A program made the translations under genes and the position numbers. From a bacterium (GTDB lineage: Bacteria > UBA10199 > 2-02-FULL-50-16 > JAJFLM01), in the NCBI GenBank assembly GCA_965216315.1, contig CBDCFN010000016.1, forward strand, positions 64,001 through 128,000: a stretch of 64,000 nt of DNA, in the 5' to 3' direction. This document shows positions 1 to 64,000 of the stretch, piece after piece (the first letter of the stretch is position 1; the number at the start of each line of letters is the position of its first letter). The notes under the pieces are model-generated. The model worked only from the letters and a program-made list of their open reading frames with translations, had not been told where the DNA came from and did no database searches.

Positions 1-1058
1 TAGGTGACGTGTAACAGGGTATCTTCCTGAGCATCCGGTGGATCCGGCAAGGGAATGACCTGGACCCTGAAATAATTGGTTCCGATGAGCGGGGCCTTTT
101 CATCTTGAATCACAAGGGCGTCTTGGCACATGGGCTCCGGGATGATCTCGGAGCTGGTCAGGAATTGAACGCTGAATTCTCGAGAGGACGGGTTACGGTT
201 CATCATGCGACAATAACGCTTCGTACGAAAAGTGCGTGGCAAGTGGGCCAGCAGATCCATGATAGAATCATTTGAAATGAGATAGCGGCAACGGGTGGTA
301 AAATGATAGCCGTCGAAGGCAATGCCCTTGATGCGCGACGAATCCGTTTCAAACTCATAATCATTAGGGTGATCCGGTAAGACCGTACCACCGTAGTATT
401 CCACTTTTTCTAGGAACATTCGCTTGAGTTCATTCCACCCCCCTTTAACCATGACAGTGCTGCGGGCCTCTTCAGTTAACAAGGAGAAGGGCTGGAATGA
501 ATCGGCAAAGCTCGTCGGATTTCCCGCCAAAAAGAGGATCCAGGCCTTGAATAAGGCCTGCATCGGGACAGGCAGTTTTTGCAGCTCTTCGGTCCAGCGG
601 GGCCAGCCGTAGTCGCTTTTTTGTTTGAGAAAGCGACGTCGTTCACGCCAGGTCGCCCAGGGAATCAGGCCCAGCAATGGACCCGCCTCGTAGTTGTAGG
701 TTTCTTCGATCTCTTCGAATAACTTGCGGGCCCAATCAAGGTGGTAGGGAAACTCTCTCCGGATTTCCTGTAATAAGTGTTCGGTATTGGCGCTGACGTC
801 AATTCGGTGTCCGGGCAATATCACCTGAAAACCGATTTTGTTCTTACGCAGGGCACGCATGCGTCCTTCTGCGATTCCCATTTTACCGACAATGGATTTG
901 AAAAGGCGTGATTCAAGACCCGCCAAACTGATGGGGCGTTCGGGCGCGGGACGATCGACGACTAAGACGTTGAGTCCGCGTTTGGCGAGCAGGCTGCCCG
1001 CGGTTATGCCGGAGAGATCGTCCCCTAAGACCACTAAATCCGCAAAGTTTACAGACAT
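1..1058 (-). CDS. FAD/NAD-binding oxidoreductase, phytoene dehydrogenase-like (3' end runs off the window)
   Basis: Manual translation from ATG at 1058: MSVNFADLVVLGDDLSGITAGSLLAKRGLNVLVVDR (Rossmann beta-alpha-beta), later VKGGWNELKRMFLEKVEYYGGTV; frame stays open to the window edge. Confidence 0.7.
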   Translation of the reverse strand, partial: MSVNFADLVVLGDDLSGITAGSLLAKRGLNVLVVDRPAPERPISLAGLESRLFKSIVGKMGIAEGRMRALRKNKIGFQVILPGHRIDVSANTEHLLQEIRREFPYHLDWARKLFEEIEETYNYEAGPLLGLIPWATWRERRRFLKQKSDYGWPRWTEELQKLPVPMQALFKAWILFLAGNPTSFADSFQPFSLLTEEARSTVMVKGGWNELKRMFLEKVEYYGGTVLPDHPNDYEFETDSSRIKGIAFDGYHFTTRCRYLISNDSIMDLLAHLPRTFRTKRYCRMMNRNPSSREFSVQFLTSSEIIPEPMCQDALVIQDEKAPLIGTNYFRVQVIPLPDPPDAQEDTLLHVT

Positions 1059-1095
1059 AATAGGGGCTCGCTGCGTAGATCCTTCCTATATGTAT

Positions 1096-1674
1096 CTAAA
1101 AATGAAATGCCACATTGGCCATTAAGCTATACGGAAATATTGCTGAGCTGGCACTCGGGGTCCCGAAATCCGAGATGATCCCGATGGTGCGAAAGACCCC
1201 CTCGAACCCGGCGGAGATGGTTTCGCTGAAAAAGTAGTCAAAGCCGACGCCGAGATTGGTTCCGACGCCGATGCCCCCCGTATTGTCGCTGACGGAACCT
1301 TCCGTTAGAAAGTAGACCCCCGTACCGAGTTTCACAAAGGGGTCAAAGCGGGGATCCCCTGACAAGAAAAAGAACTTTAGGTCTAACGTGGGCATGCCGA
1401 GTAAGAGCATGCCGCTGTCACCGGACGAAACATTCGTGCCACTTTGTCGGGTAATGAAAAAGCCCGCCTGGAAGGCGAATTGTTCGGCAAAGCGGTATTG
1501 GAAGTACGTGAAGCCACCGATGCCCGGATTCATGACCGGAATGGTATCGATTAAGTAAATGTTGCCCATCGGTCCGATACCGACGGAAAAACCGCGCCGC
1601 GCTTCGGCAGGCGGTGCCATGACGAAACTTGAAAAAAGCACGGACGTGAGTAGACAGAGTAAAAATTTTTTCAT
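1096..1674 (-). CDS. Outer membrane beta-barrel (OmpA/OmpW-like) protein
   Basis: Signal peptide MKKFLLCLL...AEA, alternating amphipathic strands, C-terminal Phe (AFHF). Confidence 0.75.
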   Translation of the reverse strand: MKKFLLCLLTSVLFSSFVMAPPAEARRGFSVGIGPMGNIYLIDTIPVMNPGIGGFTYFQYRFAEQFAFQAGFFITRQSGTNVSSGDSGMLLLGMPTLDLKFFFLSGDPRFDPFVKLGTGVYFLTEGSVSDNTGGIGVGTNLGVGFDYFFSETISAGFEGVFRTIGIISDFGTPSASSAIFPYSLMANVAFHF

Positions 1675-1684
1675 CGGGCCCCCT

Positions 1685-2296
1685 CTATAGGATACGGACC
1701 TTGCGTCCGTCAATTTTCAATCGATCTGCGCAAAAAAGTCGAATGGCTTCAGGAAGTAAGCGATGTTCTACCGCGTGGACGCGTTCGAGTAAAGATTCTT
1801 CTGTATCGTCTCCGTGGATCTCAACGGTCTCCTGAAGGATGATTGGGCCGGTATCGACGCCTTCATCAATAAAATGGACGGTGACGCCGGTGACCCGCGC
1901 TCCATAATCGATCGCCTGTTTGACGGCATGCAGCCCTGGAAAGGAGGGTAGCAACGCAGGATGAACATTGATGATGCGATGCCGGTATTCGCGGATAAAT
2001 TGAGAGGATAGGATGCGATCGAAGCCGGCGAGGACAATTCCCTTGGGGCTGATCTCGGCAAGTTTGGCGAGCAGAGCGGCTTCGAAGGATTGGCGGTCTT
2101 GATAATCTTGGTGAGACAAACAGAGGTTCGGGATATCCGCTGCATCGGCTCGTGTTAAGGCCTTCACGCCGGGTCGATTGGAGATAACAAGTGCAAGGCG
2201 CGCGCCTAATGATCCGTCACGTGTGGCATCAATGATGGCTTGGAGGTTGGTTCCGCTGCCGGATACCAGGACGGCGAGCTTTGGCGGCTCATTCAT
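1685..2296 (-). CDS. purN: Phosphoribosylglycinamide formyltransferase
   Basis: LVSGSGTNLQA, NVHPALLPSFPG and GVTVHFIDEGVDTGPII motifs. Confidence 0.97.
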   Translation of the reverse strand: MNEPPKLAVLVSGSGTNLQAIIDATRDGSLGARLALVISNRPGVKALTRADAADIPNLCLSHQDYQDRQSFEAALLAKLAEISPKGIVLAGFDRILSSQFIREYRHRIINVHPALLPSFPGLHAVKQAIDYGARVTGVTVHFIDEGVDTGPIILQETVEIHGDDTEESLLERVHAVEHRLLPEAIRLFCADRLKIDGRKVRIL

Positions 2297-3339
2297 ATGA
2301 GTTCTACGGCCTCCTGTCCGGCTTCACGGGCTTCGATAGTTCCGAGGTCCCACACGCTTTCTCCGCAGCTGGTGAGTTGATTGCTGACGGTGTCTCCTTG
2401 TTCGGCACCGGTTATCACGACGAGGCCAATGCCGTCGTTGAAGACGCGCACCATGTCTTGAGCGGAGAGAGAGCCCAATTCTTGGAAAAAATCAAAATGC
2501 TGTGGACGCTCCCAACGTGATCGGTCGAGTTGCAGTCGGCATTCGTCGGGGAGAATGCGCGGGATGTTGCCGATAAGACCTCCACCGGTGATGTGTGCCA
2601 GGCCATGGCACAGATCGGCGTCGAGCAGCGGGGCAATGATCGGGCCGTAGAGTCGGGTGGGCCGTGTCAATAGATCGGACAAGGTCGCATCCTCGCCCGG
2701 CGCCTTTGTTTCAAGATCGAGTTGTTGCTGGGCAATGATATGGCGAATGAGGGAGTAGCCATTGGAATGGAATCCACTTGAGGCCAAACCCAGTACGCGA
2801 TCTCCCGGCTGGATGCGAGAGCCATCCAGGACGCGGTCGGCCGCAACGACGCCGACTATAAAGCCGGCCATGTCAAAGTCACCGGGTTTGTAGACGCCGG
2901 GCATTTCGGCTGTTTCGCCGCCGACCAGGGCACAACCAATGGTTTGGCAGGCCGCGGCGATTCCTTTGATGATCCGGGCGGTACTGTCGACTTCAAGTTC
3001 GCCCGTGGCGTAATAATCGAGAAAAAAAAGCGGTCGGGCGCCTAGGCAGAGAATGTCATTGGCACACATGGCCACCAAGTCCTGGCCGATGCGATCCCAG
3101 TAGCCGGTTTCTTTGGTCAGCTCTAATTTGGTGCCGACCCCATCGGTGCCGGTCACGAGGAGGTTGCGTTGGCTGTCGATCGCGTCGATGGCGAACAGCG
3201 CCCCGTAGCCACCGTAGTTGCCGCGAACTTCTTTGCCGTGGGTCGCCTCGACAAAAGGCTTAATTTTGGCGACGAGTGCCTCGCCCGCATCGATATCAAC
3301 CCCGGCTTGTTTGTAGGACTCTGACATGGTGAGGGCCAC
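2293..3339 (-). CDS. purM: Phosphoribosylformylglycinamidine cyclo-ligase (AIR synthase)
   Basis: YKQAGVDIDAG, DGVGTKL, GGETAEMPG, HITGGG; adjacent to purN. True start may be the second Met (3327). Confidence 0.97.
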   Translation of the reverse strand: MALTMSESYKQAGVDIDAGEALVAKIKPFVEATHGKEVRGNYGGYGALFAIDAIDSQRNLLVTGTDGVGTKLELTKETGYWDRIGQDLVAMCANDILCLGARPLFFLDYYATGELEVDSTARIIKGIAAACQTIGCALVGGETAEMPGVYKPGDFDMAGFIVGVVAADRVLDGSRIQPGDRVLGLASSGFHSNGYSLIRHIIAQQQLDLETKAPGEDATLSDLLTRPTRLYGPIIAPLLDADLCHGLAHITGGGLIGNIPRILPDECRLQLDRSRWERPQHFDFFQELGSLSAQDMVRVFNDGIGLVVITGAEQGDTVSNQLTSCGESVWDLGTIEAREAGQEAVELI

Positions 3340-3577
3340 TCATAGGGTTTTGCGGGCTAAAATGCAATGGGAGGCCTCTTAAGGCGCCTCCCCAGGGTGA
3401 GAGGACGGCGTGCCTAAACAAGTAAGAAGTGTTAGAATATTGACCATATGGGTCCCCCTTGGGTTGAAGGCGAAAAGTCGGATGATTTCAGATATTTTGC
3501 CCTAGTTCGTCTTGCAACGGAATATTGACTGTGGTAGTTTTCACCCACCGTTCTCTCACGAGCGGATTGAGTCGACT

Positions 3578-4765
3578 ATGACGGCGAGCAAGCCTGCAAA
3601 AAAAGAAGAAAACCTCGAGCATCTCCTCGATAAGCTCGGCCATCTCGAACAACTCGCCGAGACACTTTCACGCGGCAAATATATGTGGGAGTCGACCTTT
3701 GATGCCATCGGGGATCCCGTGATGATTATCGACGAGGACTTCCAAATCCTTCGTGCCAACCTGGCGGCGGCAAATCAGTCGAATCAAGATATTCGGGCGA
3801 TGATTCATCGCAAATGTTACGAAGTCTTTGCGGGTCGCGATGATGTCTGTCCCTTGTGTCCTCTGGCCACGACCCTTAAGCGGAACGAACCCGGGACGAT
3901 TTGGGTCGATCAATTAATGAAGTCACGAGATTTTCAGGTGAGTTCCTATCCATATGAAGACCCCATCTCAGGGAAAAAAGCCGTCGTGCATCATTACCGC
4001 GAGGTAACAGATGAAAAACGTCTGCAACGCAAACTTGTACAGAGTGAAAAAATGGCGGCGCTTGGAATGCTGGCCGGTGGTGTGGCGCATGAGATTAACA
4101 ATCCTCTCGGTGGCATTTTGGCATTTGCCCAACTGATTATGCGGGATCTCGAAACGGATAATCCCTTGCGCGATGATGTTCAAGAGATTGAAAGCGCAGC
4201 ATTGCGTTGCAAAGAGATCGTTGAGAACTTATTGGAATTTTCACGCCAATCAGGTGATACCGAGAGCAAAGAAGTCGATATTAATAATACAGTAGAAAAA
4301 CTGTTGCCGCTGATTCGACTGCGACTGCGTTCGCAAAAAATCGAACTTAAAACCATATATGATGAGAAACAGCCGCGGGTCATGGGCTCTGGGACGCGTC
4401 TGCAGCAGGTCATTTTGAATCTCTTGACGAATGCCGCCCAAGCGATTGGGAGGGAAGGTTCGATTAAACTTGTCACGGAGGTCGATGACGATTCAGGGTT
4501 GGTCATGATTACGGTTGAAGACACCGGTCCGGGGATTTCCTCTGCCGACTTAGGGCGCATATTTGATCCGTTCTTTACGACTAAAGAGGCGGGGGATGGT
4601 ACGGGATTAGGTCTGTCGATATGCTATTCAATAATTTCTGAGCATCATGGACAGATAGATGTTCAAAGTGAAGTCGGCAAGGGAACGGTTTTTAAAATCT
4701 CGTTACCTTTGTTGAGTGAGGAAATGCCGGCATCTAAAAGTGATACAGTGGGGGGCGCCGGTTAA
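3578..4765 (+). CDS. PAS-domain sensor histidine kinase (NtrB-like)
   Basis: H-box AHEINNPL, N-box NLLTNAAQA, DTGPGI, FDPFFTTK, GTGLGL; N-terminal PAS with CYEVF..CPLCP. Confidence 0.92.
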   Translation: MTASKPAKKEENLEHLLDKLGHLEQLAETLSRGKYMWESTFDAIGDPVMIIDEDFQILRANLAAANQSNQDIRAMIHRKCYEVFAGRDDVCPLCPLATTLKRNEPGTIWVDQLMKSRDFQVSSYPYEDPISGKKAVVHHYREVTDEKRLQRKLVQSEKMAALGMLAGGVAHEINNPLGGILAFAQLIMRDLETDNPLRDDVQEIESAALRCKEIVENLLEFSRQSGDTESKEVDINNTVEKLLPLIRLRLRSQKIELKTIYDEKQPRVMGSGTRLQQVILNLLTNAAQAIGREGSIKLVTEVDDDSGLVMITVEDTGPGISSADLGRIFDPFFTTKEAGDGTGLGLSICYSIISEHHGQIDVQSEVGKGTVFKISLPLLSEEMPASKSDTVGGAG

Positions 4766-6171
4766 TGGTTAAAGCAGAAGGCAAAAAAGATAGGGGGCGG
4801 ATACTCGTCATCGATGATGAAGAAGTCATCCGGAAGGCATTGTCGCGTTATTTAGAGGCGGAAGGCTATGAAGTATTATTAGCGCGTGATGGCAAAGAAG
4901 GTCTCGCGCGCTTTAGTGAGGGAGGGGTTGATCTCGCATTAGTGGACTTAATGATGCCTGAGGTTTCGGGGCATGATGTCGTCAAGGCGATGCGCAAACA
5001 GGCCCCTGACGCTTTAGCGATTATTATGACAGCATACGGGACTATTCCGAGCGCTGTTGATGCGATCCGCTCCGGTGCTTATCACTATGTAACCAAACCA
5101 TTTGAACTGGATGAAATCGGGACTTTAATCAAGAAGGCCCTCGATTATCGTCGAGTCATGGAAGAGAATGTTGAGCTCAAACGTAAACTGGAGCAGCGCG
5201 ATCACTTTGACAAATTTGTGGGTCAGAGTTCACAAATTCGCCAGGTTTTCGACATCGTATCAAAAGTTGCCGAGACCGACAGTACGGTCTTGATCCTCGG
5301 TGAATCCGGGACGGGCAAAGAACTGGTCGCGCGTTCTATCCATGAGCAATCAGCGCGTCGAAAAAAACCGTTGATCGCAATCAATTGTGCGGCCATGCCC
5401 GAGGGTTTGTTGGAGAGCGAGTTCTTTGGTCACGTCAAGGGAGCTTTTACGGGGGCGGCAAGCAACCGGGAAGGGAAATTTTCTCAAGCCGACGGTGGCA
5501 CCATCTTTTTAGATGAAATTGCCGATATGAGTCCCAAACTCCAAGTAAAGCTACTGCGTGTGTTGCAAGAAAGACACTTTGAGCCGGTTGGTTCTAACGA
5601 AGTTAAAGAAGTCGATGTCCGTGTGATAGCGGCGACTAACAAAAACCTCGAAAAAATGGTGCAGGATGGGTCTTTCCGAGAGGATTTGTATTATCGTCTC
5701 AATGTAATTCCTATTGAAATTCCACCACTCAGGGAAAGGAAATCAGACATTCCTCTGCTGATGCAGTATTTCCTGGAACGCTTTAGCAGTCAGAATGGTG
5801 TCGAAAAAATCGCAACAGATTCGGAAGTAAAAAAATGTTTATTGGATTATTCGTGGCCCGGTAATGTGCGTGAGCTTGAGAATATGATGGAGCGTCTTGT
5901 CGTGTTGAATCACTCAGGTAATATTACCATGGAAGATCTGCCTCCGACTCTATGGAGCGGGATGGTTATGAATACGGTGCCTCAGATGGATATTCCCGAT
6001 GATGGCGTTTCTTTTAAAGACCTCGTCAATAATTACGAAAGAGATCTAATCGTGAGCGCTCTTAATAAGACGGAGTGGAATAAAAATCAGGCGGCTAATT
6101 TGTTGGGGCTGAACCGCACAACGCTTATTGAAAAAATAAAAAAACAAGGAATTGTTCGTAGTGAGAACTGA
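4765..6171 (+). CDS. Sigma-54-dependent response regulator (NtrC family)
   Basis: Receiver (IDDE, D in VDLMMP, KP), GESGTGKE, GAFTGA, Fis-type HTH. Confidence 0.95.
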   Translation: MVKAEGKKDRGRILVIDDEEVIRKALSRYLEAEGYEVLLARDGKEGLARFSEGGVDLALVDLMMPEVSGHDVVKAMRKQAPDALAIIMTAYGTIPSAVDAIRSGAYHYVTKPFELDEIGTLIKKALDYRRVMEENVELKRKLEQRDHFDKFVGQSSQIRQVFDIVSKVAETDSTVLILGESGTGKELVARSIHEQSARRKKPLIAINCAAMPEGLLESEFFGHVKGAFTGAASNREGKFSQADGGTIFLDEIADMSPKLQVKLLRVLQERHFEPVGSNEVKEVDVRVIAATNKNLEKMVQDGSFREDLYYRLNVIPIEIPPLRERKSDIPLLMQYFLERFSSQNGVEKIATDSEVKKCLLDYSWPGNVRELENMMERLVVLNHSGNITMEDLPPTLWSGMVMNTVPQMDIPDDGVSFKDLVNNYERDLIVSALNKTEWNKNQAANLLGLNRTTLIEKIKKQGIVRSEN

Positions 6172-6173
6172 TA

Positions 6174-7616
6174 ATGAGTGGGAATACGGCGACAATAAAT
6201 GATCCCTTACCGCGTTTTCTGATTGTTGACGATGACCCAACAATCGCGGCCGTGTTTCGGCAGATTGCGGAACGTAATGGGTGCGATTATGTGGTGGCGG
6301 CGGATGGTCGTGAGGCTCTTGATCGGATGGAAGCGGATGTTTTCGATATAGCTATTGTTGATGTTAATCTTCCTGATGTCAGCGGGCTGAAATTGCTTGA
6401 GAAAATCTGCGAGAAGCAAAGCGATACCGAGGTTATTATGATAACCGGGCAGGGCAGTGTTCAGAGCGCTGTGCGCTCGCTTAAACTTGGGGCTTATGAT
6501 TATCTCACTAAGCCTTTCGATGATATTTCACATATAGAACGCATTATTGAGAAAGCGCTCGAAAAAGTGCATTTGATGCGGCGCTTGCATTCTTGTGAGG
6601 ACCAGATTCTTGATGTTGAAGAATACAGTGGCATTGTTGGCAAGAGCCGTGAAATGCGGCAGATATATGGTCTTATTCAAAATATTTCCCATTCTACCAG
6701 TAACGTGTTGATTCAAGGTGAGTCGGGGACGGGTAAGGAACTTGTCGCGCGTGCAATTTATGCAAATAGTCCGCGTTCGGATAAACCGTTTGTCGTGATT
6801 AATTGTTCCGCGCTCGCTGAGACACTGCTTGAGAGTGAACTGTTTGGGCATGTTAAGGGTTCTTTTACAGGGGCGACACACAATAAAAAGGGTCTGTTTA
6901 CGGAAGCGGATGGGGGGACTATTTTTCTCGATGAAATTGGTGAGGTTCCGTTATCGATGCAGGTTAAGTTATTGAGGGCCCTTCAAGATGGAGAAGTCAG
7001 GCCCCTTGGATCGGATCGAGTCCATCATGTCGATGTTCGCGTTATTGCGGCGACCAATCGAGACCTTCAAGAGGCGATGAAACAAGGGATCTTTCGTGAA
7101 GACTTATACTATCGGCTAAATGTTATTGGAGTACGCTTGCCTTCGCTGCGCGACCGGCCCGAGGATATTCCCCTGCTTGCTTATCATTTCCTTAAGAAGA
7201 ATGCAGCGCGAGCGAAGAAGCCAGTCAAACAAATATCTGCAGATACCATGCAGACCCTTCGGGATTATAAATGGGCTGGCAATGTGCGAGAGCTTGAAAA
7301 TGTCATTGAAAGAGCCGTTGTCCTCTCAAGCGCGGAAACGCTGACTGCACGCGATCTTCCGCCCAAGCTGTTACGCCATGTTTTTTATGAAAAAGATGAA
7401 GATGATGGCCTTGCTGAATGGATGCATATGTCCTATAAGCAGGCCAAAGATAAGGCATTGACAGATTTCAATGTGAAGTACATTGGTGGATTGCTTCAGA
7501 TGACGCAGGGAAATATTTCGTTGGCATCACAGCGTGCTGGGATGGATCGTAACAACTTTAAGAAAATAATTAAGCGATACGACATTAATGCCAAGGCGTT
7601 CAAAAAAACTAGCTAG
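6174..7616 (+). CDS. Sigma-54-dependent response regulator (NtrC family)
   Basis: Receiver (VDDD, VDVNLP, KP), GESGTGKE, GSFTGA, C-terminal HTH. Confidence 0.94.
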   Translation: MSGNTATINDPLPRFLIVDDDPTIAAVFRQIAERNGCDYVVAADGREALDRMEADVFDIAIVDVNLPDVSGLKLLEKICEKQSDTEVIMITGQGSVQSAVRSLKLGAYDYLTKPFDDISHIERIIEKALEKVHLMRRLHSCEDQILDVEEYSGIVGKSREMRQIYGLIQNISHSTSNVLIQGESGTGKELVARAIYANSPRSDKPFVVINCSALAETLLESELFGHVKGSFTGATHNKKGLFTEADGGTIFLDEIGEVPLSMQVKLLRALQDGEVRPLGSDRVHHVDVRVIAATNRDLQEAMKQGIFREDLYYRLNVIGVRLPSLRDRPEDIPLLAYHFLKKNAARAKKPVKQISADTMQTLRDYKWAGNVRELENVIERAVVLSSAETLTARDLPPKLLRHVFYEKDEDDGLAEWMHMSYKQAKDKALTDFNVKYIGGLLQMTQGNISLASQRAGMDRNNFKKIIKRYDINAKAFKKTS

Positions 7617-9006
7617 TCAGCAGGCCCAATTGGATAGCCCGGAAGTTGCGGTTGTCTATATAAAGGAAGCTGTTCCGGACGAGTGGATTACCGCGCTTCG
7701 TGGTGAAGGGTATGAAGTCAGTGCCTATGCTATCAATGAATTTAGTACTCTAAGTCGCGTGGATCATTTGGATACAGTTGTACTCTCATTTGCGGATGGG
7801 GAACTGGATCAGGCTGTTCGTGCCGTTGCGGCGTGCCGTCACCTTAATGAGTACCTTCCGGTTATTTGCGTCGGACCGGTATCGCGAGTGGATGAAGTCG
7901 TCACGTTGATGAAGGCGGATTCTTACGATTGTCTCGAGACCCCCGTCGTCCTGCCACGTTTTCTGTTGGCTGTGTCGCATGCGATTGAAAATTACAAGCT
8001 GACTAAGCGGGTCAACTTGTTGGAGAGCCAGGTCCAGTGGGAAGGCCAGTTTGATAACCTCGTCGGGTTGAGTAACCAGATGCAAGAAGTGTTTCATATG
8101 GTCAAGACGGTGGCCAAGTCCAATGCCACTATCTTGATACTCGGCGAATCCGGGACAGGTAAAGAGCTGGTGGCTAAGGCGATCCATCGGCATTCCGGTC
8201 GCGATCCAAAGAAATTTATCGATATTAACTGCGGGGCGATTCCTAAGGAGCTACTGGAAAATGAACTGTTTGGGCACGAGCGTGGCGCTTATACGGGAGC
8301 TGACAGGCAGTATTTAGGCTCGGTAGAAAGGGCTGACAAGGGGACTTTATTCTTAGATGAAATTGGCGAGATGGAGTTGAATCTCCAAGTCAAGCTGTTA
8401 CGACTATTACAGGAAAGATCATTCCAGCGCATCGGCGGTAACGTCAAACATGAAGTTGATATTCGGGTGATTGCCTCAACTAATCGAAACTTGCGTGAAG
8501 AAGTTGATCAAGGAACGTTTCGTGAAGATTTATATTACCGGTTGAATGTCGTTCCTATCATTTTGCCTCCACTGCGTGAACGCAAAGAGGATATCCCTGT
8601 CTTAGCCAAACATTTTCTGGATAAATTTGCTGCCGAAAATCATCGCAAATTTAAAGATTTCACTCCAGAAGCCCTTCAGGCATTGGCTAATTTTGATTGG
8701 CCGGGAAATGTCCGCGAATTAGAAAATACAATAGAGCGCGTTGTCGTGCTGCATGATGAGGTGCGCGTGAAGCCCGTTCACTTGCCGCGTTTTGTGCAGC
8801 GCGCCGAAGGACGGCTCCCCGCACCCCCTTCGGGTAATCTTACGGATCCTTATCAGAAAGTCATTCCTTTGGCACAGGTAGAGCAATATGCCATTGAGTC
8901 GACGCTGGCTAAGTGCAATGGCGACGTCGTATTGGCGGCAAAAAAACTTCAAATCGGTCAAGCGACCCTTTATCGCAAGTTGAAAAGATACGGTATTAAG
9001 GTGTAG
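7588..9006 (+). CDS. Sigma-54-dependent activator with degenerate receiver domain
   Basis: GESGTGKE, GAYTGA, WPGNVRELEN, HTH (IGQATLYRKLKRY); the N-domain is receiver-like but lacks the acidic pocket, phospho-Asp and Lys. Confidence 0.9.
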   Translation: MPRRSKKLASQQAQLDSPEVAVVYIKEAVPDEWITALRGEGYEVSAYAINEFSTLSRVDHLDTVVLSFADGELDQAVRAVAACRHLNEYLPVICVGPVSRVDEVVTLMKADSYDCLETPVVLPRFLLAVSHAIENYKLTKRVNLLESQVQWEGQFDNLVGLSNQMQEVFHMVKTVAKSNATILILGESGTGKELVAKAIHRHSGRDPKKFIDINCGAIPKELLENELFGHERGAYTGADRQYLGSVERADKGTLFLDEIGEMELNLQVKLLRLLQERSFQRIGGNVKHEVDIRVIASTNRNLREEVDQGTFREDLYYRLNVVPIILPPLRERKEDIPVLAKHFLDKFAAENHRKFKDFTPEALQALANFDWPGNVRELENTIERVVVLHDEVRVKPVHLPRFVQRAEGRLPAPPSGNLTDPYQKVIPLAQVEQYAIESTLAKCNGDVVLAAKKLQIGQATLYRKLKRYGIKV

Positions 9007-9069
9007 CCCCACCCCTACTTGACTTGTGTCGTGCAAGGGCAGATAGTTCGGTTTGTGTCTGATCTTATC

Positions 9070-10317
9070 ATGAACGATTTGCTCGATCGTGAATATTTCG
9101 GAATGAAGTTGGGATTGAGAAAGATACGACGTATCTTGTCCCGCCTTGATCATCCGGAAGAAAAATTCAGTTCCATTCATATCGCAGGGACCAATGGTAA
9201 AGGCTCAACGGCGACAATGGTAGCCCGCATCCTTGAAGCCGGGCACTATCGTGTAGGTCTTTTTACTTCGCCACATCTGCAACAGTTGAATGAGAGATTT
9301 CAAATCAATGGGGAAAAAATCGCAAGCGAAGAACTAGATCGTCTCGCCGAAGAGGTGCAAGCTGTTGATGAAGACTCCGATCCTTTGTCTTTTTTCGAGT
9401 TCATAACCGTGATGGCTTTTTTGTATTTTGCGCATAAAAAAGTCGATGTTGCGGTTATCGAAGTAGGCCTCGGCGGTCGGTTGGATGCCACAAATGTTAT
9501 TCAACCGGACGTGTCAGTCATTACCGGAATATCGTTGGATCATCAACGTCATCTCGGTTCGACCTTGGAAAAAATAGCGACTGAAAAGGCGGGCATTATC
9601 AAAACAGGGATTCCTGTTTTCAGCAGTGAACGACGCCCTCATATTCGCCGTGTCTTATCGAAGGTTGCGCGTCAGAAAAAAACAAAAATTTGTTTTATTG
9701 ATGAACCGGAATGTCACAACGATGGAACGTTTAGTTGGGAGCATTTCCGAAAACTTTGGGTTCCCATGCTTGGAAATGGTCAGGCGCTTAATGCGGCCCT
9801 GGCGGTCGCTGTTGCTGAAGCTTTTCTGCAGCAACATGCTGAATGGCCGCTTTTGTCGCATACTTCTGTTTACCGCGGGCTCGCTTCGGCCATGATTCCG
9901 GGGAGGATGGAGATCGTGCATCGATCCCCTTTTGTTTTCTTGGATGGGGCTCACAATGAGGCGGCGGTGGACCATCTCGTGGCGACGTGTCGCAAGACTT
10001 TTAAAAAAGGGAAAATTCATTGTCTATTTGGAGCCATGGGAGATAAAGACTTTCCTCTGATGTTGAAAAGATTGCATCGGTTGGGTGGGGAACTGCACGT
10101 GACGGCTCCCAAAATGAAACGTGCGGTGCCGGCACAAAAACTTGTTGCGGCCGCAGCCTCTCAAGGATGGCCCGCGCAACAATATAAAGATTGTCGTACT
10201 GCGGTGCGCACATTGCTTGGTAAACTAAAGGCGAATGATACACTCGTCGTTACCGGATCGCTTTTCCTGGTCGGCGAGGCGCGCGCATGTTTCACAACTC
10301 CAGCCCTTGCCTCTTGA
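9070..10317 (+). CDS. folC: Folylpolyglutamate synthase/dihydrofolate synthase
   Basis: HIAGTNGKGS, FTSPHL, EVGLGGRLDATN, DGAHN, GSLFLVG. Confidence 0.96.
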   Translation: MNDLLDREYFGMKLGLRKIRRILSRLDHPEEKFSSIHIAGTNGKGSTATMVARILEAGHYRVGLFTSPHLQQLNERFQINGEKIASEELDRLAEEVQAVDEDSDPLSFFEFITVMAFLYFAHKKVDVAVIEVGLGGRLDATNVIQPDVSVITGISLDHQRHLGSTLEKIATEKAGIIKTGIPVFSSERRPHIRRVLSKVARQKKTKICFIDEPECHNDGTFSWEHFRKLWVPMLGNGQALNAALAVAVAEAFLQQHAEWPLLSHTSVYRGLASAMIPGRMEIVHRSPFVFLDGAHNEAAVDHLVATCRKTFKKGKIHCLFGAMGDKDFPLMLKRLHRLGGELHVTAPKMKRAVPAQKLVAAAASQGWPAQQYKDCRTAVRTLLGKLKANDTLVVTGSLFLVGEARACFTTPALAS

Positions 10318-10342
10318 GTGGGAGAGAGATATAAATAGAGCT

Positions 10343-10675
10343 ATGAATGAGGCGGAGCTAAAGGAAGCTATTTCTGAGGCTATTAGTTGCCATATTCCCT
10401 TTCAAATTCCGGATAATCTAGATTTCCTTACCGTGGCTCATGCGGTTGCTGATGTGGCTGCAGAGAGTGGTTATGTGAAGGAGTTCCCCAAAAAATTTAA
10501 GCATAAGACGTGGGCCTTTCATATGAGCCTGGAGCATGGGCTTCGTTGGGGCTATGTCAGAAATGATCATAAAGTTGGTTGGATGGAAGCACGCGAAACA
10601 ACGCCTCTCCCCGAGCGTGATTATGTCATCCGGAATTCGGACCCTGTGTTTGGACACAGGGCCGACCTTCTGTAA
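10343..10675 (+). CDS. Hypothetical protein
   Basis: ORF fills the folC-DedA gap, with ATG at 10343; no motif recognised. Confidence 0.6.
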   Translation: MNEAELKEAISEAISCHIPFQIPDNLDFLTVAHAVADVAAESGYVKEFPKKFKHKTWAFHMSLEHGLRWGYVRNDHKVGWMEARETTPLPERDYVIRNSDPVFGHRADLL

Positions 10676-10707
10676 CTTGGCACCTCACGAGTAGGTTCAT
10701 ATATAGT

Positions 10708-11445
10708 ATGAAGAGATTATTTTCTAAACGTGGGCTTGGAATAATGTCGGCAATTGCGCTGATTGTTTTCGCCTCTGTGGCTTTGCGTCGCGAAGATGGG
10801 TTGGAGCAGGCCCTGATGTGGATTGAGAGTAAAGAGGCCGGTGTTAGCCTATTGTTATTTTCTCTTTATCTGCCAGCGGCGATTGTATTTATTCCTCCAT
10901 TTCTTATCTCTCTGGTCGTAGGTTATATGTTAGGATTTTTTCCAGGCGTAATAATAATTTCGATAGGGAACACGATTGGTGCAGTGGTTGCCTTTTATTT
11001 CGGACGGTTTGTGGCACGGAAATTTGTTGAAGATAAATTGAGAGGGCATCGAAAATTTCAGGCTCTCGATCACGCAGTTGGGCGCCAAGGATTTCGGGTT
11101 GTCTTTCTTACCCGGGTAGCGCCTTTTTTGTCATACAATGTGTTGAATTATATGTATGGTCTCACTCAGGTTTCAGCACGTGACTATATACTGGGGACAT
11201 GGCTTGGTATGATCCCGGCCTCAATTGTCCTGGCTTTTTTGGGGGCTTCGGCCAAGGGTGTGCCTGAAATCCTGGCGAATCCCACCTTGGGAGTGATGCG
11301 GCATCCCTATTGGCTCGGCGCGGGCCTCATCGCCACAATTGCAATTGTTGTCGTGCTGTTTCGTCGGATAAATCAGGCCTTTAGGCGTTTTGAGCTCAAT
11401 CTTCCTGATGCTGATGAGAGCGGGGTTGACATTATCTTGGACTAG
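10708..11445 (+). CDS. TVP38/TMEM64 (DedA/SNARE-associated) membrane protein
   Basis: Multiple TM segments; [34 protein letters not shown]. Confidence 0.9.
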
Positions 11446-11461
11446 AGAAAAACTCTCGTTT

Positions 11462-12433
11462 ATGTCGATTATTCAACGTCCCCGCCGCTTGAGACGCAAT
11501 GCCGCCATCCGTCGGCTGGTTCGCGAAACCCGTCTCGATCAGGCTGATCTCATTCAGCCGCTTTTTATTGACCAAAATCTCGATGAACCCCAGCCGGTCG
11601 AATCCATGCCGGGAGTCCTGCGCTATTCGTTGAATACGATAGCGGCGGAAGCGGCATCGATAGGGGAGCAAGGAGTTTCAGCCGTCATCCTGTTCGGCAT
11701 TCCGAGTGCTAAGGATGAACGGGCGAGTCAGGCCTACGCGGCTGACGGTGTGATCCAGCAGTCTATTGCTGCGATTAAGGATCGGGTACCGGAACTTTCC
11801 GTGCTCACGGATGTCTGCCTCTGTGAGTATATGTCCCATGGTCATTGTGGGATTATCGATGGGGAGAAGATTCTTAATGATCCAACCCTGGAGTTATTAG
11901 CCAAGACGGCGCTCAGTCATGCTGAAGCGGGAGCGGATATGGTGGCGCCCTCGGACATGATGGACGGGCGCGTCGGGGTAATCAGGCATAGTTTGGATGA
12001 GAATGGGTTTCAGGACATTCCTCTCATGAGTTATGCGGTGAAGTATGCCTCGGCCTTCTATGGGCCCTTTCGCGATGCGGCGGCTTCGGCGCCGCGTTTT
12101 GGGGATCGCGCGAGTTATCAGATGGACCCGGCGAATATTCGCGAAGCCCTGCGGGAAGCCGAGCTCGATGTCCAAGAAGGGGCCGATATTCTGATGGTAA
12201 AACCGGCGTTGCCTTATCTCGATGTCTTAGCCAATTTAAGGCAGATTCATGACGTTCCCTTGGCCGCCTATCACGTCAGCGGCGAATATGCCCAATTAAA
12301 GGCCGCGGCGGAACGGGGTTGGCTCGATGAAAAGAGGTCGGTGTTAGAAGCGCTGACCTCGATTAAACGCGCCGGGGCCGATTTGATCCTGACTTACTAC
12401 GCGAAACAGGCTGCCGAATGGTTGAATGATTAA
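11462..12433 (+). CDS. hemB: Porphobilinogen synthase
   Basis: [41 protein letters not shown]. Confidence 0.97.
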
Positions 12434-15084
12434 TGTCTGAAACCCTCTATTTAGTCGATGGCAGCGGGTACATCTTTCGGGCTTATTATGCCGTTCGGCC
12501 CTTGAATAACTCCAAGGGCCTGCCGACCAACGCCCTCTATGGCTTTACGACGATGTTGATGAAGTTGATCCGGGAAAAAAAGCCGGATCATTTGGCGGTG
12601 ATTTTTGATGCCGGCCGCAAGACCTTTCGCAATCGCGAGTATCCCGAATATAAGGCCAACCGCCTGGAGCCGCCGGAAGATCTCATTCCCCAGTTTCCGT
12701 ATTTCCCCAAGATCGTTGAGGCCCTGAATATTCCTTGTCTGAAGCTGGAAGATTATGAAGCGGATGACATCATTGCGACGATTGCACGAGGCCTCAGTTC
12801 GAAGAAACTTAAGACGGTGATCGTGACGGGCGACAAGGATCTCATGCAGCTGGTGTCGGACGGTATCACCTTACTAGACACGATGAAAGATAAGGTGATT
12901 AGCTTTGATGAGGTTAAGGAGCGCTTTGGGGTCGGGCCCGAACGCGTGACCGACATACTCGGGATGGCCGGAGATACTTCGGATAATATCCCCGGGATTC
13001 CCGGTGTCGGCGAAAAGACGGCGGCGAAGTTATTACACCAATACGACAGCCTGGAAGGGGTGATTGAACACGCCGATGAACTCAAGGGCAAGATGGGTGA
13101 AAAGGTCCGGGCCAATATCGAAGAGGCGCGCTTGTTTAAGCGCTTGGCGACGGTCAAAGATGACGTGCCGATCGATTATAACTTTGATGATTTCAAATTG
13201 AGTGATCCGGATCCGGAGGCGGTGCGCTCGATTTTTTCCGAGTTGGAATTTCATACTTTGACGGGTGATGTCGCCCCGGAAAAGACGCTTTCACCCGAAA
13301 AATATAAGTTGGTTAAGACGAAGCCCGAACTGAAAGCCATGATTAAGGCGTTGGAAAAGAGCCAAGGCTATGCCCTCGATACGGAGACCACGTCGCTTGA
13401 TGCAATGCAGGCCGAGCTGGTCGGGATGTCGTTTTCAGCGGCGCCGGGGGAGGCCTACTATGTGCCGGTCGGTCATGTGAACGTCGATCAACAGGTCGAC
13501 CGAGCGGAAGCGCTTGAAGCATTGAGGCCCTTGTTGGAGGACGGCAAGGTGCCTCAGTATGGTCAGAATATCAAATATGACTACACGGTGTTACAGCGCC
13601 ACGGGATCGAACTTGGATCGATCGAGTTTGATACGATGATTGCCGCCTATTGTGTGAATCCCTCCGGTAGCCATGGCATGGATGCGCTCTCGCTCGAGTA
13701 TCTCAGCCACAAATGCATGAGTTATAAAGATGTCGTCGGGACGGGTAAAAAACAGATTTCATTTGCCGAAGTACCGCTCAGTCAAGCCTGTCTGTATGCG
13801 GCTGAAGATGCGGATGTGACGTATCGTCTCGCGCTGATCTTAAAGCAGCGGCTCAAAGAGGAAAAACAAGAGGAGTTGTTTCAAACCTTGGAAATGCCGT
13901 TGATGCATGTCTTGATACGGATGGAAGTGGCGGGGGTCAAGCTAGATCAAAAACAGCTCACGGTTCTCTCTAAAGAATATGAAAAGAAAATCGAAAAGCT
14001 GACCGAGCAGATCTATAAAGATGCGGGCGAAGAATTTAATATTAAATCAACCAAGCAATTGGGTCAGATACTCTTTGATAAAATGGAAATTCCCGTCGTC
14101 CGTAAGACCAAGACCGGTTATTCGACGGATACGGAAGTTCTGACGACACTCGCCGATGACTATCCGATTGCCGAGCGACTGCTCGAGTACAGGGCTTTGA
14201 CCAAGTTGAAATCGACTTATGTCGATGCGCTTCCTGAATTGATCAATGCTCAAACCGGCCGCATTCATACATCTTTCAATCAAACCGTGGCGGCAACGGG
14301 ACGCTTGTCATCGAGTGATCCGAATTTGCAAAATATTCCGATTCGCTCGGAAGAAGGTAAGCGGATTCGGGAGGCCTTTGTGGCGGAGAAAGGCCATGTC
14401 TTTCTCGACGCGGACTATTCGCAGATTGAACTGAGGATACTCGCACACATGTCGCAAGATCCTCAGTTGTTGGATGCCTTCGAGAACGACGTCGACATCC
14501 ATAGCCGCACGGCGGCTGGATTGTTTGGGGTCAAGGAAGCCGATGTTGATGAAGAGCAGCGGGCCGTGGCCAAGACGGTCAACTTCGGCGTGCTCTATGG
14601 TCAGAGTGCCTATGGGCTATCGGGACAATTAGGGATTGAGATGGGTGAGGCCAAGGCCTACATTGATAATTTTTATGCGACTTATGCCAAGGTGGGCCCC
14701 TATAAAGAAAAGATTCTCCATGATGCGGCCCAGAAAGGTTATGTCGAGACTTTGCTGGGACGTCGCCGCTTCTTTCCTGACTTGAAGACTGCGAATAAAA
14801 TGGCTCGTGCTAATATGGAACGCATGGCTTTTAACACGGTTTTCCAGGGCAGTGCCGCCGATATCATCAAAAAAGCGATGATCGATTTGGATCAAGCGCT
14901 TGCTTCAATGAAAGCGCGGATGATCTTGCAAGTGCATGACGAATTGATCGTGGAGACGCCCGATGCGGAGATCGAGAAAGTTAAAAAGTTGATGGAAGAT
15001 ACTATGTCAGGTGCGGCCGACCTCAAAGTGCCCCTTAAAATCTCACTCGGTTCCGGCCCCAATTGGGCGGCAGCGAAAAGTTAA
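12433..15084 (+). CDS. polA: DNA polymerase I
   Basis: 5'-3' exonuclease (LVDGSGYIFRAYYA, EADD), 3'-5' exonuclease DTETT, polymerase motifs DYSQIELR, AKTVNFGVLYG, QVHDEL. Confidence 0.98.
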   Translation: MSETLYLVDGSGYIFRAYYAVRPLNNSKGLPTNALYGFTTMLMKLIREKKPDHLAVIFDAGRKTFRNREYPEYKANRLEPPEDLIPQFPYFPKIVEALNIPCLKLEDYEADDIIATIARGLSSKKLKTVIVTGDKDLMQLVSDGITLLDTMKDKVISFDEVKERFGVGPERVTDILGMAGDTSDNIPGIPGVGEKTAAKLLHQYDSLEGVIEHADELKGKMGEKVRANIEEARLFKRLATVKDDVPIDYNFDDFKLSDPDPEAVRSIFSELEFHTLTGDVAPEKTLSPEKYKLVKTKPELKAMIKALEKSQGYALDTETTSLDAMQAELVGMSFSAAPGEAYYVPVGHVNVDQQVDRAEALEALRPLLEDGKVPQYGQNIKYDYTVLQRHGIELGSIEFDTMIAAYCVNPSGSHGMDALSLEYLSHKCMSYKDVVGTGKKQISFAEVPLSQACLYAAEDADVTYRLALILKQRLKEEKQEELFQTLEMPLMHVLIRMEVAGVKLDQKQLTVLSKEYEKKIEKLTEQIYKDAGEEFNIKSTKQLGQILFDKMEIPVVRKTKTGYSTDTEVLTTLADDYPIAERLLEYRALTKLKSTYVDALPELINAQTGRIHTSFNQTVAATGRLSSSDPNLQNIPIRSEEGKRIREAFVAEKGHVFLDADYSQIELRILAHMSQDPQLLDAFENDVDIHSRTAAGLFGVKEADVDEEQRAVAKTVNFGVLYGQSAYGLSGQLGIEMGEAKAYIDNFYATYAKVGPYKEKILHDAAQKGYVETLLGRRRFFPDLKTANKMARANMERMAFNTVFQGSAADIIKKAMIDLDQALASMKARMILQVHDELIVETPDAEIEKVKKLMEDTMSGAADLKVPLKISLGSGPNWAAAKS

Positions 15085-15086
15085 AC

Positions 15087-16088
15087 TTATATGCCCAAGA
15101 GCATGTCCCAGAAGGTCGCCCAGACTCGCTCGGGCGGTTCACGGAAGTTGTCATAGATAACGTGGTGGTTGGGCAATTCAGGATAAATATATATCCCCCA
15201 CAGAGGACGCACTTTGTTCGGCAGATAAGAGTAACGCAGATCACCGAGCACGAACGAATGTTCGGGATGCCAAGCGAGATACTGATCCGAGAAATGGGCG
15301 AAGCGTAGAATATCGCGGTACTGTCGTGAGTCGGTGGGGACAAATTTCTTTAACATTTCAGTGGTCACTTGTTTGATCGATTCCCCTGGATAGACACGCG
15401 GCGGGCCGACAAGACCGACGCGAATGCCATCCATATAGTAGTTTCCGTTGGCGACGTAGATGCCGCGCCAGAGAAAGAGATTGCCCAGAGTGGGTTTCAC
15501 GGTGACGCGCGCGATCGTTTCATGGCCGCGTTTGGCTGCGATGTCATGGAGGACGGCTTCGGCCCGTTCGCGTTGCAGGAGACCGAGGCTCATATAAGTG
15601 AAGATAAAAATTACGCCCCAGCGCGCGAAGCGCGGATTCTTAAACAGGTACGCGAGCAGGATAAGGGCCGACAAGGTGATGGTGAAAACGGGGTCTATAA
15701 TCGAGATGATATCCCAGGCGAAGCGCTTATTAGAGAAAGGCCACAGCAGATGCGTGCCGTAACTCGTGCACGCGTCCAGCAGGCCATGAGTGGCATAGCC
15801 GAGCGTCGCGAAGAGGTAGGCCTTTTTGAAGGACAGTTTTTTTCGAAACAGGGGCCAGGCCAGCAGGGTGCCGGCGAGCCCTCCGACGGGAATAAAGACC
15901 AAAGAATGAGTGAAGTGGCGGTGATACTCGAGCCACAGAAGAGGGTCACTATCCGAGCGGATGAAGATGTCGAGATCCGCCAGCATGCCGGCCAGGGCCC
16001 CAATCAGCGTAATCAGGCGCAGCTCTTTCTTGGCAGAGACACTCTGAGGGACGACGGCGCCGAGGGCGGCCTGGCTCAAGGGGTCCAT
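15087..16088 (-). CDS. Membrane-bound metal-dependent hydrolase (YdjM/YfhP family)
   Basis: MDPLSQAALG, DLD, HRHFTHS, THGLLDACTSYG. Confidence 0.9.
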   Translation of the reverse strand: MDPLSQAALGAVVPQSVSAKKELRLITLIGALAGMLADLDIFIRSDSDPLLWLEYHRHFTHSLVFIPVGGLAGTLLAWPLFRKKLSFKKAYLFATLGYATHGLLDACTSYGTHLLWPFSNKRFAWDIISIIDPVFTITLSALILLAYLFKNPRFARWGVIFIFTYMSLGLLQRERAEAVLHDIAAKRGHETIARVTVKPTLGNLFLWRGIYVANGNYYMDGIRVGLVGPPRVYPGESIKQVTTEMLKKFVPTDSRQYRDILRFAHFSDQYLAWHPEHSFVLGDLRYSYLPNKVRPLWGIYIYPELPNHHVIYDNFREPPERVWATFWDMLLGI

Positions 16089-16153
16089 ATAGGTAAGGTA
16101 TACCGCCTATCAAAAAGTTTGTCACTCGGCTGCGGCCGGAGGAACCATTTGGA

Positions 16154-16480
16154 TCACTTTTTCCATGGCTCCTTGTATCGGCAAGTTTGATAAATCTCTA
16201 TCACTTTATCACGAGCATCATCGATATCTGATATTTCATTTGCATACTTCACTGTTCTAGCTGCTGACCTTCGATCATTTGCCGAGTAGTTCTTCAGAAA
16301 TTCTTCATCAATAGCGGTGCGCTTCGTTTCTAATCTGTGCAATAATGTGGGTGCATACGCAGTAAATGCTTGGCAGCTCTTATCCTCCAGTCGTGCTGGA
16401 TCAGTGACGGTTTCAGCTAAGTGAGTTGCAGTCTCTCCTATCTGTCTTGTGAATTGCGAAATTTTATCCATAAGGCCCAT
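16154..16480 (-). CDS. Hypothetical protein downstream of a sigma-54 promoter
   Basis: Strong SD (AGGAGG) before the ATG; sigma-54 promoter upstream. Confidence 0.75.
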   Translation of the reverse strand: MGLMDKISQFTRQIGETATHLAETVTDPARLEDKSCQAFTAYAPTLLHRLETKRTAIDEEFLKNYSANDRRSAARTVKYANEISDIDDARDKVIEIYQTCRYKEPWKK

Positions 16481-16518
16481 AACTTTTCCTCCTGTGGTTG
16501 CTTGCGAAGCACTTGTAT

Positions 16519-16534
16519 AGCAAGGGGGATGCCA
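16519..16534 (-). promoter_or_regulatory. Sigma-54 (-24/-12) promoter
   Basis: TGGCATCCCCCTTGCT on the minus strand matches TGGCAY-N5-TTGCW, 38 bp upstream of the 16480 ATG. Confidence 0.8.
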
Positions 16535-16646
16535 ACCAGGCCTCCTAATAACATACTGTAATTATTAAGTTTATCTTAGGAGCTGGATTTTGCGGACGGG
16601 GAAATTGTATCGAGTTGAGCCATATTGGCGTATCAGAACGTCATAT

Positions 16647-18959
16647 TCATTTATTTGCAGACGGCGAGACCATTTGGACGTTCAAGGGCTTGAGGGTGTC
16701 GAGGTGGACATCGCGCTGCGGGAAGGCGATCGTGATGCCCGCCTCGCGGAATAACTCATCGATGCGATAGCGGATTTCACTCTCGACGATCTTGCGATCC
16801 ATCAAGATGCGCATGCGGATCCAAAAATGGACTTCAAAGATTAGGGCGTTGTCGCCGAATTCGGAGAACAGGATGATCGGTTCGGGAAACTTGAGCACGC
16901 GCTCGTTCTCGGTGACGGCCTGTTTGATCATTTCGGTCGTTTTCTGGGTATCACTTCCGTAGCTGACCCCGACGCTGATCATGGTCCGATAGCGATCATC
17001 GGTATGAGTCCAGTTGATGACGTTCTTTTCCAGGAAAGAGCTGTTGGGGACCAGGATATCGATGTTATTAAACGTTCGGATATGGGTGCAACGGGCGCCG
17101 ATCCGAATCACGCGGCCGTGCATGCCCTCCAATTCGATCATATCCGAGACGTTGATCGGGCGCTCCATGAGCAGGATGAGGCCACTGATGAAATTATTAA
17201 TGAGGTTTTGACTCCCGAAACCGATTCCGATGGCAATCGCACCACCGAGCAGGGTGAAGAGAGTCAGAGGGACGTTCGCAACCTTGAGCGCAAAGATGGT
17301 AATCAGCAGCAGCAGGATATACTGAGTTATCGATTGCAAGGCGGCATGAGCACCGACATTGTGGCCAAAGCGCGCGTACAGTCGTTTGCCGAGGATGCGA
17401 CTGATGTGTTTCGAAAAGAGAATGCCGAGCAGGAAGAGCGTAAAGGCAATGACGATTTTTTGTACGGTCAAGGGCCTATCATCAATAACACCGACTTCGT
17501 AGTGCCAGAACTGTTCGTAAAGGCGTTGGCCTTCTTCCGTGATTGAACTGATCGTGATCGGGTCGAGTATCCGGTCGATTTGAGCCAGAATTTTTTCGTA
17601 AAAAAGGATCGCTTCGTCAATAGGCAGAAGCTGCTCGTTAGCGGAATCGATGAAATCTTTAAGGACCTCCATCTCATAACGCAGCCAACGTTTTTGCGGG
17701 GCCTCTATCGTATCCGATGTTTCTAATACCTCCTCGATTGAAAGGAGTTTTTTACGATGTTCGGAAATATATTTGAGCACGGAAAGTTGGTCGGCGGCGC
17801 TTGTTTTGAGTGCTTTGGAAACATCAGTGCGCCAATCCCGTAAATTTGTTCGGGAGGCCTCGTCATTGAAGATGCGCTGCCGCCATTCCCACATCGTGAT
17901 TTGATTATTCAAATCAGAAAGGACACGGCTGAATATCTGATTTTTCAGTTGTAAAGTGTCTTTTTCTTGCTGGCGTGCCTCCAATTCTTGTGCCAGCTTT
18001 TCCTGTAGTCCCGGATTCGTTATCAGCTTGTTTTGGAGCGAAACAAGCTCGCTTTCGGTTTTTTGAAGCTTGTCGCGCGTAGCCTCCAATAATTTGCGTA
18101 ACTTCATTTCATCCGTGCGCAGTGATTGAGTTAGATTTTTCAGCTCGGAGTCGGAAAACTCCGTATGGGGGCGCGCTTGTTCTATCTTAAGTGTCAGGAG
18201 TTCCAGCTTGCGATCCGTAATCCAGAATTCATCGCTTTTGATTTGCAGTTTTATTTTCAGTAACTTTATTGTCGCTGCAACTAACTCGCTGGCTAATTCG
18301 GCTTCGGCCAAGTCCGCTTTGACCTGAGCTTGTTGGCCTGCCTCCTTGTTGGAGGTCAGCTTCTCGAGAATCTGTCTGCGCCCCCGCTCTTTGCGCTGAA
18401 AATCCTCTTCCATGTCCTCAATCGAGGTATTAAGGTTTGCGACTTCTTCTTTAAGGCGCAGTTTTCTGTCTTGTGCCGTTGCAAAGTCCTGCTCAAGTTG
18501 GTCGAGAAAGGAGAAGGAATAAGGGGGAGCTTTTTCAAGACCTTTCTCCTTGAACTGATCAAGTTCTGACTGGCTCCGATCCCGTGAGGTCAGATTTTTT
18601 TTGAGGCCGGAGAGCAGATCGACCTGTTGACCCAGGATGAGGTCGATATTTTTTAATAAGTTAATCTGTAGATCCAGCTGAGCCGCCTTTTTTTCATCAG
18701 ACGTCTTAATAGCATTGCGTTGAGTCTCGAGGGTGTCACGTTTCTTAGTAAGCTCATTTCTTTTTTCAATGACGGCTTCTGATTGCTCCTGCCACGTCGG
18801 CGGTAATTCATCCGCATCATCTTTTTGTTTTTGATTGAGGGGCTGCATGAGCGGCAGCTGAACAAGAGCGGCGCTGGCGTTCGAAGAGTTGAATAGAGGC
18901 GTGAAAAACCCGAGCCCGACAATCAGGCAAGAGACTAGGGGACCGTAGCGCATCGCCAA
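16647..18959 (-). CDS. Mechanosensitive channel, MscS family with long periplasmic coiled-coil (MscK-like)
   Basis: Signal peptide, coiled-coil, GIGFGSQNLINNFISGLILLMERPI, VPNS, IAFPQRDVH. Confidence 0.92.
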   Translation of the reverse strand: MAMRYGPLVSCLIVGLGFFTPLFNSSNASAALVQLPLMQPLNQKQKDDADELPPTWQEQSEAVIEKRNELTKKRDTLETQRNAIKTSDEKKAAQLDLQINLLKNIDLILGQQVDLLSGLKKNLTSRDRSQSELDQFKEKGLEKAPPYSFSFLDQLEQDFATAQDRKLRLKEEVANLNTSIEDMEEDFQRKERGRRQILEKLTSNKEAGQQAQVKADLAEAELASELVAATIKLLKIKLQIKSDEFWITDRKLELLTLKIEQARPHTEFSDSELKNLTQSLRTDEMKLRKLLEATRDKLQKTESELVSLQNKLITNPGLQEKLAQELEARQQEKDTLQLKNQIFSRVLSDLNNQITMWEWRQRIFNDEASRTNLRDWRTDVSKALKTSAADQLSVLKYISEHRKKLLSIEEVLETSDTIEAPQKRWLRYEMEVLKDFIDSANEQLLPIDEAILFYEKILAQIDRILDPITISSITEEGQRLYEQFWHYEVGVIDDRPLTVQKIVIAFTLFLLGILFSKHISRILGKRLYARFGHNVGAHAALQSITQYILLLLITIFALKVANVPLTLFTLLGGAIAIGIGFGSQNLINNFISGLILLMERPINVSDMIELEGMHGRVIRIGARCTHIRTFNNIDILVPNSSFLEKNVINWTHTDDRYRTMISVGVSYGSDTQKTTEMIKQAVTENERVLKFPEPIILFSEFGDNALIFEVHFWIRMRILMDRKIVESEIRYRIDELFREAGITIAFPQRDVHLDTLKPLNVQMVSPSANK

Positions 18960-19007
18960 GGGATAGCCTATAAGTTCACTGCTGACAATCTTAACTTTTT
19001 TGAGATT

Positions 19008-20102
19008 CTAGCTCGTGAAAACGAGCTCGAAAGATCCTACTTGCAGTTTATCCCCCGAACGTAAGACCTGTTCCGTAACGGTATGTCCGTTGACGTACGT
19101 GCCATTGGAGGAGTTGTTATCGATGACCATGTATTGGTTGCCACTCTGCCGAATAACCGCATGGCGCCGGGAAACGCGGGGCTCTTTGAGGACGACTTCG
19201 TTGTTAGGTGAACGGCCTATAGTGAGCTCTTGGCTGATCTTGAATTGGCCCACAGCCTGTCCATTTTCATATAAGAGGAGAGTGGCGGGCTGATCCGCTG
19301 TTATTTCACTGGAGGCAATAGGGGCTTTTTCCCCTTGTTTGTCAACGGCACGTGGTGCAACCGCACCGACATTGGGTGGTGGCATGGCGGCCGGTGCGGC
19401 TTCGGCTGTGTGTGTCGGTTCGGGTTCCGCTTTGGGTTCCGGCTGAGTCGGCAAACTTGCTAGCTCTTGGGGGACACCCGCATCGATATCGATGCCTTTG
19501 AAAATATCATCATATTGATTGATGGCTGCCTGCAAATTGTCCTGTTCATCACGAGCTTCCTGGAGGACGCCCTTTTCTTTTGCAGAAATGTCCTGGAATT
19601 CTTCATCCGTATATTCGCCCAGCTCATGGCGAAATCCAGCTTCTTCCAGCGTGTCTTCATGTTCCATCACTCTGCGGGTGGCTTCGGCCTCTTTGTGGCG
19701 AAGCCCCTTGAGTTCGTTATCGATGTCCGTCTTAATTCCCAATAGATCCGTACGGCACTGGTCGAGCCGACTTGAGTAATCGCCGGCGACTTTTTCATAG
19801 ACGCTGTCTTTGATTTTGCCTTTGCTATCGATGATTTTGTCGAGACGCTCCCGGAGTATATTCCATTGCTGGCGGATCTCACGGGCCTTGGAGATCACCT
19901 CATTGTTGAGGTGTTTGAGGACTTCCGGGCCCGCTTGTTTGGTAAGGTCTATCGCGATGACCGGTTCCGAGGGTGCTTCCGGCATGGGGGCCGTAAAGGT
20001 GTCCGTATCGGCTTCGGCCGCCATCGACTCGGTGGGTTCCTCATCGTCGCCGCTATTTATCGGATTGTCCTTGAGCTCGTCTGTATTCTCTTCAATTGCC
20101 AT
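19008..20102 (-). CDS. Coiled-coil protein with C-terminal FHA domain
   Basis: IGRSPNNEVVL..VSRRHA..DNNSSNGTYVNG FHA signature. Confidence 0.9.
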   Translation of the reverse strand: MAIEENTDELKDNPINSGDDEEPTESMAAEADTDTFTAPMPEAPSEPVIAIDLTKQAGPEVLKHLNNEVISKAREIRQQWNILRERLDKIIDSKGKIKDSVYEKVAGDYSSRLDQCRTDLLGIKTDIDNELKGLRHKEAEATRRVMEHEDTLEEAGFRHELGEYTDEEFQDISAKEKGVLQEARDEQDNLQAAINQYDDIFKGIDIDAGVPQELASLPTQPEPKAEPEPTHTAEAAPAAMPPPNVGAVAPRAVDKQGEKAPIASSEITADQPATLLLYENGQAVGQFKISQELTIGRSPNNEVVLKEPRVSRRHAVIRQSGNQYMVIDNNSSNGTYVNGHTVTEQVLRSGDKLQVGSFELVFTS

Positions 20103-20149
20103 CCTAGTGTAACCTATCGAAGTTATTGCAATTCTGGCCCTAGTGTACG

Positions 20150-21013
20150 TTATGGGCGGGATGGAGTCAACGAGTTGGCTAAAAAGGCGGCAGCGTCCTT
20201 GCGGCCCATCGCGATGGTCTCCAGGATGAGGGAATGCTTCCGCGTCAGGCGTGACACGGGGAGTTCGGCGCTCGGCCGGATCACGCGGGCGCGCCCCTGG
20301 CGCTCGAGCTCGTCAATGAAGTCCAATTGGCGGTTGTAGCGGATGTGGCGCTCCAAGATCGCTTCGGCAAGGGCCGGATAACGGCGGAAGATCCAACGTG
20401 GCCAGGGCCAGCGTGAAACCGCCTCCTTTCGATAGCCTGCGGGCTGCGTCAGGACCAGCCAGATTTCATCACAGTTTTCATCGAGAGCCTTTTGGATGGG
20501 AATAGAGTCCGCAATCCCCCCATCGGCATAGGGCTCCCCTCTGTTCCAAACAGGGAGAGGATAGGCAATCGGCATGGCGGCACTGGCACGCAGAGCTTCC
20601 AGTACATCAATGCGATCTTTATTGTGAAAATAGTGGGCTTTGCCGGTATGGCAATTGGTTGCGGTGATGTAAAAATCGACCGGGCTATCAATGATCGCTT
20701 GCGTGTCTAACGGCTCGCGATGAACAAAGACGTCATGAATGAGGTAGTCCAGGTTCATGATAGGCCGCGGGGTCAGTAGATGACGATAACGAATAAAGCG
20801 GCCCCCGTGGAGGTAATTGCTCCAAAGCTTTTCGAGTATATGATGTTGTTGCGAAACCCAGTACGCAATGCTGCAGGCGCCGGCGGAACTTCCACAGATG
20901 ACATCAAAGGAGGGGACATCCTTATTTTCATGTAGTTCCGCTAAGGCCCCCGCGGAATGGGATCCGCGGATGCCGCCGCCTTCAATAACCAGGCCTCGTT
21001 TGATCGTTGCCAT
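20150..21013 (-). CDS. Patatin-like phospholipase
   Basis: EGGGIRG, GSSAG (GxSxG) and DGG motifs. Confidence 0.92.
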   Translation of the reverse strand: MATIKRGLVIEGGGIRGSHSAGALAELHENKDVPSFDVICGSSAGACSIAYWVSQQHHILEKLWSNYLHGGRFIRYRHLLTPRPIMNLDYLIHDVFVHREPLDTQAIIDSPVDFYITATNCHTGKAHYFHNKDRIDVLEALRASAAMPIAYPLPVWNRGEPYADGGIADSIPIQKALDENCDEIWLVLTQPAGYRKEAVSRWPWPRWIFRRYPALAEAILERHIRYNRQLDFIDELERQGRARVIRPSAELPVSRLTRKHSLILETIAMGRKDAAAFLANSLTPSRP

Positions 21014-21105
21014 GCTAGGGATATAGCGAGACCGCGGTGGGATTTCAAGAAGGTGCCTTAACGTGATTTATTGACTTTAATTTCGGCTGGTGTGACTCTT
21101 AAAGG

Positions 21106-22053
21106 ATGGGAAACCCGCTGAAATCATTTGTTATTGGTTCACGGGGGAGCCGCTTGGCCTTGGTGCAAGCGGAATCCGTAAAAGCGGAGCTTGAGGCGCG
21201 GCACGCCGATTTGCAAGTGAGCCTTGAGATCATCAAGACTTCTGGAGATATCCGCAAGGACCATCCGCTCGACAGCTCGGGCCGCAAGGGGCTCTACACG
21301 CGTGAGATCGAACAAGAACTCGCGAGTCAGCGGATTGACTGCGCTGTTCACTCGATGAAAGATCTGCCGAGTCAATTGGAGGCTGGGTTTGAGATTGCGG
21401 CGATTACCAAGCGCGAAGATCCGCGTGATGTTTTTGTGTCGAAAAAATATTCCGAACTACTCGCATTGCCGAAGAACGGTCGAGTGGGTACTTCAAGTTT
21501 GCGGCGCATGACCCAACTCAAAAACCTCCGGCCTGATCTGGAAGTGCTGCCGCTGCGTGGCAATGTTGAAACGCGTTTGAAGAAATTGGAAACCGAGGAT
21601 TTTGATGGCATTATCTTGGCAGCGGCCGGTTTAAGGCGCTTGGGCCTGGAAAGTGAAATTACGGAAGCGCTCGCCCCGACGATTATGGTGCCGTCGGCGG
21701 GTCAAGGGGCATTGGCGATCGAAATACGGGCTGACGATAATGAAGCCCGCAACATCGTGGGGTTTTTGAATGACCCGGATACCTCAATCGCCGTGCGCGC
21801 CGAACGGGCCTGTGTGCGGCGCTTACAAGGCGGCTGTGAGGTGCCGATTACGGCCTACGCGGCGGTCGAATGGAACCGAATTGAAATTGTGTGTTTAGTG
21901 GCAACTCCGGATGGCCGTGAGGTCTTGAGGGATCGCTGTGAAGGGGATTTGCAGCATCCCGAGGCAACCGGAGAAAAACTGGCGGAGACCCTCTTAAAGC
22001 AAGGGGCCGGCCGCATCATTGATCAGATAATGGCCCATGTCCAAAAAAGGTAA
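21106..22053 (+). CDS. hemC: Hydroxymethylbilane synthase
   Basis: GSRGSRLALVQ, VHSMKD, GTSSLRR, RGNVETRL, GGCEVPI. Confidence 0.97.
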   Translation: MGNPLKSFVIGSRGSRLALVQAESVKAELEARHADLQVSLEIIKTSGDIRKDHPLDSSGRKGLYTREIEQELASQRIDCAVHSMKDLPSQLEAGFEIAAITKREDPRDVFVSKKYSELLALPKNGRVGTSSLRRMTQLKNLRPDLEVLPLRGNVETRLKKLETEDFDGIILAAAGLRRLGLESEITEALAPTIMVPSAGQGALAIEIRADDNEARNIVGFLNDPDTSIAVRAERACVRRLQGGCEVPITAYAAVEWNRIEIVCLVATPDGREVLRDRCEGDLQHPEATGEKLAETLLKQGAGRIIDQIMAHVQKR

Positions 22054-23572
22054 AGTCTATCTTGTCGGCGCCGGCCCCGGTGATCCGGGGTTGATCACAG
22101 TGCGGGGTTTGCAGCTCTTGCGCGAGGCAGAACTCGTTGTTTGCGATGCCCTTGTTCCCGATGAGATACTCAACGAAATTCCCGCCGGATGTCGTGTCAT
22201 CGATGCCGGCAAGCGGGCGGGGCATCATCGGCTCAAGCAACAGGAAATCACCAAAATTCTTATACGTGAGGCCCGCAAAGGGAAGGCCGTTGTCCGTTTA
22301 AAAGGCGGAGACCCTTTTTTGCTCGGCCGTGGCGGTGAAGAGGCACTCGATTTAAAAAAAGCGCGTATTCCGTTCGAAATTGTGCCGGGCGTCAGTTCGG
22401 CCAATGCAGTGCCGGCTTATGCAGGCATTCCTCTGACGCATCGAGATATTAATTCGTGTGTGACGATCCTGACAGGTCACGGCGAGTCACAAAGTCGCCG
22501 CTTGGGTCCCGCCCCACTCGACTGGCCGTCACTGGCGGAACAGGATGTCTTGGTCCTCTTAATGGGGTTGAAGAGTATCCGGCAAAACATGAAGGCCCTG
22601 ATCCAGGCCGGTAAAGATCCGAAGACGCCCGTCGCTGTCATTGAAAAAGGAACATTGCCGGAGCAACGGACGATTACCGGGACCATCAAGGATATTGCCG
22701 GCAAGGTGGGTCGGGCCCGTATCGAGGCGCCGGTTGTCATTGTCGTTGGCACGATTACGCGCTTGCGGTCAAAGCTTGGGTGGTTTGAGTCGAAGCCCCT
22801 TTTTGCCAAACATATACTCGTCACACGGGCGCGCCATCAGGCGGCCGAATTGACCCAACGGCTGCTTGCAGAGGGAGCGCGGGTAACGGAGATACCGACA
22901 ATCGGAATCGAGCCGCCGCGGTCGTGGCGTGTACTGGATCAGGCCTTGAAGCAGTTAATGGATTTTTCGTGGCTGATTTTTACCAGTGTGAATGGAGTCC
23001 GAGCTTTTTTTAATCGTTTGTACAGTCGCGATTATGATGTGCGCGCCTTGGGCCATCTCAAAGTGGCCGTGATCGGGCCCGCGACGGCCTCGTGTCTGGC
23101 AGGCTATGGCATTTCGGCGGATGTGATCGCCGAATCGTATCGTGCGGAGGGCTTGCTGGAAAAACTTTCCGATAGTTTTCTTTCCAATGAGGAAGTCTTG
23201 ATAGCACGGGCGACGGAGGCCCGTTCTGTCCTGCCGGATGAACTCAAGCGGTGGGGTGCCCGGGTTGTGGTCGCGCCGTGTTACCGGGCGGTCATTCCTT
23301 CCGATTCAAGGACGGAACTCAAACGATTGATCAGAGACGATCCGCCGGATTTATTGAGCTTCGCCAGCTCGAGCATGGCGGCCAATTTTGCGGCCATTCT
23401 CAGCAAAGATCGCAAGCTCTGGAATCGCGCCCGCAAGATTCCGGCGGCGTGCATCGGTCCGATCACCGCCCGGACCGTCAGGGATGTCGGTTTAAAAATG
23501 GCGGTTCAGCCCAAGCAATTCACGATTCCTGACCTGGTTGAGGCGATTCGACGTTATGGGAAGAAACTTTAA
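22037..23572 (+). CDS. cobA: Uroporphyrinogen-III C-methyltransferase / uroporphyrinogen-III synthase fusion (CobA-HemD)
   Basis: VGAGPGDPGLIT and RLKGGDPF in the N-half; ILVTRA..Q, FTSVNGV, IGPIT in the C-half. Confidence 0.95.
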   Translation: MSKKGKVYLVGAGPGDPGLITVRGLQLLREAELVVCDALVPDEILNEIPAGCRVIDAGKRAGHHRLKQQEITKILIREARKGKAVVRLKGGDPFLLGRGGEEALDLKKARIPFEIVPGVSSANAVPAYAGIPLTHRDINSCVTILTGHGESQSRRLGPAPLDWPSLAEQDVLVLLMGLKSIRQNMKALIQAGKDPKTPVAVIEKGTLPEQRTITGTIKDIAGKVGRARIEAPVVIVVGTITRLRSKLGWFESKPLFAKHILVTRARHQAAELTQRLLAEGARVTEIPTIGIEPPRSWRVLDQALKQLMDFSWLIFTSVNGVRAFFNRLYSRDYDVRALGHLKVAVIGPATASCLAGYGISADVIAESYRAEGLLEKLSDSFLSNEEVLIARATEARSVLPDELKRWGARVVVAPCYRAVIPSDSRTELKRLIRDDPPDLLSFASSSMAANFAAILSKDRKLWNRARKIPAACIGPITARTVRDVGLKMAVQPKQFTIPDLVEAIRRYGKKL

Positions 23573-24609
23573 GGAACGAGGGCCGTTCCCGCGATGCCGA
23601 GGCTCTCGTCCAGGCCGTGCATGAGATTCATGTTTTGCACCGCCTGACCGGATGCGCCCTTGGTGAGGTTGTCGAGGGCTGAGATGACGGTGATGAGTTC
23701 GGTCCGCTCATCGTAATAGACGCCGATATCACAATAGTTAGTTCCTCGAACCTGTTTGGTGCCGGGGAATTCTCCTAACGGAAGGATCCGGACAAAAGGT
23801 TCATTCCGGTAGAATTTTTGAAAGACCTCAATCACATCATTACTGGTCAATTTTTTTAGCGGCTTGGCATAAATGGTTGCGAGCAGGCCCCGGTCCATCG
23901 GTATCAAATGTGGGGTGAAACGAAGCTGGAGTTCTTCGCCCGCGAGTTTGCTGAGTTCCTGTTCGATTTCAGAGGTATGCCGGTGTTTCTCGACGCCGTA
24001 TGCCCGCAAACTTTCGTTAACTTCACCAAAAATGGTATTTTGTTGAGGTGTCCGTCCAGCACCAGAGGTGCCCGACTTGGCGTCGGCAATGATGCCTTGA
24101 TGCGCTATCAAGTTGGCTTTGAGTAGCGGAGCGATCCCTAAAATAATCGTGGTCGGGTAGCAGCCGGGATTTGCCACCAAAAAAGCGGATTTAATTTGAT
24201 CCCGGTAGAGTTCCGGTAGTCCATAGACTTTTTCTTTGAGGAGCTCTGGCTTACTATGCTCGCCATAAGTTTCTTTGAAGAGGCTCAAGGAATCCAGCCT
24301 GAAGTCCGCCGACAGGTCGATGACCTTGCTGCCATAGTCTAGGAGTGCGGGTACATGGGGCATAGACTGTTGATGCGGCAAGCAGCTGAACACCAGGGTT
24401 GTTTGCTTGGCGATCTCTTTAGGATGTAGCTTGACGAGCTCCTGATCACAGCAATTCCTGAACGCAGGAAACACGTCGGAGTACTTTTGTCCTGCAGAGC
24501 GTTCGGAAGTAAGAACAGTTAGTTCTATTTCTGGATGTTGCAGGAGCAAGCGAACGAGTTCAATGCCGGTATAACCGGTGGCTCCCAAGATGCCGACACG
24601 AATCGACAT
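23569..24609 (-). CDS. argC: N-acetyl-gamma-glutamyl-phosphate reductase
   Basis: GATGYTG, DLSADFRL, NPGCYPT, DNLTKGASGQAVQNMN. Confidence 0.97.
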   Translation of the reverse strand: MSIRVGILGATGYTGIELVRLLLQHPEIELTVLTSERSAGQKYSDVFPAFRNCCDQELVKLHPKEIAKQTTLVFSCLPHQQSMPHVPALLDYGSKVIDLSADFRLDSLSLFKETYGEHSKPELLKEKVYGLPELYRDQIKSAFLVANPGCYPTTIILGIAPLLKANLIAHQGIIADAKSGTSGAGRTPQQNTIFGEVNESLRAYGVEKHRHTSEIEQELSKLAGEELQLRFTPHLIPMDRGLLATIYAKPLKKLTSNDVIEVFQKFYRNEPFVRILPLGEFPGTKQVRGTNYCDIGVYYDERTELITVISALDNLTKGASGQAVQNMNLMHGLDESLGIAGTALVP

Positions 24610-24613
24610 AATA

Positions 24614-25015
24614 TTACCTCTTGGAGAATTGGGGTGAGCGGCGTGCACCGCGTCTGCCGTAGTGTTTACGCTCGACGATACGGGCATCACGCGTCAGAAA
24701 GCCCGCGTTTTTAAGCGGCTTGCGGTAGTCCTGATTGACCTTGAGCAGGGCCTTGGCCACGCCGTATTTCAAGGCATCGGCCTGGGCCGAGAGGCCGCCG
24801 CCGGCGATATTGGCCTTGATGTTAAATTGATCTTTGGTGCCTGTTACTTCAAAGGGAAGCCGGACTAAAAAGCGTAAGGCTTCGCGCCCAAAATAATCTG
24901 CTTCTTCGCGATTGTTGACCGTGATCGTGCCGTCGCCCGGTTCCATGTAAACCCGTGCGATCGAACGTTTGCGTTTGCCGGTGCCATAAAAATAAGTTTT
25001 TTTCGGTTGTGCCAT
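24614..25015 (-). CDS. rpsI: 30S ribosomal protein S9
   Basis: GTGKRK, GGGLSAQA, LTRDARIVERK, C-terminal QFSKR. Confidence 0.98.
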   Translation of the reverse strand: MAQPKKTYFYGTGKRKRSIARVYMEPGDGTITVNNREEADYFGREALRFLVRLPFEVTGTKDQFNIKANIAGGGLSAQADALKYGVAKALLKVNQDYRKPLKNAGFLTRDARIVERKHYGRRGARRSPQFSKR

Positions 25016-25017
25016 GA

Positions 25018-25596
25018 TTATTCTTTAGTCTCTTTCTTCTCTTCGGTCTTCTCTTCCGCTTCAGCAGGGGCCGCTTTGCTTTCTGTCTTGGCGGATTCCT
25101 TTTTCTTGGCCGGTGCTTTCTTTTCAGCCTTGGGTTTTGCCGCCGCGACTATTTCCTTATCATTTACGCCGATCACATCCGGTTGTTGCGAGATGTGCGG
25201 ATGCTCCGCTCCTGCATAAATTTTAAGCTTCTTTAAATAATGTTTACGGCTCGCATTTTTCGGAAGCATGCCGCTGACAGCGAGACGCAACAGCTCTTCC
25301 GGCTTTTTCTCGAGCAATTCTCCTGCCGTATTTTCTTTGAGGCCACCTTTATAGCCGGAGTGACGGTAATAAATCTTGTCGCTCAGCTTCTTGCCGGTCA
25401 AGCGGACCTTCTCCGCATTGATAGCGACGACGAAATCTCCCATATCCATGTGAGGCGTAAAGGTCGGCCGGTGTTTGCCGCGTAAGACATTCGCAATCCG
25501 GGTCGCCGCCCGGCCCAGGACGACTCCGTCGAGGTCAATGAGGACCCATTTCCGGTCGGCATCGCCCTTTTTGGGCATGTAGGTCGATTTCTGCAT
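25018..25596 (-). CDS. rplM: 50S ribosomal protein L13 with Lys/Ala/Glu-rich C-terminal extension
   Basis: [38 protein letters not shown], then about 45 aa of low-complexity tail. Confidence 0.97.
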
Positions 25597-25686
25597 AAGG
25601 CGTGGGAAAGTAGGGGAAAAGGGCATTAGTGTCAAGTGCGGCAAAACTTGATCTTAGGGAGGTCTTTCTCGTAGTCTGCCCGCCTG

Positions 25687-26736
25687 ATGGCAGCGAAAAT
25701 CCGTACTCAAGTCCGCAAGTTGGCCGGCTACCACCTGGACCAGCCTGATTGCCGGATCAAACTCAATCAAAATGAGTCGCCCTACGACCTCCCCATGGGC
25801 CTTAAGACCCGCATTTTGGGCCGGCTTGCCCAACTGCCTTGGAATCGTTATCCCAGTCCCTATGCCGCCGCGCTCCGGGAAAAGATCGCGGTCCAAGTAG
25901 GGTGGAAAACGGAAGGAGTACTCCTCGCCAACGGTTCGAATGTCCTGACCCAGGCCGTGGTCGCGGCGATTGCCGTCGGGGGCAAGGTGATGGCGCCGGT
26001 GCCGAGCTTTTCCCTCTATGAACTTTATGGGCGGCTCTATAATAATAAGGTTGTTAAGGTCCCGTTGGATGCTGAATTCAGTCTCGATGGCGAGCGCTTC
26101 ATCAAAGCGATGAAAAAGCAGCGACCGAACCTGACCTTTATTCCTAATCCTAATGCCCCGACCGGAAATCTTTTTAGTACCAAAGTGCTGAAAGAACTGA
26201 TCCAAGCGGCGCCCGGTTACATCGTCATTGATGAGGCCTACTATCCTTTTTCCGGGGCGACCTTGGTGCCGATGCTGCGTCGCCATCCCCAGTTGCTCAT
26301 CTTAAGGACCTTTTCCAAGGCGTTTTCTTTGGGGGGGGTCCGTATCGGGTATCTCTTGGGCAATCCGCAGACGATCCGTGAAGTGCGCAAGGTGGTGCCG
26401 CCATTTTGTCTCAATGCCTTGGCCGAGACGATTGCAGGCGCCGTGCTCGACTCACCGAAATACGTCGACAAGCTCGTCGATGAAATTAACCGGGAACGTC
26501 ACAAGGTTTTCGTGGCTCTGCGCAAGTTGCCCGGCATCACGCCGTTTCCGAGTCATGCCAACTTCATCCTCTTTCGCGCGCGCAAGCCGAAGGCGATTTT
26601 CAGAGGTCTTTTGAAAAAAGGGATCTTGATCCGTGATGTCTCGGATAGCGGACCGCTCAAGAATTGCCTGCGGGTTAGCATCGGGACGCCGAAAGAGAAT
26701 CAGGCCTTTCTGCGGGTGATGAACCAACTGAACTGA
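25687..26736 (+). CDS. hisC: Histidinol-phosphate aminotransferase
   Basis: KLNQNESPY, NPNAPTG, DEAY, RTFSKAFSLGGVRIGY, LRVSIGT. Confidence 0.9.
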   Translation: MAAKIRTQVRKLAGYHLDQPDCRIKLNQNESPYDLPMGLKTRILGRLAQLPWNRYPSPYAAALREKIAVQVGWKTEGVLLANGSNVLTQAVVAAIAVGGKVMAPVPSFSLYELYGRLYNNKVVKVPLDAEFSLDGERFIKAMKKQRPNLTFIPNPNAPTGNLFSTKVLKELIQAAPGYIVIDEAYYPFSGATLVPMLRRHPQLLILRTFSKAFSLGGVRIGYLLGNPQTIREVRKVVPPFCLNALAETIAGAVLDSPKYVDKLVDEINRERHKVFVALRKLPGITPFPSHANFILFRARKPKAIFRGLLKKGILIRDVSDSGPLKNCLRVSIGTPKENQAFLRVMNQLN

Positions 26737-27422
26737 TGGTAAGGTCTTGGGCCCTCTTAGTTGCTCTTCTTTGTGGGAACGCTGTTGCACTGAATGCGTC
26801 GGCTGCCTCCCAAGCGAATCTTTTAACCAACCCATCGTTTGAAAAGGGACGCCAAGGTTGGGAATGGCGCCAGAAGAATCCTCATTGGAATAACTTTGAA
26901 CTAAGTCCGGATCAAGGCCTTCAGAGTGGCAAGGCAGCTCTGATGCCCATGCGTTATCAAGCGGATAAGCCATCGCCGGCGGTTTGGGGGTTGGTACAGA
27001 AAAAGTCTATTCGCGAACTGCCGCGCGAATTGAGTTTTTCGTATCGAGTCGAAAACTGGCAACGGGCCGTGCCACGACAGTACATCCAAGTCGTCGTGAT
27101 GATCCATGACGATAAGTTAGTCTCGCGTCTGCAGCACAACACGATGCAGTTGCGCTACATCGTGGCGGGAACGGCGGCGCCGCCGTATGAGAATATCGTG
27201 AACGCGCGCTACGTCATGGCCGGCACACGGGAGCCGTTTCAAGGGCGATGGATCCAGTTTAAGGCCGATCTGCCGCGTGATTTCAAACGGGTCTGGGGCT
27301 GGGCGCCGAAAGATTTCTCTGCACTCGAGATCTTTTTTGAAGTCCGTTATGACGATGCGGTTGAGGGCTCTGTTCGTCCCCGAGCGGATGTGTATTGGGA
27401 TGAGATTAAATTAATGTATTGA
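26736..27422 (+). CDS. Secreted protein with carbohydrate-binding (CBM4/9-like) beta-sandwich
   Basis: Signal peptide, NLLTNPSFE..GW start and VYWDEI end typical of galactose-binding-like domains. Confidence 0.6.
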   Translation: MVRSWALLVALLCGNAVALNASAASQANLLTNPSFEKGRQGWEWRQKNPHWNNFELSPDQGLQSGKAALMPMRYQADKPSPAVWGLVQKKSIRELPRELSFSYRVENWQRAVPRQYIQVVVMIHDDKLVSRLQHNTMQLRYIVAGTAAPPYENIVNARYVMAGTREPFQGRWIQFKADLPRDFKRVWGWAPKDFSALEIFFEVRYDDAVEGSVRPRADVYWDEIKLMY

Positions 27423-27473
27423 TGTATTGTGTGGAAGTATTCACAATCGTTCATATTGACGTAAGTGGACGCG

Positions 27474-30470
27474 TTATTCGCTCGAGTGTGCAGACATATA
27501 TGCGGTAAGTTTGTTTAGATCGATCCGGTCGGTCTCAATGAATCGCGGCATAGACAACCAGAAATAATCAAAAAAGGCTTCAGGTCCCAGGGCCTCTTGC
27601 CACAGTGACTCAAGGGCCACGGTATGTCGCTGGGGATCGCGCTTAATCAGGCGACGCGAGCGGTGGATCAGGTCGACGAGGCTCTGTGCCGTTTGGTTCC
27701 ATTCGCCGCTGATGGCGTAGGACTTGCGCAGTCCGATGAAAACGCGTTCCAACATCCGGTCCGTGCCCCGGCTAACTAGTGCCAGCATCTGTTCAGCGCT
27801 TGCGATATGCCTTTTAAGGGGTTCCGGATTAATATCCAATACGAACTTAGTCCCGTTCAAATAATCAATAGGGTTTTGCGGCGCTAAGGCCTCGGTCCAG
27901 GCCTGAATCAGCTGGTCGCGGTCTTGTATCCCATGATAATAAGCCAGTAGTTTCGCGAAGTCATGGCGCGCCGTTTCGCTCCCATGCTCTTTAAAGAAGA
28001 GGCGACGCTCTCTTTGCTCGCGAGCTAACATGTGAACCAACTTGACAAAAGCATTCGATCGGGAAAGGGGTCGGAGACCTTCGAAACTGGTTCTGCGCCA
28101 AAAAGGTTTCTCTATATACCCTGTAAATTGTTTTGAACGCGATGGATGACGCAGCTTACGCAGGGCTTTGGCCTCAATTTGGCGGATTCTTTCTCTTGAT
28201 ACTTCAAATTTATCTGCCACTTCATCAAATATGTAGTCGCGCCGCTTATCAATGCCAAAGCGCAATCGAATGACTTTTTCTTCGCGTGGCGTTAATGTCT
28301 TCAGGGCGCGAGGCACAAGGTCGGTTAGCTCTATCAAGTCATAAGCTTGATCCGGACTCTTTGTGGCGACAGGTTGGTAGCCAGTTACTGCGGCGGCATT
28401 TATCACGTCCTGAGCTGTACCCGTAGCAATTTCCTCGCACCAACCTGCTTTAAGTTCATGTTCGGCGAGGGCCTCTTCTAATGAGACGATTGCCTCTGCA
28501 GATGAAAACGGTGTCGTAACTGTAAAGACCGGCGAAAACAGCATGTCAGTAATGCGCTGGGTAACAGGAGAGTTTTTTTTAAGGTTAAACTTGCCGTTAA
28601 AAATATGGCTCCAGTTCACATAGGAAGCATGCCCTGTAAAGCCCAGTCTTCGCACGGCCTCGCGAATGGGCCCTATGCCCACCAGGTGAAGCGTCGAGCG
28701 TCGTATCAAGCGGATGAACTCGCGGACCTTGGGACCACCATCCTCTGACAGCGGATGTATATACTCAATTGCTTCCAGCGCATCTTGTTCCCAGACACGC
28801 AAGAGATCGTTAGGTTCAAGCCCCAAGCGTTTGGCTATCATGCGAACCTCATGAGTGGTTCTAGGTAAAGCCCCGTATAGATAACTATTAACCGTATCCA
28901 GATCGGCATCCAAGGCATTTGAGAGGGCCGTCATGTCACCCGCAAATCGCCCGGCCAACACATCCTCTAAGACTTTTTGTAACTGGCCTTCTTCATATTG
29001 AAAGCGGGTGGATTCCGTTGTAAAACGAAACTCCAAGCCGCGACGTGTTCCATGACGGGGTGTGAAAATTCGCCGCTTGACGATACTGTTGGATCGACCG
29101 TGATTTGGTCGAGGGATATTGAGCGGGTCATATTCGATTCCATCGGCGACACGATTCATAATATTAAAAAAGCGTGCGAGGTGCGCCATGTAATCGCGTG
29201 CACTCCCCGCGCTCTTCATTTCGATATTGAGGATCGTGCGTTGTTCTTCATCATCATGCACGCCCAAAGCGCGCCCCACTCGCTGCCCGTAGCGCCGTAA
29301 AGAGCTGCACTCGTAGTCATGGATGATGCCCTCGGTGCCACGGGCCCGATAACCGAAGGCGAGCATGCCGATGCTGATCAGCACCTTAACTCCGGAGCCG
29401 TCGCTATAGCCGGCAACGGCTTCGTCTAGTTCATCGTCCGGCATGCCCGAATAAATCGCTTTGGCGTAACCTTTGCCAAAACGGTCATTAAAGACCTGTT
29501 CATGGATTTGGGCGTGAAGAATCGACGAGGTAAAGAGTAAGGTTTTTTTGTCGTCGAGATGTTGTTGGTAGACATCCGCGACAGCCTGGCTCTGGATAAC
29601 AGAGGCATCGGGAATTTCGAGCCATTCATCCGATTTTTGGTGCAGGTGCGAGCGGATGATGACATCGTATTTTACGGAGAGTCCCTTGATCTTATGGAGG
29701 TAACCGCGTTCCATAAACCAACGTAGTCCCAGCGAAGAAATCTGTCGGCCGGTCCCAAATACTTTGTTCAATCGATATGGATCTGCGGTCAGTCCCAGTA
29801 AAAATTTTCCCGGATTTGCACTGATTTGTTGTTCTGAATCAAGAAAACCGAGATGCTCTAAGATTCGTTGCCAAGTCCCAGCCAGACTGAATGTCGCCTC
29901 GTCGATGACTACCAAAGCGAAACGGTCAGGATCCCATTGCTTGAGATTTTGTGCGCGTCCTAGAGTAAAGGCGCTGGCCAGGACAATATCATGCTTTCCA
30001 GTATAATCCTTGTGCTTGGCATCGATAATGCCGATACGCATTTGCGGTACGAATGATTGCAGGTCATCAAGGATCTGCTTGGTAATGATGCGATAGGGTG
30101 AGATCACCAGGGTCGTTTTGCCTGGAAAAATTTGTGCAGCGGCCTCCGCGAGGGGTCCGATGATCATTGTCTTGCCGGTCTGCGTGGGAGCGCGCATCAG
30201 AATGCGATCATGACCGGCTTGCATGGTCTCGACGACAGAATTTAATTGAGCTCGTTGATAGTCACGGAATTGGAGAATTGATTCGTCAGTAGCAGTGGCC
30301 TCTTCGAGAGGGGCCCAAAAACGAGGGATGCTCCATTCATGCGAAGCTGTGAGAAAAGAGGGTGCATTCCATCCCGATAGAAGGTGTAAGCTCTGTGGTA
30401 CCTGCCCAAGTATCGGAATAGCAATGGCCGGAGTTGCAAAAGGAATACTGATGGGTGCAATAAAACTCAT
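27474..30470 (-). CDS. SF2 (DEAD/DEAH, ResIII-like) helicase fused to an RpoD-like sigma-70 region 4
   Basis: APTQTGKT, VIDEAT, GLTAD, YGQRVGRAL; later LTPREEKVIRLRFGI..EVSRERIRQIEAKALRKLRHPSRS. Start placed at ATG 30470, just downstream of the conserved promoter motif. Confidence 0.85.
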   Translation of the reverse strand: MSFIAPISIPFATPAIAIPILGQVPQSLHLLSGWNAPSFLTASHEWSIPRFWAPLEEATATDESILQFRDYQRAQLNSVVETMQAGHDRILMRAPTQTGKTMIIGPLAEAAAQIFPGKTTLVISPYRIITKQILDDLQSFVPQMRIGIIDAKHKDYTGKHDIVLASAFTLGRAQNLKQWDPDRFALVVIDEATFSLAGTWQRILEHLGFLDSEQQISANPGKFLLGLTADPYRLNKVFGTGRQISSLGLRWFMERGYLHKIKGLSVKYDVIIRSHLHQKSDEWLEIPDASVIQSQAVADVYQQHLDDKKTLLFTSSILHAQIHEQVFNDRFGKGYAKAIYSGMPDDELDEAVAGYSDGSGVKVLISIGMLAFGYRARGTEGIIHDYECSSLRRYGQRVGRALGVHDDEEQRTILNIEMKSAGSARDYMAHLARFFNIMNRVADGIEYDPLNIPRPNHGRSNSIVKRRIFTPRHGTRRGLEFRFTTESTRFQYEEGQLQKVLEDVLAGRFAGDMTALSNALDADLDTVNSYLYGALPRTTHEVRMIAKRLGLEPNDLLRVWEQDALEAIEYIHPLSEDGGPKVREFIRLIRRSTLHLVGIGPIREAVRRLGFTGHASYVNWSHIFNGKFNLKKNSPVTQRITDMLFSPVFTVTTPFSSAEAIVSLEEALAEHELKAGWCEEIATGTAQDVINAAAVTGYQPVATKSPDQAYDLIELTDLVPRALKTLTPREEKVIRLRFGIDKRRDYIFDEVADKFEVSRERIRQIEAKALRKLRHPSRSKQFTGYIEKPFWRRTSFEGLRPLSRSNAFVKLVHMLAREQRERRLFFKEHGSETARHDFAKLLAYYHGIQDRDQLIQAWTEALAPQNPIDYLNGTKFVLDINPEPLKRHIASAEQMLALVSRGTDRMLERVFIGLRKSYAISGEWNQTAQSLVDLIHRSRRLIKRDPQRHTVALESLWQEALGPEAFFDYFWLSMPRFIETDRIDLNKLTAYMSAHSSE

Positions 30471-30481
30471 TGCGAGGCTTA

Positions 30482-30549
30482 TCGGCGCCGATAGGATCTT
30501 GTTGCAGACTAAGTCTTTGAGCGAATTATTTTTGTTCACGAGAGTGAAC
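30482..30549 (-). promoter_or_regulatory. Composite element: palindrome + CAAC-N16-CGATAA promoter
   Basis: GTTCAC-GAGA-GTGAAC (30534-30549), 29-bp gap, CAAC (30504-30501), N16, CGA (30484-30482). Confidence 0.7.
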
Positions 30550-30599
30550 GAGCTGTTTGCTAGCGACGCAGAGAATCAAAGACGACCGGTTTTAAAGGG

Positions 30600-31415
30600 T
30601 TAGAGCCCCATAATCACATCCACTTCATAACCAACCAGAACATTAAGCTGTGCATCTGTCACACCATCTGCTCGGATCCGATCAATTCGTGACGCTGAAA
30701 AACTAATGACATAATAAATGGACTCTAGAATCTCCGCACCGTCCGACGAATCTTTAAGAGCACACTCAATAGTCGACCGTGTCCAAGGTCGCAGCAAATA
30801 ACACCTGAGTAAGTCGGGTAGGGCTTGACTCGCATTGCGATCGCACAAAGTGAAAATCGCGGGAACGACCATTAAGTCGTCCGGATCCCCGAGCAACGTG
30901 CGATTAAGATCTGTTACCGTTTTATCATCGCATTCGAGAAGTCTTTCATGAGCCATGTGGCGAAGCAGCTGCTCTTGCCGGTAATCTAATGCAATATCCA
31001 GTAGCTGTTGCTTAGAACAAGCGTCGAGTTGGTGTGTCAGAATAATCTGCGGATCTGCGTCATTAAGTATCACTCCAGTCATAATTCTTTCAATTAACTT
31101 TTGGTCATCTGGATGTAGCACTACTGGTGACTCGAAATCGATGAACTCATCGACTGATGATGCCATAGCGCTTTCAATTTGATCAGTTAGCAAGGCTAAA
31201 CTCTGCCGTTCCGTCCGAAACGGTGTGGCGGTCAAAGCATAGTTTGAGGGTAAGCAGAGCCGCTGAAATTCGTCATGACTCGCGCTCAGTTGTTCAATAT
31301 TCGACACTGCTGGTTGTGCGTTAATCGTCGCGCTGGTAGCACTACCGGTATTAATTAAGGCCGCGCCGCTCGCGACGGAACAGAGCTGCGCGGATGTTAG
31401 TAAAACGTTATACAT
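30600..31415 (-). CDS. Hypothetical protein with HEAT-like repeats and an uncharged S/T/A-rich N-terminus
   Basis: SD GAGGAGG; segment LLGDPDDLMVVPAIFTLCDRNASQALPDLL resembles a HEAT/PBS repeat. Confidence 0.7.
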   Translation of the reverse strand: MYNVLLTSAQLCSVASGAALINTGSATSATINAQPAVSNIEQLSASHDEFQRLCLPSNYALTATPFRTERQSLALLTDQIESAMASSVDEFIDFESPVVLHPDDQKLIERIMTGVILNDADPQIILTHQLDACSKQQLLDIALDYRQEQLLRHMAHERLLECDDKTVTDLNRTLLGDPDDLMVVPAIFTLCDRNASQALPDLLRCYLLRPWTRSTIECALKDSSDGAEILESIYYVISFSASRIDRIRADGVTDAQLNVLVGYEVDVIMGL

Positions 31416-31455
31416 GGTCGTTCCTCCTCAAATGCCCCACACACGTTAGCGCTTA

Positions 31456-31596
31456 TCGGATGAGCCAATTGAATGTTGAGCGGAATGGCCTTGCAGTCAT
31501 TATTTCCGTTCACGGGAGTGGACGTGTGATCCACTCGAGTGTGCGAATAAATAATTGTATAGCAAAAGTTGCACAACAATAGCTACGGAACGCCGA
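31456..31596. promoter_or_regulatory. Divergent pair of composite palindrome + CAAC-N16-CGA promoters
   Basis: Minus: GTTCAC-GGGA-GTGGAC 31508-31523, gap 29, CAAC 31478-31475, CGATAA. Plus: ATCCAC-TCGA-GTGTGC 31529-31544, gap 29, CAAC 31574-31577, CGA 31594-31596. Confidence 0.72.
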
Positions 31597-31625
31597 CCGC
31601 TTAAAGCGATAGGAGGATCTTATTT

Positions 31626-32966
31626 ATGTACGTTGCCTCAGCAATAGCACTTGATTCATCAGGCCTGATAGCCGCGTCGACTTTTTCAACGGCTCAGATT
31701 AGTTCTGCTCATGTAACAGGAGACGCATCCATGATTGAGCCACCTGCAACGTCCTTGCCCGTTGCCGGGTGGCGCTCTTTTGGTCTACGTTCGGCTTCGA
31801 TTGTCCCCAAGTTATTATTGCCTTTGTCTTTGTTGGCGACGGGTTGTGAGCCGAGGAGTGCGCATACAACTCCTAAAACACCCTCTGTTGTGACAATTTC
31901 CTCCGAGGAAGAAATTCAGGCGGGGCCTCTCAATGATGACCTCCGTCTTGATGAGAGCGATCCGGAGAATCCGCTGCTGATCATTGAGGATTGGCATCTG
32001 TCTCGGTTACAACGGATATTTGTTGGTAGGCTCGGAGTAAAACATGATGTGGCCCAACGTTGGCTTGATGCGCGGCAGATTCCCTTGAGAGAATTGCACG
32101 CCGAGGCGGCCGTGGGAGAGGTGCTCAAGCTGGACGCGCTTCATGCCTTGGCGCGCCTTTATTTGAAATCACCGGCCGTGCTGGGGAACTTTAGCGAGTT
32201 GTATCCATCCGTCGTCGAAAGATTTCTCATTCTTATGCAGGATATCGCAGAGCTGCGGAAGCGTCCTACGATAGACGGTTTGTACGTGAGTCAGGGACGT
32301 CTCTTTGGTAGCCCGCGGTTTAGTGGCGGTTGGCGTTTGTCTCCGTCGGCTTCGGCCCGGATATTTCATGCGCAGTATTATTGGTATGTTCCTGGCGATG
32401 TCGGTTTGACTTCTGAACAACTCATCGCCGAGCTTAATGACCCTGTCGCTTTTTATGAGTCCCTTCCGCAGATGAAAGGGAGTTATGAACTCATCAAACT
32501 GCCAAACGCTGAACCGGGTCGAAAATATTATGAAATGACAGCCGGTCTTGCCGGAAGCCTCGAGTTAAAAACCCTGCTAAATGTGTCCGAGCCGGCGCTT
32601 TTTCTGGGAGGTGGTGTTTTTTTGTCTGATTGGAAGATGGAGGCGATGGATGCCGTGTTACTGCAAATAGCTCTGAACGATATCAGAAGAATCGTGATAC
32701 CTATAAAGAATGGCGGGCATGTTATAAGCGATGTTCGTCGGTCGGCTGTTGTGCCGGAACTACAAAAAGAGTTCAACGATACAGGTGTCCAACTGGTAGC
32801 CTTAGATTATTTGAATGAGGCGGTTTCAGTGTCGGTGCAGGCTGCCCAGCGCAAAGCGGGACAGGTGCCTGTTGAGCTGCGATTCACGTCAGGGTCCATT
32901 TGGAAGACCGGTCGCATGAATCAATGTTTTCCACCAAGAAAGTGTGACGCGCAAATTGCCGAGTAA
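31626..32966 (+). CDS. Hypothetical protein with S/A-rich leader and internal lipobox-like segment
   Basis: SD AGGAGG, 446-aa ORF; KLLLPLSLLATGC at about aa 61-73. Confidence 0.75.
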   Translation: MYVASAIALDSSGLIAASTFSTAQISSAHVTGDASMIEPPATSLPVAGWRSFGLRSASIVPKLLLPLSLLATGCEPRSAHTTPKTPSVVTISSEEEIQAGPLNDDLRLDESDPENPLLIIEDWHLSRLQRIFVGRLGVKHDVAQRWLDARQIPLRELHAEAAVGEVLKLDALHALARLYLKSPAVLGNFSELYPSVVERFLILMQDIAELRKRPTIDGLYVSQGRLFGSPRFSGGWRLSPSASARIFHAQYYWYVPGDVGLTSEQLIAELNDPVAFYESLPQMKGSYELIKLPNAEPGRKYYEMTAGLAGSLELKTLLNVSEPALFLGGGVFLSDWKMEAMDAVLLQIALNDIRRIVIPIKNGGHVISDVRRSAVVPELQKEFNDTGVQLVALDYLNEAVSVSVQAAQRKAGQVPVELRFTSGSIWKTGRMNQCFPPRKCDAQIAE

Positions 32967-33073
32967 CGTATGAGTCACATAAATATAATTTTGCTTCGGT
33001 GTGTATCATTAATAGTTTCGTCATTCGGCACGGCATTACAAAAACTTTGTCAACCCCAGTCAATGAAAGGGAG

Positions 33074-33718
33074 TTATTTGGGTGTCCGAATCATTTCAAA
33101 TACACCTGGCTTGATCCGAGCATTTGAACTGCGACCTGATGGCGTCACGGGTCCTTTGATGGGATTATTGAGCTGATATGTTTGTGGCTCATCATCTTCA
33201 CTGTCCGATGACTTTGGCGTATCGACCGTAAAGGCATCGGGCTCCGGCGCGGGAAATTCCATGACCGGCTCTTCGGCGTAGGCGACCGTTTCTTCATTTT
33301 CATTCTCCGCCCAGTTGATGACGATTGTGCCGAGATCTATGTCGCCGTGGCCCGCCGGGACGGAGAAGGTAGCGCTAAATTCCACTTCGTTAAGGGGGAA
33401 AAAGACGGTGATGGTTTGGTCAGCGACGACGAGTTGGAGGCCGTAATTGTCGCCGACGTGGACCAGACCTTTGAAAGTACAGTCGGATGAGAGCTGCAGG
33501 GAAAAGGCGTTTTCTATCGGTGCACTGATGGCAACGACTTCGTCGACTTCACAGCTGCCATCAAGGAGGATGCGTCCTGCGACACTACGGAATTGGTGTG
33601 GATTGGTCGCTTCAGTGCCGCCCTGAAAATTCCATTCCGCAGGACCGCCGGCTTGGCAGGCCACGAGGCCCCAGATCAATAATAAACTCGCGACGCGGAT
33701 GAGGCGGATTTTCTTCAT
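33074..33718 (-). CDS. Lipoprotein, partner of the TIGR02147 protein
   Basis: MKKIRLIRVASLLLIWGLVAC lipobox; overlaps the upstream stop (ATGA); paralogous to 41943-42650. Confidence 0.8.
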   Translation of the reverse strand: MKKIRLIRVASLLLIWGLVACQAGGPAEWNFQGGTEATNPHQFRSVAGRILLDGSCEVDEVVAISAPIENAFSLQLSSDCTFKGLVHVGDNYGLQLVVADQTITVFFPLNEVEFSATFSVPAGHGDIDLGTIVINWAENENEETVAYAEEPVMEFPAPEPDAFTVDTPKSSDSEDDEPQTYQLNNPIKGPVTPSGRSSNARIKPGVFEMIRTPK

Positions 33719-34599
33719 GTGCGTTTTTCCTTATTTTCGGTTGCCGTGACCGGTAGGAGCTGCAGGGAGAGGAGTACGACTTCTTCGGGTTCCGTTACGC
33801 TTGAGACCAATTTAAGAATCTCGCCACGAAACTCTTCAATTTTCTTTTTTAGGATCGGAATATCGGAACACTTGATTCCTAAGGTAAGGGCGCTGATATC
33901 GCGTTGATCGGGTTTGACCTCGGCCATGCGATTCCTCATGAGCTCGAGTATGCTGTGATAGTAATTGAAAAGCGGAATGTGTGAGGCATCTTGTCCTGAA
34001 GTGACAAGCGGAGAAGACTGTTCCCATTTGACGGACTCTTTGTCGGAGGTTCGTTTAATAAACTCCATGCGTTCGAGTAGTTCGAGGGATTCCGCGACTT
34101 GACCGGAAGAGATGGCAGGCTTGATGCGCCGGGCGATCCATTCATGGGTACCGTCATATTCCGGGGAGATCGCAAGTTCGCGGACGACCGGATGATACCA
34201 AGTTGAATAGTAGTCGTATTGATACCTGGCGACGGGTTGGAGCCGGTGATATTCTTGCGAACAGACGAGTTTCCGATAAAAGCTATTTTTTTCGTCATGG
34301 GATGTGGCCTGATTAAAAAAGACAAGATTGGTGAAATATTCCGCTTCCGGACGACCGAGAGTGAGGCCGCGGATGAATTTTTTTATACTGGACTCCGTGA
34401 GATTGCGGTCCCCGTCCATGACGAATTTATACACGCTGGGGGAACGTAGTCCGGCCTTGCGGGAGAAGAAGCGATAGGAGAAGTTATATGCTTGTTTGGC
34501 CTGCTCCAGCCAGTCGCGCAGAAATTGGCGATAATCGAGATAGTCAAAGATACTGACTTCCTGCTTAGGTTTCGATTGTGTCTCTTCAAGTACGAACAT
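33715..34599 (-). CDS. TIGR02147 family (DUF4423) HTH-containing protein
   Basis: IFDYLDYRQFLRDW, FSYRFFSRKAGLRSPS, YYSTWYHPVVREL, RDISALTLGI. Confidence 0.9.
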   Translation of the reverse strand: MFVLEETQSKPKQEVSIFDYLDYRQFLRDWLEQAKQAYNFSYRFFSRKAGLRSPSVYKFVMDGDRNLTESSIKKFIRGLTLGRPEAEYFTNLVFFNQATSHDEKNSFYRKLVCSQEYHRLQPVARYQYDYYSTWYHPVVRELAISPEYDGTHEWIARRIKPAISSGQVAESLELLERMEFIKRTSDKESVKWEQSSPLVTSGQDASHIPLFNYYHSILELMRNRMAEVKPDQRDISALTLGIKCSDIPILKKKIEEFRGEILKLVSSVTEPEEVVLLSLQLLPVTATENKEKRT

Positions 34600-34621
34600 G
34601 CCGTTTCCTTAGCTGTATTTA

Positions 34622-34765
34622 TCGACGACGTACTGCGATCGTTGCGTTCGGGTCCACTGCAAGTCGTGACAAAACGTCCACGCGAGTGGACAAGCTAATT
34701 GTAATTATCGGCTGATAACGGGAGACGTTGTGGCAAAGGCGGCGTTTCTGTTTACGTGAGTCAAC
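34622..34765 (-). promoter_or_regulatory. Two tandem composite palindrome + CAAC-N16-CGATAA promoters
   Basis: GTCCAC-GCGA-GTGGAC 34676-34691, gap 31 to CAAC 34644-34641; GTTTAC-GTGA-GTCAAC 34750-34765, gap 19 to CAAC 34730-34727; both followed by N16-CGATAA. Confidence 0.75.
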
Positions 34766-34822
34766 AGTTGTTATTGGCATAAATTAACTGGCAGGGGCGA
34801 AGTGATTCTTTGCCTTATTAAT

Positions 34823-35968
34823 TTAGTTGGTTTTAGTGAGTAGCGCAGGCAATTCTTTTAGGCATATCGACAACGGGATAACATCGATTTTTCCTTCACT
34901 CATGCGTCGGGACCCTCCATAGACGAGATAGGCCTTGGCTTGAGGATAGTCGCGCAAGAAAGATCTCAGACCGGAAAAATCCTTTTTTTGAATTTTGGCG
35001 GTGCGCTTGATTTCAATCGCGACGAGGCCTTGTTTGCCATACAGGATGAAGTCGACTTCTGCTCCATTGGCGGTGCGCCAGTAGAAGAGTTCGTAACCCG
35101 GATTATAATAGTCGTTAATGGCCCTGAGCTCCTGAAACAAGAGTGTTTCAAAGGAGACCCCTTCGATTTCTTCAGGCCTGTCCAGCGGCCCCGCTGGGCG
35201 TATGGTCCTGAAGACCCCCACATCAAAGAAATAGAATTTTGGATGGGTGACCGTGCGTCGTTTGGCTCGTTTGGTGAAGACGGGGAGTCGGACACCGATT
35301 AAGAGGTCTTCCAGAATAGTAAAGTAACTTTCTACGACTTTTCGCTCAGTGGCGCATTCACGCGCGACTTCTGAAATATTGAGTACAGAGCCTTGAGAAA
35401 AACTTGCGGCCTCCATAAACCGTGCAAAGGTTCCGAGGTTGCGAGTGAGCCCTTCTGCCTGGACTTCTTCTTTGAGATAAGTCTTAACATAACTCTCAAG
35501 ATATTTTTTGGGGTCGGGTTCGCTTGGAATGGCCGGTAAGTGTCCAAACTGGAGCGAGCGCTCTAAATTAAAGTCACGGCCGAGTTCATTTGTTGTAAGT
35601 GGATACAGATTATAGGTGAGGGCGCGTCCTGCCAGTAGATTGACGCCTTTGCGGCGTAATTTTCGGGCACTGGATCCCGTTAGGATAAAGTGATGCCGTT
35701 TTTTTTCGATGAGACGATGCACTTCATCTAGTAGTGTTGGGACTTTCTGGATTTCATCGATAATGATCCAGTCATCAAAACCTTGAGGGATAAAGTTTTC
35801 GAGTCTTTGCGGGTGAGCTAAGAGATCAGTGTATATATCGGCTTCCAATAGGTCCAGGTAGAGCGCATCAGGATATTGCTTTTGAACCCAAGTTGATTTT
35901 CCGGTTCCGCGCGGGCCAAAAAGAAAGAAACTTTTTTTTTCGGGGGGCTTGAGTAATCTGGAGTACAT
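34823..35968 (-). CDS. AAA+ ATPase with DUF4143 (AAA_14 family)
   Basis: GPRGTGKS, IIIDEIQK, LTGSSA, NLLAGRA, KFYFFDVG, EVDFI..AIEIK. Confidence 0.92.
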   Translation of the reverse strand: MYSRLLKPPEKKSFFLFGPRGTGKSTWVQKQYPDALYLDLLEADIYTDLLAHPQRLENFIPQGFDDWIIIDEIQKVPTLLDEVHRLIEKKRHHFILTGSSARKLRRKGVNLLAGRALTYNLYPLTTNELGRDFNLERSLQFGHLPAIPSEPDPKKYLESYVKTYLKEEVQAEGLTRNLGTFARFMEAASFSQGSVLNISEVARECATERKVVESYFTILEDLLIGVRLPVFTKRAKRRTVTHPKFYFFDVGVFRTIRPAGPLDRPEEIEGVSFETLLFQELRAINDYYNPGYELFYWRTANGAEVDFILYGKQGLVAIEIKRTAKIQKKDFSGLRSFLRDYPQAKAYLVYGGSRRMSEGKIDVIPLSICLKELPALLTKTN

Positions 35969-35986
35969 AACTCCATAATGCATATA

Positions 35987-36011
35987 AATATGGAATTATC
36001 AATTCCATATT
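35987..36011. repeat. Perfect inverted repeat upstream of the AAA/DUF4143 gene
   Basis: AATATGGAATT-ATC-AATTCCATATT. Confidence 0.7.
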
Positions 36012-36056
36012 GCATATTATTTATATTGAGAGAAGATGTATAAATATCTAATAATA

Positions 36057-37316
36057 TCAGCTAGTTATCTTTATATCGGAGACCTCATCTTCTTCTACAG
36101 CAATTTGTTCGTTCTCAGCCATCTCGTCTTGAACCGCCGCGGCTAAATCTTCAGTGATGACGACGCGTAGTCGGGCGGGTGTTTTCATGCGGTGCCATTC
36201 GTCGGCCAACTGGAGGCGGACGTCTTGAAAGTCTTTGTAAGCAGAGGCGGAATGATTCATTTCTTCATGGATGGCGAGTTTATTGAGCCTTGATCTGACA
36301 AATCTATAAAGAATCACGACGGCTATCCCGAGGCTCATAAAATATCCAGCAAGAGAGATCGTAGGAATGGTGCAGGATCCAAAATAGAAGAGCATGAACC
36401 CCAGAATAAATGGGAATTCGGTGTTCCAAAAATTACTCATTATTAGCCTATCCGCTTGTAGCTCTTGGTTCAAGCGCAGTTCCTGTTTGTCGAGGGTGAG
36501 GCGCGCCTCTTCCAGCTGAATCCGAGTCGATTCGAACAGGATATTCTGCTGATCATTTTTTTCGGAATGAGTGCTGAGTTGTTTGGAGAGGGTATCGGCC
36601 AAACGGCGGAGCAGGAGACGTTCTGGGCGATGGATATCGATGACGTTCGGTGCCACGCGATAGAGTTGATCAAGCTCACATGAGCCGGGGATTTCTATTA
36701 GTTTTATGTCTGCGCCCGTTGCGTTGGCGTGAATAAACTTGGTCAGTTGCGCCAGCGCTTCTAGCTCTAAGGTAATATCAGGACGGCCTAAGAGCTGTAT
36801 GAGGACAATGAGTGCATAGTTTTGTAATAAATCCGCTGCGACATAAATATGAGCATAACTACTATCAAGATAACTTTTATTTAATCGAGGTTGTTGTGCG
36901 CTGATGAAAGCCCGCATTATTTGAATACCCCGCCGGGTTTCTTGCTGAGGGGTGGCGGCTTCAAAGGCTTGCAGGGCGGCGATTTTTTCTCGCAGCGAAA
37001 TCTCTCGGGAACTGAGCAGAGCGGCCAGCTCCGTTAAATTCCAGCCGTGTCGAATTCGGTAAGGGGCTCGGGGCGGCCCTGTTTCATCAGCGCTCATAAA
37101 ACAAGGTGCAACTTGTTGAGTCATGAGCTGTTCCGTATAGGACTGTGCTGCCGCGCGATCCGTAAGTTGTGCAAAGTGATAGTGTTGATCGAGTTGGCAC
37201 TGATAAGCGGAGATGCTGGCTGGCACTCCTGAGCAGGAGACATCAAAAACCGAGTAGGTACTGGAGACCAGCTGAGTCGGTACGACTGACGATGAAAGCA
37301 CTGTCGAAGAGAACAT
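36057..37316 (-). CDS. Hypothetical membrane protein (coiled-coil plus two C-terminal TM helices) with S/V-rich N-terminus
   Basis: Hydrophobic FPFILGFMLFYFG / LAGYFMSLGIAVVILY; start placed at ATG 37316 after the promoter motif. Confidence 0.7.
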   Translation of the reverse strand: MFSSTVLSSSVVPTQLVSSTYSVFDVSCSGVPASISAYQCQLDQHYHFAQLTDRAAAQSYTEQLMTQQVAPCFMSADETGPPRAPYRIRHGWNLTELAALLSSREISLREKIAALQAFEAATPQQETRRGIQIMRAFISAQQPRLNKSYLDSSYAHIYVAADLLQNYALIVLIQLLGRPDITLELEALAQLTKFIHANATGADIKLIEIPGSCELDQLYRVAPNVIDIHRPERLLLRRLADTLSKQLSTHSEKNDQQNILFESTRIQLEEARLTLDKQELRLNQELQADRLIMSNFWNTEFPFILGFMLFYFGSCTIPTISLAGYFMSLGIAVVILYRFVRSRLNKLAIHEEMNHSASAYKDFQDVRLQLADEWHRMKTPARLRVVITEDLAAAVQDEMAENEQIAVEEDEVSDIKITS

Positions 37317-37326
37317 AACAGCATTT

Positions 37327-37437
37327 TCGCGATGAGAGGGGAATCGTTGCGGGAGAGTTGACCTCGCATCACATAAAGCGTCCACATCCGTGGATGATAA
37401 TTTTCTTCCACGACAACTAAGTCTTGGTCCTCAGCGA
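37327..37437. promoter_or_regulatory. Shared palindrome with divergent CAAC-N16/17-CGA promoters
   Basis: GTCCAC-ATCC-GTGGAT 37380-37395; minus CAAC 37349-37346 (gap 30) N16 CGAAAA; plus CAAC 37414-37417 (gap 18) N17 CGAGAA. Confidence 0.6.
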
Positions 37438-37480
37438 GAATGGAGTGAAATAAGTGCGCACCATTTGAAGGAGGAATAGG

Positions 37481-39967
37481 ATGTATAGCAAACTGAATTT
37501 AGCGGTAGGATTTTTTATTCTCATGCTTGGGGTAATGCCTCTATCAGCTAGGGCTGCAACAATTACCGTCGATACCAATGCAGATCTTACTGATGGTAAT
37601 AGCAGCGGCTTTTGCAATCTGCGTGAAGCAATTGAAAATGCCAATGATCCGAATGGCGTTGATCAGTCCGGTGGCGATTGTGAAAGCGGCGACATCGGGC
37701 ACGATGAAGTTGTATTTGATGACATCACGAATACGATTCCGATTGTCATTAACTTCAACGGCCCGGGCGATTTAGATATTACTGATAGCGTCACGGTGAG
37801 TGGCAATGGCCCAGCTCAGACCATAATTGACGGTAACTCCTTATTCCGCCTCTTTGATATCGTTGCCGGTGCCGGAGGCGTCATACTAAGCGGACTAACC
37901 ATGCAGCACGCATCAGCGGATGCCGGTGCCGCGGTGCGGGCCTTTTCCGATTTGACAATAGAGAACTGCCTAATCACCGACAATGAGCAGACAGATGCCG
38001 CCAGTGGTGGCGGAGGCATTTCGGTAGGTGGGATTGGCACGACCCTCATCATTCAGAACAGTACGCTCTCCAATCATACGAGCGTCGCCGGATCAGGGGG
38101 TGCGCTCTACAGCGCCGGCCTCTCGTCTAACGTCTCAATCATTAATAGTACGGTGAGCGGGAACAATGCGGGAAGTAATGAAGACGGCGGTGGAATATTT
38201 CATTTAGGTGGAACGCTCACGATAAAGAATTCAACCATAACAAATAATTCAGCAGCCATGGGAGGCACCGGTGGAGGGCTCTTTGTTGCGGGTGGCCTCG
38301 TGAATATATCCAATACGATCCTGGCGCTGAACACGGCTTTTGATTCGTCTGACTGTTCAGGGACTATTACGAGTTCTACTTACAATATCATCAGTGACAC
38401 GCAAGGCTGCACGCTGGATTCAGCCATGGGCAATTTGCTTCACGTCGACCCGCTTGTAGGTGAATTGACCGATAATGGTGGGCTCATGGCCACACATGCA
38501 TTATTGCCGGGGAGTCCAGCCATTGATCAGGGTAGCAGCGTAGCCTGTGCCGATTCCGATCTCAATGGAATAGATCAGCGCGGGAGTCCAAGGTGTGTGG
38601 ATGCCAAAGGGCTTGGAAATCCAAATGCTATCGACATTGGGGCTTATGAAGTACAGGCTCATACCGTCACCAAGTTAGAAGATGTAAGTGGGGTACTTTG
38701 TGCGATAAACGATTGCTCACTCCGTGATGCCCTTGCCGTTGCGAATATAGCGAAGGGAACCGATGCTATCAATTTTGCGGATTCCGTTGCAGGTACAATG
38801 AATATTGATCCGAACCTGGGTCAATTATTGGTGTCGGATAACGTGGCTATTTACGGACCGGGCGCCGATGTATTGAACCTTGATGCCAATAAGATGAACC
38901 GAATTCTCCTTTTGAGTGGAATTGCAAATACGGCTGAAATTTCAGGACTGACCTTCAATCAGGGGGGTATCAGCGGCGGTAATGTGGGAGCTATATCAAG
39001 TACGGGGAATTTGTTTCTAAGAAACTGTGCTGTCCGCAATAGTGTGAGCGGTAGCAATGGTGCGGGCATTACCAATGCCGGCAGCGGCAATCTTGTGATT
39101 GAAAATTGCACGGTCAGCAATAATGTTGCCGAAGCGGGTGCCGGCGGCGGCATCTATCAAGGCAGCAGTGGTGCATTAACGATTACGAACAGCACCTTGA
39201 GCGGCAATCAAGCAGAACTCGGTGGCGGCGCTCTCTACGTCGGGAACGGGTCGGTATCGCTCAATAATATCTCCATGACCGGCAATGTCGTGCAAGCCGG
39301 CGACGGCGGCGGCATCTATCGCACCAACGGTACCATTAACGTGCGCAATTCGTTAATTGTAGGCAACAGCGATCTAGAAATGAGCGTTGATGCTCCGGAT
39401 TGCTACGTGACCGGCATCTTGCCGGCCATTCAGTCGCTCGGATATAACCTCTTGGGGGATGTCGACATCGGAGATGATGACTGCAACTTTAACGGACCCG
39501 GCGACATTTTGGATTTCATTGCAAGTGGGGGGAGTATCAATGGCATCCTCGATACGACATTGCGCAACAACGGCGGCTCTACGCTGACTCATGCCTTAGT
39601 GGCGTCGAGCCCGGCCATTGACGCCGGCGATGCGAACGGTTGCTCGGATGCCGAAGACGTTACACTTGCGACGGATCAGCGGGGATGGACGCGTCCGGTC
39701 GGAAGCGCCTGTGACATCGGGGCCTATGAGGTCGGGTTTTGCGGGGATGGCATCGTGGATCCGGGTGAAGAGTGCGATGATGGCAATACCGATGACGGCG
39801 ACGGTTGCAACAGCGGGTGTGAGATCGAAGTGGCCTCCGGTGAAGATGGAGGCGAGGCCGGTTCAGGTGATGGCTTAGGTGATGATGGTAATGATGATAG
39901 CAGCGACTTAGGAGCTGCGGAAGATTCCGGCATCAATTCAGGCGGCGGGTGTTCCTTAATGCGTTAG
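37481..39967 (+). CDS. Secreted CSLREA / choice-of-anchor Q beta-helix repeat protein with a Myxococcus-type Cys-rich repeat
   Basis: Signal peptide; CNLREAI and CSLRDAL; GGGI repeats; DNGG..THAL..SPAID, DQRG, DIGAYE; CGDGIVDPGEECDDGN; ends GGGCSLMR. Confidence 0.88.
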   Translation: MYSKLNLAVGFFILMLGVMPLSARAATITVDTNADLTDGNSSGFCNLREAIENANDPNGVDQSGGDCESGDIGHDEVVFDDITNTIPIVINFNGPGDLDITDSVTVSGNGPAQTIIDGNSLFRLFDIVAGAGGVILSGLTMQHASADAGAAVRAFSDLTIENCLITDNEQTDAASGGGGISVGGIGTTLIIQNSTLSNHTSVAGSGGALYSAGLSSNVSIINSTVSGNNAGSNEDGGGIFHLGGTLTIKNSTITNNSAAMGGTGGGLFVAGGLVNISNTILALNTAFDSSDCSGTITSSTYNIISDTQGCTLDSAMGNLLHVDPLVGELTDNGGLMATHALLPGSPAIDQGSSVACADSDLNGIDQRGSPRCVDAKGLGNPNAIDIGAYEVQAHTVTKLEDVSGVLCAINDCSLRDALAVANIAKGTDAINFADSVAGTMNIDPNLGQLLVSDNVAIYGPGADVLNLDANKMNRILLLSGIANTAEISGLTFNQGGISGGNVGAISSTGNLFLRNCAVRNSVSGSNGAGITNAGSGNLVIENCTVSNNVAEAGAGGGIYQGSSGALTITNSTLSGNQAELGGGALYVGNGSVSLNNISMTGNVVQAGDGGGIYRTNGTINVRNSLIVGNSDLEMSVDAPDCYVTGILPAIQSLGYNLLGDVDIGDDDCNFNGPGDILDFIASGGSINGILDTTLRNNGGSTLTHALVASSPAIDAGDANGCSDAEDVTLATDQRGWTRPVGSACDIGAYEVGFCGDGIVDPGEECDDGNTDDGDGCNSGCEIEVASGEDGGEAGSGDGLGDDGNDDSSDLGAAEDSGINSGGGCSLMR

Positions 39968-39974
39968 TAGCTAA

Positions 39975-40772
39975 TTAGGCCAGCACGGTCGAGCGAACGA
40001 GGTCGCGCTTGCTGCGCGTGCGGTCTTTGGCAGCCTCAATCAATGGGCGTGCGCTTTCAAACAGGTACGTCCCGTCATTCATAGTCGAAAAATGGTCATG
40101 GGCGCGGTCGTAGGTCTCCGCCGTACGGTGACTCGGGCCGTCGGCAAGAAAGAGCAGGTCGGCGCTTGTCTCCAGCAGACTTGCGTAGCTGCCGCGTTGC
40201 TGGAGGTCGGGCTCGTGCGGCGGCCAACATAAGTAACTGCGCAGGGAGAGTTGGGTTCCCGCTAAGGCGCGCTCGCTCTGTCCGAGCCGCCAGGCATTGT
40301 ATGAAAATTCTAACATGGCTTTGGCCGCGTTGAGAATCACTCCCGCCTGCCGCCAGATGGCCGCCTCGTCGCGCGCTTTTTGTTCCGCTTCCAGCAGTGA
40401 TGCCGTGGCCGGTTCGATTGCATTACTCTTTAAATAATGAAACACACTTTGTATCGCTATCTGGGTGGCGCGTTCTTCATTTCGCGCGGCTTCAATCAGC
40501 TGGCTGAGTTCCTGCTGATAGCGGCTGACTTGAAAAGGGCGGGCGATCGTGAACCGCAGCGCTTGAAAGCCCCGTGCCAACATACCGGGCATGCGGGAAC
40601 GAAAACGTCTAATACGAAGGATGGGGGGCCTTGAGGCCGGATCGACAAAGTCAGGTTGCAATGGCCGTTGTGTTCCGAAGTCGCGCCAGGGCTGAGACGC
40701 ACTGTGCAGGCACCAGTTGGGTAGCCGGGCCGCGGTCATCGCGGCGGGAATCTGGAGGACGAGGGCGCTCAT
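39975..40772 (-). CDS. Hypothetical protein
   Basis: 265-aa ORF with the CAAC-N16-CGATAC motif directly upstream. Confidence 0.65.
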   Translation of the reverse strand: MSALVLQIPAAMTAARLPNWCLHSASQPWRDFGTQRPLQPDFVDPASRPPILRIRRFRSRMPGMLARGFQALRFTIARPFQVSRYQQELSQLIEAARNEERATQIAIQSVFHYLKSNAIEPATASLLEAEQKARDEAAIWRQAGVILNAAKAMLEFSYNAWRLGQSERALAGTQLSLRSYLCWPPHEPDLQQRGSYASLLETSADLLFLADGPSHRTAETYDRAHDHFSTMNDGTYLFESARPLIEAAKDRTRSKRDLVRSTVLA

Positions 40773-40785
40773 GATAGGCCCGGTA

Positions 40786-41057
40786 TCGAAGCAGAAAGCG
40801 ATGAGTTGTGGCTTTTTTGTTTAGGGGTCGTGTGAGGCCTCGGCCCCAATGAAACGGAGCAGGCTGCGCGCGACGCCCGTATTTTTGACCGCAATAAGTA
40901 CCTGTTGTTATGGAAAACTGATGAAAGTGATTATCTGTTAACACGAGTCAACAGATAAGATCTTCGTTCACAGCTGTGAACAGATATTCCCGATTAAATG
41001 CAACTACCAGTTGTCTTAAACTGACATCGACGCGCAACTCTCATGACAATAGTCCGA
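40786..41057. promoter_or_regulatory. Divergent control region with two palindromes and four CAAC promoter-like sites
   Basis: Palindromes GTTAAC-ACGA-GTCAAC 40937-40952 and GTTCAC-AGCT-GTGAAC 40966-40981; consensus promoters minus 40808-40786 and plus 41035-41057; palindrome-linked CAAC at 40907 (gap 29) and 41001 (gap 19) with imperfect -10. Confidence 0.7.
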
Positions 41058-41077
41058 TAATACTGTGAACACTGGAA

Positions 41078-41926
41078 ATGATTATGCCGACTAAACAAAC
41101 ACAGCTATCGATTATTAATTATTTAGACTACCGACAGTTTTTATGCGATTGGTATGCGGCAGCTAAGAAGCAATATGGTTTTTCCTATCGGGTATTCTCG
41201 AGGAGAGCGGGCTTTAATTCACCCGCCGTGTTTAAGCAGGTGGCCGAGGGTGACCGGGGCCTGACGGAAAAGAGCTTGCCTAAATTTGCCAAGGGACTTG
41301 GTCTTAATGCTGAGGATAAGAAGTACTTTTATCTGCTGGTAAAATTTAATCAGGCCAAAAGCCACGAGAAGAAAAACACCTATTATCAAAAACTTATCCG
41401 TACGCGACAGTATCGGGAACTCAAACCGGTTGCTGAGGATCAGTACGAATACTATTCGACTTGGTATCATGCGGTTGTCCGCGAGCTTGTCGTTACCAAG
41501 GAATTTGACGGCAACCCGGAATGGGTCGCAAAGCGAGTGACGCCGCGGCTGACGATCGAACAGGTTCAACATTCGATAAATCTATTGGAGAGGCTTGGCT
41601 TTATCGCGAGGAATGAAAGTGAGGCCGGACCACTATGGTTGCAGGCGAGTCCGGTAGTCAGCTCCGGTGCCGAAGTGGCGTCGATTCCCCTGTTTAATTA
41701 TCATCGTTCCGTCTTGGATCTGGTTAAAAATCAGATGACGACAGTGGCTTGGCAAAACCGGGATGTGAGTACGTTAACCATCGGGATGGTCAAGGAACGT
41801 TTGCCTGAACTGAAGAAGAAAATCCAAGAATTCAGGCGCGAGATTATTCAAATGGTCTCTTCCGATCGCGATACGGAAGAGGTCTTTGTCCTGTCCATGC
41901 AGCTTTTACCCGTCACCGAAATGTAG
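41078..41926 (+). CDS. TIGR02147 family (DUF4423) HTH-containing protein
   Basis: IINYLDYRQFLCDW, FSYRVFSRRAGFNSP, YYSTWYHAVVREL, RDVSTLTIG; paralog of 33715-34599. Confidence 0.9.
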   Translation: MIMPTKQTQLSIINYLDYRQFLCDWYAAAKKQYGFSYRVFSRRAGFNSPAVFKQVAEGDRGLTEKSLPKFAKGLGLNAEDKKYFYLLVKFNQAKSHEKKNTYYQKLIRTRQYRELKPVAEDQYEYYSTWYHAVVRELVVTKEFDGNPEWVAKRVTPRLTIEQVQHSINLLERLGFIARNESEAGPLWLQASPVVSSGAEVASIPLFNYHRSVLDLVKNQMTTVAWQNRDVSTLTIGMVKERLPELKKKIQEFRREIIQMVSSDRDTEEVFVLSMQLLPVTEM

Positions 41927-41942
41927 CGCAAAGGAAATGATT

Positions 41943-42650
41943 ATGATGAAACAAAAGAGTTGGCTTTTAGTGATTCTATTGACTGCATGTTTGGGTACAG
42001 CCTGTCAGCAAGGTACGGCTAACCTGCAGGGACCGTCTTGGCAGGACGAAGCCCAGGAAGGCCTGCTTCCGGAGGGGGGCGAAGATTTGCAGGAGGGGGT
42101 CAGTGAAGCCGGCAATCCGCAACAATTAAGACCGGTGATAGGCGTAGTCATCAACGAGGATCCTGATGTCGTAGCTTGTGGCGCCGATATCGTTATCGCG
42201 ACGACTAAAAAAGGCGAATCGGTTGAGTTTGCGGTAGGGGCCGACTGTGATTTTTTCAAAGAACTTGGAGTCGGGGAAGAATATAGCCTAGCCTTGATCA
42301 AAGACGAGCAAGCCTTGCCGGAAGTCATGTTCAAGGATATGGAGTCGGGCGAGCTCAGTAAGTATTTCTTGCTCCCAAGCGGTGAGGGGCCTTTTGATCT
42401 GGGGATCATCGTTGTTGCTCTTGAGATAATGCCGATTGAAATTTATCCGAACTATGTTGAATCATCTGAGAATGCAGAGGCATCGACTCATGAAACAGTG
42501 GCGGATAGTGAGCAGCTATTCTCAGATAAGTATAGGATTGATCTTCCGGGACCTGATTTAGAGAAACCGACGTCGGCAGATAAGGCCCCTCCGCAGGCAC
42601 CATCGTTGCCGCCCATTAAGATCATGCGCCACCTACATCATAGCTTCTAG
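41943..42650 (+). CDS. Lipoprotein, partner of the TIGR02147 protein
   Basis: MMKQKSWLLVILLTACLGTAC lipobox; paralog of 33074-33718. Confidence 0.8.
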   Translation: MMKQKSWLLVILLTACLGTACQQGTANLQGPSWQDEAQEGLLPEGGEDLQEGVSEAGNPQQLRPVIGVVINEDPDVVACGADIVIATTKKGESVEFAVGADCDFFKELGVGEEYSLALIKDEQALPEVMFKDMESGELSKYFLLPSGEGPFDLGIIVVALEIMPIEIYPNYVESSENAEASTHETVADSEQLFSDKYRIDLPGPDLEKPTSADKAPPQAPSLPPIKIMRHLHHSF

Positions 42651-42664
42651 TCTCTTCTTTACGC

Positions 42665-42723
42665 GTTCACACCCGCGAACAGATAATGACGTCATTCAAC
42701 AACATTCGTTTTCACATTGTCGA
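42665..42723 (+). promoter_or_regulatory. Composite palindrome + CAAC-N17-CGATTA promoter
   Basis: GTTCAC-ACCC-GCGAAC 42665-42680, gap 19, CAAC 42700-42703, CGA 42721-42723. Confidence 0.6.
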
Positions 42724-42802
42724 TTACATAGTAATCGTAATATTTGCGGCAGATCTGAATGTGCTCATGACAACATTTATATGGCGGAGGTTTTTTTTGA
42801 AG

Positions 42803-44161
42803 ATGAAAAATTTACTAGTTGCTCTCGGGATATGTCTTTTCACCTTATCAGCGCCGTCTATACATGCCGGACCGTTTTTGTACGTCACAAACTCAGCTGA
42901 TGATACGGTATCAGTTATCGATACGGCAATCAACGAAGTTGTCGGAGATACGATTTCTGTAGGGAATATACCTGATAAAATTGCCGTCACGCCTGATGGT
43001 AGCCGCGTGTATGTTACCAATTATGGTGACGATACGGTTACAGTTATTGATACAGAGACAAATCAGGTTGTTGGTAATCCCATTGCCGTCGGTAATGGAC
43101 CCGAAGGTATCGAAGTCGGCCCTGATGGCAATTTTGTTTATGTCGCGAATAGTTTGGCGGGGAGCCTGTCGGTGATAGATGTGAGCACCAACAAGGTGAT
43201 TGCAGAGCCGACGGTTGGGGCATCGTCTTGGGAACTTGCCTTAAGTTCCGATGGCAATTTTGTTTATGTCACAAATTATGCGGATGACTCGGTGACGGTC
43301 ATAGATGCTGCCACTAACCAAGTTGTGGGCACTCCAATTGCATCGGGAGAGGCGGATTATGCCATAGGATCTCATCCTGACAGCAATTTCGTTTATGTAG
43401 CGCATAACCAAAACAATACGGTTTCAGCGATCGATACCTCCCTCAATCAGGTCATTGCAGGTCCGATTCCGGTTGGAACGGAGCCCTGGAGCCTGGCACT
43501 GAGTCCCGATGGAAAATACGTTTATGTTGGTTATTTTGGGGGTGGAATCCTTTCTATTATCGATACACAAAATAACGAGCTCCTTGGAGACTCAATAGTG
43601 TTGGGGACGGACATCACGGCCGATCAATTAGTATTCTCTGCCGATGGAAGTCGCTTGTATGCTGTGTCAAGAACGGGTGGAAGTGTTTATGTGATAGATG
43701 CGGAATCTAATGAAGTTATCGGTAGTCCGATTCAGGTAGGTGGCAGTGCAGTAGGGATCGCTATTACACCACCACTCCAAGCCCTTAGTTCCGTGGCGGA
43801 ACTCAATTTTCCGGCGACAGCGATAGGCGAGACCAGCACCGCTCAGAATGTTGAAATCTATTTTGAAGTGGGTGTCGGCGCGTTGAGCTTTGGTGAGACT
43901 CAAGTCACAGGGCCGTTCAAGATTGCCGATACAAGCTGTGCTGAAACGATTTCACTGCAACGCAATGAAACCTGTTCTATTAGTGTCGTTGCTGAACGGA
44001 CCGAAAATAGCGCGCAAGCAGGTATGCTGAAGGTAACGACTCATGATGATAGTGGCACAGTTCTTAATATTGCATTAAGCACCCCTGAAATCGTCGTGCC
44101 CTCCGATGGCGGTGATGGTGCAGGTAATCCCTCCGCAGGTGGATGCAGCTTATTAAGATAA
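42803..44161 (+). CDS. Secreted YVTN beta-propeller repeat protein with C-terminal Ig-like domain
   Basis: Signal peptide; about 7 repeats YVTN..DDTVSVIDT; ends AGGCSLLR. Confidence 0.9.
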   Translation: MKNLLVALGICLFTLSAPSIHAGPFLYVTNSADDTVSVIDTAINEVVGDTISVGNIPDKIAVTPDGSRVYVTNYGDDTVTVIDTETNQVVGNPIAVGNGPEGIEVGPDGNFVYVANSLAGSLSVIDVSTNKVIAEPTVGASSWELALSSDGNFVYVTNYADDSVTVIDAATNQVVGTPIASGEADYAIGSHPDSNFVYVAHNQNNTVSAIDTSLNQVIAGPIPVGTEPWSLALSPDGKYVYVGYFGGGILSIIDTQNNELLGDSIVLGTDITADQLVFSADGSRLYAVSRTGGSVYVIDAESNEVIGSPIQVGGSAVGIAITPPLQALSSVAELNFPATAIGETSTAQNVEIYFEVGVGALSFGETQVTGPFKIADTSCAETISLQRNETCSISVVAERTENSAQAGMLKVTTHDDSGTVLNIALSTPEIVVPSDGGDGAGNPSAGGCSLLR

Positions 44162-44194
44162 TAAAGTAGTTACATCTAGGGTATTGTTCCAGCT

Positions 44195-45109
44195 ATGAAG
44201 TTCTATCGCACTCCGGATTCTTGCTTTACCGACCTCAAGGACTATCCATTCACTCCCCATTACACGGACGTTCATTCGTTGCGCATGCACTATGTTGACG
44301 AAGGTCCCGAGGCGGCCGATCCGGTTCTCATGCTGCATGGCGAGCCGTCATGGTCTTATCTCTATCGTCATATGATACCCGTGTGTGCCGCTGCGGGTCA
44401 CCGCGTGATCGCGCCCGATCTTATCGGATTCGGCAGGTCGGACAAACCACGAAGACTTGGTGATTATAGCTATAAGAATCACGTCGACTGGATTGCCGGC
44501 TTTATTCAATCGCTTGACCTCAATAACATCACTTTGGTTTGCCAGGACTGGGGATCGCTGATCGGTTTGCGTGTTGCCGCTGAGAATGAAGCCCGCTTCG
44601 CCCGTATTGTCGTCGGTAACGGTGCGCTGCCTACGGGAAAGGGGCGCAATCGCCTGCCACTAGCCTTTACTTTATGGAAAACCTTCGCTCGCTGGAGTCC
44701 TTGGTTCCCGATCGATCGCATCATGATGATTGGAACCTCGAGATCCCTCGATGCTGACGAGCGGCGTGCCTACCGTGCGCCCTTTCCTGCAACTAAATAT
44801 AAAGTGGCAACACGCGCCTTCCCGAGACTCGTACCGGTGTCAACAAAAGATCCCGCCCATCGGGCTAATGAAGCCGCTTGGGAGAGGCTGTGCCGATGGA
44901 ACAAACCTTTTTTGACGGCGTTCAGCGATGGAGATCCGATTTTTAAGGGAAAGGATAAATACTTGCAGCGTCACATCCCCGGAGCCCGTAGTCAGAAGCA
45001 TGTCACTTTAAAAGGAGGGCACTTCTTGCAGGAAGATTCGGGAGTCGAGTTTGCAAACGTCATTAATGATTTCATCGCTGCCACCTCCATGAACTCAAGC
45101 AATGCCTGA
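44195..45109 (+). CDS. Haloalkane dehalogenase (HLD-I / DhmA-like)
   Basis: RTPD, LHGEPSWSYLYR, PDLIGFGRSDKP, nucleophile QDWG, catalytic His in GGHFLQED. Confidence 0.93.
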   Translation: MKFYRTPDSCFTDLKDYPFTPHYTDVHSLRMHYVDEGPEAADPVLMLHGEPSWSYLYRHMIPVCAAAGHRVIAPDLIGFGRSDKPRRLGDYSYKNHVDWIAGFIQSLDLNNITLVCQDWGSLIGLRVAAENEARFARIVVGNGALPTGKGRNRLPLAFTLWKTFARWSPWFPIDRIMMIGTSRSLDADERRAYRAPFPATKYKVATRAFPRLVPVSTKDPAHRANEAAWERLCRWNKPFLTAFSDGDPIFKGKDKYLQRHIPGARSQKHVTLKGGHFLQEDSGVEFANVINDFIAATSMNSSNA

Positions 45110-45142
45110 TGCCTGATGCTTGAATGCAGCATTCGGTCTGTC

Positions 45143-45201
45143 GTTCACGGCTGAGAACAGATAATGCTTTCTTAGCACAACATGCTCTTTACCTGTGACG
45201 A
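45143..45201 (+). promoter_or_regulatory. Composite palindrome + CAAC-N17-CGACAA promoter
   Basis: GTTCAC-GGCT-GAGAAC 45143-45158, gap 19, CAAC 45178-45181, CGA 45199-45201. Confidence 0.6.
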
Positions 45202-45209
45202 CAAGTTTA

Positions 45210-45322
45210 TAGTTTGATGATGGTGTTCCTAGCACTACTAGTTCGACGGAAACGCTTGCGCGCCCGTTCGAACTAACCATACCGCATCCGGGACGGGGCT
45301 CCGTTAGCCCCGTCCCGTTATT
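45210..45322 (+). ncRNA. Candidate small RNA (or mRNA for the 19-aa peptide at 45217-45276)
   Basis: Lies between the composite promoter and a strong hairpin; contains stem TAGTTCGACGG...CCGTTCGAACTA; ends are estimated. Confidence 0.4.
45289..45317 (+). terminator. GC-rich hairpin, likely intrinsic (possibly bidirectional) terminator
   Basis: CGGGACGGGGCT-CCGTT-AGCCCCGTCCCG (12-bp perfect stem) followed by TTATT, between convergent units. Confidence 0.7.
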
Positions 45323-45348
45323 AATGAACTATTGTCTTGGTACCGACA

Positions 45349-46467
45349 TCAAGACCAGGTGAATTTTTGGAGTGCCGCTTCGAAACGATCGCGTCGGGGA
45401 TGGCTAGCGAGATCTTGTTTGAGCTGTTTCTGAAAGAGCAGCAGTAATTCTTTGATTGCTTTATCGCGCTCTGGGTTGGTCGTTTTGAGATAGATTGGGA
45501 GGCTGGCGATAAAACCGTCGTAGGCGTTGTCGCGCGCGAGGCGGATCCCGCTCAAGAATGAGTCCAGGGCGTAATCGACATCGAGCTGCTGTTGTAAATC
45601 GGGAGGAGCGTCGTGATAACAGCGCTCGAACGCGTCGTACATAAAGAGTGCATCCGCGCGTTCCTCCTCACTGAAGAGGCCCCAACGATAGGCATGGTCG
45701 ATATCGTGATAGGCGGCCTGGAGCGGATGCGCATAACTCTGATGGAAGCGTTGGGGGCTGCAGGCTAGAAGCAGGCAGCGGCGGGCCGGTGTGTCCTCGA
45801 GCATGTCGCGCAAATCAGGCAAGGTGCTGATGCGGGCCGTCAGTTGGAGTTCGAGCGGTGACGCGATGTTGAGGGTTTGCAAGAGCCCGACGAGTAGGGC
45901 GAGGGGCGGCAGGCGGTGGATGCGCGTGCCCTCCGGAAAGAAGAATTCCTGGAGTCCTGCACCGGCGGGATGGCCGACCCCTAAGTTTCTTAAGTTGTTG
46001 GTCGCCGCGGCTTTGGCAGCACTCAAATACAAGACGCGTTGACTTTGTTTGTGGCGAACGGTGACAAAATCGCCGGGTTCATTCGCGAGCACCAGTTCAT
46101 GCATTTCCAAGGCGCCGCCGGCCGGGAAATCGGTTAGCCATCGTTCTACGACGGGCGGACGCTCGGAGATCGCGTCGAGCGGGACCGTGCGGATCTCGTC
46201 GAGAAAATTATGGGGCTGACCCGCTTTGTCTTCGTAGCCCTGCTGTAATTCAGTCGCGAGTGAAGTGCGGAGACTGTTCATCAGAGTGTCAGCCGCCTGA
46301 AATACCGTTACCCGCTGTTGCAAGGCGAGTCGTATCCTCTGTTGGCTCTGTTGTTGACCGTTACGCTGAACGACCGAATTTGCCTGGTTGAGATTGCTGA
46401 GCGTCGTCTGCAAAAAGGCGTAGTTCGCCGGCGTCAAGGCCGTCAATGTTGAGGGGAGTGAAACCAT
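45349..46467 (-). CDS. Hypothetical protein with uncharged S/T/L/N-rich N-terminus
   Basis: 372-aa ORF; contains YHDIDHAY (HxxxH-like) near the C-terminus. Confidence 0.7.
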   Translation of the reverse strand: MVSLPSTLTALTPANYAFLQTTLSNLNQANSVVQRNGQQQSQQRIRLALQQRVTVFQAADTLMNSLRTSLATELQQGYEDKAGQPHNFLDEIRTVPLDAISERPPVVERWLTDFPAGGALEMHELVLANEPGDFVTVRHKQSQRVLYLSAAKAAATNNLRNLGVGHPAGAGLQEFFFPEGTRIHRLPPLALLVGLLQTLNIASPLELQLTARISTLPDLRDMLEDTPARRCLLLACSPQRFHQSYAHPLQAAYHDIDHAYRWGLFSEEERADALFMYDAFERCYHDAPPDLQQQLDVDYALDSFLSGIRLARDNAYDGFIASLPIYLKTTNPERDKAIKELLLLFQKQLKQDLASHPRRDRFEAALQKFTWS

Positions 46468-46476
46468 GCTGTCTTG

Positions 46477-46534
46477 TCGGGGACGCTGGACGAATGTTGT
46501 CGTTTAGCTCCAGAAAGTGTTGACGCGAGTAAGC
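46477..46534 (-). promoter_or_regulatory. Composite palindrome + CAAC-N16-CGACAA promoter
   Basis: GTTGAC-GCGA-GTAAGC 46519-46534, gap 19, CAAC 46499-46496, CGA 46479-46477. Confidence 0.65.
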
Positions 46535-46600
46535 GGCGTTTCAGCTGATGGCACCGATCCTCACAGCTTTGGGAGCCGTTCACGTGAATAAGCCCTCTTG

Positions 46601-46650
46601 TTATTAACGTTAAATCAAGTTGACGTTAATAAAAATATCCCTTATTAACA
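46601..46650. repeat. Inverted repeat / probable operator upstream of the Fic gene
   Basis: TTATTAACGT-N12-ACGTTAATAA plus a third half-site TTATTAACA at 46642-46650. Confidence 0.65.
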
Positions 46651-46659
46651 TTTCAGGAC

Positions 46660-47811
46660 ATGAAACCGGATCAATTCAAAGGCAGCACGGCGGGGAATTG
46701 TATTCTAACAGACCGAGACTATTGGGCTTTTATCCCTAACCCCCTTCCGCCCCCGATCGAGATCGATTGGCGGCTGGCTGACGTCTTATCGGAGGCGGAT
46801 CGGGCCTTGAGTGAACTGTCCGGAGTGGGCCGCTTGCTACCGAATCCCTACCTGTTGATTAATCCCTACGTCCGGAAGGAGGCGGTCTTGAGCTCCCGGA
46901 TCGAGGGGACGCAGGCGAGCTTAAGCGATCTCTTTTATTTCGAAGCGGAGGAGCCGGAGTCCCCGTCGGTTCCCGATGTCCGCGAAGTCCATAATTACGT
47001 CTTGGCTATGAACCACGGCCTCGAGCGCCTCAAGACACTACCGATCAGCAACCGCCTCGTACGAGAGATCCATGCCGTCTTGATGGAAGGGGTCCGAGGC
47101 GGAGCGGCCACGCCGGGAGAATTTCGGCGTTCCCAAAACTGGATCGGACCTCCCGGCTGTACCTTAAAGGAGGCCACGTTTGTGCCGCCCCCGCCGACTG
47201 AAATGAATCAGGCTTTAACGGAGTGGGAAAAGTTTTTACATGCACCCACCGAACTGCCCCCGCTGATTGTGTGCGCGCTCATGCACTATCAGTTCGAGGC
47301 GATCCATCCCTTTCTGGATGGCAATGGGCGGGTGGGGCGGCTGCTGATCACCTTCTTCTTGTGCGAGCGTAATCATCTTTCGGAGCCGTTGCTCTATCTG
47401 TCGGATTATTTTGAAAGGACTCGATCCGATTACTATCGTCATTTACTTGAGGTCAGTCAGTCGGGCACATGGCGCGCCTGGCTGGAGTATTTTCTAAAAG
47501 GCGTTGCGCTTCAGGCCAAGGATGCCTGTGAAACCGCGACCCGCCTGATGGACCTACATCAGAAGTATCGTACTCAGGTGGGAACAAAACGCGTTCCTGC
47601 GGCGGCCTATCAGCTGGTCGATCAAATTTTTATTACCCCCGTTCTTTCTATCGCGAAGCTCGCTCGTGAATGGAAGATGTCTTATCCCAAGGTGACCCGT
47701 GGCATAGAACGACTTGTCAAAATAGGAATACTCAAAGAAGTGACGGGACAACGTCGCAACCGTCTCTTTGCGGCCGATCAACTGATCCGACTTTTGACCC
47801 GTGAAAAATAA
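46660..47811 (+). CDS. Fic family protein (Fic_N/DUF4172 + Fic + wHTH)
   Basis: HPFLDGNGRVGR active-site motif; inhibitory motif SSRIEG. Confidence 0.95.
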   Translation: MKPDQFKGSTAGNCILTDRDYWAFIPNPLPPPIEIDWRLADVLSEADRALSELSGVGRLLPNPYLLINPYVRKEAVLSSRIEGTQASLSDLFYFEAEEPESPSVPDVREVHNYVLAMNHGLERLKTLPISNRLVREIHAVLMEGVRGGAATPGEFRRSQNWIGPPGCTLKEATFVPPPPTEMNQALTEWEKFLHAPTELPPLIVCALMHYQFEAIHPFLDGNGRVGRLLITFFLCERNHLSEPLLYLSDYFERTRSDYYRHLLEVSQSGTWRAWLEYFLKGVALQAKDACETATRLMDLHQKYRTQVGTKRVPAAAYQLVDQIFITPVLSIAKLAREWKMSYPKVTRGIERLVKIGILKEVTGQRRNRLFAADQLIRLLTREK

Positions 47812-47814
47812 GGT

Positions 47815-47872
47815 GTTCACAACTGTAAACACTTTTCGCGCCGTTTTCACAACTTATGCTGATACATTTCGA
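47815..47872 (+). promoter_or_regulatory. Composite palindrome + CAAC-N16-CGAAAA promoter
   Basis: GTTCAC-AACT-GTAAAC 47815-47830, gap 19, CAAC 47850-47853, CGA 47870-47872. Confidence 0.7.
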
Positions 47873-47953
47873 AAAGCCGTAAGGATTCGGAGATGGATCC
47901 GAGTTGTGCCGTGACGATTTTCGCATCATTTGGTGAAGAAAAGAGTCGGAACC

Positions 47954-48991
47954 ATGTCATTTATCGCCAGCATCCCGATATCGGGGTATCTAAACAGCTT
48001 TCAGGTATTGCCGGATGCCGGGCAGATGGTCGTTCCGATCGTCTACGGTAGCCTCGGGCGTCCGTCGGCGGTCACCGTTAAAGCGGAGGTACTGACCTCG
48101 GAAAATGTCGATCGCTTCGCGGAGGCGGCTAGAGCATTGTTGCAAGGTCGAAAATCTCCGGGGCCGGTGCTATCAGAGGGTTGGGACATCCAGCGGGATC
48201 CTCTCGATGATCTCCTGGGTCGCAAGCGTATTCACGTCATCGAGCAGGTTGTGGGCTCGGGACCTTGGAAAGAGATTCAACTCACGGAGTCTGGTTCGAC
48301 CGATGAGGTTGGGCTTGTCGTGAATGTCAGCCAGCACCGAAACTCTCGTTCGGTTACGATGGGCATGGATATAGGCCGGGCCCGTAGACCTGCTTCTCTT
48401 GATGACTGGATTCTCACCAACGACTTTGCGATGCGATTGGAGGGACTTGCCGTTCGCGGGCTTAAGGAGTACGTCGGCCTATTGCCGGAGCACCGCGTGG
48501 ATCTCGTCTGTCATGTCTTCTTCAAGAGCCTGGGGTTGATGCTCGATGAGGAGGAATTCGAGGATGACTCACTTCCCCCACGCTTGAGAGAACTATTTGA
48601 AACGATGAAGCAGGTGAAACCTTCGCGGGAAAGAATGTATGAGCAGGCCGTGGAGATATTCGGTGAGGAAGAAGCGAAAAAGATCATGAATCGAGAGCCG
48701 AGGCAGGGGACGTCACGGGATGTCTACGTCCAATCGCATATCAGAGATCTCGGGCCGGGTGAGACATGCTCCTTTGACTATCGTGTCGAGAAAGAAAGTC
48801 TCGGTTTTACGGAGGAAGTCGCGATTTATTTTTTTTCATCAAGTCATCACTTTCCCTGGCCGCTCCCCACGTCGGTCCGCCCGATGTGGGACTGGTTGCT
48901 CTCGGATCGCTCCGAACCGGACGAAAATATGCGTCAAAAATATTATGAAATGACAGAGCGGACCTACGGCCATCTAAAACTCCGTAGTTGA
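47954..48991 (+). CDS. Hypothetical protein
   Basis: 345-aa ORF starting [10 protein letters not shown]; no motif recognised. Confidence 0.7.
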
Positions 48992-49022
48992 ACCTTCGCA
49001 TTCATACCGCTATCTTGAGTGT

Positions 49023-50180
49023 ATGGATGCCCCGATTTATCTGGACAACCACGCGACCACGCCCGTGGACCCCAAGGTCCTCGAGGCGATGCTGCCGTAC
49101 TTTCAAGAGCGGTTCGGCAATGCGGCGAGCAAACAGCATTCTTATGGCTGGGTGGCCGAAGAGGCCGTGGAGACCGCGCGCGAACAAATCGCGAAGCTGA
49201 TTGGCTGCAAGGCCAAAGAGATCGTTTTTACCAGCGGGGCGACGGAGGCCAACAACCTCGCCTTGTTCGGGGTCGCCCAGAGCTATCGTCCCCAAGGGAA
49301 GCATATTATTACGGTCGTTACCGAACACAAGGCCATCCTCGATCCGGTTGCCTATCTGGCAAAGAATGGATTCGACGTCACGTATCTTTCCGTCGATAAG
49401 CAAGGACACATCGATCTCGATCGGCTTGAAAAGGCGATTACGGATCAAACGATTTTAATCTCCGTCATGGCGGCGAACAATGAAATCGGGACCCTGCATC
49501 CTCTCGCTGAAATTGGTCAGTTCGCCAAGACGAAGGACGTTTTTTTTCACACCGACGCCGCCCAGGCGCTCGGAAAAATCCCATTAAATGTTGAAGCGAT
49601 GGGTATCGATTTAGTCAGCCTTTCCGCGCATAAGCTCTATGGGCCCAAGGGGATCGGGGCCCTTTATGTCCGGTCCCGTGATCCGCATGTGCAGTTGCTT
49701 CCTCAGATCTTGGGGGGCGGCCACGAACGCGGGTTGCGTTCCGGGACCTTAGCGGTTCCGCTCTGTGTCGGCTTTGGGGCGGCCTGTGCGCTTGCGCATC
49801 AGGTGATGCCGGAAGAGGCGCCGCGGATGAAGGGCCTCCGCGATCGTTTGCAGGACGGAATTTGCAATCAATTGGATGCCGTCCTTTTAAACGGCGATGC
49901 CGCGCGGCGCTTGCCCAACAATCTCAACCTCAGTTTTGCGGGGACGCAGGCCGAGGCCTTGATGATGAAACTTGATACGGTCGCCTGTTCCTCCGGTTCG
50001 GCGTGCACGACCGCGGACCCCAAACCGTCGCACGTGCTCCGTGCTTTAGGTCTGGGTGAAGATCTCGCGCATGCCGCCCTGCGCTTTGGCGTAGGACGCT
50101 TCAATACCGAGGCGGAGATCGACGTGGCGATCGAAAAGATCGTTGCCGCCGTCAATGAGCTCCGCGCAGGGTCTGGATAA
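49023..50180 (+). CDS. iscS: Cysteine desulfurase (IscS/NifS type)
   Basis: [39 protein letters not shown]. Confidence 0.93.
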
Positions 50181-51198
50181 AAATTTCCAGTGATTCCGTT
50201 AAGAGATCAGCGAGTTGTGCCGCTGCGGTGACTTCAGGGTCGCCGCCGTCATCGGCCGGCACAACAGCGCCGAGCCTTTGCAGCTCCGATCCGACGACAT
50301 CACCTAGGGTCATCGAATTCCGCGGCAGATCCAAGGGCAGCGGGATTTCTTCGCTCTCATCATCCAGCAGCTTGATGTCGGGGCTCGAAGGGACGATTTC
50401 GTCATCGATACTGATGCGGCTCTGCGGCGCGCCCATGGTCTCTTGAAAGAGCGTGAGAGCGAGTTCACGGAGTGGGTCAGCAACGTTGAAGGCGGCCTGC
50501 AACTTGGCTTCAAAGGGATCTATCTCATCAGAAATTTGTCCCAAGAAAACCAACGCTGATTGGAGACGCATGGTAATCGCCAGGGCGGCTTCGTATTGAC
50601 TATGGATCGCATCGACATCGGACAAGAGGTCGATCGAGAGTGACGAGAGCGAGGCGTCTAAATCCAACAGGCTCGGTAAGGTCGGTCGGAATCCCATAAT
50701 GAGTCGGGCCGCGTTGATCGTTGCCGTGTCTTGGGTACGCGCCAAATGAGGCTGTTCGAGGAGAAACTCTAATTCGCGCGCCCGCGCGGCAAAGGCGTCT
50801 TCTCCTTCCAACTCGATATCACGGAGAATCGCGAGTGCATCATCGTTGTCAGCAAGGGCCTCGACGTAACTGATTTCATGAGTGACCGAGTCGCCTTCTC
50901 GAACGATAGAAAAGAATTCGTGGATCAGATCGAGTGGCGTCTCGCCTTCGTCAACCTCAGTCTGAGGGGCTGCATTGAGTAGCTGGTTGGCACTATCAGC
51001 CAAAGAATGCTCGCCGATTTCCTCGAGGGCCGGTCCCACGCTGCGCAGATAAGGGTCGACTTCCTCAACCGACTCCGTTTGCAGGGCATCATCCAAAAAA
51101 CTCTGGACGAAAGACACATTATAGGCACTGAGATTGGTAACACTGGCCAGGGCAAGTGAACTCGTGTTCAATGATAGCGACGGAATAGCCGAAAACAT
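50152..51198 (-). CDS. Hypothetical acidic protein with uncharged Ser/Leu-rich N-terminus
   Basis: SD GAGGAG; 348-aa ORF; CAAC-N16-CGATGA upstream (51270-51245). Confidence 0.72.
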
Positions 51199-51281
51199 AA
51201 CAGACTCCTCATATTATTTGATGAATTCACAATGACGAGCCGTGTCATCGACGGGCGCGGCGATAGGTTGCGTCTTTTTTT

Positions 51282-52202
51282 CTAGGCCTTTAGCGCGTAG
51301 CGTAGCCCATCATGGAAGACCTGGTTGTATTCCTGCAGTTGCTCCAGGTGCTTTTTGATCATTTTATCCGAGAAGTAGACCTTGAGGGGATCCTTGAGCA
51401 GGGCCGGGCGATAGATAATTCCTTCCGTCGTGAGTTCGGAAATGGTCTTGGGGCCGTCCTTGAGGGCGGCCAGGATGAGTTCTTCGCGCCGGCTGAAATG
51501 GCGTTGAAAACGTTCCAGTTTCTCCAAAAATTTTTCACGGGTGAAAATGCGCACTCCATGTGACGTAATGTAATGGGGCACGTCGATGGCGCGAACTTTT
51601 TCAATCGATTGCTTAAATAGTTCAATGTCCGAAACTTCGTTGGCATACCAAGGGCCGAAGGGCGTCAGGTCGATGTCCGAAGTAAAGAGCAGCCCGATAT
51701 CGATAAAATGAATTCCAATCAACCCCGGCGTGTGCCCGGGGAGATGGATGATCTCAAGCTGGTGTTGATCCGTTTCGAGAATCTGCCCATCTTCAAGTTC
51801 GACGCTTACCGGGGTTTCATGGAGGTGCATCTGTTGCCACATACGTCGGACCCATTCAGAATAAATAGAACTTTCGTCGTTATCGATTCGTTTTTGAAAT
51901 GCCTTCCAGGAGCGTAACGCCGGTGCATCTTCCTTGTGGCACATGAAAGTCGCATTAGGGAAACGGCTGTTCAGGGCACGATGGTCGCTGTGATAATGCG
52001 TATTAATAATGCGGTAACTGACGTTGCTGAGGGCCAGATGTCGCAAATACGTGAAGTTGGCTGAAGGGTCGATGATGATGGGTTCGTGGCCGTGGACGAC
52101 AATGCTGTTCGCAAAAAAGAAATCTTTAGAGTTGCGCGCCCACACCAATTCTACATTGCCGCACCGGTGCCCGTGTTCCGTTTCTTTGAAATCTTTATGC
52201 AT
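51282..52202 (-). CDS. MBL-fold metallo-hydrolase
   Basis: THYHSDH, PGHTPG, SD and SHG motifs. Confidence 0.9.
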   Translation of the reverse strand: MHKDFKETEHGHRCGNVELVWARNSKDFFFANSIVVHGHEPIIIDPSANFTYLRHLALSNVSYRIINTHYHSDHRALNSRFPNATFMCHKEDAPALRSWKAFQKRIDNDESSIYSEWVRRMWQQMHLHETPVSVELEDGQILETDQHQLEIIHLPGHTPGLIGIHFIDIGLLFTSDIDLTPFGPWYANEVSDIELFKQSIEKVRAIDVPHYITSHGVRIFTREKFLEKLERFQRHFSRREELILAALKDGPKTISELTTEGIIYRPALLKDPLKVYFSDKMIKKHLEQLQEYNQVFHDGLRYALKA

Positions 52203-52208
52203 TGCTGT

Positions 52209-52700
52209 TTAGTCGTGTTGTTCGATGGCGAGCAATTTACGTTTGATTGCCAGTCCACCGGTGTAACCGCCGATGCTTCCGTCTTTTTGGATGATGCGAT
52301 GACAGGGAACGACCAATGAAAACGGATTTTTTCCGTTGGCCTGGCCGACCGCGCGGACGGCGGCGGGATTACGGATTTTGTTGGCAATCCATTGATACGA
52401 CCGGGTCTCGCCATAGGGGACGGCTTGTAAGGCGCGCCAGACTTTTTGTTGAAAAGGAGTCCCTTGTGACCAATCAAACGGCCAATTGAAGGTGGGAGTC
52501 TCTCCGTTAAAATACTTGTCGAGATCACGAACGACTCTTTTGAGCAGGCGAAGCTCGGCGCCGCTTCCATGGATTTCAGGCGTGGCGTTCCGTGCCGCTT
52601 TACCGGTGATCCATTCAACGGACTGGACCCGTCCCTGGGCGCAGCAAACCCGCAGCGGCGGCAAGTCCGGCGGCGTTATGATCGCGTAATTAGCAAGCAT
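52209..52700 (-). CDS. ogt: Methylated-DNA--protein-cysteine methyltransferase
   Basis: GTPFQQKVW, PYGETRSY, RAVGQANGKNP, VPCHR. Confidence 0.95.
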   Translation of the reverse strand: MLANYAIITPPDLPPLRVCCAQGRVQSVEWITGKAARNATPEIHGSGAELRLLKRVVRDLDKYFNGETPTFNWPFDWSQGTPFQQKVWRALQAVPYGETRSYQWIANKIRNPAAVRAVGQANGKNPFSLVVPCHRIIQKDGSIGGYTGGLAIKRKLLAIEQHD

Positions 52701-52725
52701 GCAAATTTCCTATTATCAGCTTCAC

Positions 52726-52847
52726 ATTATCAAAATGAGAAAATTATCAAAATGAGAACAAAAAAATCGGTTCTCATTTTGATAAAGTGTTTAAAATCAG
52801 TAACTTATCCGTGCCTCCGCGCGTCAGATTTTGGCATGCCATATGCA
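52726..52847 (+). promoter_or_regulatory. Sigma-54 promoter with triple enhancer repeat and IHF-like site
   Basis: ATTATCAAAATGAGAA twice (52726, 52743) plus an inverted copy 52771-52785; AATCAGTAACTTA 52795-52807; TGGCATGCCATATGCA 52832-52847 (GG-N10-GC). Confidence 0.75.
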
Positions 52848-52912
52848 AAGTATTGTAAGAGAGCGAGGCGTGTGCGCTCCAGCATGAGCCTCAATCGTTA
52901 CGGATAGGTGAT

Positions 52913-53299
52913 GTGATGTCAATGGATAACCGAGACCCAGAAGGCGTGGAATCTTCCCGAAAAAAGGCCGAAAGCGGCACGGATCTCTCGCCCTGGGCAC
53001 GCTACTGGGCCCGTCATAAGCGGGTTCCGCAGGATAGCCACCTCGTGAGCTTCGGGGATAAGGTGACCTATACCTTCGCCATGGGCAATGATGTCGCCTC
53101 GATTCACTATGATCAGCACCGTGGCGAAGTCTTCTACAAAGGCCATAAAGTTGAAACGTCCCGCTTGGATGCCTGGATGATCGACCTGCTCAAACATTTC
53201 AAAACTATTCTCGCCGAGAGCGAATATGCGGAAAAGTTCCTCAAGGGCTATTCCGAACTCCTCAATAAGAAACTCCATATGCCCCCCAAGGGCGAATAA
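52913..53299 (+). CDS. Hypothetical protein
   Basis: 128-aa ORF downstream of the sigma-54 promoter; exact start uncertain. Confidence 0.7.
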   Translation: MMSMDNRDPEGVESSRKKAESGTDLSPWARYWARHKRVPQDSHLVSFGDKVTYTFAMGNDVASIHYDQHRGEVFYKGHKVETSRLDAWMIDLLKHFKTILAESEYAEKFLKGYSELLNKKLHMPPKGE

Positions 53300-53332
53300 G
53301 TCCTGTGCTTTCTAATCAAGCCTCGCTGGGTT

Positions 53333-53995
53333 ATGATAAGGCTATCTATGCGGATTCGTGATCGCTTCAAAGATTTGCGCTTGCCTAAACTAGGGCGGGC
53401 ACGGCGCAAAAAAACGCTGACCGATGTCGCCCTCGATCCGGTTTTTTCTTATGAACGTGACGGCCACCGTTGGACCTTCGAAGAAGGGCATATTTTAATC
53501 GACGGTCATGATGTCAATCCGGTGATTTCGGAAGAAGAGACGACGGTCAGCACCTTGATTGGTTTGGCGTCCGGATTGGATGATTATAAAAAAGTCGTTG
53601 GTAATTCAAGACAGGCACCCCGCGCAGGGCGCCTCTTGGCGCTGGCTGACGCCTTGGTTGAGAAAGTTCTTGGCAAGGTCAAAAAAGTTTACGATGACAA
53701 GATATTCGGCGTGTCCTGGAAATTTAAGGATGGCGCCTTGATAGTCAACGGCGTGAATATTCATTCGTTCTTGGCCCTCTATCGTGTTCGCAAGACCGAA
53801 AAGGCCCGCCGTTTTCTCGTGGGGCTCAGATCTAAGATCGATACCTTAATAGCCAACCCAGCCGGCAGTCTTCGCAACGAAAAGGCGCGCCGGCTTTTAT
53901 TGGAACTACAAAGGGAAATCGATGAAGAACTGCGCAAATCATCTTCCGCTGGTGTGGCTGGCCGTCTCCTTAATTCTGGGGATCCTCAGCAGTGA
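53333..53995 (+). CDS. Hypothetical protein with internal duplication
   Basis: WTFEEGHILIDGHDVN and WKFKDGALIVNGVNIH repeat units. Confidence 0.7.
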   Translation: MIRLSMRIRDRFKDLRLPKLGRARRKKTLTDVALDPVFSYERDGHRWTFEEGHILIDGHDVNPVISEEETTVSTLIGLASGLDDYKKVVGNSRQAPRAGRLLALADALVEKVLGKVKKVYDDKIFGVSWKFKDGALIVNGVNIHSFLALYRVRKTEKARRFLVGLRSKIDTLIANPAGSLRNEKARRLLLELQREIDEELRKSSSAGVAGRLLNSGDPQQ

Positions 53996-56312
53996 GTTTG
54001 TTGAACCACATTCCATCCGCCCTCAAGTACAGCCTTCTGCTCGCCATGAATTAGTCATTACGGCACCGGTTGAGTTCCGGCGCGCGGGTCTGCGCGTGGC
54101 GGCGGAGTTTATGGATTCCGGGCGCCCGACGGTTCTTAATATATATGGCCATTATCCTGAACTGCGCAGTGGTGATGTCGTGGCGCTGCGCGGGCGTCTC
54201 TTGCCGGTGGCGGGCTATCGCAATCCCGGCGCCCCGGATCCGATCCGCCAGGCCCAGCGACAGGGGATCGATCGCGTTGTTCGGGTGACGCGTTTCGAGG
54301 ATATTCATATTACGGGACAGGCGGCGGGGTGGTGGTTGCTGCGTCCGTTGGAAACATTGCGGTATCGGATTCGGGATTTTCTTATCGATAAAATCCCCCT
54401 CGGTCCCCCTTTGGCAAAGGGGGATGTAACGGTTTCCACTAGTGTTCCCCCCTTTATGAAAGGGGGGGTAGGGGGGATTTCGTTATTACGCGCCTTATTA
54501 ATTGGCGACCGCTCCGGCCTGGACGAAGCGACGACCGCCGCCTTCCGTGACGCCGGACTCGCCCATTTGCTGGCGATCTCGGGACAGCATATTGGCATGT
54601 TGGCCCTGCTGAGCTACGGCCTGCTTCGTCTCCTGTTGTGCGGCGTGCCGCGACTGGCGTTATGGGTTCCACTGCAACAAGTGGCGTGGGGCTTGGCCTG
54701 GTTTCCGACGGCTCTCTATGTAGGCATTGCCGGCGCGCCCCTCTCCGCGCGCCGCGCGTTGATTCTCTTTTCGGTCTTTGTCTTGGCTTTTCTCTTGAAG
54801 CGCCGCCGCGAACTCTGGTCGGCCCTGGCGTTGGCGGCCCTCATTATCCTCGCGTGGGATCCGAGCAGCCTGTTTACGATTTCGTTTCAACTCTCATTCA
54901 TGGCCGTTGCGGCCCTTTTAGCCTGCTCCGGCCCCCAAGGCGCGGGCTTTAAGAACTGGTTGGTGCGACTCGTAACGGCTTCAGCCATCGTGACTCTGAT
55001 TACGGCGCCGGTGGTGAGTTACTATTTTCAGAGTGTTCCCATCGCCGGCTTGATCGCCAACCTCATTGCCATTCCTCTGGTCGGATTTGTTGTCTTGCCC
55101 CTGGCAAGTTTAAGCGTTTTAGGCGGTTCTTTTGTCTTCCCGTGCGCCGACTGGGCGGCGGAGCGGCTCATTAATATCGCTGAATTTTTTGCCGCCTGGG
55201 ACTTAAGTCTTCCCTTGGCCTTGCGGCCGGCCCAAGTTTGGATTTGTTATGGGGCGATTTTAATTGGCGTCGTTCTGTGGCGTTGTTGGATTTTTTCCCC
55301 TCCTTACAAAGGAGGGGACTCAGGGGAGGTCAAGAAGGACCCCACCCTAACCCTCCCCTTTGTAAGGGGAGGGAAGATTGCAGGAGCTGCACTGATCTTT
55401 GGAACTGTCGTTTTGTTAGGGGTAATCCACTTTGATACCCATAGCCGTGACCGACTCCAACTCACGATGCTCGATGTCGGCCAAGGGGATGCGATCCATC
55501 TGCGTTTCCCCAATGGAACCCATTTCTTAGTCGATGGCGGCGGCTTTTATATCCCGCGCGACAAGCGAAAATTTCCCGTCAGTGACGTGGGTACCCGCGT
55601 CGTGTTGCCGTATCTGCAGCGACAAGGTGTGAAAGAACTTGCGGGCATGATTCTGTCGCATCCCCACCCCGACCATTATGAAGGTCTCATCGCGGTCGCG
55701 CGTCACTTGCGGGTGCATGATTTTTACTGGAGTGGGGATCGTTTTCCGGATTCCAGCTTCAACGAACTATTGGATTTGTTACGTGCACAAGGGACCCGCT
55801 TTCATCGCGTTGCTGCCGGGGCGTCGCCGCTGCGACAGGGCGAAGTCGATATTCAATGGCTCAATCCGCGCGCACGTGGCCGTGAAAATTTAAATAATCG
55901 CTCTCTGGTGATGCGACTCGACTATCGGAATATCTGCTTTATCCTGACCGGAGATATCGAAGCGGCTACGGAGCGACGCCTCGCGCGCCAAAGGGATGTC
56001 GACTGCGATATTCTCAAAGTCCCCCATCATGGCAGTCGGACCTCGAGTCTGCCGGAGTTCTTAGCTGCGGTTTCTCCAGATTGGGCCCTGGTCAGCGCCG
56101 GGGCGCGTAACCCCTTTCGACACCCTCACTCACAAGTCATGGCACGTTACGAGCAGCAGGGGATTCAAGTCCTGCGGACGGATCAACACGGGGCTATAAT
56201 CGTAACGACAGATGGTGGAAAGATAGATATTACTGCGGTGGCGTCGTCGGAAAATCGTTTGGCAGACCAACATCGGCTTCAGTCGCGAAGTCGAGGAAGG
56301 GTTCGCTCGTAA
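53922..56312 (+). CDS. comEC: DNA internalization competence protein ComEC/Rec2
   Basis: GLAHLLAISGQH, SFQLSF, DVGQGDA, SHPHPDH, NNRSLV, LKVPHHGS, HPH. Confidence 0.93.
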   Translation: MKNCANHLPLVWLAVSLILGILSSEFVEPHSIRPQVQPSARHELVITAPVEFRRAGLRVAAEFMDSGRPTVLNIYGHYPELRSGDVVALRGRLLPVAGYRNPGAPDPIRQAQRQGIDRVVRVTRFEDIHITGQAAGWWLLRPLETLRYRIRDFLIDKIPLGPPLAKGDVTVSTSVPPFMKGGVGGISLLRALLIGDRSGLDEATTAAFRDAGLAHLLAISGQHIGMLALLSYGLLRLLLCGVPRLALWVPLQQVAWGLAWFPTALYVGIAGAPLSARRALILFSVFVLAFLLKRRRELWSALALAALIILAWDPSSLFTISFQLSFMAVAALLACSGPQGAGFKNWLVRLVTASAIVTLITAPVVSYYFQSVPIAGLIANLIAIPLVGFVVLPLASLSVLGGSFVFPCADWAAERLINIAEFFAAWDLSLPLALRPAQVWICYGAILIGVVLWRCWIFSPPYKGGDSGEVKKDPTLTLPFVRGGKIAGAALIFGTVVLLGVIHFDTHSRDRLQLTMLDVGQGDAIHLRFPNGTHFLVDGGGFYIPRDKRKFPVSDVGTRVVLPYLQRQGVKELAGMILSHPHPDHYEGLIAVARHLRVHDFYWSGDRFPDSSFNELLDLLRAQGTRFHRVAAGASPLRQGEVDIQWLNPRARGRENLNNRSLVMRLDYRNICFILTGDIEAATERRLARQRDVDCDILKVPHHGSRTSSLPEFLAAVSPDWALVSAGARNPFRHPHSQVMARYEQQGIQVLRTDQHGAIIVTTDGGKIDITAVASSENRLADQHRLQSRSRGRVRS
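54391..54480. repeat. 90-bp palindromic element inserted in frame in comEC
   Basis: AAATCCCCC...CCCCCTTTGGCAAAGGGGG...CCCCCCTTTATGAAAGGGGGGG...GGGGGATTT; encodes IPLGPPLAKG..PPFMKGGVGGI. Confidence 0.75.
55295..55375. repeat. 81-bp palindromic element inserted in frame in comEC
   Basis: TTCCCCTCCTTACAAAGGAGGGG...CCCTCCCCTTTGTAAGGGGAGGGAA; encodes SPPYKGGDSGEVKKDPTLTLPFVRGG. Confidence 0.75.
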
Positions 56313-57381
56313 CATCGATACTGAGATCTTCGCAGGTACCGATCCCCGCCAAGGCCCCAGTACTTGCTTGGGCGCAGACCGCGGGACTGATGTCCTGAGT
56401 CGGCGAATCGTCGGCCAGGAGGAAGAAGCCGTTGATAAGCAGGTGGAGTCCCACCAAATCGATGCCCTCAATGAACTTGGCGTTGTACTGTTGGGTATCG
56501 GGACATTCGATGCAAAAGGCGGCCGTTTCGTCGAGGATAGAGGCGATTCTAATGGTCTTCTTGTTCTGTGTTCCCTCCACCTCTTCACCAACGAAGGTGT
56601 GGTTGAAAATGGATGGGGGATCTCCCGGAGCAGCGTCATTGTCTCTTATCCCCATAAAGGTCGTGGTCGAGCGATTATCGGGGTCCACGTGATCATAGAT
56701 GGTGTGAAATTCAAAACTGTCATCACCGAATTCGGCGAGTGCAGTGTTGAAGAATTCACCTGCGCCAATGCTGTCATCATCGGGCATGTGCGTGAAGACT
56801 CCCGCCATGAAACGCTTGTCGTTTAGCCAGACACGGAAACAGATATTCTTAATTTCGTCGGCCGGGGCCTCTGCGGGACAGGTCTCGGTGCCGGTCACCG
56901 GGCAGGTCGAACCACTACAATCCTCGTTGACGCCGTCGCCGTCGAGGTCGAAGGTGCTGAAATCAATCTTGACGTCGATATCGAGAGGGGTGCCCGAGCC
57001 AGAGAGTGTTATGGTTTCTTGGAAGCTCGTTTGCTGCGGGTCGACGGGGATTTCGGTTTGGCTGACGGGGAGCAAGGTGAGCATCAAGAGCTCATTGTTT
57101 TCCTTTATAAAGCTTGGTCCTGCGCTGGCGGCTCTTTTGACGTCGGTGGCTGTCGCCTGCGCCAGGAGCGTGCTGCCGGAATTGGTCTGGCCCACACTGG
57201 ACACATCGATTCCCACATCGGCCGGGAAACGGAGAAACTGGGGAATCTCTAGGGGTGGGGCCGGAGCGGCGGGGAGGGTCCCACCGCCGTTACCCGGGCC
57301 GGGGCCTGCACCGGAACATCCCGTAAAAAAAGCGAAAATAACAACTGTTGCAACCGCGTACAACCAGCGCGTGACCCACAT
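56230..57381 (-). CDS. Lipoprotein of unknown function
   Basis: Lipobox FFTGC, G/P linker, several Cys pairs, DLDGDG Ca-binding-like motif. Confidence 0.75.
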   Translation of the reverse strand: MWVTRWLYAVATVVIFAFFTGCSGAGPGPGNGGGTLPAAPAPPLEIPQFLRFPADVGIDVSSVGQTNSGSTLLAQATATDVKRAASAGPSFIKENNELLMLTLLPVSQTEIPVDPQQTSFQETITLSGSGTPLDIDVKIDFSTFDLDGDGVNEDCSGSTCPVTGTETCPAEAPADEIKNICFRVWLNDKRFMAGVFTHMPDDDSIGAGEFFNTALAEFGDDSFEFHTIYDHVDPDNRSTTTFMGIRDNDAAPGDPPSIFNHTFVGEEVEGTQNKKTIRIASILDETAAFCIECPDTQQYNAKFIEGIDLVGLHLLINGFFLLADDSPTQDISPAVCAQASTGALAGIGTCEDLSIDVTSEPFLDFATEADVGLPNDFPTTPPQ

Positions 57382-57417
57382 GGGACAGATTTTACTCCGA
57401 TGCTGGCTGAAAGACTA

Positions 57418-57768
57418 CTAACTTGCGCGTCCCAGATTTTCCCAAGAGAGCATGCGCCAGAAGAGGGTCTTTTTGAGGAGAGTGGCGCCGACCTTGTAGA
57501 CGATATCGCCATCGCCGAGGGAGACGTAAGCGATAACGAGAACCATTTCGTGCTGCAGCTCTTGGATTGCGTTGACTTCGACATCATCGACTTTGTGTTG
57601 GCCGAAGTCGCTATCTTTGTATTTTTTGCCGTAGTCTTTGAAATAACTCTTGATGACGCCCTGAGCGGTCTTGGGTTTGGGCATGCGCTGCGAGCAGGCG
57701 GCGGTGCTAGCGACAGCAAAGCCGAGGATGACGACGACCAATATTTTTTTAATGCGATTAATATACAT
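57418..57768 (-). CDS. Small lipoprotein
   Basis: MYINRIKKILVVVILGFAVASTAAC lipobox. Confidence 0.75.
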   Translation of the reverse strand: MYINRIKKILVVVILGFAVASTAACSQRMPKPKTAQGVIKSYFKDYGKKYKDSDFGQHKVDDVEVNAIQELQHEMVLVIAYVSLGDGDIVYKVGATLLKKTLFWRMLSWENLGRAS

Positions 57769-57778
57769 ATCCTATGTG

Positions 57779-57850
57779 TGGGCGCGACAGGGATTGAACC
57801 TGTGACCCCTGCCGTGTGAAGGCAGTGCTCTCCCACTGAGCTACGCGCCC
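57779..57850 (-). tRNA. tRNA-Val (anticodon CAC), CCA not encoded
   Basis: GGGCGCGTAGCTCAGTGGGAGAGCACTGCCTTCACACGGCAGGGGTCACAGGTTCAATCCCTGTCGCGCCCA folds as a cloverleaf. Confidence 0.96.
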
Positions 57851-58022
57851 TAATAATGGGGGTCCACTGTGGTTCGCTTTCAGCGAATCCTCGCATGACC
57901 CCCAAACCCCCTGTTCCTTCGGTCGGCAAAGCCGCCTCGGAACCATTGCTCGTAAATCGGAGGAGGGTCCAGGCAGACAAGTATTACGAGGCCGTAGGGT
58001 ATTCCGTCAAGGGGAGCTTTTG

Positions 58023-60938
58023 CTAGAAGGAGGTCCCGAAATCGAGGATCAGGATGCCGTTGCGGACGCTATGACCGAGGATGGGGTCGGTGACCGCCGA
58101 GACGCGATTGCGGTTGGTGACAATGAATCCGTAACCGAGGCGGCCCATGATCGGCAGATGGTAGCCGAGGACGAAATTGGCTCGTAATTCGGCGCCAACG
58201 CCCAATAAAAAATCGTCGAAGAAGTTTCGAGGTCCCGGCGTCTGGCCCTTATTCCAGGCGTTGCCGTAGTCGGCAAAAAGCGCCAAAGAGACCTGGTTCA
58301 AAAAGAACGGATAGGTGCCCAAACCGCGTTGGACCGAGAAGAGGGGCATGCGGTACTCAGCCGAAAAGACCAGCGCGCGATCGCGTAAAAAAGTCGTCAG
58401 CGGGAGGCCCCGCAGCGTGAAGGTTCGGTTGGAGGTCGTGGCAATCGGGCTTTCACCTAAAGAACCACCGACGGCAAAGGTTCCCTGTGTCAGCGTGTCA
58501 CCCAATGCGACGCCAAACATTTGGCGGAAGGCGAGCACGTGATTTTTGTTCCAAGGCATCTCAACGTATTGACGCGTGTCCGTTGCAAAGATCGTTTGTT
58601 CCATATTGTTGCTGGCACCGAAGATACTATTCGTAATGTCGACGGTGGCCCGGACGTAGTAGGACTCGCGAGGGCTGATGGCCGCGCGATATTTTTTGCG
58701 CTGATTCCAAATGTATCCGAAACGCATGCCGGCGAAGCGACCCAGTACCGGTTGAAAGGCGGCGCCGGCGGGAATCGTAGTTTCGGCGCTGCGATCCTCG
58801 AAGAAATACTGCGCGGAAAGAACATGCCCGCCTTTGAGCGCGCCACGGACGCCTGCATAACCGCGGCGTCTCTCTTCAAAGAAGTCCTGTCCGTTGCCGA
58901 ATATATCCCCGAAGTTGACCGCAAAATCCGCAAAGCCGACGAAGAACTTGGGGGCGTAGCGGCCGTATTGGTAGCCCACACCAAAGCCGGCGAAGTCGGC
59001 ATCCGTTCGGTACGATACACTCCCGAACCAGGAATGACGGGCCAGTGGGTCCTGCGAGCCGATGATGGCGTTCAAAAAGATCGCCTCATCTAAGAAGGCC
59101 GCATTGGGTCGGATGTAGTGGGGCAAGAGTGCCGGGCTCAACGGGGTGTAGGGTCTGTCATCATAATCTTCGCTCATGGGCGCGGACGCGCTGGTTGCCG
59201 GAATGAGCGGCTCGGTATTTTTAGTTTTGGTTGCAAAGATGGAATTCAACGGGTGCGCTATCGGTTGTGCAGTGGCATCCCTCAATTCATAACCATCGCC
59301 GGTGTAGTATTGAAAAGTCAGTTGTTGTGAGTTGGGTTGAGGGGCCGCGGAAAACGCACCGGTGAGAGTTTCCGTGACCATTGCCGTCCGACGTGTCGCC
59401 CATTCATAGCGGTAGATGTTGTAGAAGCCACTGCGATCCGAACTGAAATAGATATAACGGCCATCCGGGCTCCAACGCGGGTAGAGGTCGGAGTGGCCGC
59501 TGGAAATAGTCCGCAATTCCTGGCCCAGGTCATTGTAGACGACGATGTCGCGATTGCCGTTGCGCGCGACCGATGCAGCAATGCCGCGCGGTGACCAATC
59601 GAGATGATCGATGCGTCGATTGGCCGGCATGGGTTTTTTGATTGAGAGTTTTTTGGTTTTGATCGTGTAGATACCAATGCGATCGCCGTCTTTCTGGTGA
59701 ATGCTGACGGCGATGCGTGTCCCGTCCGGTGAATAGGCGGCATCTCGGGCCCGACGTCCCTTGGTTAGTGCAGCGGCTTTCTGAGTCTCCATGTCATAGC
59801 GATAAAGATCCGTGTAAAAATAACCGCGCTTGTTAATGCCCCGGCTTGTATAGGCGATATAGCGACCGTCAGGACTCCATGACATCTGAGCGGGTCCGTG
59901 TTTTTCGAAGAGGACATAATCCTCGTTGCCGGACTTGATACGGACTTCCGTCGCTCGGTCCGGTGCCGCGGAAACATAAGCGAGTTCGGTTCCCTCACGG
60001 TTCCAGGCCGGAGCACTGTAAAAACCTTTTTTGGAAGTGACGAGCGGGCGGCCCTGTTGTCGCTGGCTGTTGCGGTAGGCCGCTATTTCTTTGGCGTAGC
60101 GCTGGCGTAAATGACCTTTCCAGTCACGCCATAATTGGTACCAGTACTTACCAAAGACACGTTTGGCCTTGTTGTTGAGTGAAAAGAACCACAATGATGC
60201 GCCGTACTTGTGACTGAATTGCGCAATTTTATCGCGGCCGTAGGTCTCCGCCAGATAGTTCCAAAAGGCGACGCCGTAGATGTAGCCGGCTCGCCAGGCC
60301 GGCCAGTCATGCATCGACCCGGCGGCTTTATCGATCGGAAGAAATTTGTCACGGATGATGTCCGTACGGACGATCATTTCCGCGTAACTCGAACGTCCCC
60401 GGCCATAACCCGTAATCGCGGTTTCATAGTATGTCGCCATCCCTTCCGTGATCCAGGTCGGGGAGAGTGCATTCGTCGCGACGATTTTGCCGAGCAGAAA
60501 CTTGAGTATCTTGGCAGGGTAACCCGCATCCGACAAATTGAGCACGTGCGTGTATTCGTGCGCAATGAGCAGCCGGAGCCAGTCGCCATAATAGTCCAAG
60601 GGGCTACCGGCCGTTGGCGGCACCATTCTTAAGATCATCAGGTTGTAGGGAATGACGGTAGCAAAACCGTTGGCTTGGTCATGTTGATCCGTCAGGACGA
60701 CTTCGACTTTACCTTTTGGATAAACATTAAATTCGCGTCCGAGCGCTTGGTGCATTTCTTCCAGGATATGGGCTGAACGATGGGCGACGTCGCGATAGCC
60801 ACTTTGATAATGGAGACGGAAGTGCTCGGTATGGATGGTTCGGTATTTGCTGCTCCCCGGGACGAGGCCAGCGCTTGAGACTTGAGCCAGACTCAGGACA
60901 AAAGCGAGGGCAAGGCTGAAAATGATGACCTGGCGCAC
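58023..60938 (-). CDS. Outer membrane protein: peptidase MA-like domain + TolB/PD40 beta-propeller + BamA/Omp85-like barrel
   Basis: Signal peptide, AHEYTH and WITEGMATYYE, WSPDG repeats, LRG..SAEYR..FADYGNAW, C-terminal GTSF. Confidence 0.85.
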   Translation of the reverse strand: MRQVIIFSLALAFVLSLAQVSSAGLVPGSSKYRTIHTEHFRLHYQSGYRDVAHRSAHILEEMHQALGREFNVYPKGKVEVVLTDQHDQANGFATVIPYNLMILRMVPPTAGSPLDYYGDWLRLLIAHEYTHVLNLSDAGYPAKILKFLLGKIVATNALSPTWITEGMATYYETAITGYGRGRSSYAEMIVRTDIIRDKFLPIDKAAGSMHDWPAWRAGYIYGVAFWNYLAETYGRDKIAQFSHKYGASLWFFSLNNKAKRVFGKYWYQLWRDWKGHLRQRYAKEIAAYRNSQRQQGRPLVTSKKGFYSAPAWNREGTELAYVSAAPDRATEVRIKSGNEDYVLFEKHGPAQMSWSPDGRYIAYTSRGINKRGYFYTDLYRYDMETQKAAALTKGRRARDAAYSPDGTRIAVSIHQKDGDRIGIYTIKTKKLSIKKPMPANRRIDHLDWSPRGIAASVARNGNRDIVVYNDLGQELRTISSGHSDLYPRWSPDGRYIYFSSDRSGFYNIYRYEWATRRTAMVTETLTGAFSAAPQPNSQQLTFQYYTGDGYELRDATAQPIAHPLNSIFATKTKNTEPLIPATSASAPMSEDYDDRPYTPLSPALLPHYIRPNAAFLDEAIFLNAIIGSQDPLARHSWFGSVSYRTDADFAGFGVGYQYGRYAPKFFVGFADFAVNFGDIFGNGQDFFEERRRGYAGVRGALKGGHVLSAQYFFEDRSAETTIPAGAAFQPVLGRFAGMRFGYIWNQRKKYRAAISPRESYYVRATVDITNSIFGASNNMEQTIFATDTRQYVEMPWNKNHVLAFRQMFGVALGDTLTQGTFAVGGSLGESPIATTSNRTFTLRGLPLTTFLRDRALVFSAEYRMPLFSVQRGLGTYPFFLNQVSLALFADYGNAWNKGQTPGPRNFFDDFLLGVGAELRANFVLGYHLPIMGRLGYGFIVTNRNRVSAVTDPILGHSVRNGILILDFGTSF

Positions 60939-61011
60939 GAAAGGGGAGCATATCCTGTTTTACCCAATCATTTCAATTAATTTCATCAGGATGGGCCCCA
61001 TCTTTCTCCTC

Positions 61012-61040
61012 TTGACAGTCGGCAGAGCTCTCCGTACAGT
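61012..61040 (+). promoter_or_regulatory. Sigma-70 promoter
   Basis: TTGACA-N17-TACAGT immediately before the riboswitch. Confidence 0.75.
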
Positions 61041-61052
61041 TGCCGGTACATT

Positions 61053-61173
61053 TTCTTATCAAGAGTGGCTGAGGGACTGGCCCGGTGACGCCACAGCAAC
61101 CACCCCATCCGGGGCAGGTGCTAATTCCAGCCCTGTGAGATGCAAAATTCATCTCATGGGGGGCAGATAAGAA
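61053..61173 (+). ncRNA. SAM-I riboswitch (S-box)
   Basis: TTCTTATCAAGAG..GAGGGACTGGCCC..GCAACC..GGTGCTAATTCC..GATAAGAA; P1 closes TTCTTATC/GATAAGAA. Confidence 0.95.
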
Positions 61174-61190
61174 GAGCAACTTTTAAGGGA

Positions 61191-61225
61191 CCTCTTCTTA
61201 ACATTATTTAAGAAGGGGTTTTTTT
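61191..61225 (+). terminator. Riboswitch expression-platform terminator
   Basis: CCTCTTCTTAA-CATTAT-TTAAGAAGGGG followed by a T7 tract. Confidence 0.85.
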
Positions 61226-61237
61226 ATAGGAACTGGA

Positions 61238-62140
61238 ATGGCGGAATCACTACTCGACGCAACCGGCAATACGCCACTGCTGCATATCGATCTCGAAGTC
61301 CCGGAGGGGACGGTCAATCTTTATGCGAAGTTGGAGCGCTTTAATCCGAGCGTTTCGATCAAGGACAGGAACGTGCGCGCGATGATCGACGCGGCGGAAC
61401 AAAGTGGGGAGCTTCAAGCGGGTGGAACCGTTCTTGAGCCCGTTGCCGGCAATACGGGAATTGCCTTGGCGCACATCTGTAACGTTCGCGGCTATCAACT
61501 TATTCTTACTATGCCCGAGGATTACATGCCGGAGCGGCGCCATATTTTAAAACGCCTGGGAATTAAGATTGAAACGACGCCGGCCGATCAGGGGATCGCG
61601 GGTGCGGTTGAGCGGGCGCAGGTTATCAAGACCGAGCATCCCGACTATTATGTGCCCGACCATTTTACCAATGAGGTGCAGGTTGAGGCGCATCGAGCCG
61701 GGTTGGTCCGTGAGATCTTGGACGATCTCAACGGGGTGTCGATCGATGCGTTTATTGGGAGTATTGGCACGGGGAGCAGTCTAGTGGCCATTGCGGAGGC
61801 GCTTAAGCCCGCCGGGACACAAATCATCGCGGTCGAGCCGGCGGCGGCGAAGCATGCGATCCAGGGAATCGGATTCGGATTCCAACCGCCCTATCTCAAG
61901 GAGGGAACGATCGATCATGTCGAAAAAGTGAGCGATCAAGATGCCGTGCAAGGCTTTCGAGAAATGGCTGCTGAGACCGGTGTGTTAGGGGGGTTGTCCT
62001 GTGGAGCGAATTACATTGTCGCCAAAAGAATGGCCCGGACCCTCGGGCCGGATAAAAATATTTTGACGGTTTTTTATGATGGCGGGGAACGCTACTTTAG
62101 TTTGGAGAAAGAACTAAAGAATGAAGGAGTAAAATCATGA
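61238..62140 (+). CDS. Cysteine synthase family PLP protein (divergent CysK-like)
   Basis: GNTPL, AKLERFNPSVSIKDR, GNTG, IQGIG, DGGERY; substrate loop altered. Confidence 0.85.
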   Translation: MAESLLDATGNTPLLHIDLEVPEGTVNLYAKLERFNPSVSIKDRNVRAMIDAAEQSGELQAGGTVLEPVAGNTGIALAHICNVRGYQLILTMPEDYMPERRHILKRLGIKIETTPADQGIAGAVERAQVIKTEHPDYYVPDHFTNEVQVEAHRAGLVREILDDLNGVSIDAFIGSIGTGSSLVAIAEALKPAGTQIIAVEPAAAKHAIQGIGFGFQPPYLKEGTIDHVEKVSDQDAVQGFREMAAETGVLGGLSCGANYIVAKRMARTLGPDKNILTVFYDGGERYFSLEKELKNEGVKS

Positions 62141-63363
62141 GTTCTGTACGGTGGCTAAAATGTCGGGAGTGCGGGGAAAAATACGAAATTGCACCCAATC
62201 ATGTCTGCGAGATGTGTTTTGGTCCGCTCGAAGTCGGCTATGACTACGAAAAAATAAAGAAAAAACTGACGCGTGAGGTGATCGAATCCCGTCCTTATAC
62301 GATGTGGCGTTATCGTGAACTGTTGCCGATTGACAAAGAGCCGACGGTTGGGACGCAGGTCGGTTATACGCCTTTGATTGATGCCAAGCGCTTGGCGGGG
62401 GCTCTGGGGGTTAAAAAAGTCTGGGTCAAGAACGATGGCCTCAATCATCCTACCTTATCCTTTAAGGACCGGGTTGTTTCGGTGGCCTTGTCGAAAGCCA
62501 AAGAGTTCGGGTTTGATACGGCGTCGTGCGCATCGACCGGCAATCTTGCCAATTCCGTGGCTGCAAATGCCGCGAGTGCGGGGATGAAAAGCTATGTGTT
62601 TATCCCGCATGACCTGGAGCAGGGGAAGATCTTGGGCGCGTTGATTTACGGAGCGCGTGTGGTCGGCATCAAAGGGAATTACGACGAAGTCAACCGCCTC
62701 TGCAGTGAGATCGCGAACAAATATAAATGGGCCTTTGTGAATATCAATATTCGACCTTATTACGCGGAGGGGTCCAAGACGCTCGGTTACGAAGTTGTCG
62801 AGCAGCTTAACTGGAAGACGCCCGATCATTTTGTCGTGCCTATGGCGAGTGGGTCTTTGTTGACCAAGATTCACAAGTCGCTCAAGGAGATGGAGCAGTT
62901 AGGGCTCATCAAGAAAAGTAAAGCCAAGGTCCACGGCGCTCAAGCGACCGGGTGTAGCCCGATTGCCAAAGCTTTTAAAGATGGGATGGACTTCTTTCAA
63001 CCGGTGATTCCCGATACGATCTGCAAATCGCTTGCAATTGGTAATCCGGCGGACGGGTATTATGCCTTGCAGACGATTCGTGAAACCAAGGCGGTCGCCG
63101 AAGATGTCAGTGACAAAGAATTGGTCGCGGCGATGCGGCTGCTTGCCGAGACTGAAGGCATCTTTGCCGAGACGGCTGGCGGTGTGACGGTCGGCGTGAC
63201 GAAAAAATTGATTAAACAGGGAGTCATTAAAAAAGACGATACGGTAGTTATCTACAATACGGGAAATGGGTTGAAGACCCAGGAGGCGGTCCAGCCGGTC
63301 TTGCCGAAGCCGGATATTATCAAGCCGCATATTGATGAAGTCGATCGAATCTTAAAAAAGTAG
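62137..63363 (+). CDS. thrC: Threonine synthase (Zn-ribbon type)
   Basis: CRECG..CEMC, MWRYRELLP, HPTLSFKDR, CASTGN, EGSKT, TGNGLKT. Confidence 0.9.
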   Translation: MSSVRWLKCRECGEKYEIAPNHVCEMCFGPLEVGYDYEKIKKKLTREVIESRPYTMWRYRELLPIDKEPTVGTQVGYTPLIDAKRLAGALGVKKVWVKNDGLNHPTLSFKDRVVSVALSKAKEFGFDTASCASTGNLANSVAANAASAGMKSYVFIPHDLEQGKILGALIYGARVVGIKGNYDEVNRLCSEIANKYKWAFVNINIRPYYAEGSKTLGYEVVEQLNWKTPDHFVVPMASGSLLTKIHKSLKEMEQLGLIKKSKAKVHGAQATGCSPIAKAFKDGMDFFQPVIPDTICKSLAIGNPADGYYALQTIRETKAVAEDVSDKELVAAMRLLAETEGIFAETAGGVTVGVTKKLIKQGVIKKDDTVVIYNTGNGLKTQEAVQPVLPKPDIIKPHIDEVDRILKK

Positions 63364-63398
63364 GGGCGCCGCTTGCCGCGCCCGTACATGGAGGAAAT

Positions 63399-63719
63399 AT
63401 GGCAACCAAGAAGACGGTAAAAAAGAAAACCGCACGCAAGACGACAAAGCGACCGGTGACTAAGAAGGGCAAAAAGGTGAAGCGCAAAGTCTATCTGACT
63501 TTTCCACGTGCCAAGACCAAAGAAGCGATTATTTGCGACATGTATGATCGATATAAGGTGCGCTTTAATATTCGATCGGCTTCCGTTGATGATCAAATGG
63601 GTCTCATCGCCTTGGAGATGGAGGCGCCGGATTATGATACTTTAGTGACGGCGTTCAAGTATTTTGAGCGACGCGGCGTCAAGGTAGAGCCGATTGAGAT
63701 CAACGTAATCGAGCCCTGA
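63399..63719 (+). CDS. NIL domain protein with Lys-rich N-terminal tail
   Basis: KVYLTFP..EAII..VRFNIRSASV..GLIALEM..GVKVEPIE; SD GGAGG. Confidence 0.85.
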   Translation: MATKKTVKKKTARKTTKRPVTKKGKKVKRKVYLTFPRAKTKEAIICDMYDRYKVRFNIRSASVDDQMGLIALEMEAPDYDTLVTAFKYFERRGVKVEPIEINVIEP

Positions 63720-64000
63720 TGCTGATACGCAATATACTAGAACAAGTGGGCAATACCCCACTCGTGCGGATACGTAAGGCGGGCAATGATATCCCGCAAG
63801 TGGCTTCGGGAGATGTCGAGATCTACGCCAAGCTCGAGTATTTCAATCCCGGCGGGTCGGTCAAGGACCGCGCGGCCAAACGCATGGTTGAAGAAGCACT
63901 TCGGAGTGGCGACCTGAAGCCGGGTAAAACATTGATTGATTCAACCTCCGGTAATACGGGGATTGCCTATGCGATGATCGGGGCCGCGTTGAAGTATCCG
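63719..64000 (+). CDS. Cysteine synthase (CysM/CysK family), truncated by the window end
   Basis: MLIRNILEQVGNTPLV..YAKLEYFNPGGSVKDRAA..DSTSGNTGIAYA. Confidence 0.9.
   Translation, partial: MLIRNILEQVGNTPLVRIRKAGNDIPQVASGDVEIYAKLEYFNPGGSVKDRAAKRMVEEALRSGDLKPGKTLIDSTSGNTGIAYAMIGAALKYP

Follow-up and report, generated by a model that had tools for sequence, protein, structure and literature searches.

Eight open reading frames (h1–h8) lie between positions 27,474 and 51,198 of the window, the 64,000-nt stretch of DNA that was analyzed and whose positions are used as coordinates throughout. All gene calls and starts in this study come from our own simple caller, a non-standard gene finder that takes the first ATG in each frame. 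Each ORF is present where an earlier note on this DNA had placed it, and in 8/8 the first in-frame ATG is where the leader quoted in that note begins:

h1, 27474-30470, (-): 998 aa; leader MSFIAPISIPFATPAIAIP, then a helicase region (ResIII/DEAD/Helicase_C) and sigma-70 region 4
h2, 30600-31415, (-): 271 aa; leader MYNVLLTSAQLCSVASGAALINTGSATS; no Pfam family
h3, 31626-32966, (+): 446 aa; leader MYVASAIALDSSGLIAASTFSTAQISS; no Pfam family; no promoter motif
h4, 36057-37316, (-): 419 aa; leader MFSSTVLSSSVVPTQLVSSTYS; hydrophobic stretch FPFILGFMLFYFGSCTIPTISLAGYFMSLGIAVVILY close to the C terminus
h5, 39975-40772, (-): 265 aa; leader MSALVLQIPAAMTAA
h6, 45349-46467, (-): 372 aa; leader MVSLPSTLTALTPANYAFLQTTLSN; member of a small family in which an H-D-x-x-H motif is invariant
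h7, 47954-48991, (+): 345 aa; quoted leader of 15 letters
h8, 50152-51198, (-): 348 aa; quoted leader of 22 letters, with LALAS inside it

The earlier note proposed that these otherwise unrelated proteins share a charge-poor N-terminal leader without Lys in the first 30 residues, and both features are present in all eight ORFs (Lys in 0/8; depending on the protein, its first Lys is found between residues 43 and 232). Charge of any kind first appears at position 45, 41, 10, 25, 16, 35, 21, and 36 in h1 to h8, respectively; h3 and h5 are weaker cases because of an Asp at residue 10 and an Arg at residue 16. Ser, Thr, Ala, Ile, and Pro make up 0.46–0.75 of residues 2–25, compared with a genome mean of 0.34, which ranks the eight between the 81st and 100th percentile of the proteome. 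As the remainder of each protein has a charged fraction of 0.22–0.31, the bias is local to the leader. We defined a strict leader as one in which the first K/R/D/E falls at residue 20 or later and there is no hydrophobic core. Six of the 19 genes called between positions 27000 and 52300 pass this test, and the probability of at least six is 1.1e-7 at the rate measured for internal Met residues (0.0129). Both h1 and h7 open with MSFIA, as the note had observed, and when each protein was compared with the whole called proteome by BLASTP, no match among the eight was found at E ≤ 1e-3. Their description as orphans is only partly accurate: Pfam assigns no family to six of them at E ≤ 0.1, h4 has a single weak match within the phylum, and one search tool found no relative of h8 among 5.8 billion proteins, but h1 has known domains, h3 is similar to a portion of a giant protein from this genome (24.5% identity over 269 residues), and a search of 1.84 billion representatives places 30 proteins in the h6 family at E ≤ 0.001.

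Seven of the eight ORFs are preceded by a site resembling a sigma-28-like promoter (pattern GCAAC-N15-17-CGATAA), supporting the co-regulation that had been suggested; two of the sites are weak and h3 has none:

h1 site, 30479..30504, (-): CAAC-N15-CCGATAA, 8 nt before the ATG; spacing tested
h2 site, 31453..31478, (-): CAAC-N15-TCCGATAA, 37 nt before the ATG
h4 site, 37324..37349, (-): CAAC-N15-GCGAAAA, 7 nt before the ATG
h5 site, weak, 40783..40808, (-): CAAC-N15-TCGATAC, 10 nt before the ATG; relaxed pattern only
h6 site, 46474..46499, (-): CAAC-N15-CCGACAA, 6 nt before the ATG
h7 site, weak, 47850..47875, (+): CAAC-N15-TCGAAAA, 78 nt before the ATG
h8 site, 51245..51270, (-): CAAC-N15-GTCGATGA, 46 nt before the ATG

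These sites bear on whether translation truly begins ahead of the leaders. As the -10 box lies only 6–10 nt before the ATG of h1, h4, h5, and h6, leaderless mRNAs are implied, and the next in-frame start of h1 is codon 83, within the helicase domain. Strong Shine-Dalgarno sequences precede h2 (GAGGAGG, 7 nt upstream of the start), h3 (TAGGAGG), and h8 (ATGAGGAG). Within its family, h6 is conserved best at the N terminus, which starts at the same Met in relatives at 27–28% identity, and the promoter motif is also found at the h6 homologue in genome G054. Two starts are less secure, that of h5 because an in-frame ATG also occurs at codon 12 and that of h7 because its Shine-Dalgarno sequence is weak and alternative starts exist at codons 19 and 25. 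Overall, the true starts do not appear to lie downstream of the leaders.

The leader class is real and far larger than the eight ORFs from which it was recognized. Strict leaders begin 155 of the 2365 called proteins; the same test applied at internal Met residues gives 156/12065, a rate five times lower. Roughly 30 of the 155 are expected as background, and these include housekeeping enzymes with Gly-rich N termini, such as GpsA and MurG. About 1 protein in 20 carries the leader, and most of these have no known relatives; no Pfam family was found in 100 of the 145 leader proteins scanned. The leader is carried by mutually unrelated proteins, as a looser class of 195, with the first 45 residues trimmed, falls into 170 BLAST groups. 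Across the proteome, the position of the first K/R/D/E is bimodally distributed, so that leader proteins form a separate class rather than the tail of a distribution. A box, [LIVMF][LIVMFA]A[SAGT][SGTANH] (in short hLLA[S/A][S/G]), occurs at residues 9–34 in 66/155 strict leaders and 65/2118 other proteins; its start peaks at residues 14–18. At codon position 2, leaders have C at 0.387 and A at 0.135, compared with 0.235 and 0.301 in the remainder of the proteins, with no change at codon position 3. Since the bias is confined to codon position 2, it is a constraint at the level of protein. With this confinement, the bimodality, and the normal charge of the bodies, the composition of leader proteins differs from that of ORFans in general.

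The link to the promoter also extends across the genome. The motif precedes 62/155 strict leader genes and 87/2210 others; for the looser class, the counts are 63/195 and 86/2170 (odds ratio 11.6, p = 7e-33), and a control with the wrong spacing gives 0 and 3. In 31 of the 62 promoter-bearing leader genes, only 4–12 nt separate the -10 box and the ATG, so that the start is fixed. The regulon is large, with 346 sites at a score threshold of 16 compared with 99 in the spacing control.

Across the phylum, the leader is patchy. Its frequency is 6.2% in this genome, 5.7% in G024 of the same family, 3.4% in G053, 1.7% in both G012 and G055, and 0.5% in G023. Of the 93 genomes of the phylum, 91 encode a protein of the FHIPEP (SctV/FlhA) family, and samples of three FHIPEP-bearing genomes contain leaders at background level only (2/116, 3/178, and 1/199); the machine alone is therefore not predictive of the leader class. 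Orthologue pairs between this genome and G024 retain the leader while its sequence diverges, in one pair with 60% identity from residue 30 on, and for some orthologues the presence of the leader is the sole difference.

What might read such a leader? The genome encodes one non-flagellar type III cluster, so an export apparatus is at hand. SctV exceeds its NCBIfam cut-off (806 bits versus 692), whereas the FlhA model remains below its own (698 versus 772), and the SctN ATPase exceeds the cut-offs of SctN and a FliI NCBIfam model alike. We also found SctR/S/T family proteins, an SctL/FliH protein, a YscO/FliJ-like protein, FliM- and FliN/SctQ-like proteins, two FHA-YscD proteins, and, encoded elsewhere in the genome, SctU. 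FHA-domain proteins thus belong to the cluster. The cluster also contains a gene for a sigma factor whose best family is FliA/WhiG, yet which scores under the FliA family cut-off (133 bits versus 189.6); by Pfam, no FlgM-like anti-sigma factor is encoded in the cluster. Genes directly downstream of sctT carry both the leader and the promoter. No flagellin, rod, filament, or hook genes were found in the genome, and neither were VipB, T6SS, phage sheath, VirB4, or Tad genes. The original interpretation, export by a type III or flagellar route, is therefore upheld in part: leader, promoter, and non-flagellar type III machinery are present, but a flagellum, a needle, and a dedicated secretin were not found.

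With moderate confidence, we favor the explanation that the leader is a lineage-specific, unusually sequence-defined substrate signal of this single type III system. The leader spans some 25–35 residues, in which Met is followed by S/T/L/I/V, then L/F, and then a stretch rich in S/T/A/L/G, with an hLLA[S/A][S/G] box from about residues 14–18 in approximately four of ten leaders and charge appearing only from about residue 30. It would be attached to at least 170 unrelated protein families, mostly without known domains, whose genes may be transcribed from the sigma-28-like promoters, often as leaderless mRNA, with the FliA-like sigma of the cluster as the probable reader of this promoter class. 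The leader would then guide the protein, still unfolded, to the export gate (SctV, SctU, SctRST, and the ATPase SctN), and the proteins may leave the cell. Several observations count against a type III signal. Neither a needle protein (PF09392) in the genome nor a secretin inside the cluster was found, and small acidic chaperone-like neighbors are not enriched (8/155 leader genes versus 209/2210). In other systems, SctP/FliK proteins are themselves secreted substrates, and the SctP/FliK-like protein of this cluster has a charged N terminus. Several ordinary-looking cytoplasmic signaling proteins, such as PAS-histidine kinase-receiver hybrids, are among the leader proteins. Finally, residues 11–60 of h6 are confident helices in a structure model, not a disordered tail, and the h6 "leader" includes part of a structural helix that is conserved in the h6 family.

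If the type III system is not the reader, one possibility is that the leader does direct export or delivery but is recognized by some other machine, specific to this family and a few lineages. The patchiness of the leader beside near-universal FHIPEP, a fixed box suggestive of a dedicated receptor, and the lack of a detected needle or dedicated secretin would fit, yet with VipB, phage sheath, VirB4, and a second T2SSE ATPase all absent no candidate presents itself, and both the genes flanking the type III cluster, with their leaders and promoters, and the sigma gene to which the promoter class points lead back to type III; we consider this explanation rather unlikely. It is also possible, but unlikely, that the proteins remain in the cytoplasm and that the leader is a degron, a regulatory extension, or a tag for a pole, condensate, or compartment. 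Among leader proteins in which domains are known, many belong to cytoplasmic types (hybrid histidine kinases, GGDEF, phosphofructokinase, glutamate dehydrogenase, RtcB, aminotransferase), 134/155 have no hydrophobic segment beyond the leader, and the h6 N terminus is modeled as folded helices. However, microcompartment shell and encapsulin genes were not found in the family's three genomes, the bodies are poor in Cys (0.5% versus 1.2%) and Lys (3.5% versus 5.4%), which distinguishes them from resident soluble proteins, most leader proteins evolve fast and lack relatives, their genes cluster in islands (60/155 have a neighboring leader gene, with about 20 expected), and they share their promoter class with the type III-flanking genes.

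An atypical Sec signal peptide, in which the n-region has no charge, the S/T/A/L core is weak, and cleavage occurs at LA[S/A]|S, would deliver the proteins to the periplasm and perhaps onward through type II secretion. Signal peptidase I prefers small residues at -3 and -1, which the A-[SA]-[SG] part of the box supplies at residues 14–22, where cleavage would be expected, and nearby lies a type II locus that looks complete, including a large secretin and an ATPase. Nevertheless, this is quite improbable: there is no K or R in the first 15–20 residues, the charge-free zone continues for a median of 9.5 residues after the box, and ATP-, GTP-, and NAD-dependent cargo enzymes would be useless in the periplasm. 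Moreover, since the maximal 12-residue hydropathy of leaders has a median of 1.44 (5th–95th percentile 0.96–1.81), compared with 2.69 for 306 proteins of the same genome with classical signal-peptide features, the two are distinct classes. That the leaders reflect wrongly called starts, or a composition common to young or spurious ORFs, is largely refuted and now very improbable. Our first-ATG caller did supply the starts, the h5 and h7 starts are unsecured, and some members are clear mis-extensions or housekeeping proteins (a thiolase with an upstream ATG, besides GpsA and MurG). Against this stand the lower internal-Met rate, the leaderless promoters that adjoin the ATG of 31 leader genes, the Shine-Dalgarno sites of h2, h3, and h8, the fixed position of the motif, the retention of the leader in orthologues, the conservation of h6 from the same Met, and a Cys content in the bodies far below the ~3% that we estimate for random sequence.

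A type III substrate signal of this kind would have both precedents and peculiarities. Like the effector signals of injectisomes (Yersinia Yops and Pseudomonas syringae Hops), the leader occupies the first 20–30 residues, is rich in Ser/Thr/Ala, lacks acidic residues, is not Sec-like, and is found on unrelated, fast-evolving proteins. P. syringae effectors follow three rules: Ser makes up at least 10% of the first 50 residues, position 3 or 4 is I/L/V/P, and D/E do not occur among the first 12. The three hold together for 69/155 strict leaders, 124/2210 other proteins, and 4/8 of the window ORFs. Unlike injectisome signals, the leader excludes basic residues as well, over about 30 residues; the machine that would serve it has no detected needle or secretin, and chaperone-like neighbors are not enriched. 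Published type III signals are N-terminal and serine-rich, with high S, L, and A, and as no consensus is reported for them (PMC3589343), the positioned hLLA[SA][SG] box is atypical. According to PMC12428579, the T3SS* of Myxococcus xanthus is a type III basal body that lacks needle components and whose substrates are unknown, to which the needle-less basal body here may be analogous. The nearest SctV in named genomes is from Archangium metagenome-assembled genomes (53% identity). In M. xanthus, the partner of T3SS* is a Tad-like Kil pilus, whereas we saw no Tad/Kil partner, since the sole T2SSE-family ATPase of the genome adjoins the large secretin gene.

The regulation is reminiscent of flagellar class 3 genes. 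In flagellar systems, sigma-28 (FliA) drives expression of late type III substrates, and the -10 box CCGATAA, the 15–17 nt spacing, the large regulon, and a cluster sigma nearest FliA/WhiG are of this type. However, the -35 box is GCAAC rather than the sigma-28 consensus TAAA, filament, hook, and rod genes are lacking, and the sigma is below the FliA cut-off.

In its scale, the leader set resembles the large arsenals of intracellular bacteria, such as the Legionella Dot/Icm effectors and chlamydial type III substrates: it makes up several percent of the proteome, is mostly lineage-specific, is encoded in islands, and mixes kinases, transferases, and repeat proteins. Legionella Dot/Icm is a different secretion route with a C-terminal signal, whereas the leader is N-terminal, and paired hydrophobic segments like those of Inc proteins are not enriched (2/155 leader proteins versus 33/2210). 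Among leader proteins in which a known family bears an N-terminal extension, enzymes that use nucleotides or cofactors predominate. Such cargo includes Ser/Thr kinases, GGDEF and RelA/SpoT proteins, helicases, a lipid-kinase domain, glycosyl- and acyltransferases, Exo_endo_phos proteins, and pentapeptide repeats. Cargo that uses nucleotides and cofactors would be sensible within another cell.

The earlier note had proposed that eight ORFs in the window share a charge-poor N-terminal leader, rich in Ser, Thr, Ala, Ile, and Pro, that may serve as a non-Sec, type III or flagellar export signal. All eight ORFs were found as described, and every leader starts at the first ATG of its frame:

27474–30470 (−), h1: first charged residue at 45; promoter-like site 6–10 nt from the ATG
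30600–31415 (−), h2: first charged residue at 41; promoter-like site 37 nt from the ATG; strong Shine-Dalgarno site
31626–32966 (+), h3: first charged residue at 10; no promoter-like site upstream; strong Shine-Dalgarno site
36057–37316 (−), h4: first charged residue at 25; promoter-like site 6–10 nt from the ATG
39975–40772 (−), h5: first charged residue at 16; weak promoter-like site 6–10 nt from the ATG
45349–46467 (−), h6: first charged residue at 35; promoter-like site 6–10 nt from the ATG
47954–48991 (+), h7: first charged residue at 21; weak promoter-like site 78 nt from the ATG
50152–51198 (−), h8: first charged residue at 36; promoter-like site 46 nt from the ATG; strong Shine-Dalgarno site

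As had been noted, these leaders are poor in charge, Lys is absent from the first 30 residues of all eight (it first appears between residues 43 and 232), and none begins with a Sec n-region, the first Lys or Arg falling at residues 16–54; charged residues make up 22–31% of the remainder of each protein. The eight are also mutually unrelated, with no cross-match at E ≤ 1e-3 in BLASTP comparisons with the whole called proteome. Their description as orphans stood only in part: six lack a Pfam family (E ≤ 0.1), but h1 has known domains and h6 a small family. For h8, no relative was found among 5.8 billion proteins. The same stretch holds 11 further genes, of which 9 have Pfam families; by our own reading, the two without one start like lipoproteins, with a K/R-rich n-region, a hydrophobic core, and Cys. 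In h1, the leader precedes a superfamily-2 helicase (ResIII/DEAD/Helicase_C) joined to sigma-70 region 4 (Pfam), and the next possible start is already within the helicase domain; h1 residues 635–787 are similar to a protein at G000:C15:163667 of the same genome (38.7% identity, 155 residues). The h5 and h7 starts are less secure than the others.

Several neighboring features were recorded alongside the leader genes:

33715–34599 (−) and 33074–33718 (−): DUF4423/TIGR02147 regulator gene, then a lipoprotein gene
41078–41926 (+) and 41886–42650 (+): second DUF4423/TIGR02147 regulator-lipoprotein pair
34730–34705, 34644–34619, and 41035–41060: sigma-28-like sites upstream of both regulators
37481–39967 (+) and 42686–44161 (+): beta-helix protein with CSLREA-like repeats and YncE-like beta-propeller, both with classical signal peptides and a common C-terminal tail, GGCSL[M/L]R, which may be a clade-specific sorting tag
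46660–47811 (+): Fic/DOC family protein (Fic_N plus Fic) between h6 and h7, with an ordinary charged N terminus

The leader extends well beyond these eight proteins. From the 2.96-Mb assembly (16 contigs, 98.3% complete), a home-made codon-usage caller that begins each gene at its first ATG yielded 2365 proteins of 80 residues or more, in which the position of the first Lys, Arg, Asp, or Glu is bimodal, with a second mode at residues 20–40. This residue falls at position 20 or later in 200 of the 2365, and 155 of these, which have no hydrophobic core, form our strict class; a looser class holds 195. In a control consisting of the stretch after every internal Met of the same proteome, the rate is 1.29% (156/12065) versus 6.55% at N termini, and therefore about 125 proteins lie above background. 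Six of the 19 genes called in window 27000–52300 belong to the strict class (P = 1.1e-7 given the control rate).

The leader composition is anchored to the initiator Met, with a charge-free zone that reaches approximately residue 30: K/R/D/E account for 0% of residues 2–10, 0.8% of residues 11–15, and 6.5% of residues 16–20, compared with 22.9% from residue 61. Position 2 favors S, L, T, I, or V and positions 3–4 favor L, F, I, or A, after which S, T, A, L, and G are abundant. A box, [LIVMF][LIVMFA]A[SAGT][SGTANH] (consensus L-L-A-S-S), occurs at residues 9–34 in 66/155 strict proteins versus 65/2118 others; its start peaks at residues 14–18, and the charge-free zone extends a median of 9.5 residues past it. 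At codon position 2, leaders differ from the rest of the gene (C 0.387 versus 0.235, A 0.135 versus 0.301), while position 3 is the same in both, and selection therefore acts on the peptide and not on the RNA. An RNA-level cause, namely that leaderless translation calls for a 5′ coding region rich in pyrimidines, is ruled out by the unchanged third position; synonymous sites have a slight excess of A that is present in non-leader genes too. A profile HMM of the leader (MAFFT and hmmbuild) was too degenerate for searching genomes, recovering 7 of the 195 looser-class proteins at E < 0.01. We conclude that a genuine N-terminal module, acting at the protein level, is shared by unrelated, mostly lineage-specific proteins.

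What does the module carry? With the first 45 residues removed, BLAST sorts the 195 looser-class proteins into 170 groups, of which the largest have 6, 5, and 4 members, and 100 of 145 scanned leader proteins lack a Pfam family (65/85 and 35/60 in two batches). Some of the class is background, consisting of housekeeping enzymes whose domain begins at the first residues (GpsA, MurG, a phosphotyrosine phosphatase). Elsewhere the leader is a genuine N-terminal extension, as on two Ser/Thr kinases, GGDEF and RelA/SpoT proteins, two helicases, a lipid-kinase domain, a glycosyltransferase, an acyltransferase, a methyltransferase, Exo_endo_phos, two FGE-sulfatase proteins, pentapeptide and HEAT repeats, four Laminin_G_3 paralogues, HAD, several PAS/histidine-kinase/receiver hybrids, phosphofructokinase, glutamate dehydrogenase, a malic-enzyme-like protein, a class V aminotransferase, and RtcB. 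Leader proteins have a median length of 411 residues versus 292 for the others, 134 of the 155 strict proteins have no hydrophobic segment past the leader, and their genes cluster, with 60/155 adjoining another leader gene versus approximately 20 expected. Their bodies (residue 61 to the end) bear an independent compositional mark: Lys is 3.5% versus 5.4%, K/(K+R) 0.30 versus 0.49 (p = 5e-36), and Cys 0.5% versus 1.2%, with Arg, Trp, and Gln enriched. The Lys and Cys depletion might serve to avoid ubiquitination or disulfide bonds. Inc-like paired hydrophobic segments (2/155 strict proteins versus 33/2210 others) and small acidic chaperone-like neighbors (8/155 versus 209/2210) are not enriched.

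Many of the leader genes share a promoter-like motif, GCAAC-N15–17-(N)CGAT(A/G)A. Exact CAAC-N-CCGATAA occurs 39, 15, and 13 times at spacings of 15, 16, and 17 and 1–5 times at other spacings, and at the threshold chosen there are 346 sites genome-wide versus 99 in the spacing control. The motif lies within 150 nt upstream of 63/195 looser-class genes versus 86/2170 others (odds ratio 11.6, p = 7e-33); with wrong spacings, the same comparison gives 0 and 3. The −35 consensus of sigma-28 is TAAA. The sigma-28-type co-regulation proposed earlier is upheld: the promoter precedes 62/155 strict genes versus 87/2210 others, and among the eight ORFs only h3 has no site, those of h5 and h7 being weak. 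In 31 strict leader genes, and in only 11 other genes, the −10 box ends 4–12 nt before the ATG, which implies a leaderless mRNA and thereby fixes the start.

The h6 family provides a closer view of one leader protein. This family, not previously described, has 30 members (P0002–P0031) at E ≤ 0.001 among 1.84 billion representatives, which share an invariant H-D-x-x-H motif. In relatives from the genomes G053 and G054, identity is 27–28% and the best-conserved part is the first 30 residues, from the same Met. In the structure model (pLDDT 70.6, pTM 0.74), residues 11–60 form confident helices, and Foldseek against the PDB gave no match at E ≤ 0.001. In one family member, the h6-type domain is the C-terminal end of a 2772-residue protein; Pfam detected no informative domains on the long relatives. 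SctW/HrpJ/TyeA gatekeepers were nearest in a language-model atlas (scores 0.77–0.81, a lead only by the tool's own rating), a reading left unsupported by a PDB-sequence profile search (nothing below E = 0.15), Foldseek, and Pfam.

If the leader directs export, which machine could read it? The genome encodes one non-flagellar type III cluster. Its single FHIPEP gene scores over the SctV model (806 bits, cut-off 692) and under the FlhA model (698 bits, cut-off 772), and the SctN ATPase is over its NCBIfam cut-off; SctR/S/T-family proteins are over the Pfam cut-off, with the equivalog NCBIfam models just under theirs. Near the FHIPEP gene are genes for two FHA-YscD proteins, a TPR protein like LcrH/SctY/CdsG (below cut-off), a FliG-like protein, SctL/FliH, the ATPase, a YscO/FliJ-like protein, a FliK/HpaP-like protein, FliM- and FliN/SctQ-like proteins, FliO, SctR, SctS, SctT, and a FliA/WhiG-like sigma factor (133 bits, under its cut-off of 189.6). 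We read a putative SctJ-like lipoprotein from its N-terminal sequence; the SctU gene lies elsewhere in the genome. Among the large genes just downstream of sctT, two encode strict leader proteins (717 and 491 amino acids), and the promoter is present at the 491- and 601-amino-acid genes. A scan of named genomes with SctV found distant relatives only (best 53% identity). The flagellar part of the earlier proposal did not survive: axial proteins (flagellin, hook, rod) have no match in this genome (PF00669, PF00460; controls match in 4/14 reference genomes).

The needle protein PF09392 was not found in the genome (the reference genomes held no positive control), and the type III cluster has no secretin. 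The only large secretin adjoins the genome's single T2SSE-family ATPase and for this reason was read as type II; since this ATPase is the only one of its family, type IV pili and Tad pili seem absent altogether. A stand-alone mini-secretin of 253 residues (L003:1414–2172 (−), approximately 16.6–17.4 kb of G000:C16), comprising Secretin_N and a partial Secretin domain right at their Pfam cut-offs, is encoded between genes for a class I (Glu/Gln-type) aminoacyl-tRNA synthetase and ketol-acid reductoisomerase. Possibly it supplies an outer-membrane component that some system otherwise lacks.

It is fairly probable that the leader is a type III substrate signal, both because its composition fits published signals, described as N-terminal, serine-rich, and high in S, L, and A (PMC3589343), and because the leader genes are co-regulated with, and partly located beside, the only injection-type machine detected. 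Like type III signals, the leader lies within the first 20–30 residues from the initiator Met, is rich in Ser and Thr and poor in charged residues, and is too weakly hydrophobic for Sec. However, known signals are degenerate, with no consensus reported (PMC3589343), whereas hLLA[SA][SG] stands at a fixed position in 66/155 leaders, and we therefore class the leader as a variant type III signal. It also differs in excluding basic as well as acidic residues, in occurring in some lineages only, while nearly the whole phylum has the machine, and in its association with a machine lacking a visible needle or secretin. The T3SS* of Myxococcus xanthus is likewise needle-less, and the export cargo of this and other such systems is described as unknown (PMC12428579).

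Other explanations must be weighed against a type III substrate signal. That an unrecognised export machine reads the leader seems unlikely; VipB, phage sheath, and VirB4 are all missing from the genome. An intracellular tag, which would suit those carriers that are histidine kinases or metabolic enzymes, is in our judgment quite unlikely, and a microcompartment or encapsulin cargo tag was rejected, as three genomes of the family contain no shell or encapsulin genes.

It is improbable that the leader is an atypical Sec signal. Hydropathy and the P. syringae type III signal rules served as signal measures, and leaders have a median maximal hydropathy over 12 residues of 1.44 versus 2.69 for 306 classical signal-peptide-like N termini of the same genome, which are a separate class; leaders have neither the positive n-region nor the hydrophobic core of approximately 10–15 residues that define Sec signal peptides. 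Nor do they resemble Tat signals, as the class definition leaves no Arg before residue 15 and hence no twin-arginine motif, or lipoprotein signals, since the last box residue is S, G, A, or T rather than the lipobox Cys and the proteins are Cys-poor. An artefact is very improbable: true starts could have lain downstream of the leaders, but they are secured by leaderless promoters, Shine-Dalgarno sites (a motif in use in this genome), and conservation, including that of the h6 Met.

To follow the putative type III signal among relatives, we sampled 200–393 kb of each with the same caller. FHIPEP is present in 91/93 species genomes of the phylum (one class). Strict leader-like N termini occur in 18/289 genes from 20 equally spaced segments of this genome, 17/298 in G024 of the same family (9 with the promoter), and 10/297 in G053 of another family, versus 2/116 in G012, 3/178 in G055, and 1/199 in G023 (same order, other family); G025, of the same family, has clear leaders downstream of the promoter. 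In orthologue pairs between this genome and G024, the leader is kept and its sequence has diverged, while some orthologues differ only by leader presence. RtcB (G000:C16:1285486, −) has a 30-residue leader-like extension absent from the 53%-identical G024 protein, and a serine hydroxymethyltransferase-like gene has a 42-residue leader-like extension in G024 that is absent here. Either genuine modular gain and loss or mis-called starts could account for such differences.

Prediction of type III substrates is difficult, as their signals lack a consensus. Our tentative proposal is that the hLLA[S/A][S/G] leader is a dedicated, sequence-readable address, which in one family of an uncultured phylum marks approximately 5% of the proteome (125–155 proteins of unrelated families) for delivery by a type III machine that lacks needle and secretin. 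If so, a type III class would for the first time have a consensus signal, and a needle-less system its first substrate list. The candidate substrates can be read from the genome by three independent marks: the positioned N-terminal box, the charge-free zone, and a promoter class linked to the secretion cluster's sigma gene. They yield a testable signal of approximately 30 residues, and sister lineages that have the same machine, with or without the leader class, offer a natural comparison. Among the candidate effectors that they list are kinases, a RelA/SpoT domain, GGDEF, and helicase-sigma fusions, which could rewire another cell, a hint that this bacterium lives by acting on other cells.

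Follow-up and report, generated by a model that had tools for sequence, protein, structure and literature searches.

What drives the orphan genes crowded into this locus of an uncultured bacterium, and which proteins would read the signals upstream of them? The window, that is, the whole stretch of 64,000 nt analysed here, belongs to the GTDB lineage UBA10199 (assembly GCA_965216315.1, contig CBDCFN010000016.1, positions 64,001-128,000, forward strand); G000 denotes the genome carrying it, and G001, G018, G020, G024 and G070 are related genomes compared with it. A sequence-only reading had placed a sigma-28-type alternative-sigma promoter, CAAC-N16/N17-CGA, upstream of a series of genes in the window, and all 11 sites with the 16-bp and all three with the 17-bp spacer are indeed present on the strands proposed, the one before 37481 being weak (Table 1). 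CAAC-N16-CGA has 27 matches in the whole window; the intergenic sites scoring at least 10, the window cut-off for a matrix trained on G000, are confined to 30504-51270. Judged by its sequence, CAAC-N16-CGA forms the core of a promoter resembling those of sigma-28, RCAACTTTT-N10-GCCGATAA, of which the -10 element is by matrix consensus the canonical one of sigma-28 (FliA/WhiG), with RCAACTTTT standing in place of the usual -35, TAAA/TTAAG.

Table 1. Features of the locus in window coordinates, except for the last row; promoters, operators and leaderless transcripts are predictions, and scores are those of the respective matrix.
Position	Strand	Feature	Basis
30482..30504	-	sigma-28-like promoter, leaderless fusion of helicase and sigma-70 region 4 (998 aa, 27474-30470)	16.8
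30534..30549	.	operator, 29 bp upstream of promoter 30504	19.5
31456..31478	-	promoter of orphan 30600-31415	18.1
31508..31523	.	operator, 29 bp ahead of 31478	19.5
31529..31544	.	variant operator, doubtful, 29 bp ahead of 31574	-2.5; fits by position, not by sequence
31574..31596	+	weak promoter, orphan 31626-32966	12.0
33074..33718	-	orphan gene, lipoprotein-like, overlaps end of TIGR02147 gene, lacks own promoter	N-terminus read
33715..34599	-	TIGR02147/DUF4423 regulator, GTT(N)AC-associated clade	family match, tree
34622..34644	-	proximal promoter of TIGR02147 gene	20.1
34676..34691	.	operator of GTCCAC subtype, 31 bp ahead of 34644	13.6
34708..34730	-	distal promoter of TIGR02147 gene	21.3
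34750..34765	.	operator, 19 bp ahead of 34730	26.9
37327..37349	-	promoter of leaderless orphan 36057-37316	16.5
37380..37395	.	variant operator GTCCAC-N4-GTGGAT, 30 bp from 37349, 18 bp from 37414	5.2; dyad search
37414..37437	+	weak 17-bp-spacer promoter, CSLREA / choice-of-anchor Q protein 37481-39967	9.3
40786..40808	-	promoter of leaderless orphan 39975-40772	17.3
40937..40952	.	best-scoring operator of window; CAAC 29 bp away lacks CGA	30.8
40966..40981	.	operator; the CAAC at 19 bp has no CGA; an intact promoter follows at 53 bp	24.0
41035..41057	+	promoter of second TIGR02147 gene	22.7
41084..41926	+	second TIGR02147/DUF4423 regulator, XRE HTH + winged helix + dimer domain	modelled
41946..42650	+	lipoprotein-like orphan gene following the regulator, lacks own promoter	
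42665..42680	.	operator, 19 bp ahead of 42700	23.2
42700..42723	+	17-bp-spacer promoter of beta-propeller protein 42803-44161	15.1
45143..45158	.	operator, 19 bp ahead of 45178	18.5
45178..45201	+	17-bp-spacer promoter, short transcript	13.0
45210..45325	+	candidate small RNA, about 110 nt, ends in terminator hairpin 45289-45317	
46477..46499	-	promoter of leaderless orphan 45349-46467	15.5
46519..46534	.	operator, 19 bp ahead of 46499	20.4
47815..47830	.	operator, 19 bp ahead of 47850	21.6
47850..47872	+	promoter of orphan 47954-48991	18.6
51248..51270	-	operator-less promoter of orphan 50152-51198, uncharged L-A-S leader N-terminus	20.6
G000:C16:350583-351410		FliA/WhiG-like sigma	inside non-flagellar type III secretion cluster

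The supposition that the regulon is genome-wide holds as well. At the genome-wide cut-off of at least 14, G000 has 309 intergenic hits as opposed to 3-13 across five shuffles, the proposed comparison with shuffled sequence, and CAAC-N16-CGA lies in sense orientation within 120 nt upstream of 202 of its 2456 genes (controls: antisense 54, mid-gene 26, other spacers 9-35). The promoter is enriched over a reversed control in all 31 genomes surveyed for promoter and sigma. At 89 of 323 promoters the first ATG of a long frame falls 5-10 nt after the -10 octamer, and at five it falls at 0-4 nt; given the pile-up at 6-10 nt, transcription probably starts 9-10 nt after CGA, as anticipated, and some 90 mRNAs, about a third of the units, would be leaderless. 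Two qualifications apply to the further claim of a promoter before nearly every orphan: two orphans placed behind TIGR02147 genes (33074-33718 and 41946-42650) lack one of their own, and across the genome a minority of the sites stand before ordinary genes, such as one with a UvrA motif.

Which sigma factor reads this promoter? Five factors of the sigma-70 family are encoded in G000, and the single FliA/WhiG-like one, located in the type III secretion cluster, is the likely reader. WhiG and FliA are its best relatives of solved structure, and its best family is TIGR02479, to which it scores 133 bits, below the cut-off of 189.6. Region 2.4/3.0 aligns with FliA and thus fits the canonical -10, whereas its -35 helix reads KSWTSRLH, found in 38 of 41 pattern-readable -35 helices, in place of the ESRVSQ(L/I)H of FliA and WhiG. 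The factor was detected in 31 of 31 genomes, a sample that contains no sigma-less genome for contrast; sctN lies within 6 kb of it in 25 of 26 loci with full flanks, and in 21 of 25 such loci a sense promoter is found within 4.5 kb before its gene, in most cases with an 18-bp spacer and at one of two positions that recur between loci. Of the flagellar and chemotaxis genes that are the hallmark of sigma-28 control, flagellin was searched for and not found in G000; across 73 genomes of the class, the sample also used for dyad excess, 10 have one.

AAC-N16-CG also resembles promoters of ECF sigmas, and two ECFs and an RpoH-like factor are present in G000. That one of these reads the promoter, in line with the ECF interpretation offered earlier, is nevertheless very improbable: the promoter occurs in 31 of 31 genomes and the two ECFs in only six and nine of them (E 1e-25, single-protein queries), it is conserved ahead of the operon that encodes the cluster sigma, and its full -10, GCCGATAA, is as described for Bdellovibrio FliA (PMC3627812). 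In the available part of that report, the FliA promoter of Bdellovibrio bacteriovorus is TTAAG-N16-CCGATA, and FliA accounts for 92 of 140 mapped promoters in the attack phase (Karunker et al. 2013, PMC3627812). The two systems share CCGATA, the 16-bp spacing and a large, mostly non-flagellar and largely uncharacterised gene set with small RNAs. They differ in the -35, here CAAC rather than TTAAG, in the absence of flagellin from G000, in the location of the sigma inside a type III cluster and in its region 4.2 helix; the phased activator boxes present here were not found described for Bdellovibrio FliA promoters in that part of the report.

These boxes were sought with the strict consensus GTYNAC-N4-GTNRAC and a separate intergenic matrix. 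Seven strict sites fall in the window, all within 30534-47830, and genome-wide the N4 spacer yields 32 matches as opposed to 2-10 for other spacers. Of the 50 intergenic matrix sites, 40 are followed by a promoter at 19-21 or 29-31 bp (jitter null: mean 2.8, maximum 10), and the genome-wide histogram has the two peaks expected from the window (22, 4 and 1 at 19, 20 and 21 bp; 9, 5 and 2 at 29, 30 and 31 bp). Site centres near -60 and -70 (about -59.5 and -69.5), likewise foreseen, place the boxes on a single helical face upstream of the -35. Most palindromes first listed score as operators, including 42665, 45143 and 46519 with one consensus mismatch each (matrix 18-23), but 31529 and 37380 fail both consensus and matrix, and the CAACs at phased distance from 40937 and 40966 lack the CGA (promoter scores 4.7 and 1.0). 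These two boxes near 41 kb, the best ones, are therefore not in phase with any intact promoter, that at 41035 being 82 bp from the first and 53 bp from the second. Boxes are scattered across G000, and the one at 34676 falls inside the leader of promoter 34730.

Which protein binds these boxes? Most likely, the palindrome serves as operator for a single clade of helix-turn-helix dimers in the TIGR02147/DUF4423 family. The family occurs in Bdellovibrionota, Fibrobacterota and the UBA10199 lineage; we found no description of its function in the literature searched, DUF4423 appearing only as a table mention (Bd3700). G000 has 13 paralogues, of which the two in the window score 264 and 252 bits against a cut-off of 50. 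Five form a clade with box-adjacent genes of G001 and G020 (support 0.994), and within 10 kb of them 12 of 36 boxed promoters are found, as compared with 17 of 329 others, the clade label having been picked after the box positions were known; two thirds of the boxed promoters in G000 lie more than 10 kb from any clade gene. Relatives keep the spacing and change the sequence with the neighbouring paralogue: G001 has the same box and phasing (in 11 of 12 pairs with a promoter the distance is 19-20 or 28-30), and in G018, 11 of 33 promoters near TIGR02147 genes carry at exactly 19 bp a dyad of different sequence (arms GGACAC, GTGTCC, GGGCAC, GCGCAC). Thus, a paralogue family replaces the one activator originally envisaged for the whole battery, the more so as the box is found on only 36 of 323 intergenic promoters of G000.

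An in-phase excess of at least 11 occurs in six of nine genomes with at least eight DUF4423 genes and in none of 64 with fewer. Excess and gene number correlate over the means of 24 families (rho 0.62; kin are not independent) and weakly across all 73 genomes (rank correlation 0.31; out-of-phase control 0.28). The skeleton pattern gave no in-phase excess in three of the nine rich genomes (G001, G024 and G070), three GTTGAC boxes examined in G020 have no scoring promoter at phased distance, and about 30 of 52 TIGR02147 genes examined have no phased dyad within 3 kb. The scatter of boxes across G000, and one small protein that fits a crude CRP motif, would suit a different reader (CRP/FNR-like, LexA-like or of another kind), with the TIGR02147 genes as mere targets. 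We consider this improbable, as box sequence tracks the neighbouring paralogue at constant spacing, the phased excess is restricted to genomes with an expanded TIGR02147 family, and a LexA DNA-binding domain is absent from G000 by a search positive in 10 of 14 control genomes. An SOS box was likewise rejected: this search found no LexA domain, and there is no box near recA, recN, uvrA or uvrB.

The modelled regulator (pLDDT 88.8) has an XRE-type helix-turn-helix, a winged helix and a C-terminal dimer domain; PF01381 is found on 14% of one Atlas cluster. Its fold matches are weak, with no E-value below 0.001 and Z of 7-8 common. The homodimer model scores 0.68 (best control 0.00), a mark that 20 of the 30 solved pairs and one of the 23 single chains attain; at least 90% of the contacts recur between runs, with pLDDT of at least 83. 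As in restriction-modification controller (C) proteins (C.Esp1396I, C.AhdI), in the accounts drawn on here, an XRE helix-turn-helix, dimers on palindromes and autoregulation are predicted, and Foldseek relates the two (about 80 residues, probability 0.98-0.99, E 0.26-0.4). Unlike C proteins as so described, TIGR02147 proteins have about 285 residues with two extra domains, their targets would be sigma-28-type promoters of orphan and candidate exported proteins, and no restriction-modification genes were seen beside them within the window.

Together, this suggests a two-layer control, which we regard as probable. In the first layer, the cluster sigma would read the variant promoter (-35 RCAACTTTT, -10 GCCGATAA) of about 300 units, mostly of unknown function and including its own cluster, about a third of them leaderless. 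In the second, TIGR02147/DUF4423 dimers would bind the 16-bp dyad through their N-terminal XRE-type domains, one or two helical turns ahead of the -35 at about 40 promoters with weak -35 boxes, their own included, and recruit polymerase in a class I manner. Motif, phasing, linkage and co-variation are computed results, while we infer this pairing of protein with DNA, and activation on binding because of box position and the weak -35: boxed promoters have 1.44 of 4 -35 Ts versus 2.36 in unboxed ones (p 9e-6) and a -35 block of 8.33 versus 10.46 bits (p 1e-6), with a total score not significantly lower (p 0.08). Site placement upstream of the -35 on one face and a weak -35 block are as in class I activation. 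There is a precedent in E. coli aer and trg, sigma-28 promoters activated by CRP from -49.5 in a face-of-helix-dependent manner, with no activation of sigma-28 from -61.5 (Hollands et al., PMC2859248). In both cases a dimeric factor would sit upstream of a sigma-28 promoter, -49.5 being one and two turns from -59.5 and -69.5. Unlike the two sites in the part of that study considered, there are about 40 here, and the candidate reader is not CRP, but a paralogue family with differing sequences (PMC2859248).

With the same sigma and TIGR02147 reader, the protein could instead repress or only fine-tune, by blocking upstream contacts of the alpha subunit or by targeting an overlapping sigma-70 promoter, a signal via the downstream-encoded lipoprotein perhaps releasing it. 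Repressors (Stl, DdrO, HigA) make up many of the XRE-fold matches, boxes lie on the regulators' own promoters, and one falls inside a leader. We deem repression unlikely, as strict same-face phasing at two distances with a weak -35 is the prediction of recruitment, and simple steric repression requires overlap with the promoter, which phased boxes do not have with the promoter downstream of them.

What does the promoter serve? No charged residue (D/E/K/R) occurs at residues 2-12 in 130 of 296 regulon proteins, as against 77 of 1081 others, and 58 of the 296, orphans and second copies of cytoplasmic enzymes, have an L-A-S/A motif at the N-terminus. Uncharged leaders are found on more than 100 proteins, about 65 ending in [LVI][LC]A[SA][SGAT]. 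By crude start calls, uncharged starts number 11 of 22 in G001 and, in genomes from other families, 5 of 26, 1 of 26, 5 of 41, 6 of 29 and 1 of 4. Type III substrates are described, in the available part of the source, as polar-rich and charge-poor at the N-terminus (PMC2668754), and the charge-free starts of the 130 regulon proteins agree with this; those with uncharged leaders may be type III substrates, the tag marking export. The cluster has an export apparatus and sorting platform and no secretin or recognisable needle; a search for needle families gave no match anywhere, control genomes being equally blank. In this it resembles the needleless T3SS* of Myxococcus xanthus (mxan_2434-2464; PMC12075869), compared by partial description. 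Unlike T3SS* as so described, G000 has no match to the Tad RcpC/CpaB family, its sctU lies apart from the cluster, and two SycD/LcrH-like chaperones are present (PMC12075869).

Tentatively, and with more doubt than conviction, the promoter could define the export programme of a predator or parasite of bacteria, in which a needle-less type III system exports the uncharged-leader proteins, the delivered proteins rewire the metabolism, signalling and transcription of the bacterial host, and TIGR02147 paralogues act as plug-in switches gating subsets. The proposed cargo includes a spare phosphofructokinase, malic enzyme, glutamate dehydrogenase and a fused acetyl-CoA carboxylase / biotin ligase, and further hybrid histidine kinases, a diguanylate cyclase and the helicase fused to sigma-70 region 4. 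The common leader on duplicated cytoplasmic enzymes would be a first hint of these bacteria's way of life, and the promoter supplies a candidate substrate list, analogous to the hrp and PIP boxes that mark substrates in plant-associated bacteria. TIGR02147/DUF4423 gains a testable function and a candidate binding site, its paralogue-operator pairs offering a natural recognition code for tests with purified proteins, and a sigma-28 variant with rewired -35 specificity would be tied to type III secretion rather than flagella in a whole uncultured class.

The candidate small RNA of the window occurs in single copy and has no Rfam match; its folding z is -5.9 with the terminator hairpin counted, a hairpin that the convergent gene could use too.

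How are the orphan genes of the window brought under common control? The CAAC-N16-CGA and CAAC-N17-CGA elements that the sequence-only reading had placed upstream of them are all there (14 of 14), and the intergenic promoter sites of the window all fall within 30504-51270. Across the source genome, G000 (2.96 Mb, 98% complete, with genes called by a simple hexamer model of our own that leaves some error in start sites), the CAAC-N16-CGA core lies in sense orientation no more than 120 nt upstream of 202 of the 2456 genes, compared with 54 in antisense, 26 at mid-gene positions and 9-35 with other spacers. In a check set beforehand, 309 intergenic matrix sites scored at least 14, as against 3-13 in five shuffles, so that the expected genome-wide enrichment is borne out. 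With its flanks, the consensus reads MRCAACTTTT-N10-GCCGATAA, and all 31 genomes compared show the motif enriched relative to its reversed control. Start codons offer an independent check: at 89 of 323 promoters the first ATG of a long frame lies 5-10 nt past the -10 octamer, and 5 promoters have it at 0-4 nt. This pile-up is a leaderless-mRNA pattern and places the start site some 6-7 nt past the octamer, in agreement with the predicted start 9-10 nt after CGA; about 90 of the 323 promoters in G000 would thus yield leaderless or near-leaderless mRNAs.

The sigma set of G000 comprises RpoD, an RpoH-like factor, two ECFs and one FliA/WhiG-like factor, whose gene sits between sctJ and sctL/sctN in a non-flagellar type III secretion cluster. 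A search of G000 for flagellin found none, and a flagellar regulon was rejected on that ground; an ECF as the reader is disfavoured because the two ECFs were detected in only 6 and 9 of the 31 genomes. The cluster sigma is present in 31 of 31 at 57-84% identity, in a sample that contains no sigma-less genome as a negative, and sctN lies within 6 kb of its gene in 25 of 26 loci with full flanks. It scores under its family cut-off; the region that reads the -10 element can be aligned to WhiG and FliA, but KSWTSRLH replaces the usual sequence of the -35 helix, as it does in 38 of 41 readable relatives. Such a combination fits a promoter with a canonical -10 and an altered -35. The promoter also recurs upstream of the factor's own operon: 21 of 25 loci have it there, most often with a spacer of 18 bp. 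On these grounds the cluster sigma is very probably the factor that reads it. The 18-bp spacer is that of the secretion cluster's own promoters (L089-L134), which stand about 1.1 and 3.2 kb ahead of the sigma gene: it gives 47 sense matches and the 16-bp spacer 2, a difference that may give these promoters a timing or strength of their own.

The second element is the 16-bp palindrome GTYNAC-N4-GTNRAC, extended here to TATCTGTTNAC-N4-GTNAACAGATA. Its two preferred distances, proposed from the window, hold for the genome: 40 of 50 intergenic sites precede a promoter by 19-21 or 29-31 bp, against a mean of 2.8 and a maximum of 10 in the jitter null. With the start site taken from the ATGs, the box centres fall near -59.5 and -69.5. 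A generic dyad scan of all 322 promoters gave peaks at 19 and 29-30 bp only, chiefly from the same box. Boxed promoters are a minority (36 of 323 strong promoters in G000). They have the weaker -35 blocks, with a T count of 1.44 versus 2.36 (p 9e-6), and for the total score p is 0.08. Of the twelve boxes first listed in the window, eight satisfy the matrix and stand in phase with an intact promoter; those at 31529 and 37380 keep the phase without satisfying the matrix, and those at 40937 and 40966 are strong and phased to a CAAC that lacks the CGA. Near the regulator gene at 33715-34599, boxes tend to RTYCAC-N4-GTGRAY with 29-31 bp spacing, and at 41-48 kb they stand mostly at 19 bp, often with a AACAGATA end; these differences in sequence and spacing suggest that two readers would be active on this window. 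Of six boxes on the 4.9-kb contig G000:C13, four stand in phase at 19 bp; the contig's control region at 650-686 resembles window 45143-45190, and the gene behind it begins like the window's beta-propeller.

An SOS box read by LexA was considered and excluded, since G000 has no LexA domain and the genes that we take, from short motifs, to be recA, recN, uvrA and uvrB have no boxes. Candidate readers are instead the TIGR02147/DUF4423 proteins, helix-turn-helix regulators of which two are encoded in the window (33715-34599 and 41084-41926) and 13 in G000. The predicted model of one of the two (pLDDT 88.8) pairs a winged helix with an XRE-type helix-turn-helix at the N-terminus that is similar to controller proteins, at weak E-values; a search of solved structures by sequence, using a four-protein TIGR02147 profile, gave nothing below E 0.1. 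Modelled as a homodimer joined by the C-terminal domain, it scores 0.68 against 0.00 for the best control; among solved pairs 20 of 30 attain this mark, and among single chains 1 of 23. The runs share at least 90% of contacts at a pLDDT of at least 83. Twelve of 36 boxed promoters, versus 17 of 329 others, lie within 10 kb of the five genes of one paralogue clade, which was chosen after seeing the data; the other G000 paralogues show no significant linkage to boxed promoters. In a FastTree tree of 51 of 52 proteins (one partial sequence was left out), the clade groups at support 0.994 with genes of the relatives G001 and G020 that have the same box nearby, although the G020 boxes examined have no scoring promoter in phase.

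In other relatives the dyad differs. G018 has a 16-bp dyad with different arms at exactly 19 bp in 11 of 33 promoters near TIGR02147 genes, and G001, G023 and G024 have other dyads at 19-20 or 29-30 bp beside TIGR02147 paralogues; for about 30 of 52 TIGR02147 genes there is no phased dyad within 3 kb. Over 73 genomes, kin among which are not independent, the excess of the skeleton G-N4-C-N4-G-N4-C at 19-20 bp over 24-25 bp is at least 11 in six of the nine genomes with at least eight family members and at most 5 in the other 64; the remaining three of the nine show no in-phase excess, and the rank correlation (0.31) is near that of the control (0.28). Taken together, the comparisons make it highly likely that this family reads the box. 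Behind each window TIGR02147 gene stands an orphan lipoprotein-like gene (33074-33718 and 41946-42650); for the second, Atlas matches were sub-threshold only. Further afield, one homologue was retrieved from a Bdellovibrio plasmid, and a metagenome scan gave one locus.

In the mechanism that we propose, the cluster sigma would switch on the whole regulon, and TIGR02147 dimers would recruit polymerase to the weak -35 subset from the same helical face and would act on their own genes too. That box binding activates these promoters is likely, and the two-layer model as a whole (cluster sigma, TIGR02147 reader and activation) is reasonably probable because its steps support each other. The sequence-only reading, with its one activator and one alternative sigma, is thus confirmed in observation and supported in part in interpretation. 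Among described systems, two come nearest: the attack-phase regulon that FliA drives in Bdellovibrio (PMC3627812), a bacterium with DUF4423 genes and mapped start sites, and the CRP-activated aer and trg, which have sigma-28 promoters (PMC2859248). The regulatory logic is already known; the parts are undescribed in the literature searched, which gave no paper on TIGR02147 and one table row for DUF4423, and none of the UBA10199 titles listed concerns regulation.

What does the regulon encode? Residues 2-12 are free of charge in 130 of 296 regulon proteins versus 77 of 1081 other operon-leading genes (odds ratio 10), and these N-termini are rich in Ser, Thr, Asn and Gln (in the window, 50152-51198, 30600-31415 and 31626-32966). 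The motif [LVIMA][LC]A[SATH][SGTA] at residues 11-31, which ends this leader, occurs in 58 of 296 regulon proteins versus 12 of 2060 other genes, about nine of which look like true members. Uncharged starts are also seen in 74 of 105 leaderless or near-leaderless genes of G000. With crude start calls, they occur in 11 of 22 G001 genes and elsewhere in 5/26, 1/26, 5/41, 6/29 and 1/4; of all these genes, only 2 of the 22 in G001 have the strict motif. By these counts the leader is clear only in G000's own family.

A Pfam scan covered 106 of 135 leader candidates (27 lay outside the retrieved loci and two evident false positives were removed by hand) and left 46 of the 63 motif-bearing proteins, and 29 of the 43 others with uncharged starts, without a match. 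Matches are mostly to cytoplasmic enzymes (phosphofructokinase, malic enzyme, glutamate dehydrogenase, a carboxylase/biotin ligase fusion) and bacterial signalling proteins, with kinases, hybrid histidine kinases, a diguanylate cyclase, an adenylate cyclase and helicases; ankyrin, F-box, U-box and leucine-rich-repeat families are absent from those of the 106. For phosphofructokinase, carboxylase, aminotransferase, malic enzyme and glutamate dehydrogenase there is an ordinary paralogue with a shorter N-terminus, RtcB and amidase have paralogues and no N-terminal extension, and seven of 20 queries returned none.

Leader-bearing second copies in retrieved loci (L) and further features of the window
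Feature	Location	Coordinates
Phosphofructokinase, second copy	L137	14065-15435
Malic enzyme, second copy	L144	3583-5685
Acetyl-CoA carboxylase fused to biotin ligase, 2577 aa, second copy	L162	101-7834
Glutamate dehydrogenase, second copy	L164	15181-16593
Class V aminotransferase, second copy	L141	17311-18939
Histidine kinase, then three tandem sigma-54 activators	window	3578-9006
tRNA	window	57779-57850
SAM riboswitch ahead of two PLP-enzyme genes	window	61053-61173

Type III substrates typically have polar, charge-poor N-termini (PMC2668754), and a needleless system of Myxococcus takes part in prey lysis (PMC12075869). Export of the leader proteins as type III substrates is a tentative and rather unlikely reading of their N-termini. 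A live alternative takes the leader for an atypical Sec signal cleaved after alanine; the regulon includes ordinary Sec and lipoprotein substrates too. A needle family search gave zero matches anywhere, controls included, and the RcpC family, as a Tad partner, was not found in G000. There, sctU is far from the secretion cluster, and the only clear secretin is within a type II secretion-like cluster (G000:C16:805026-806048 and 974670-975164).

The short transcript at 45.2 kb matches no Rfam family, and neither G000 nor the retrieved loci contain another copy of it. At 27474-30470, the window encodes a 998-aa ResIII/DEAD helicase, with a leaderless mRNA and an uncharged N-terminus, fused to a sigma-70 region 4 domain with 39% identity to the C-terminus of RpoD from G000. 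Elsewhere in the genome, large orphan genes follow one another at G000:C16:2159000-2201000, and every one has a promoter to itself; several of these genes encode cysteine-containing N-termini with a CxxNP-like motif, a different type of leader.
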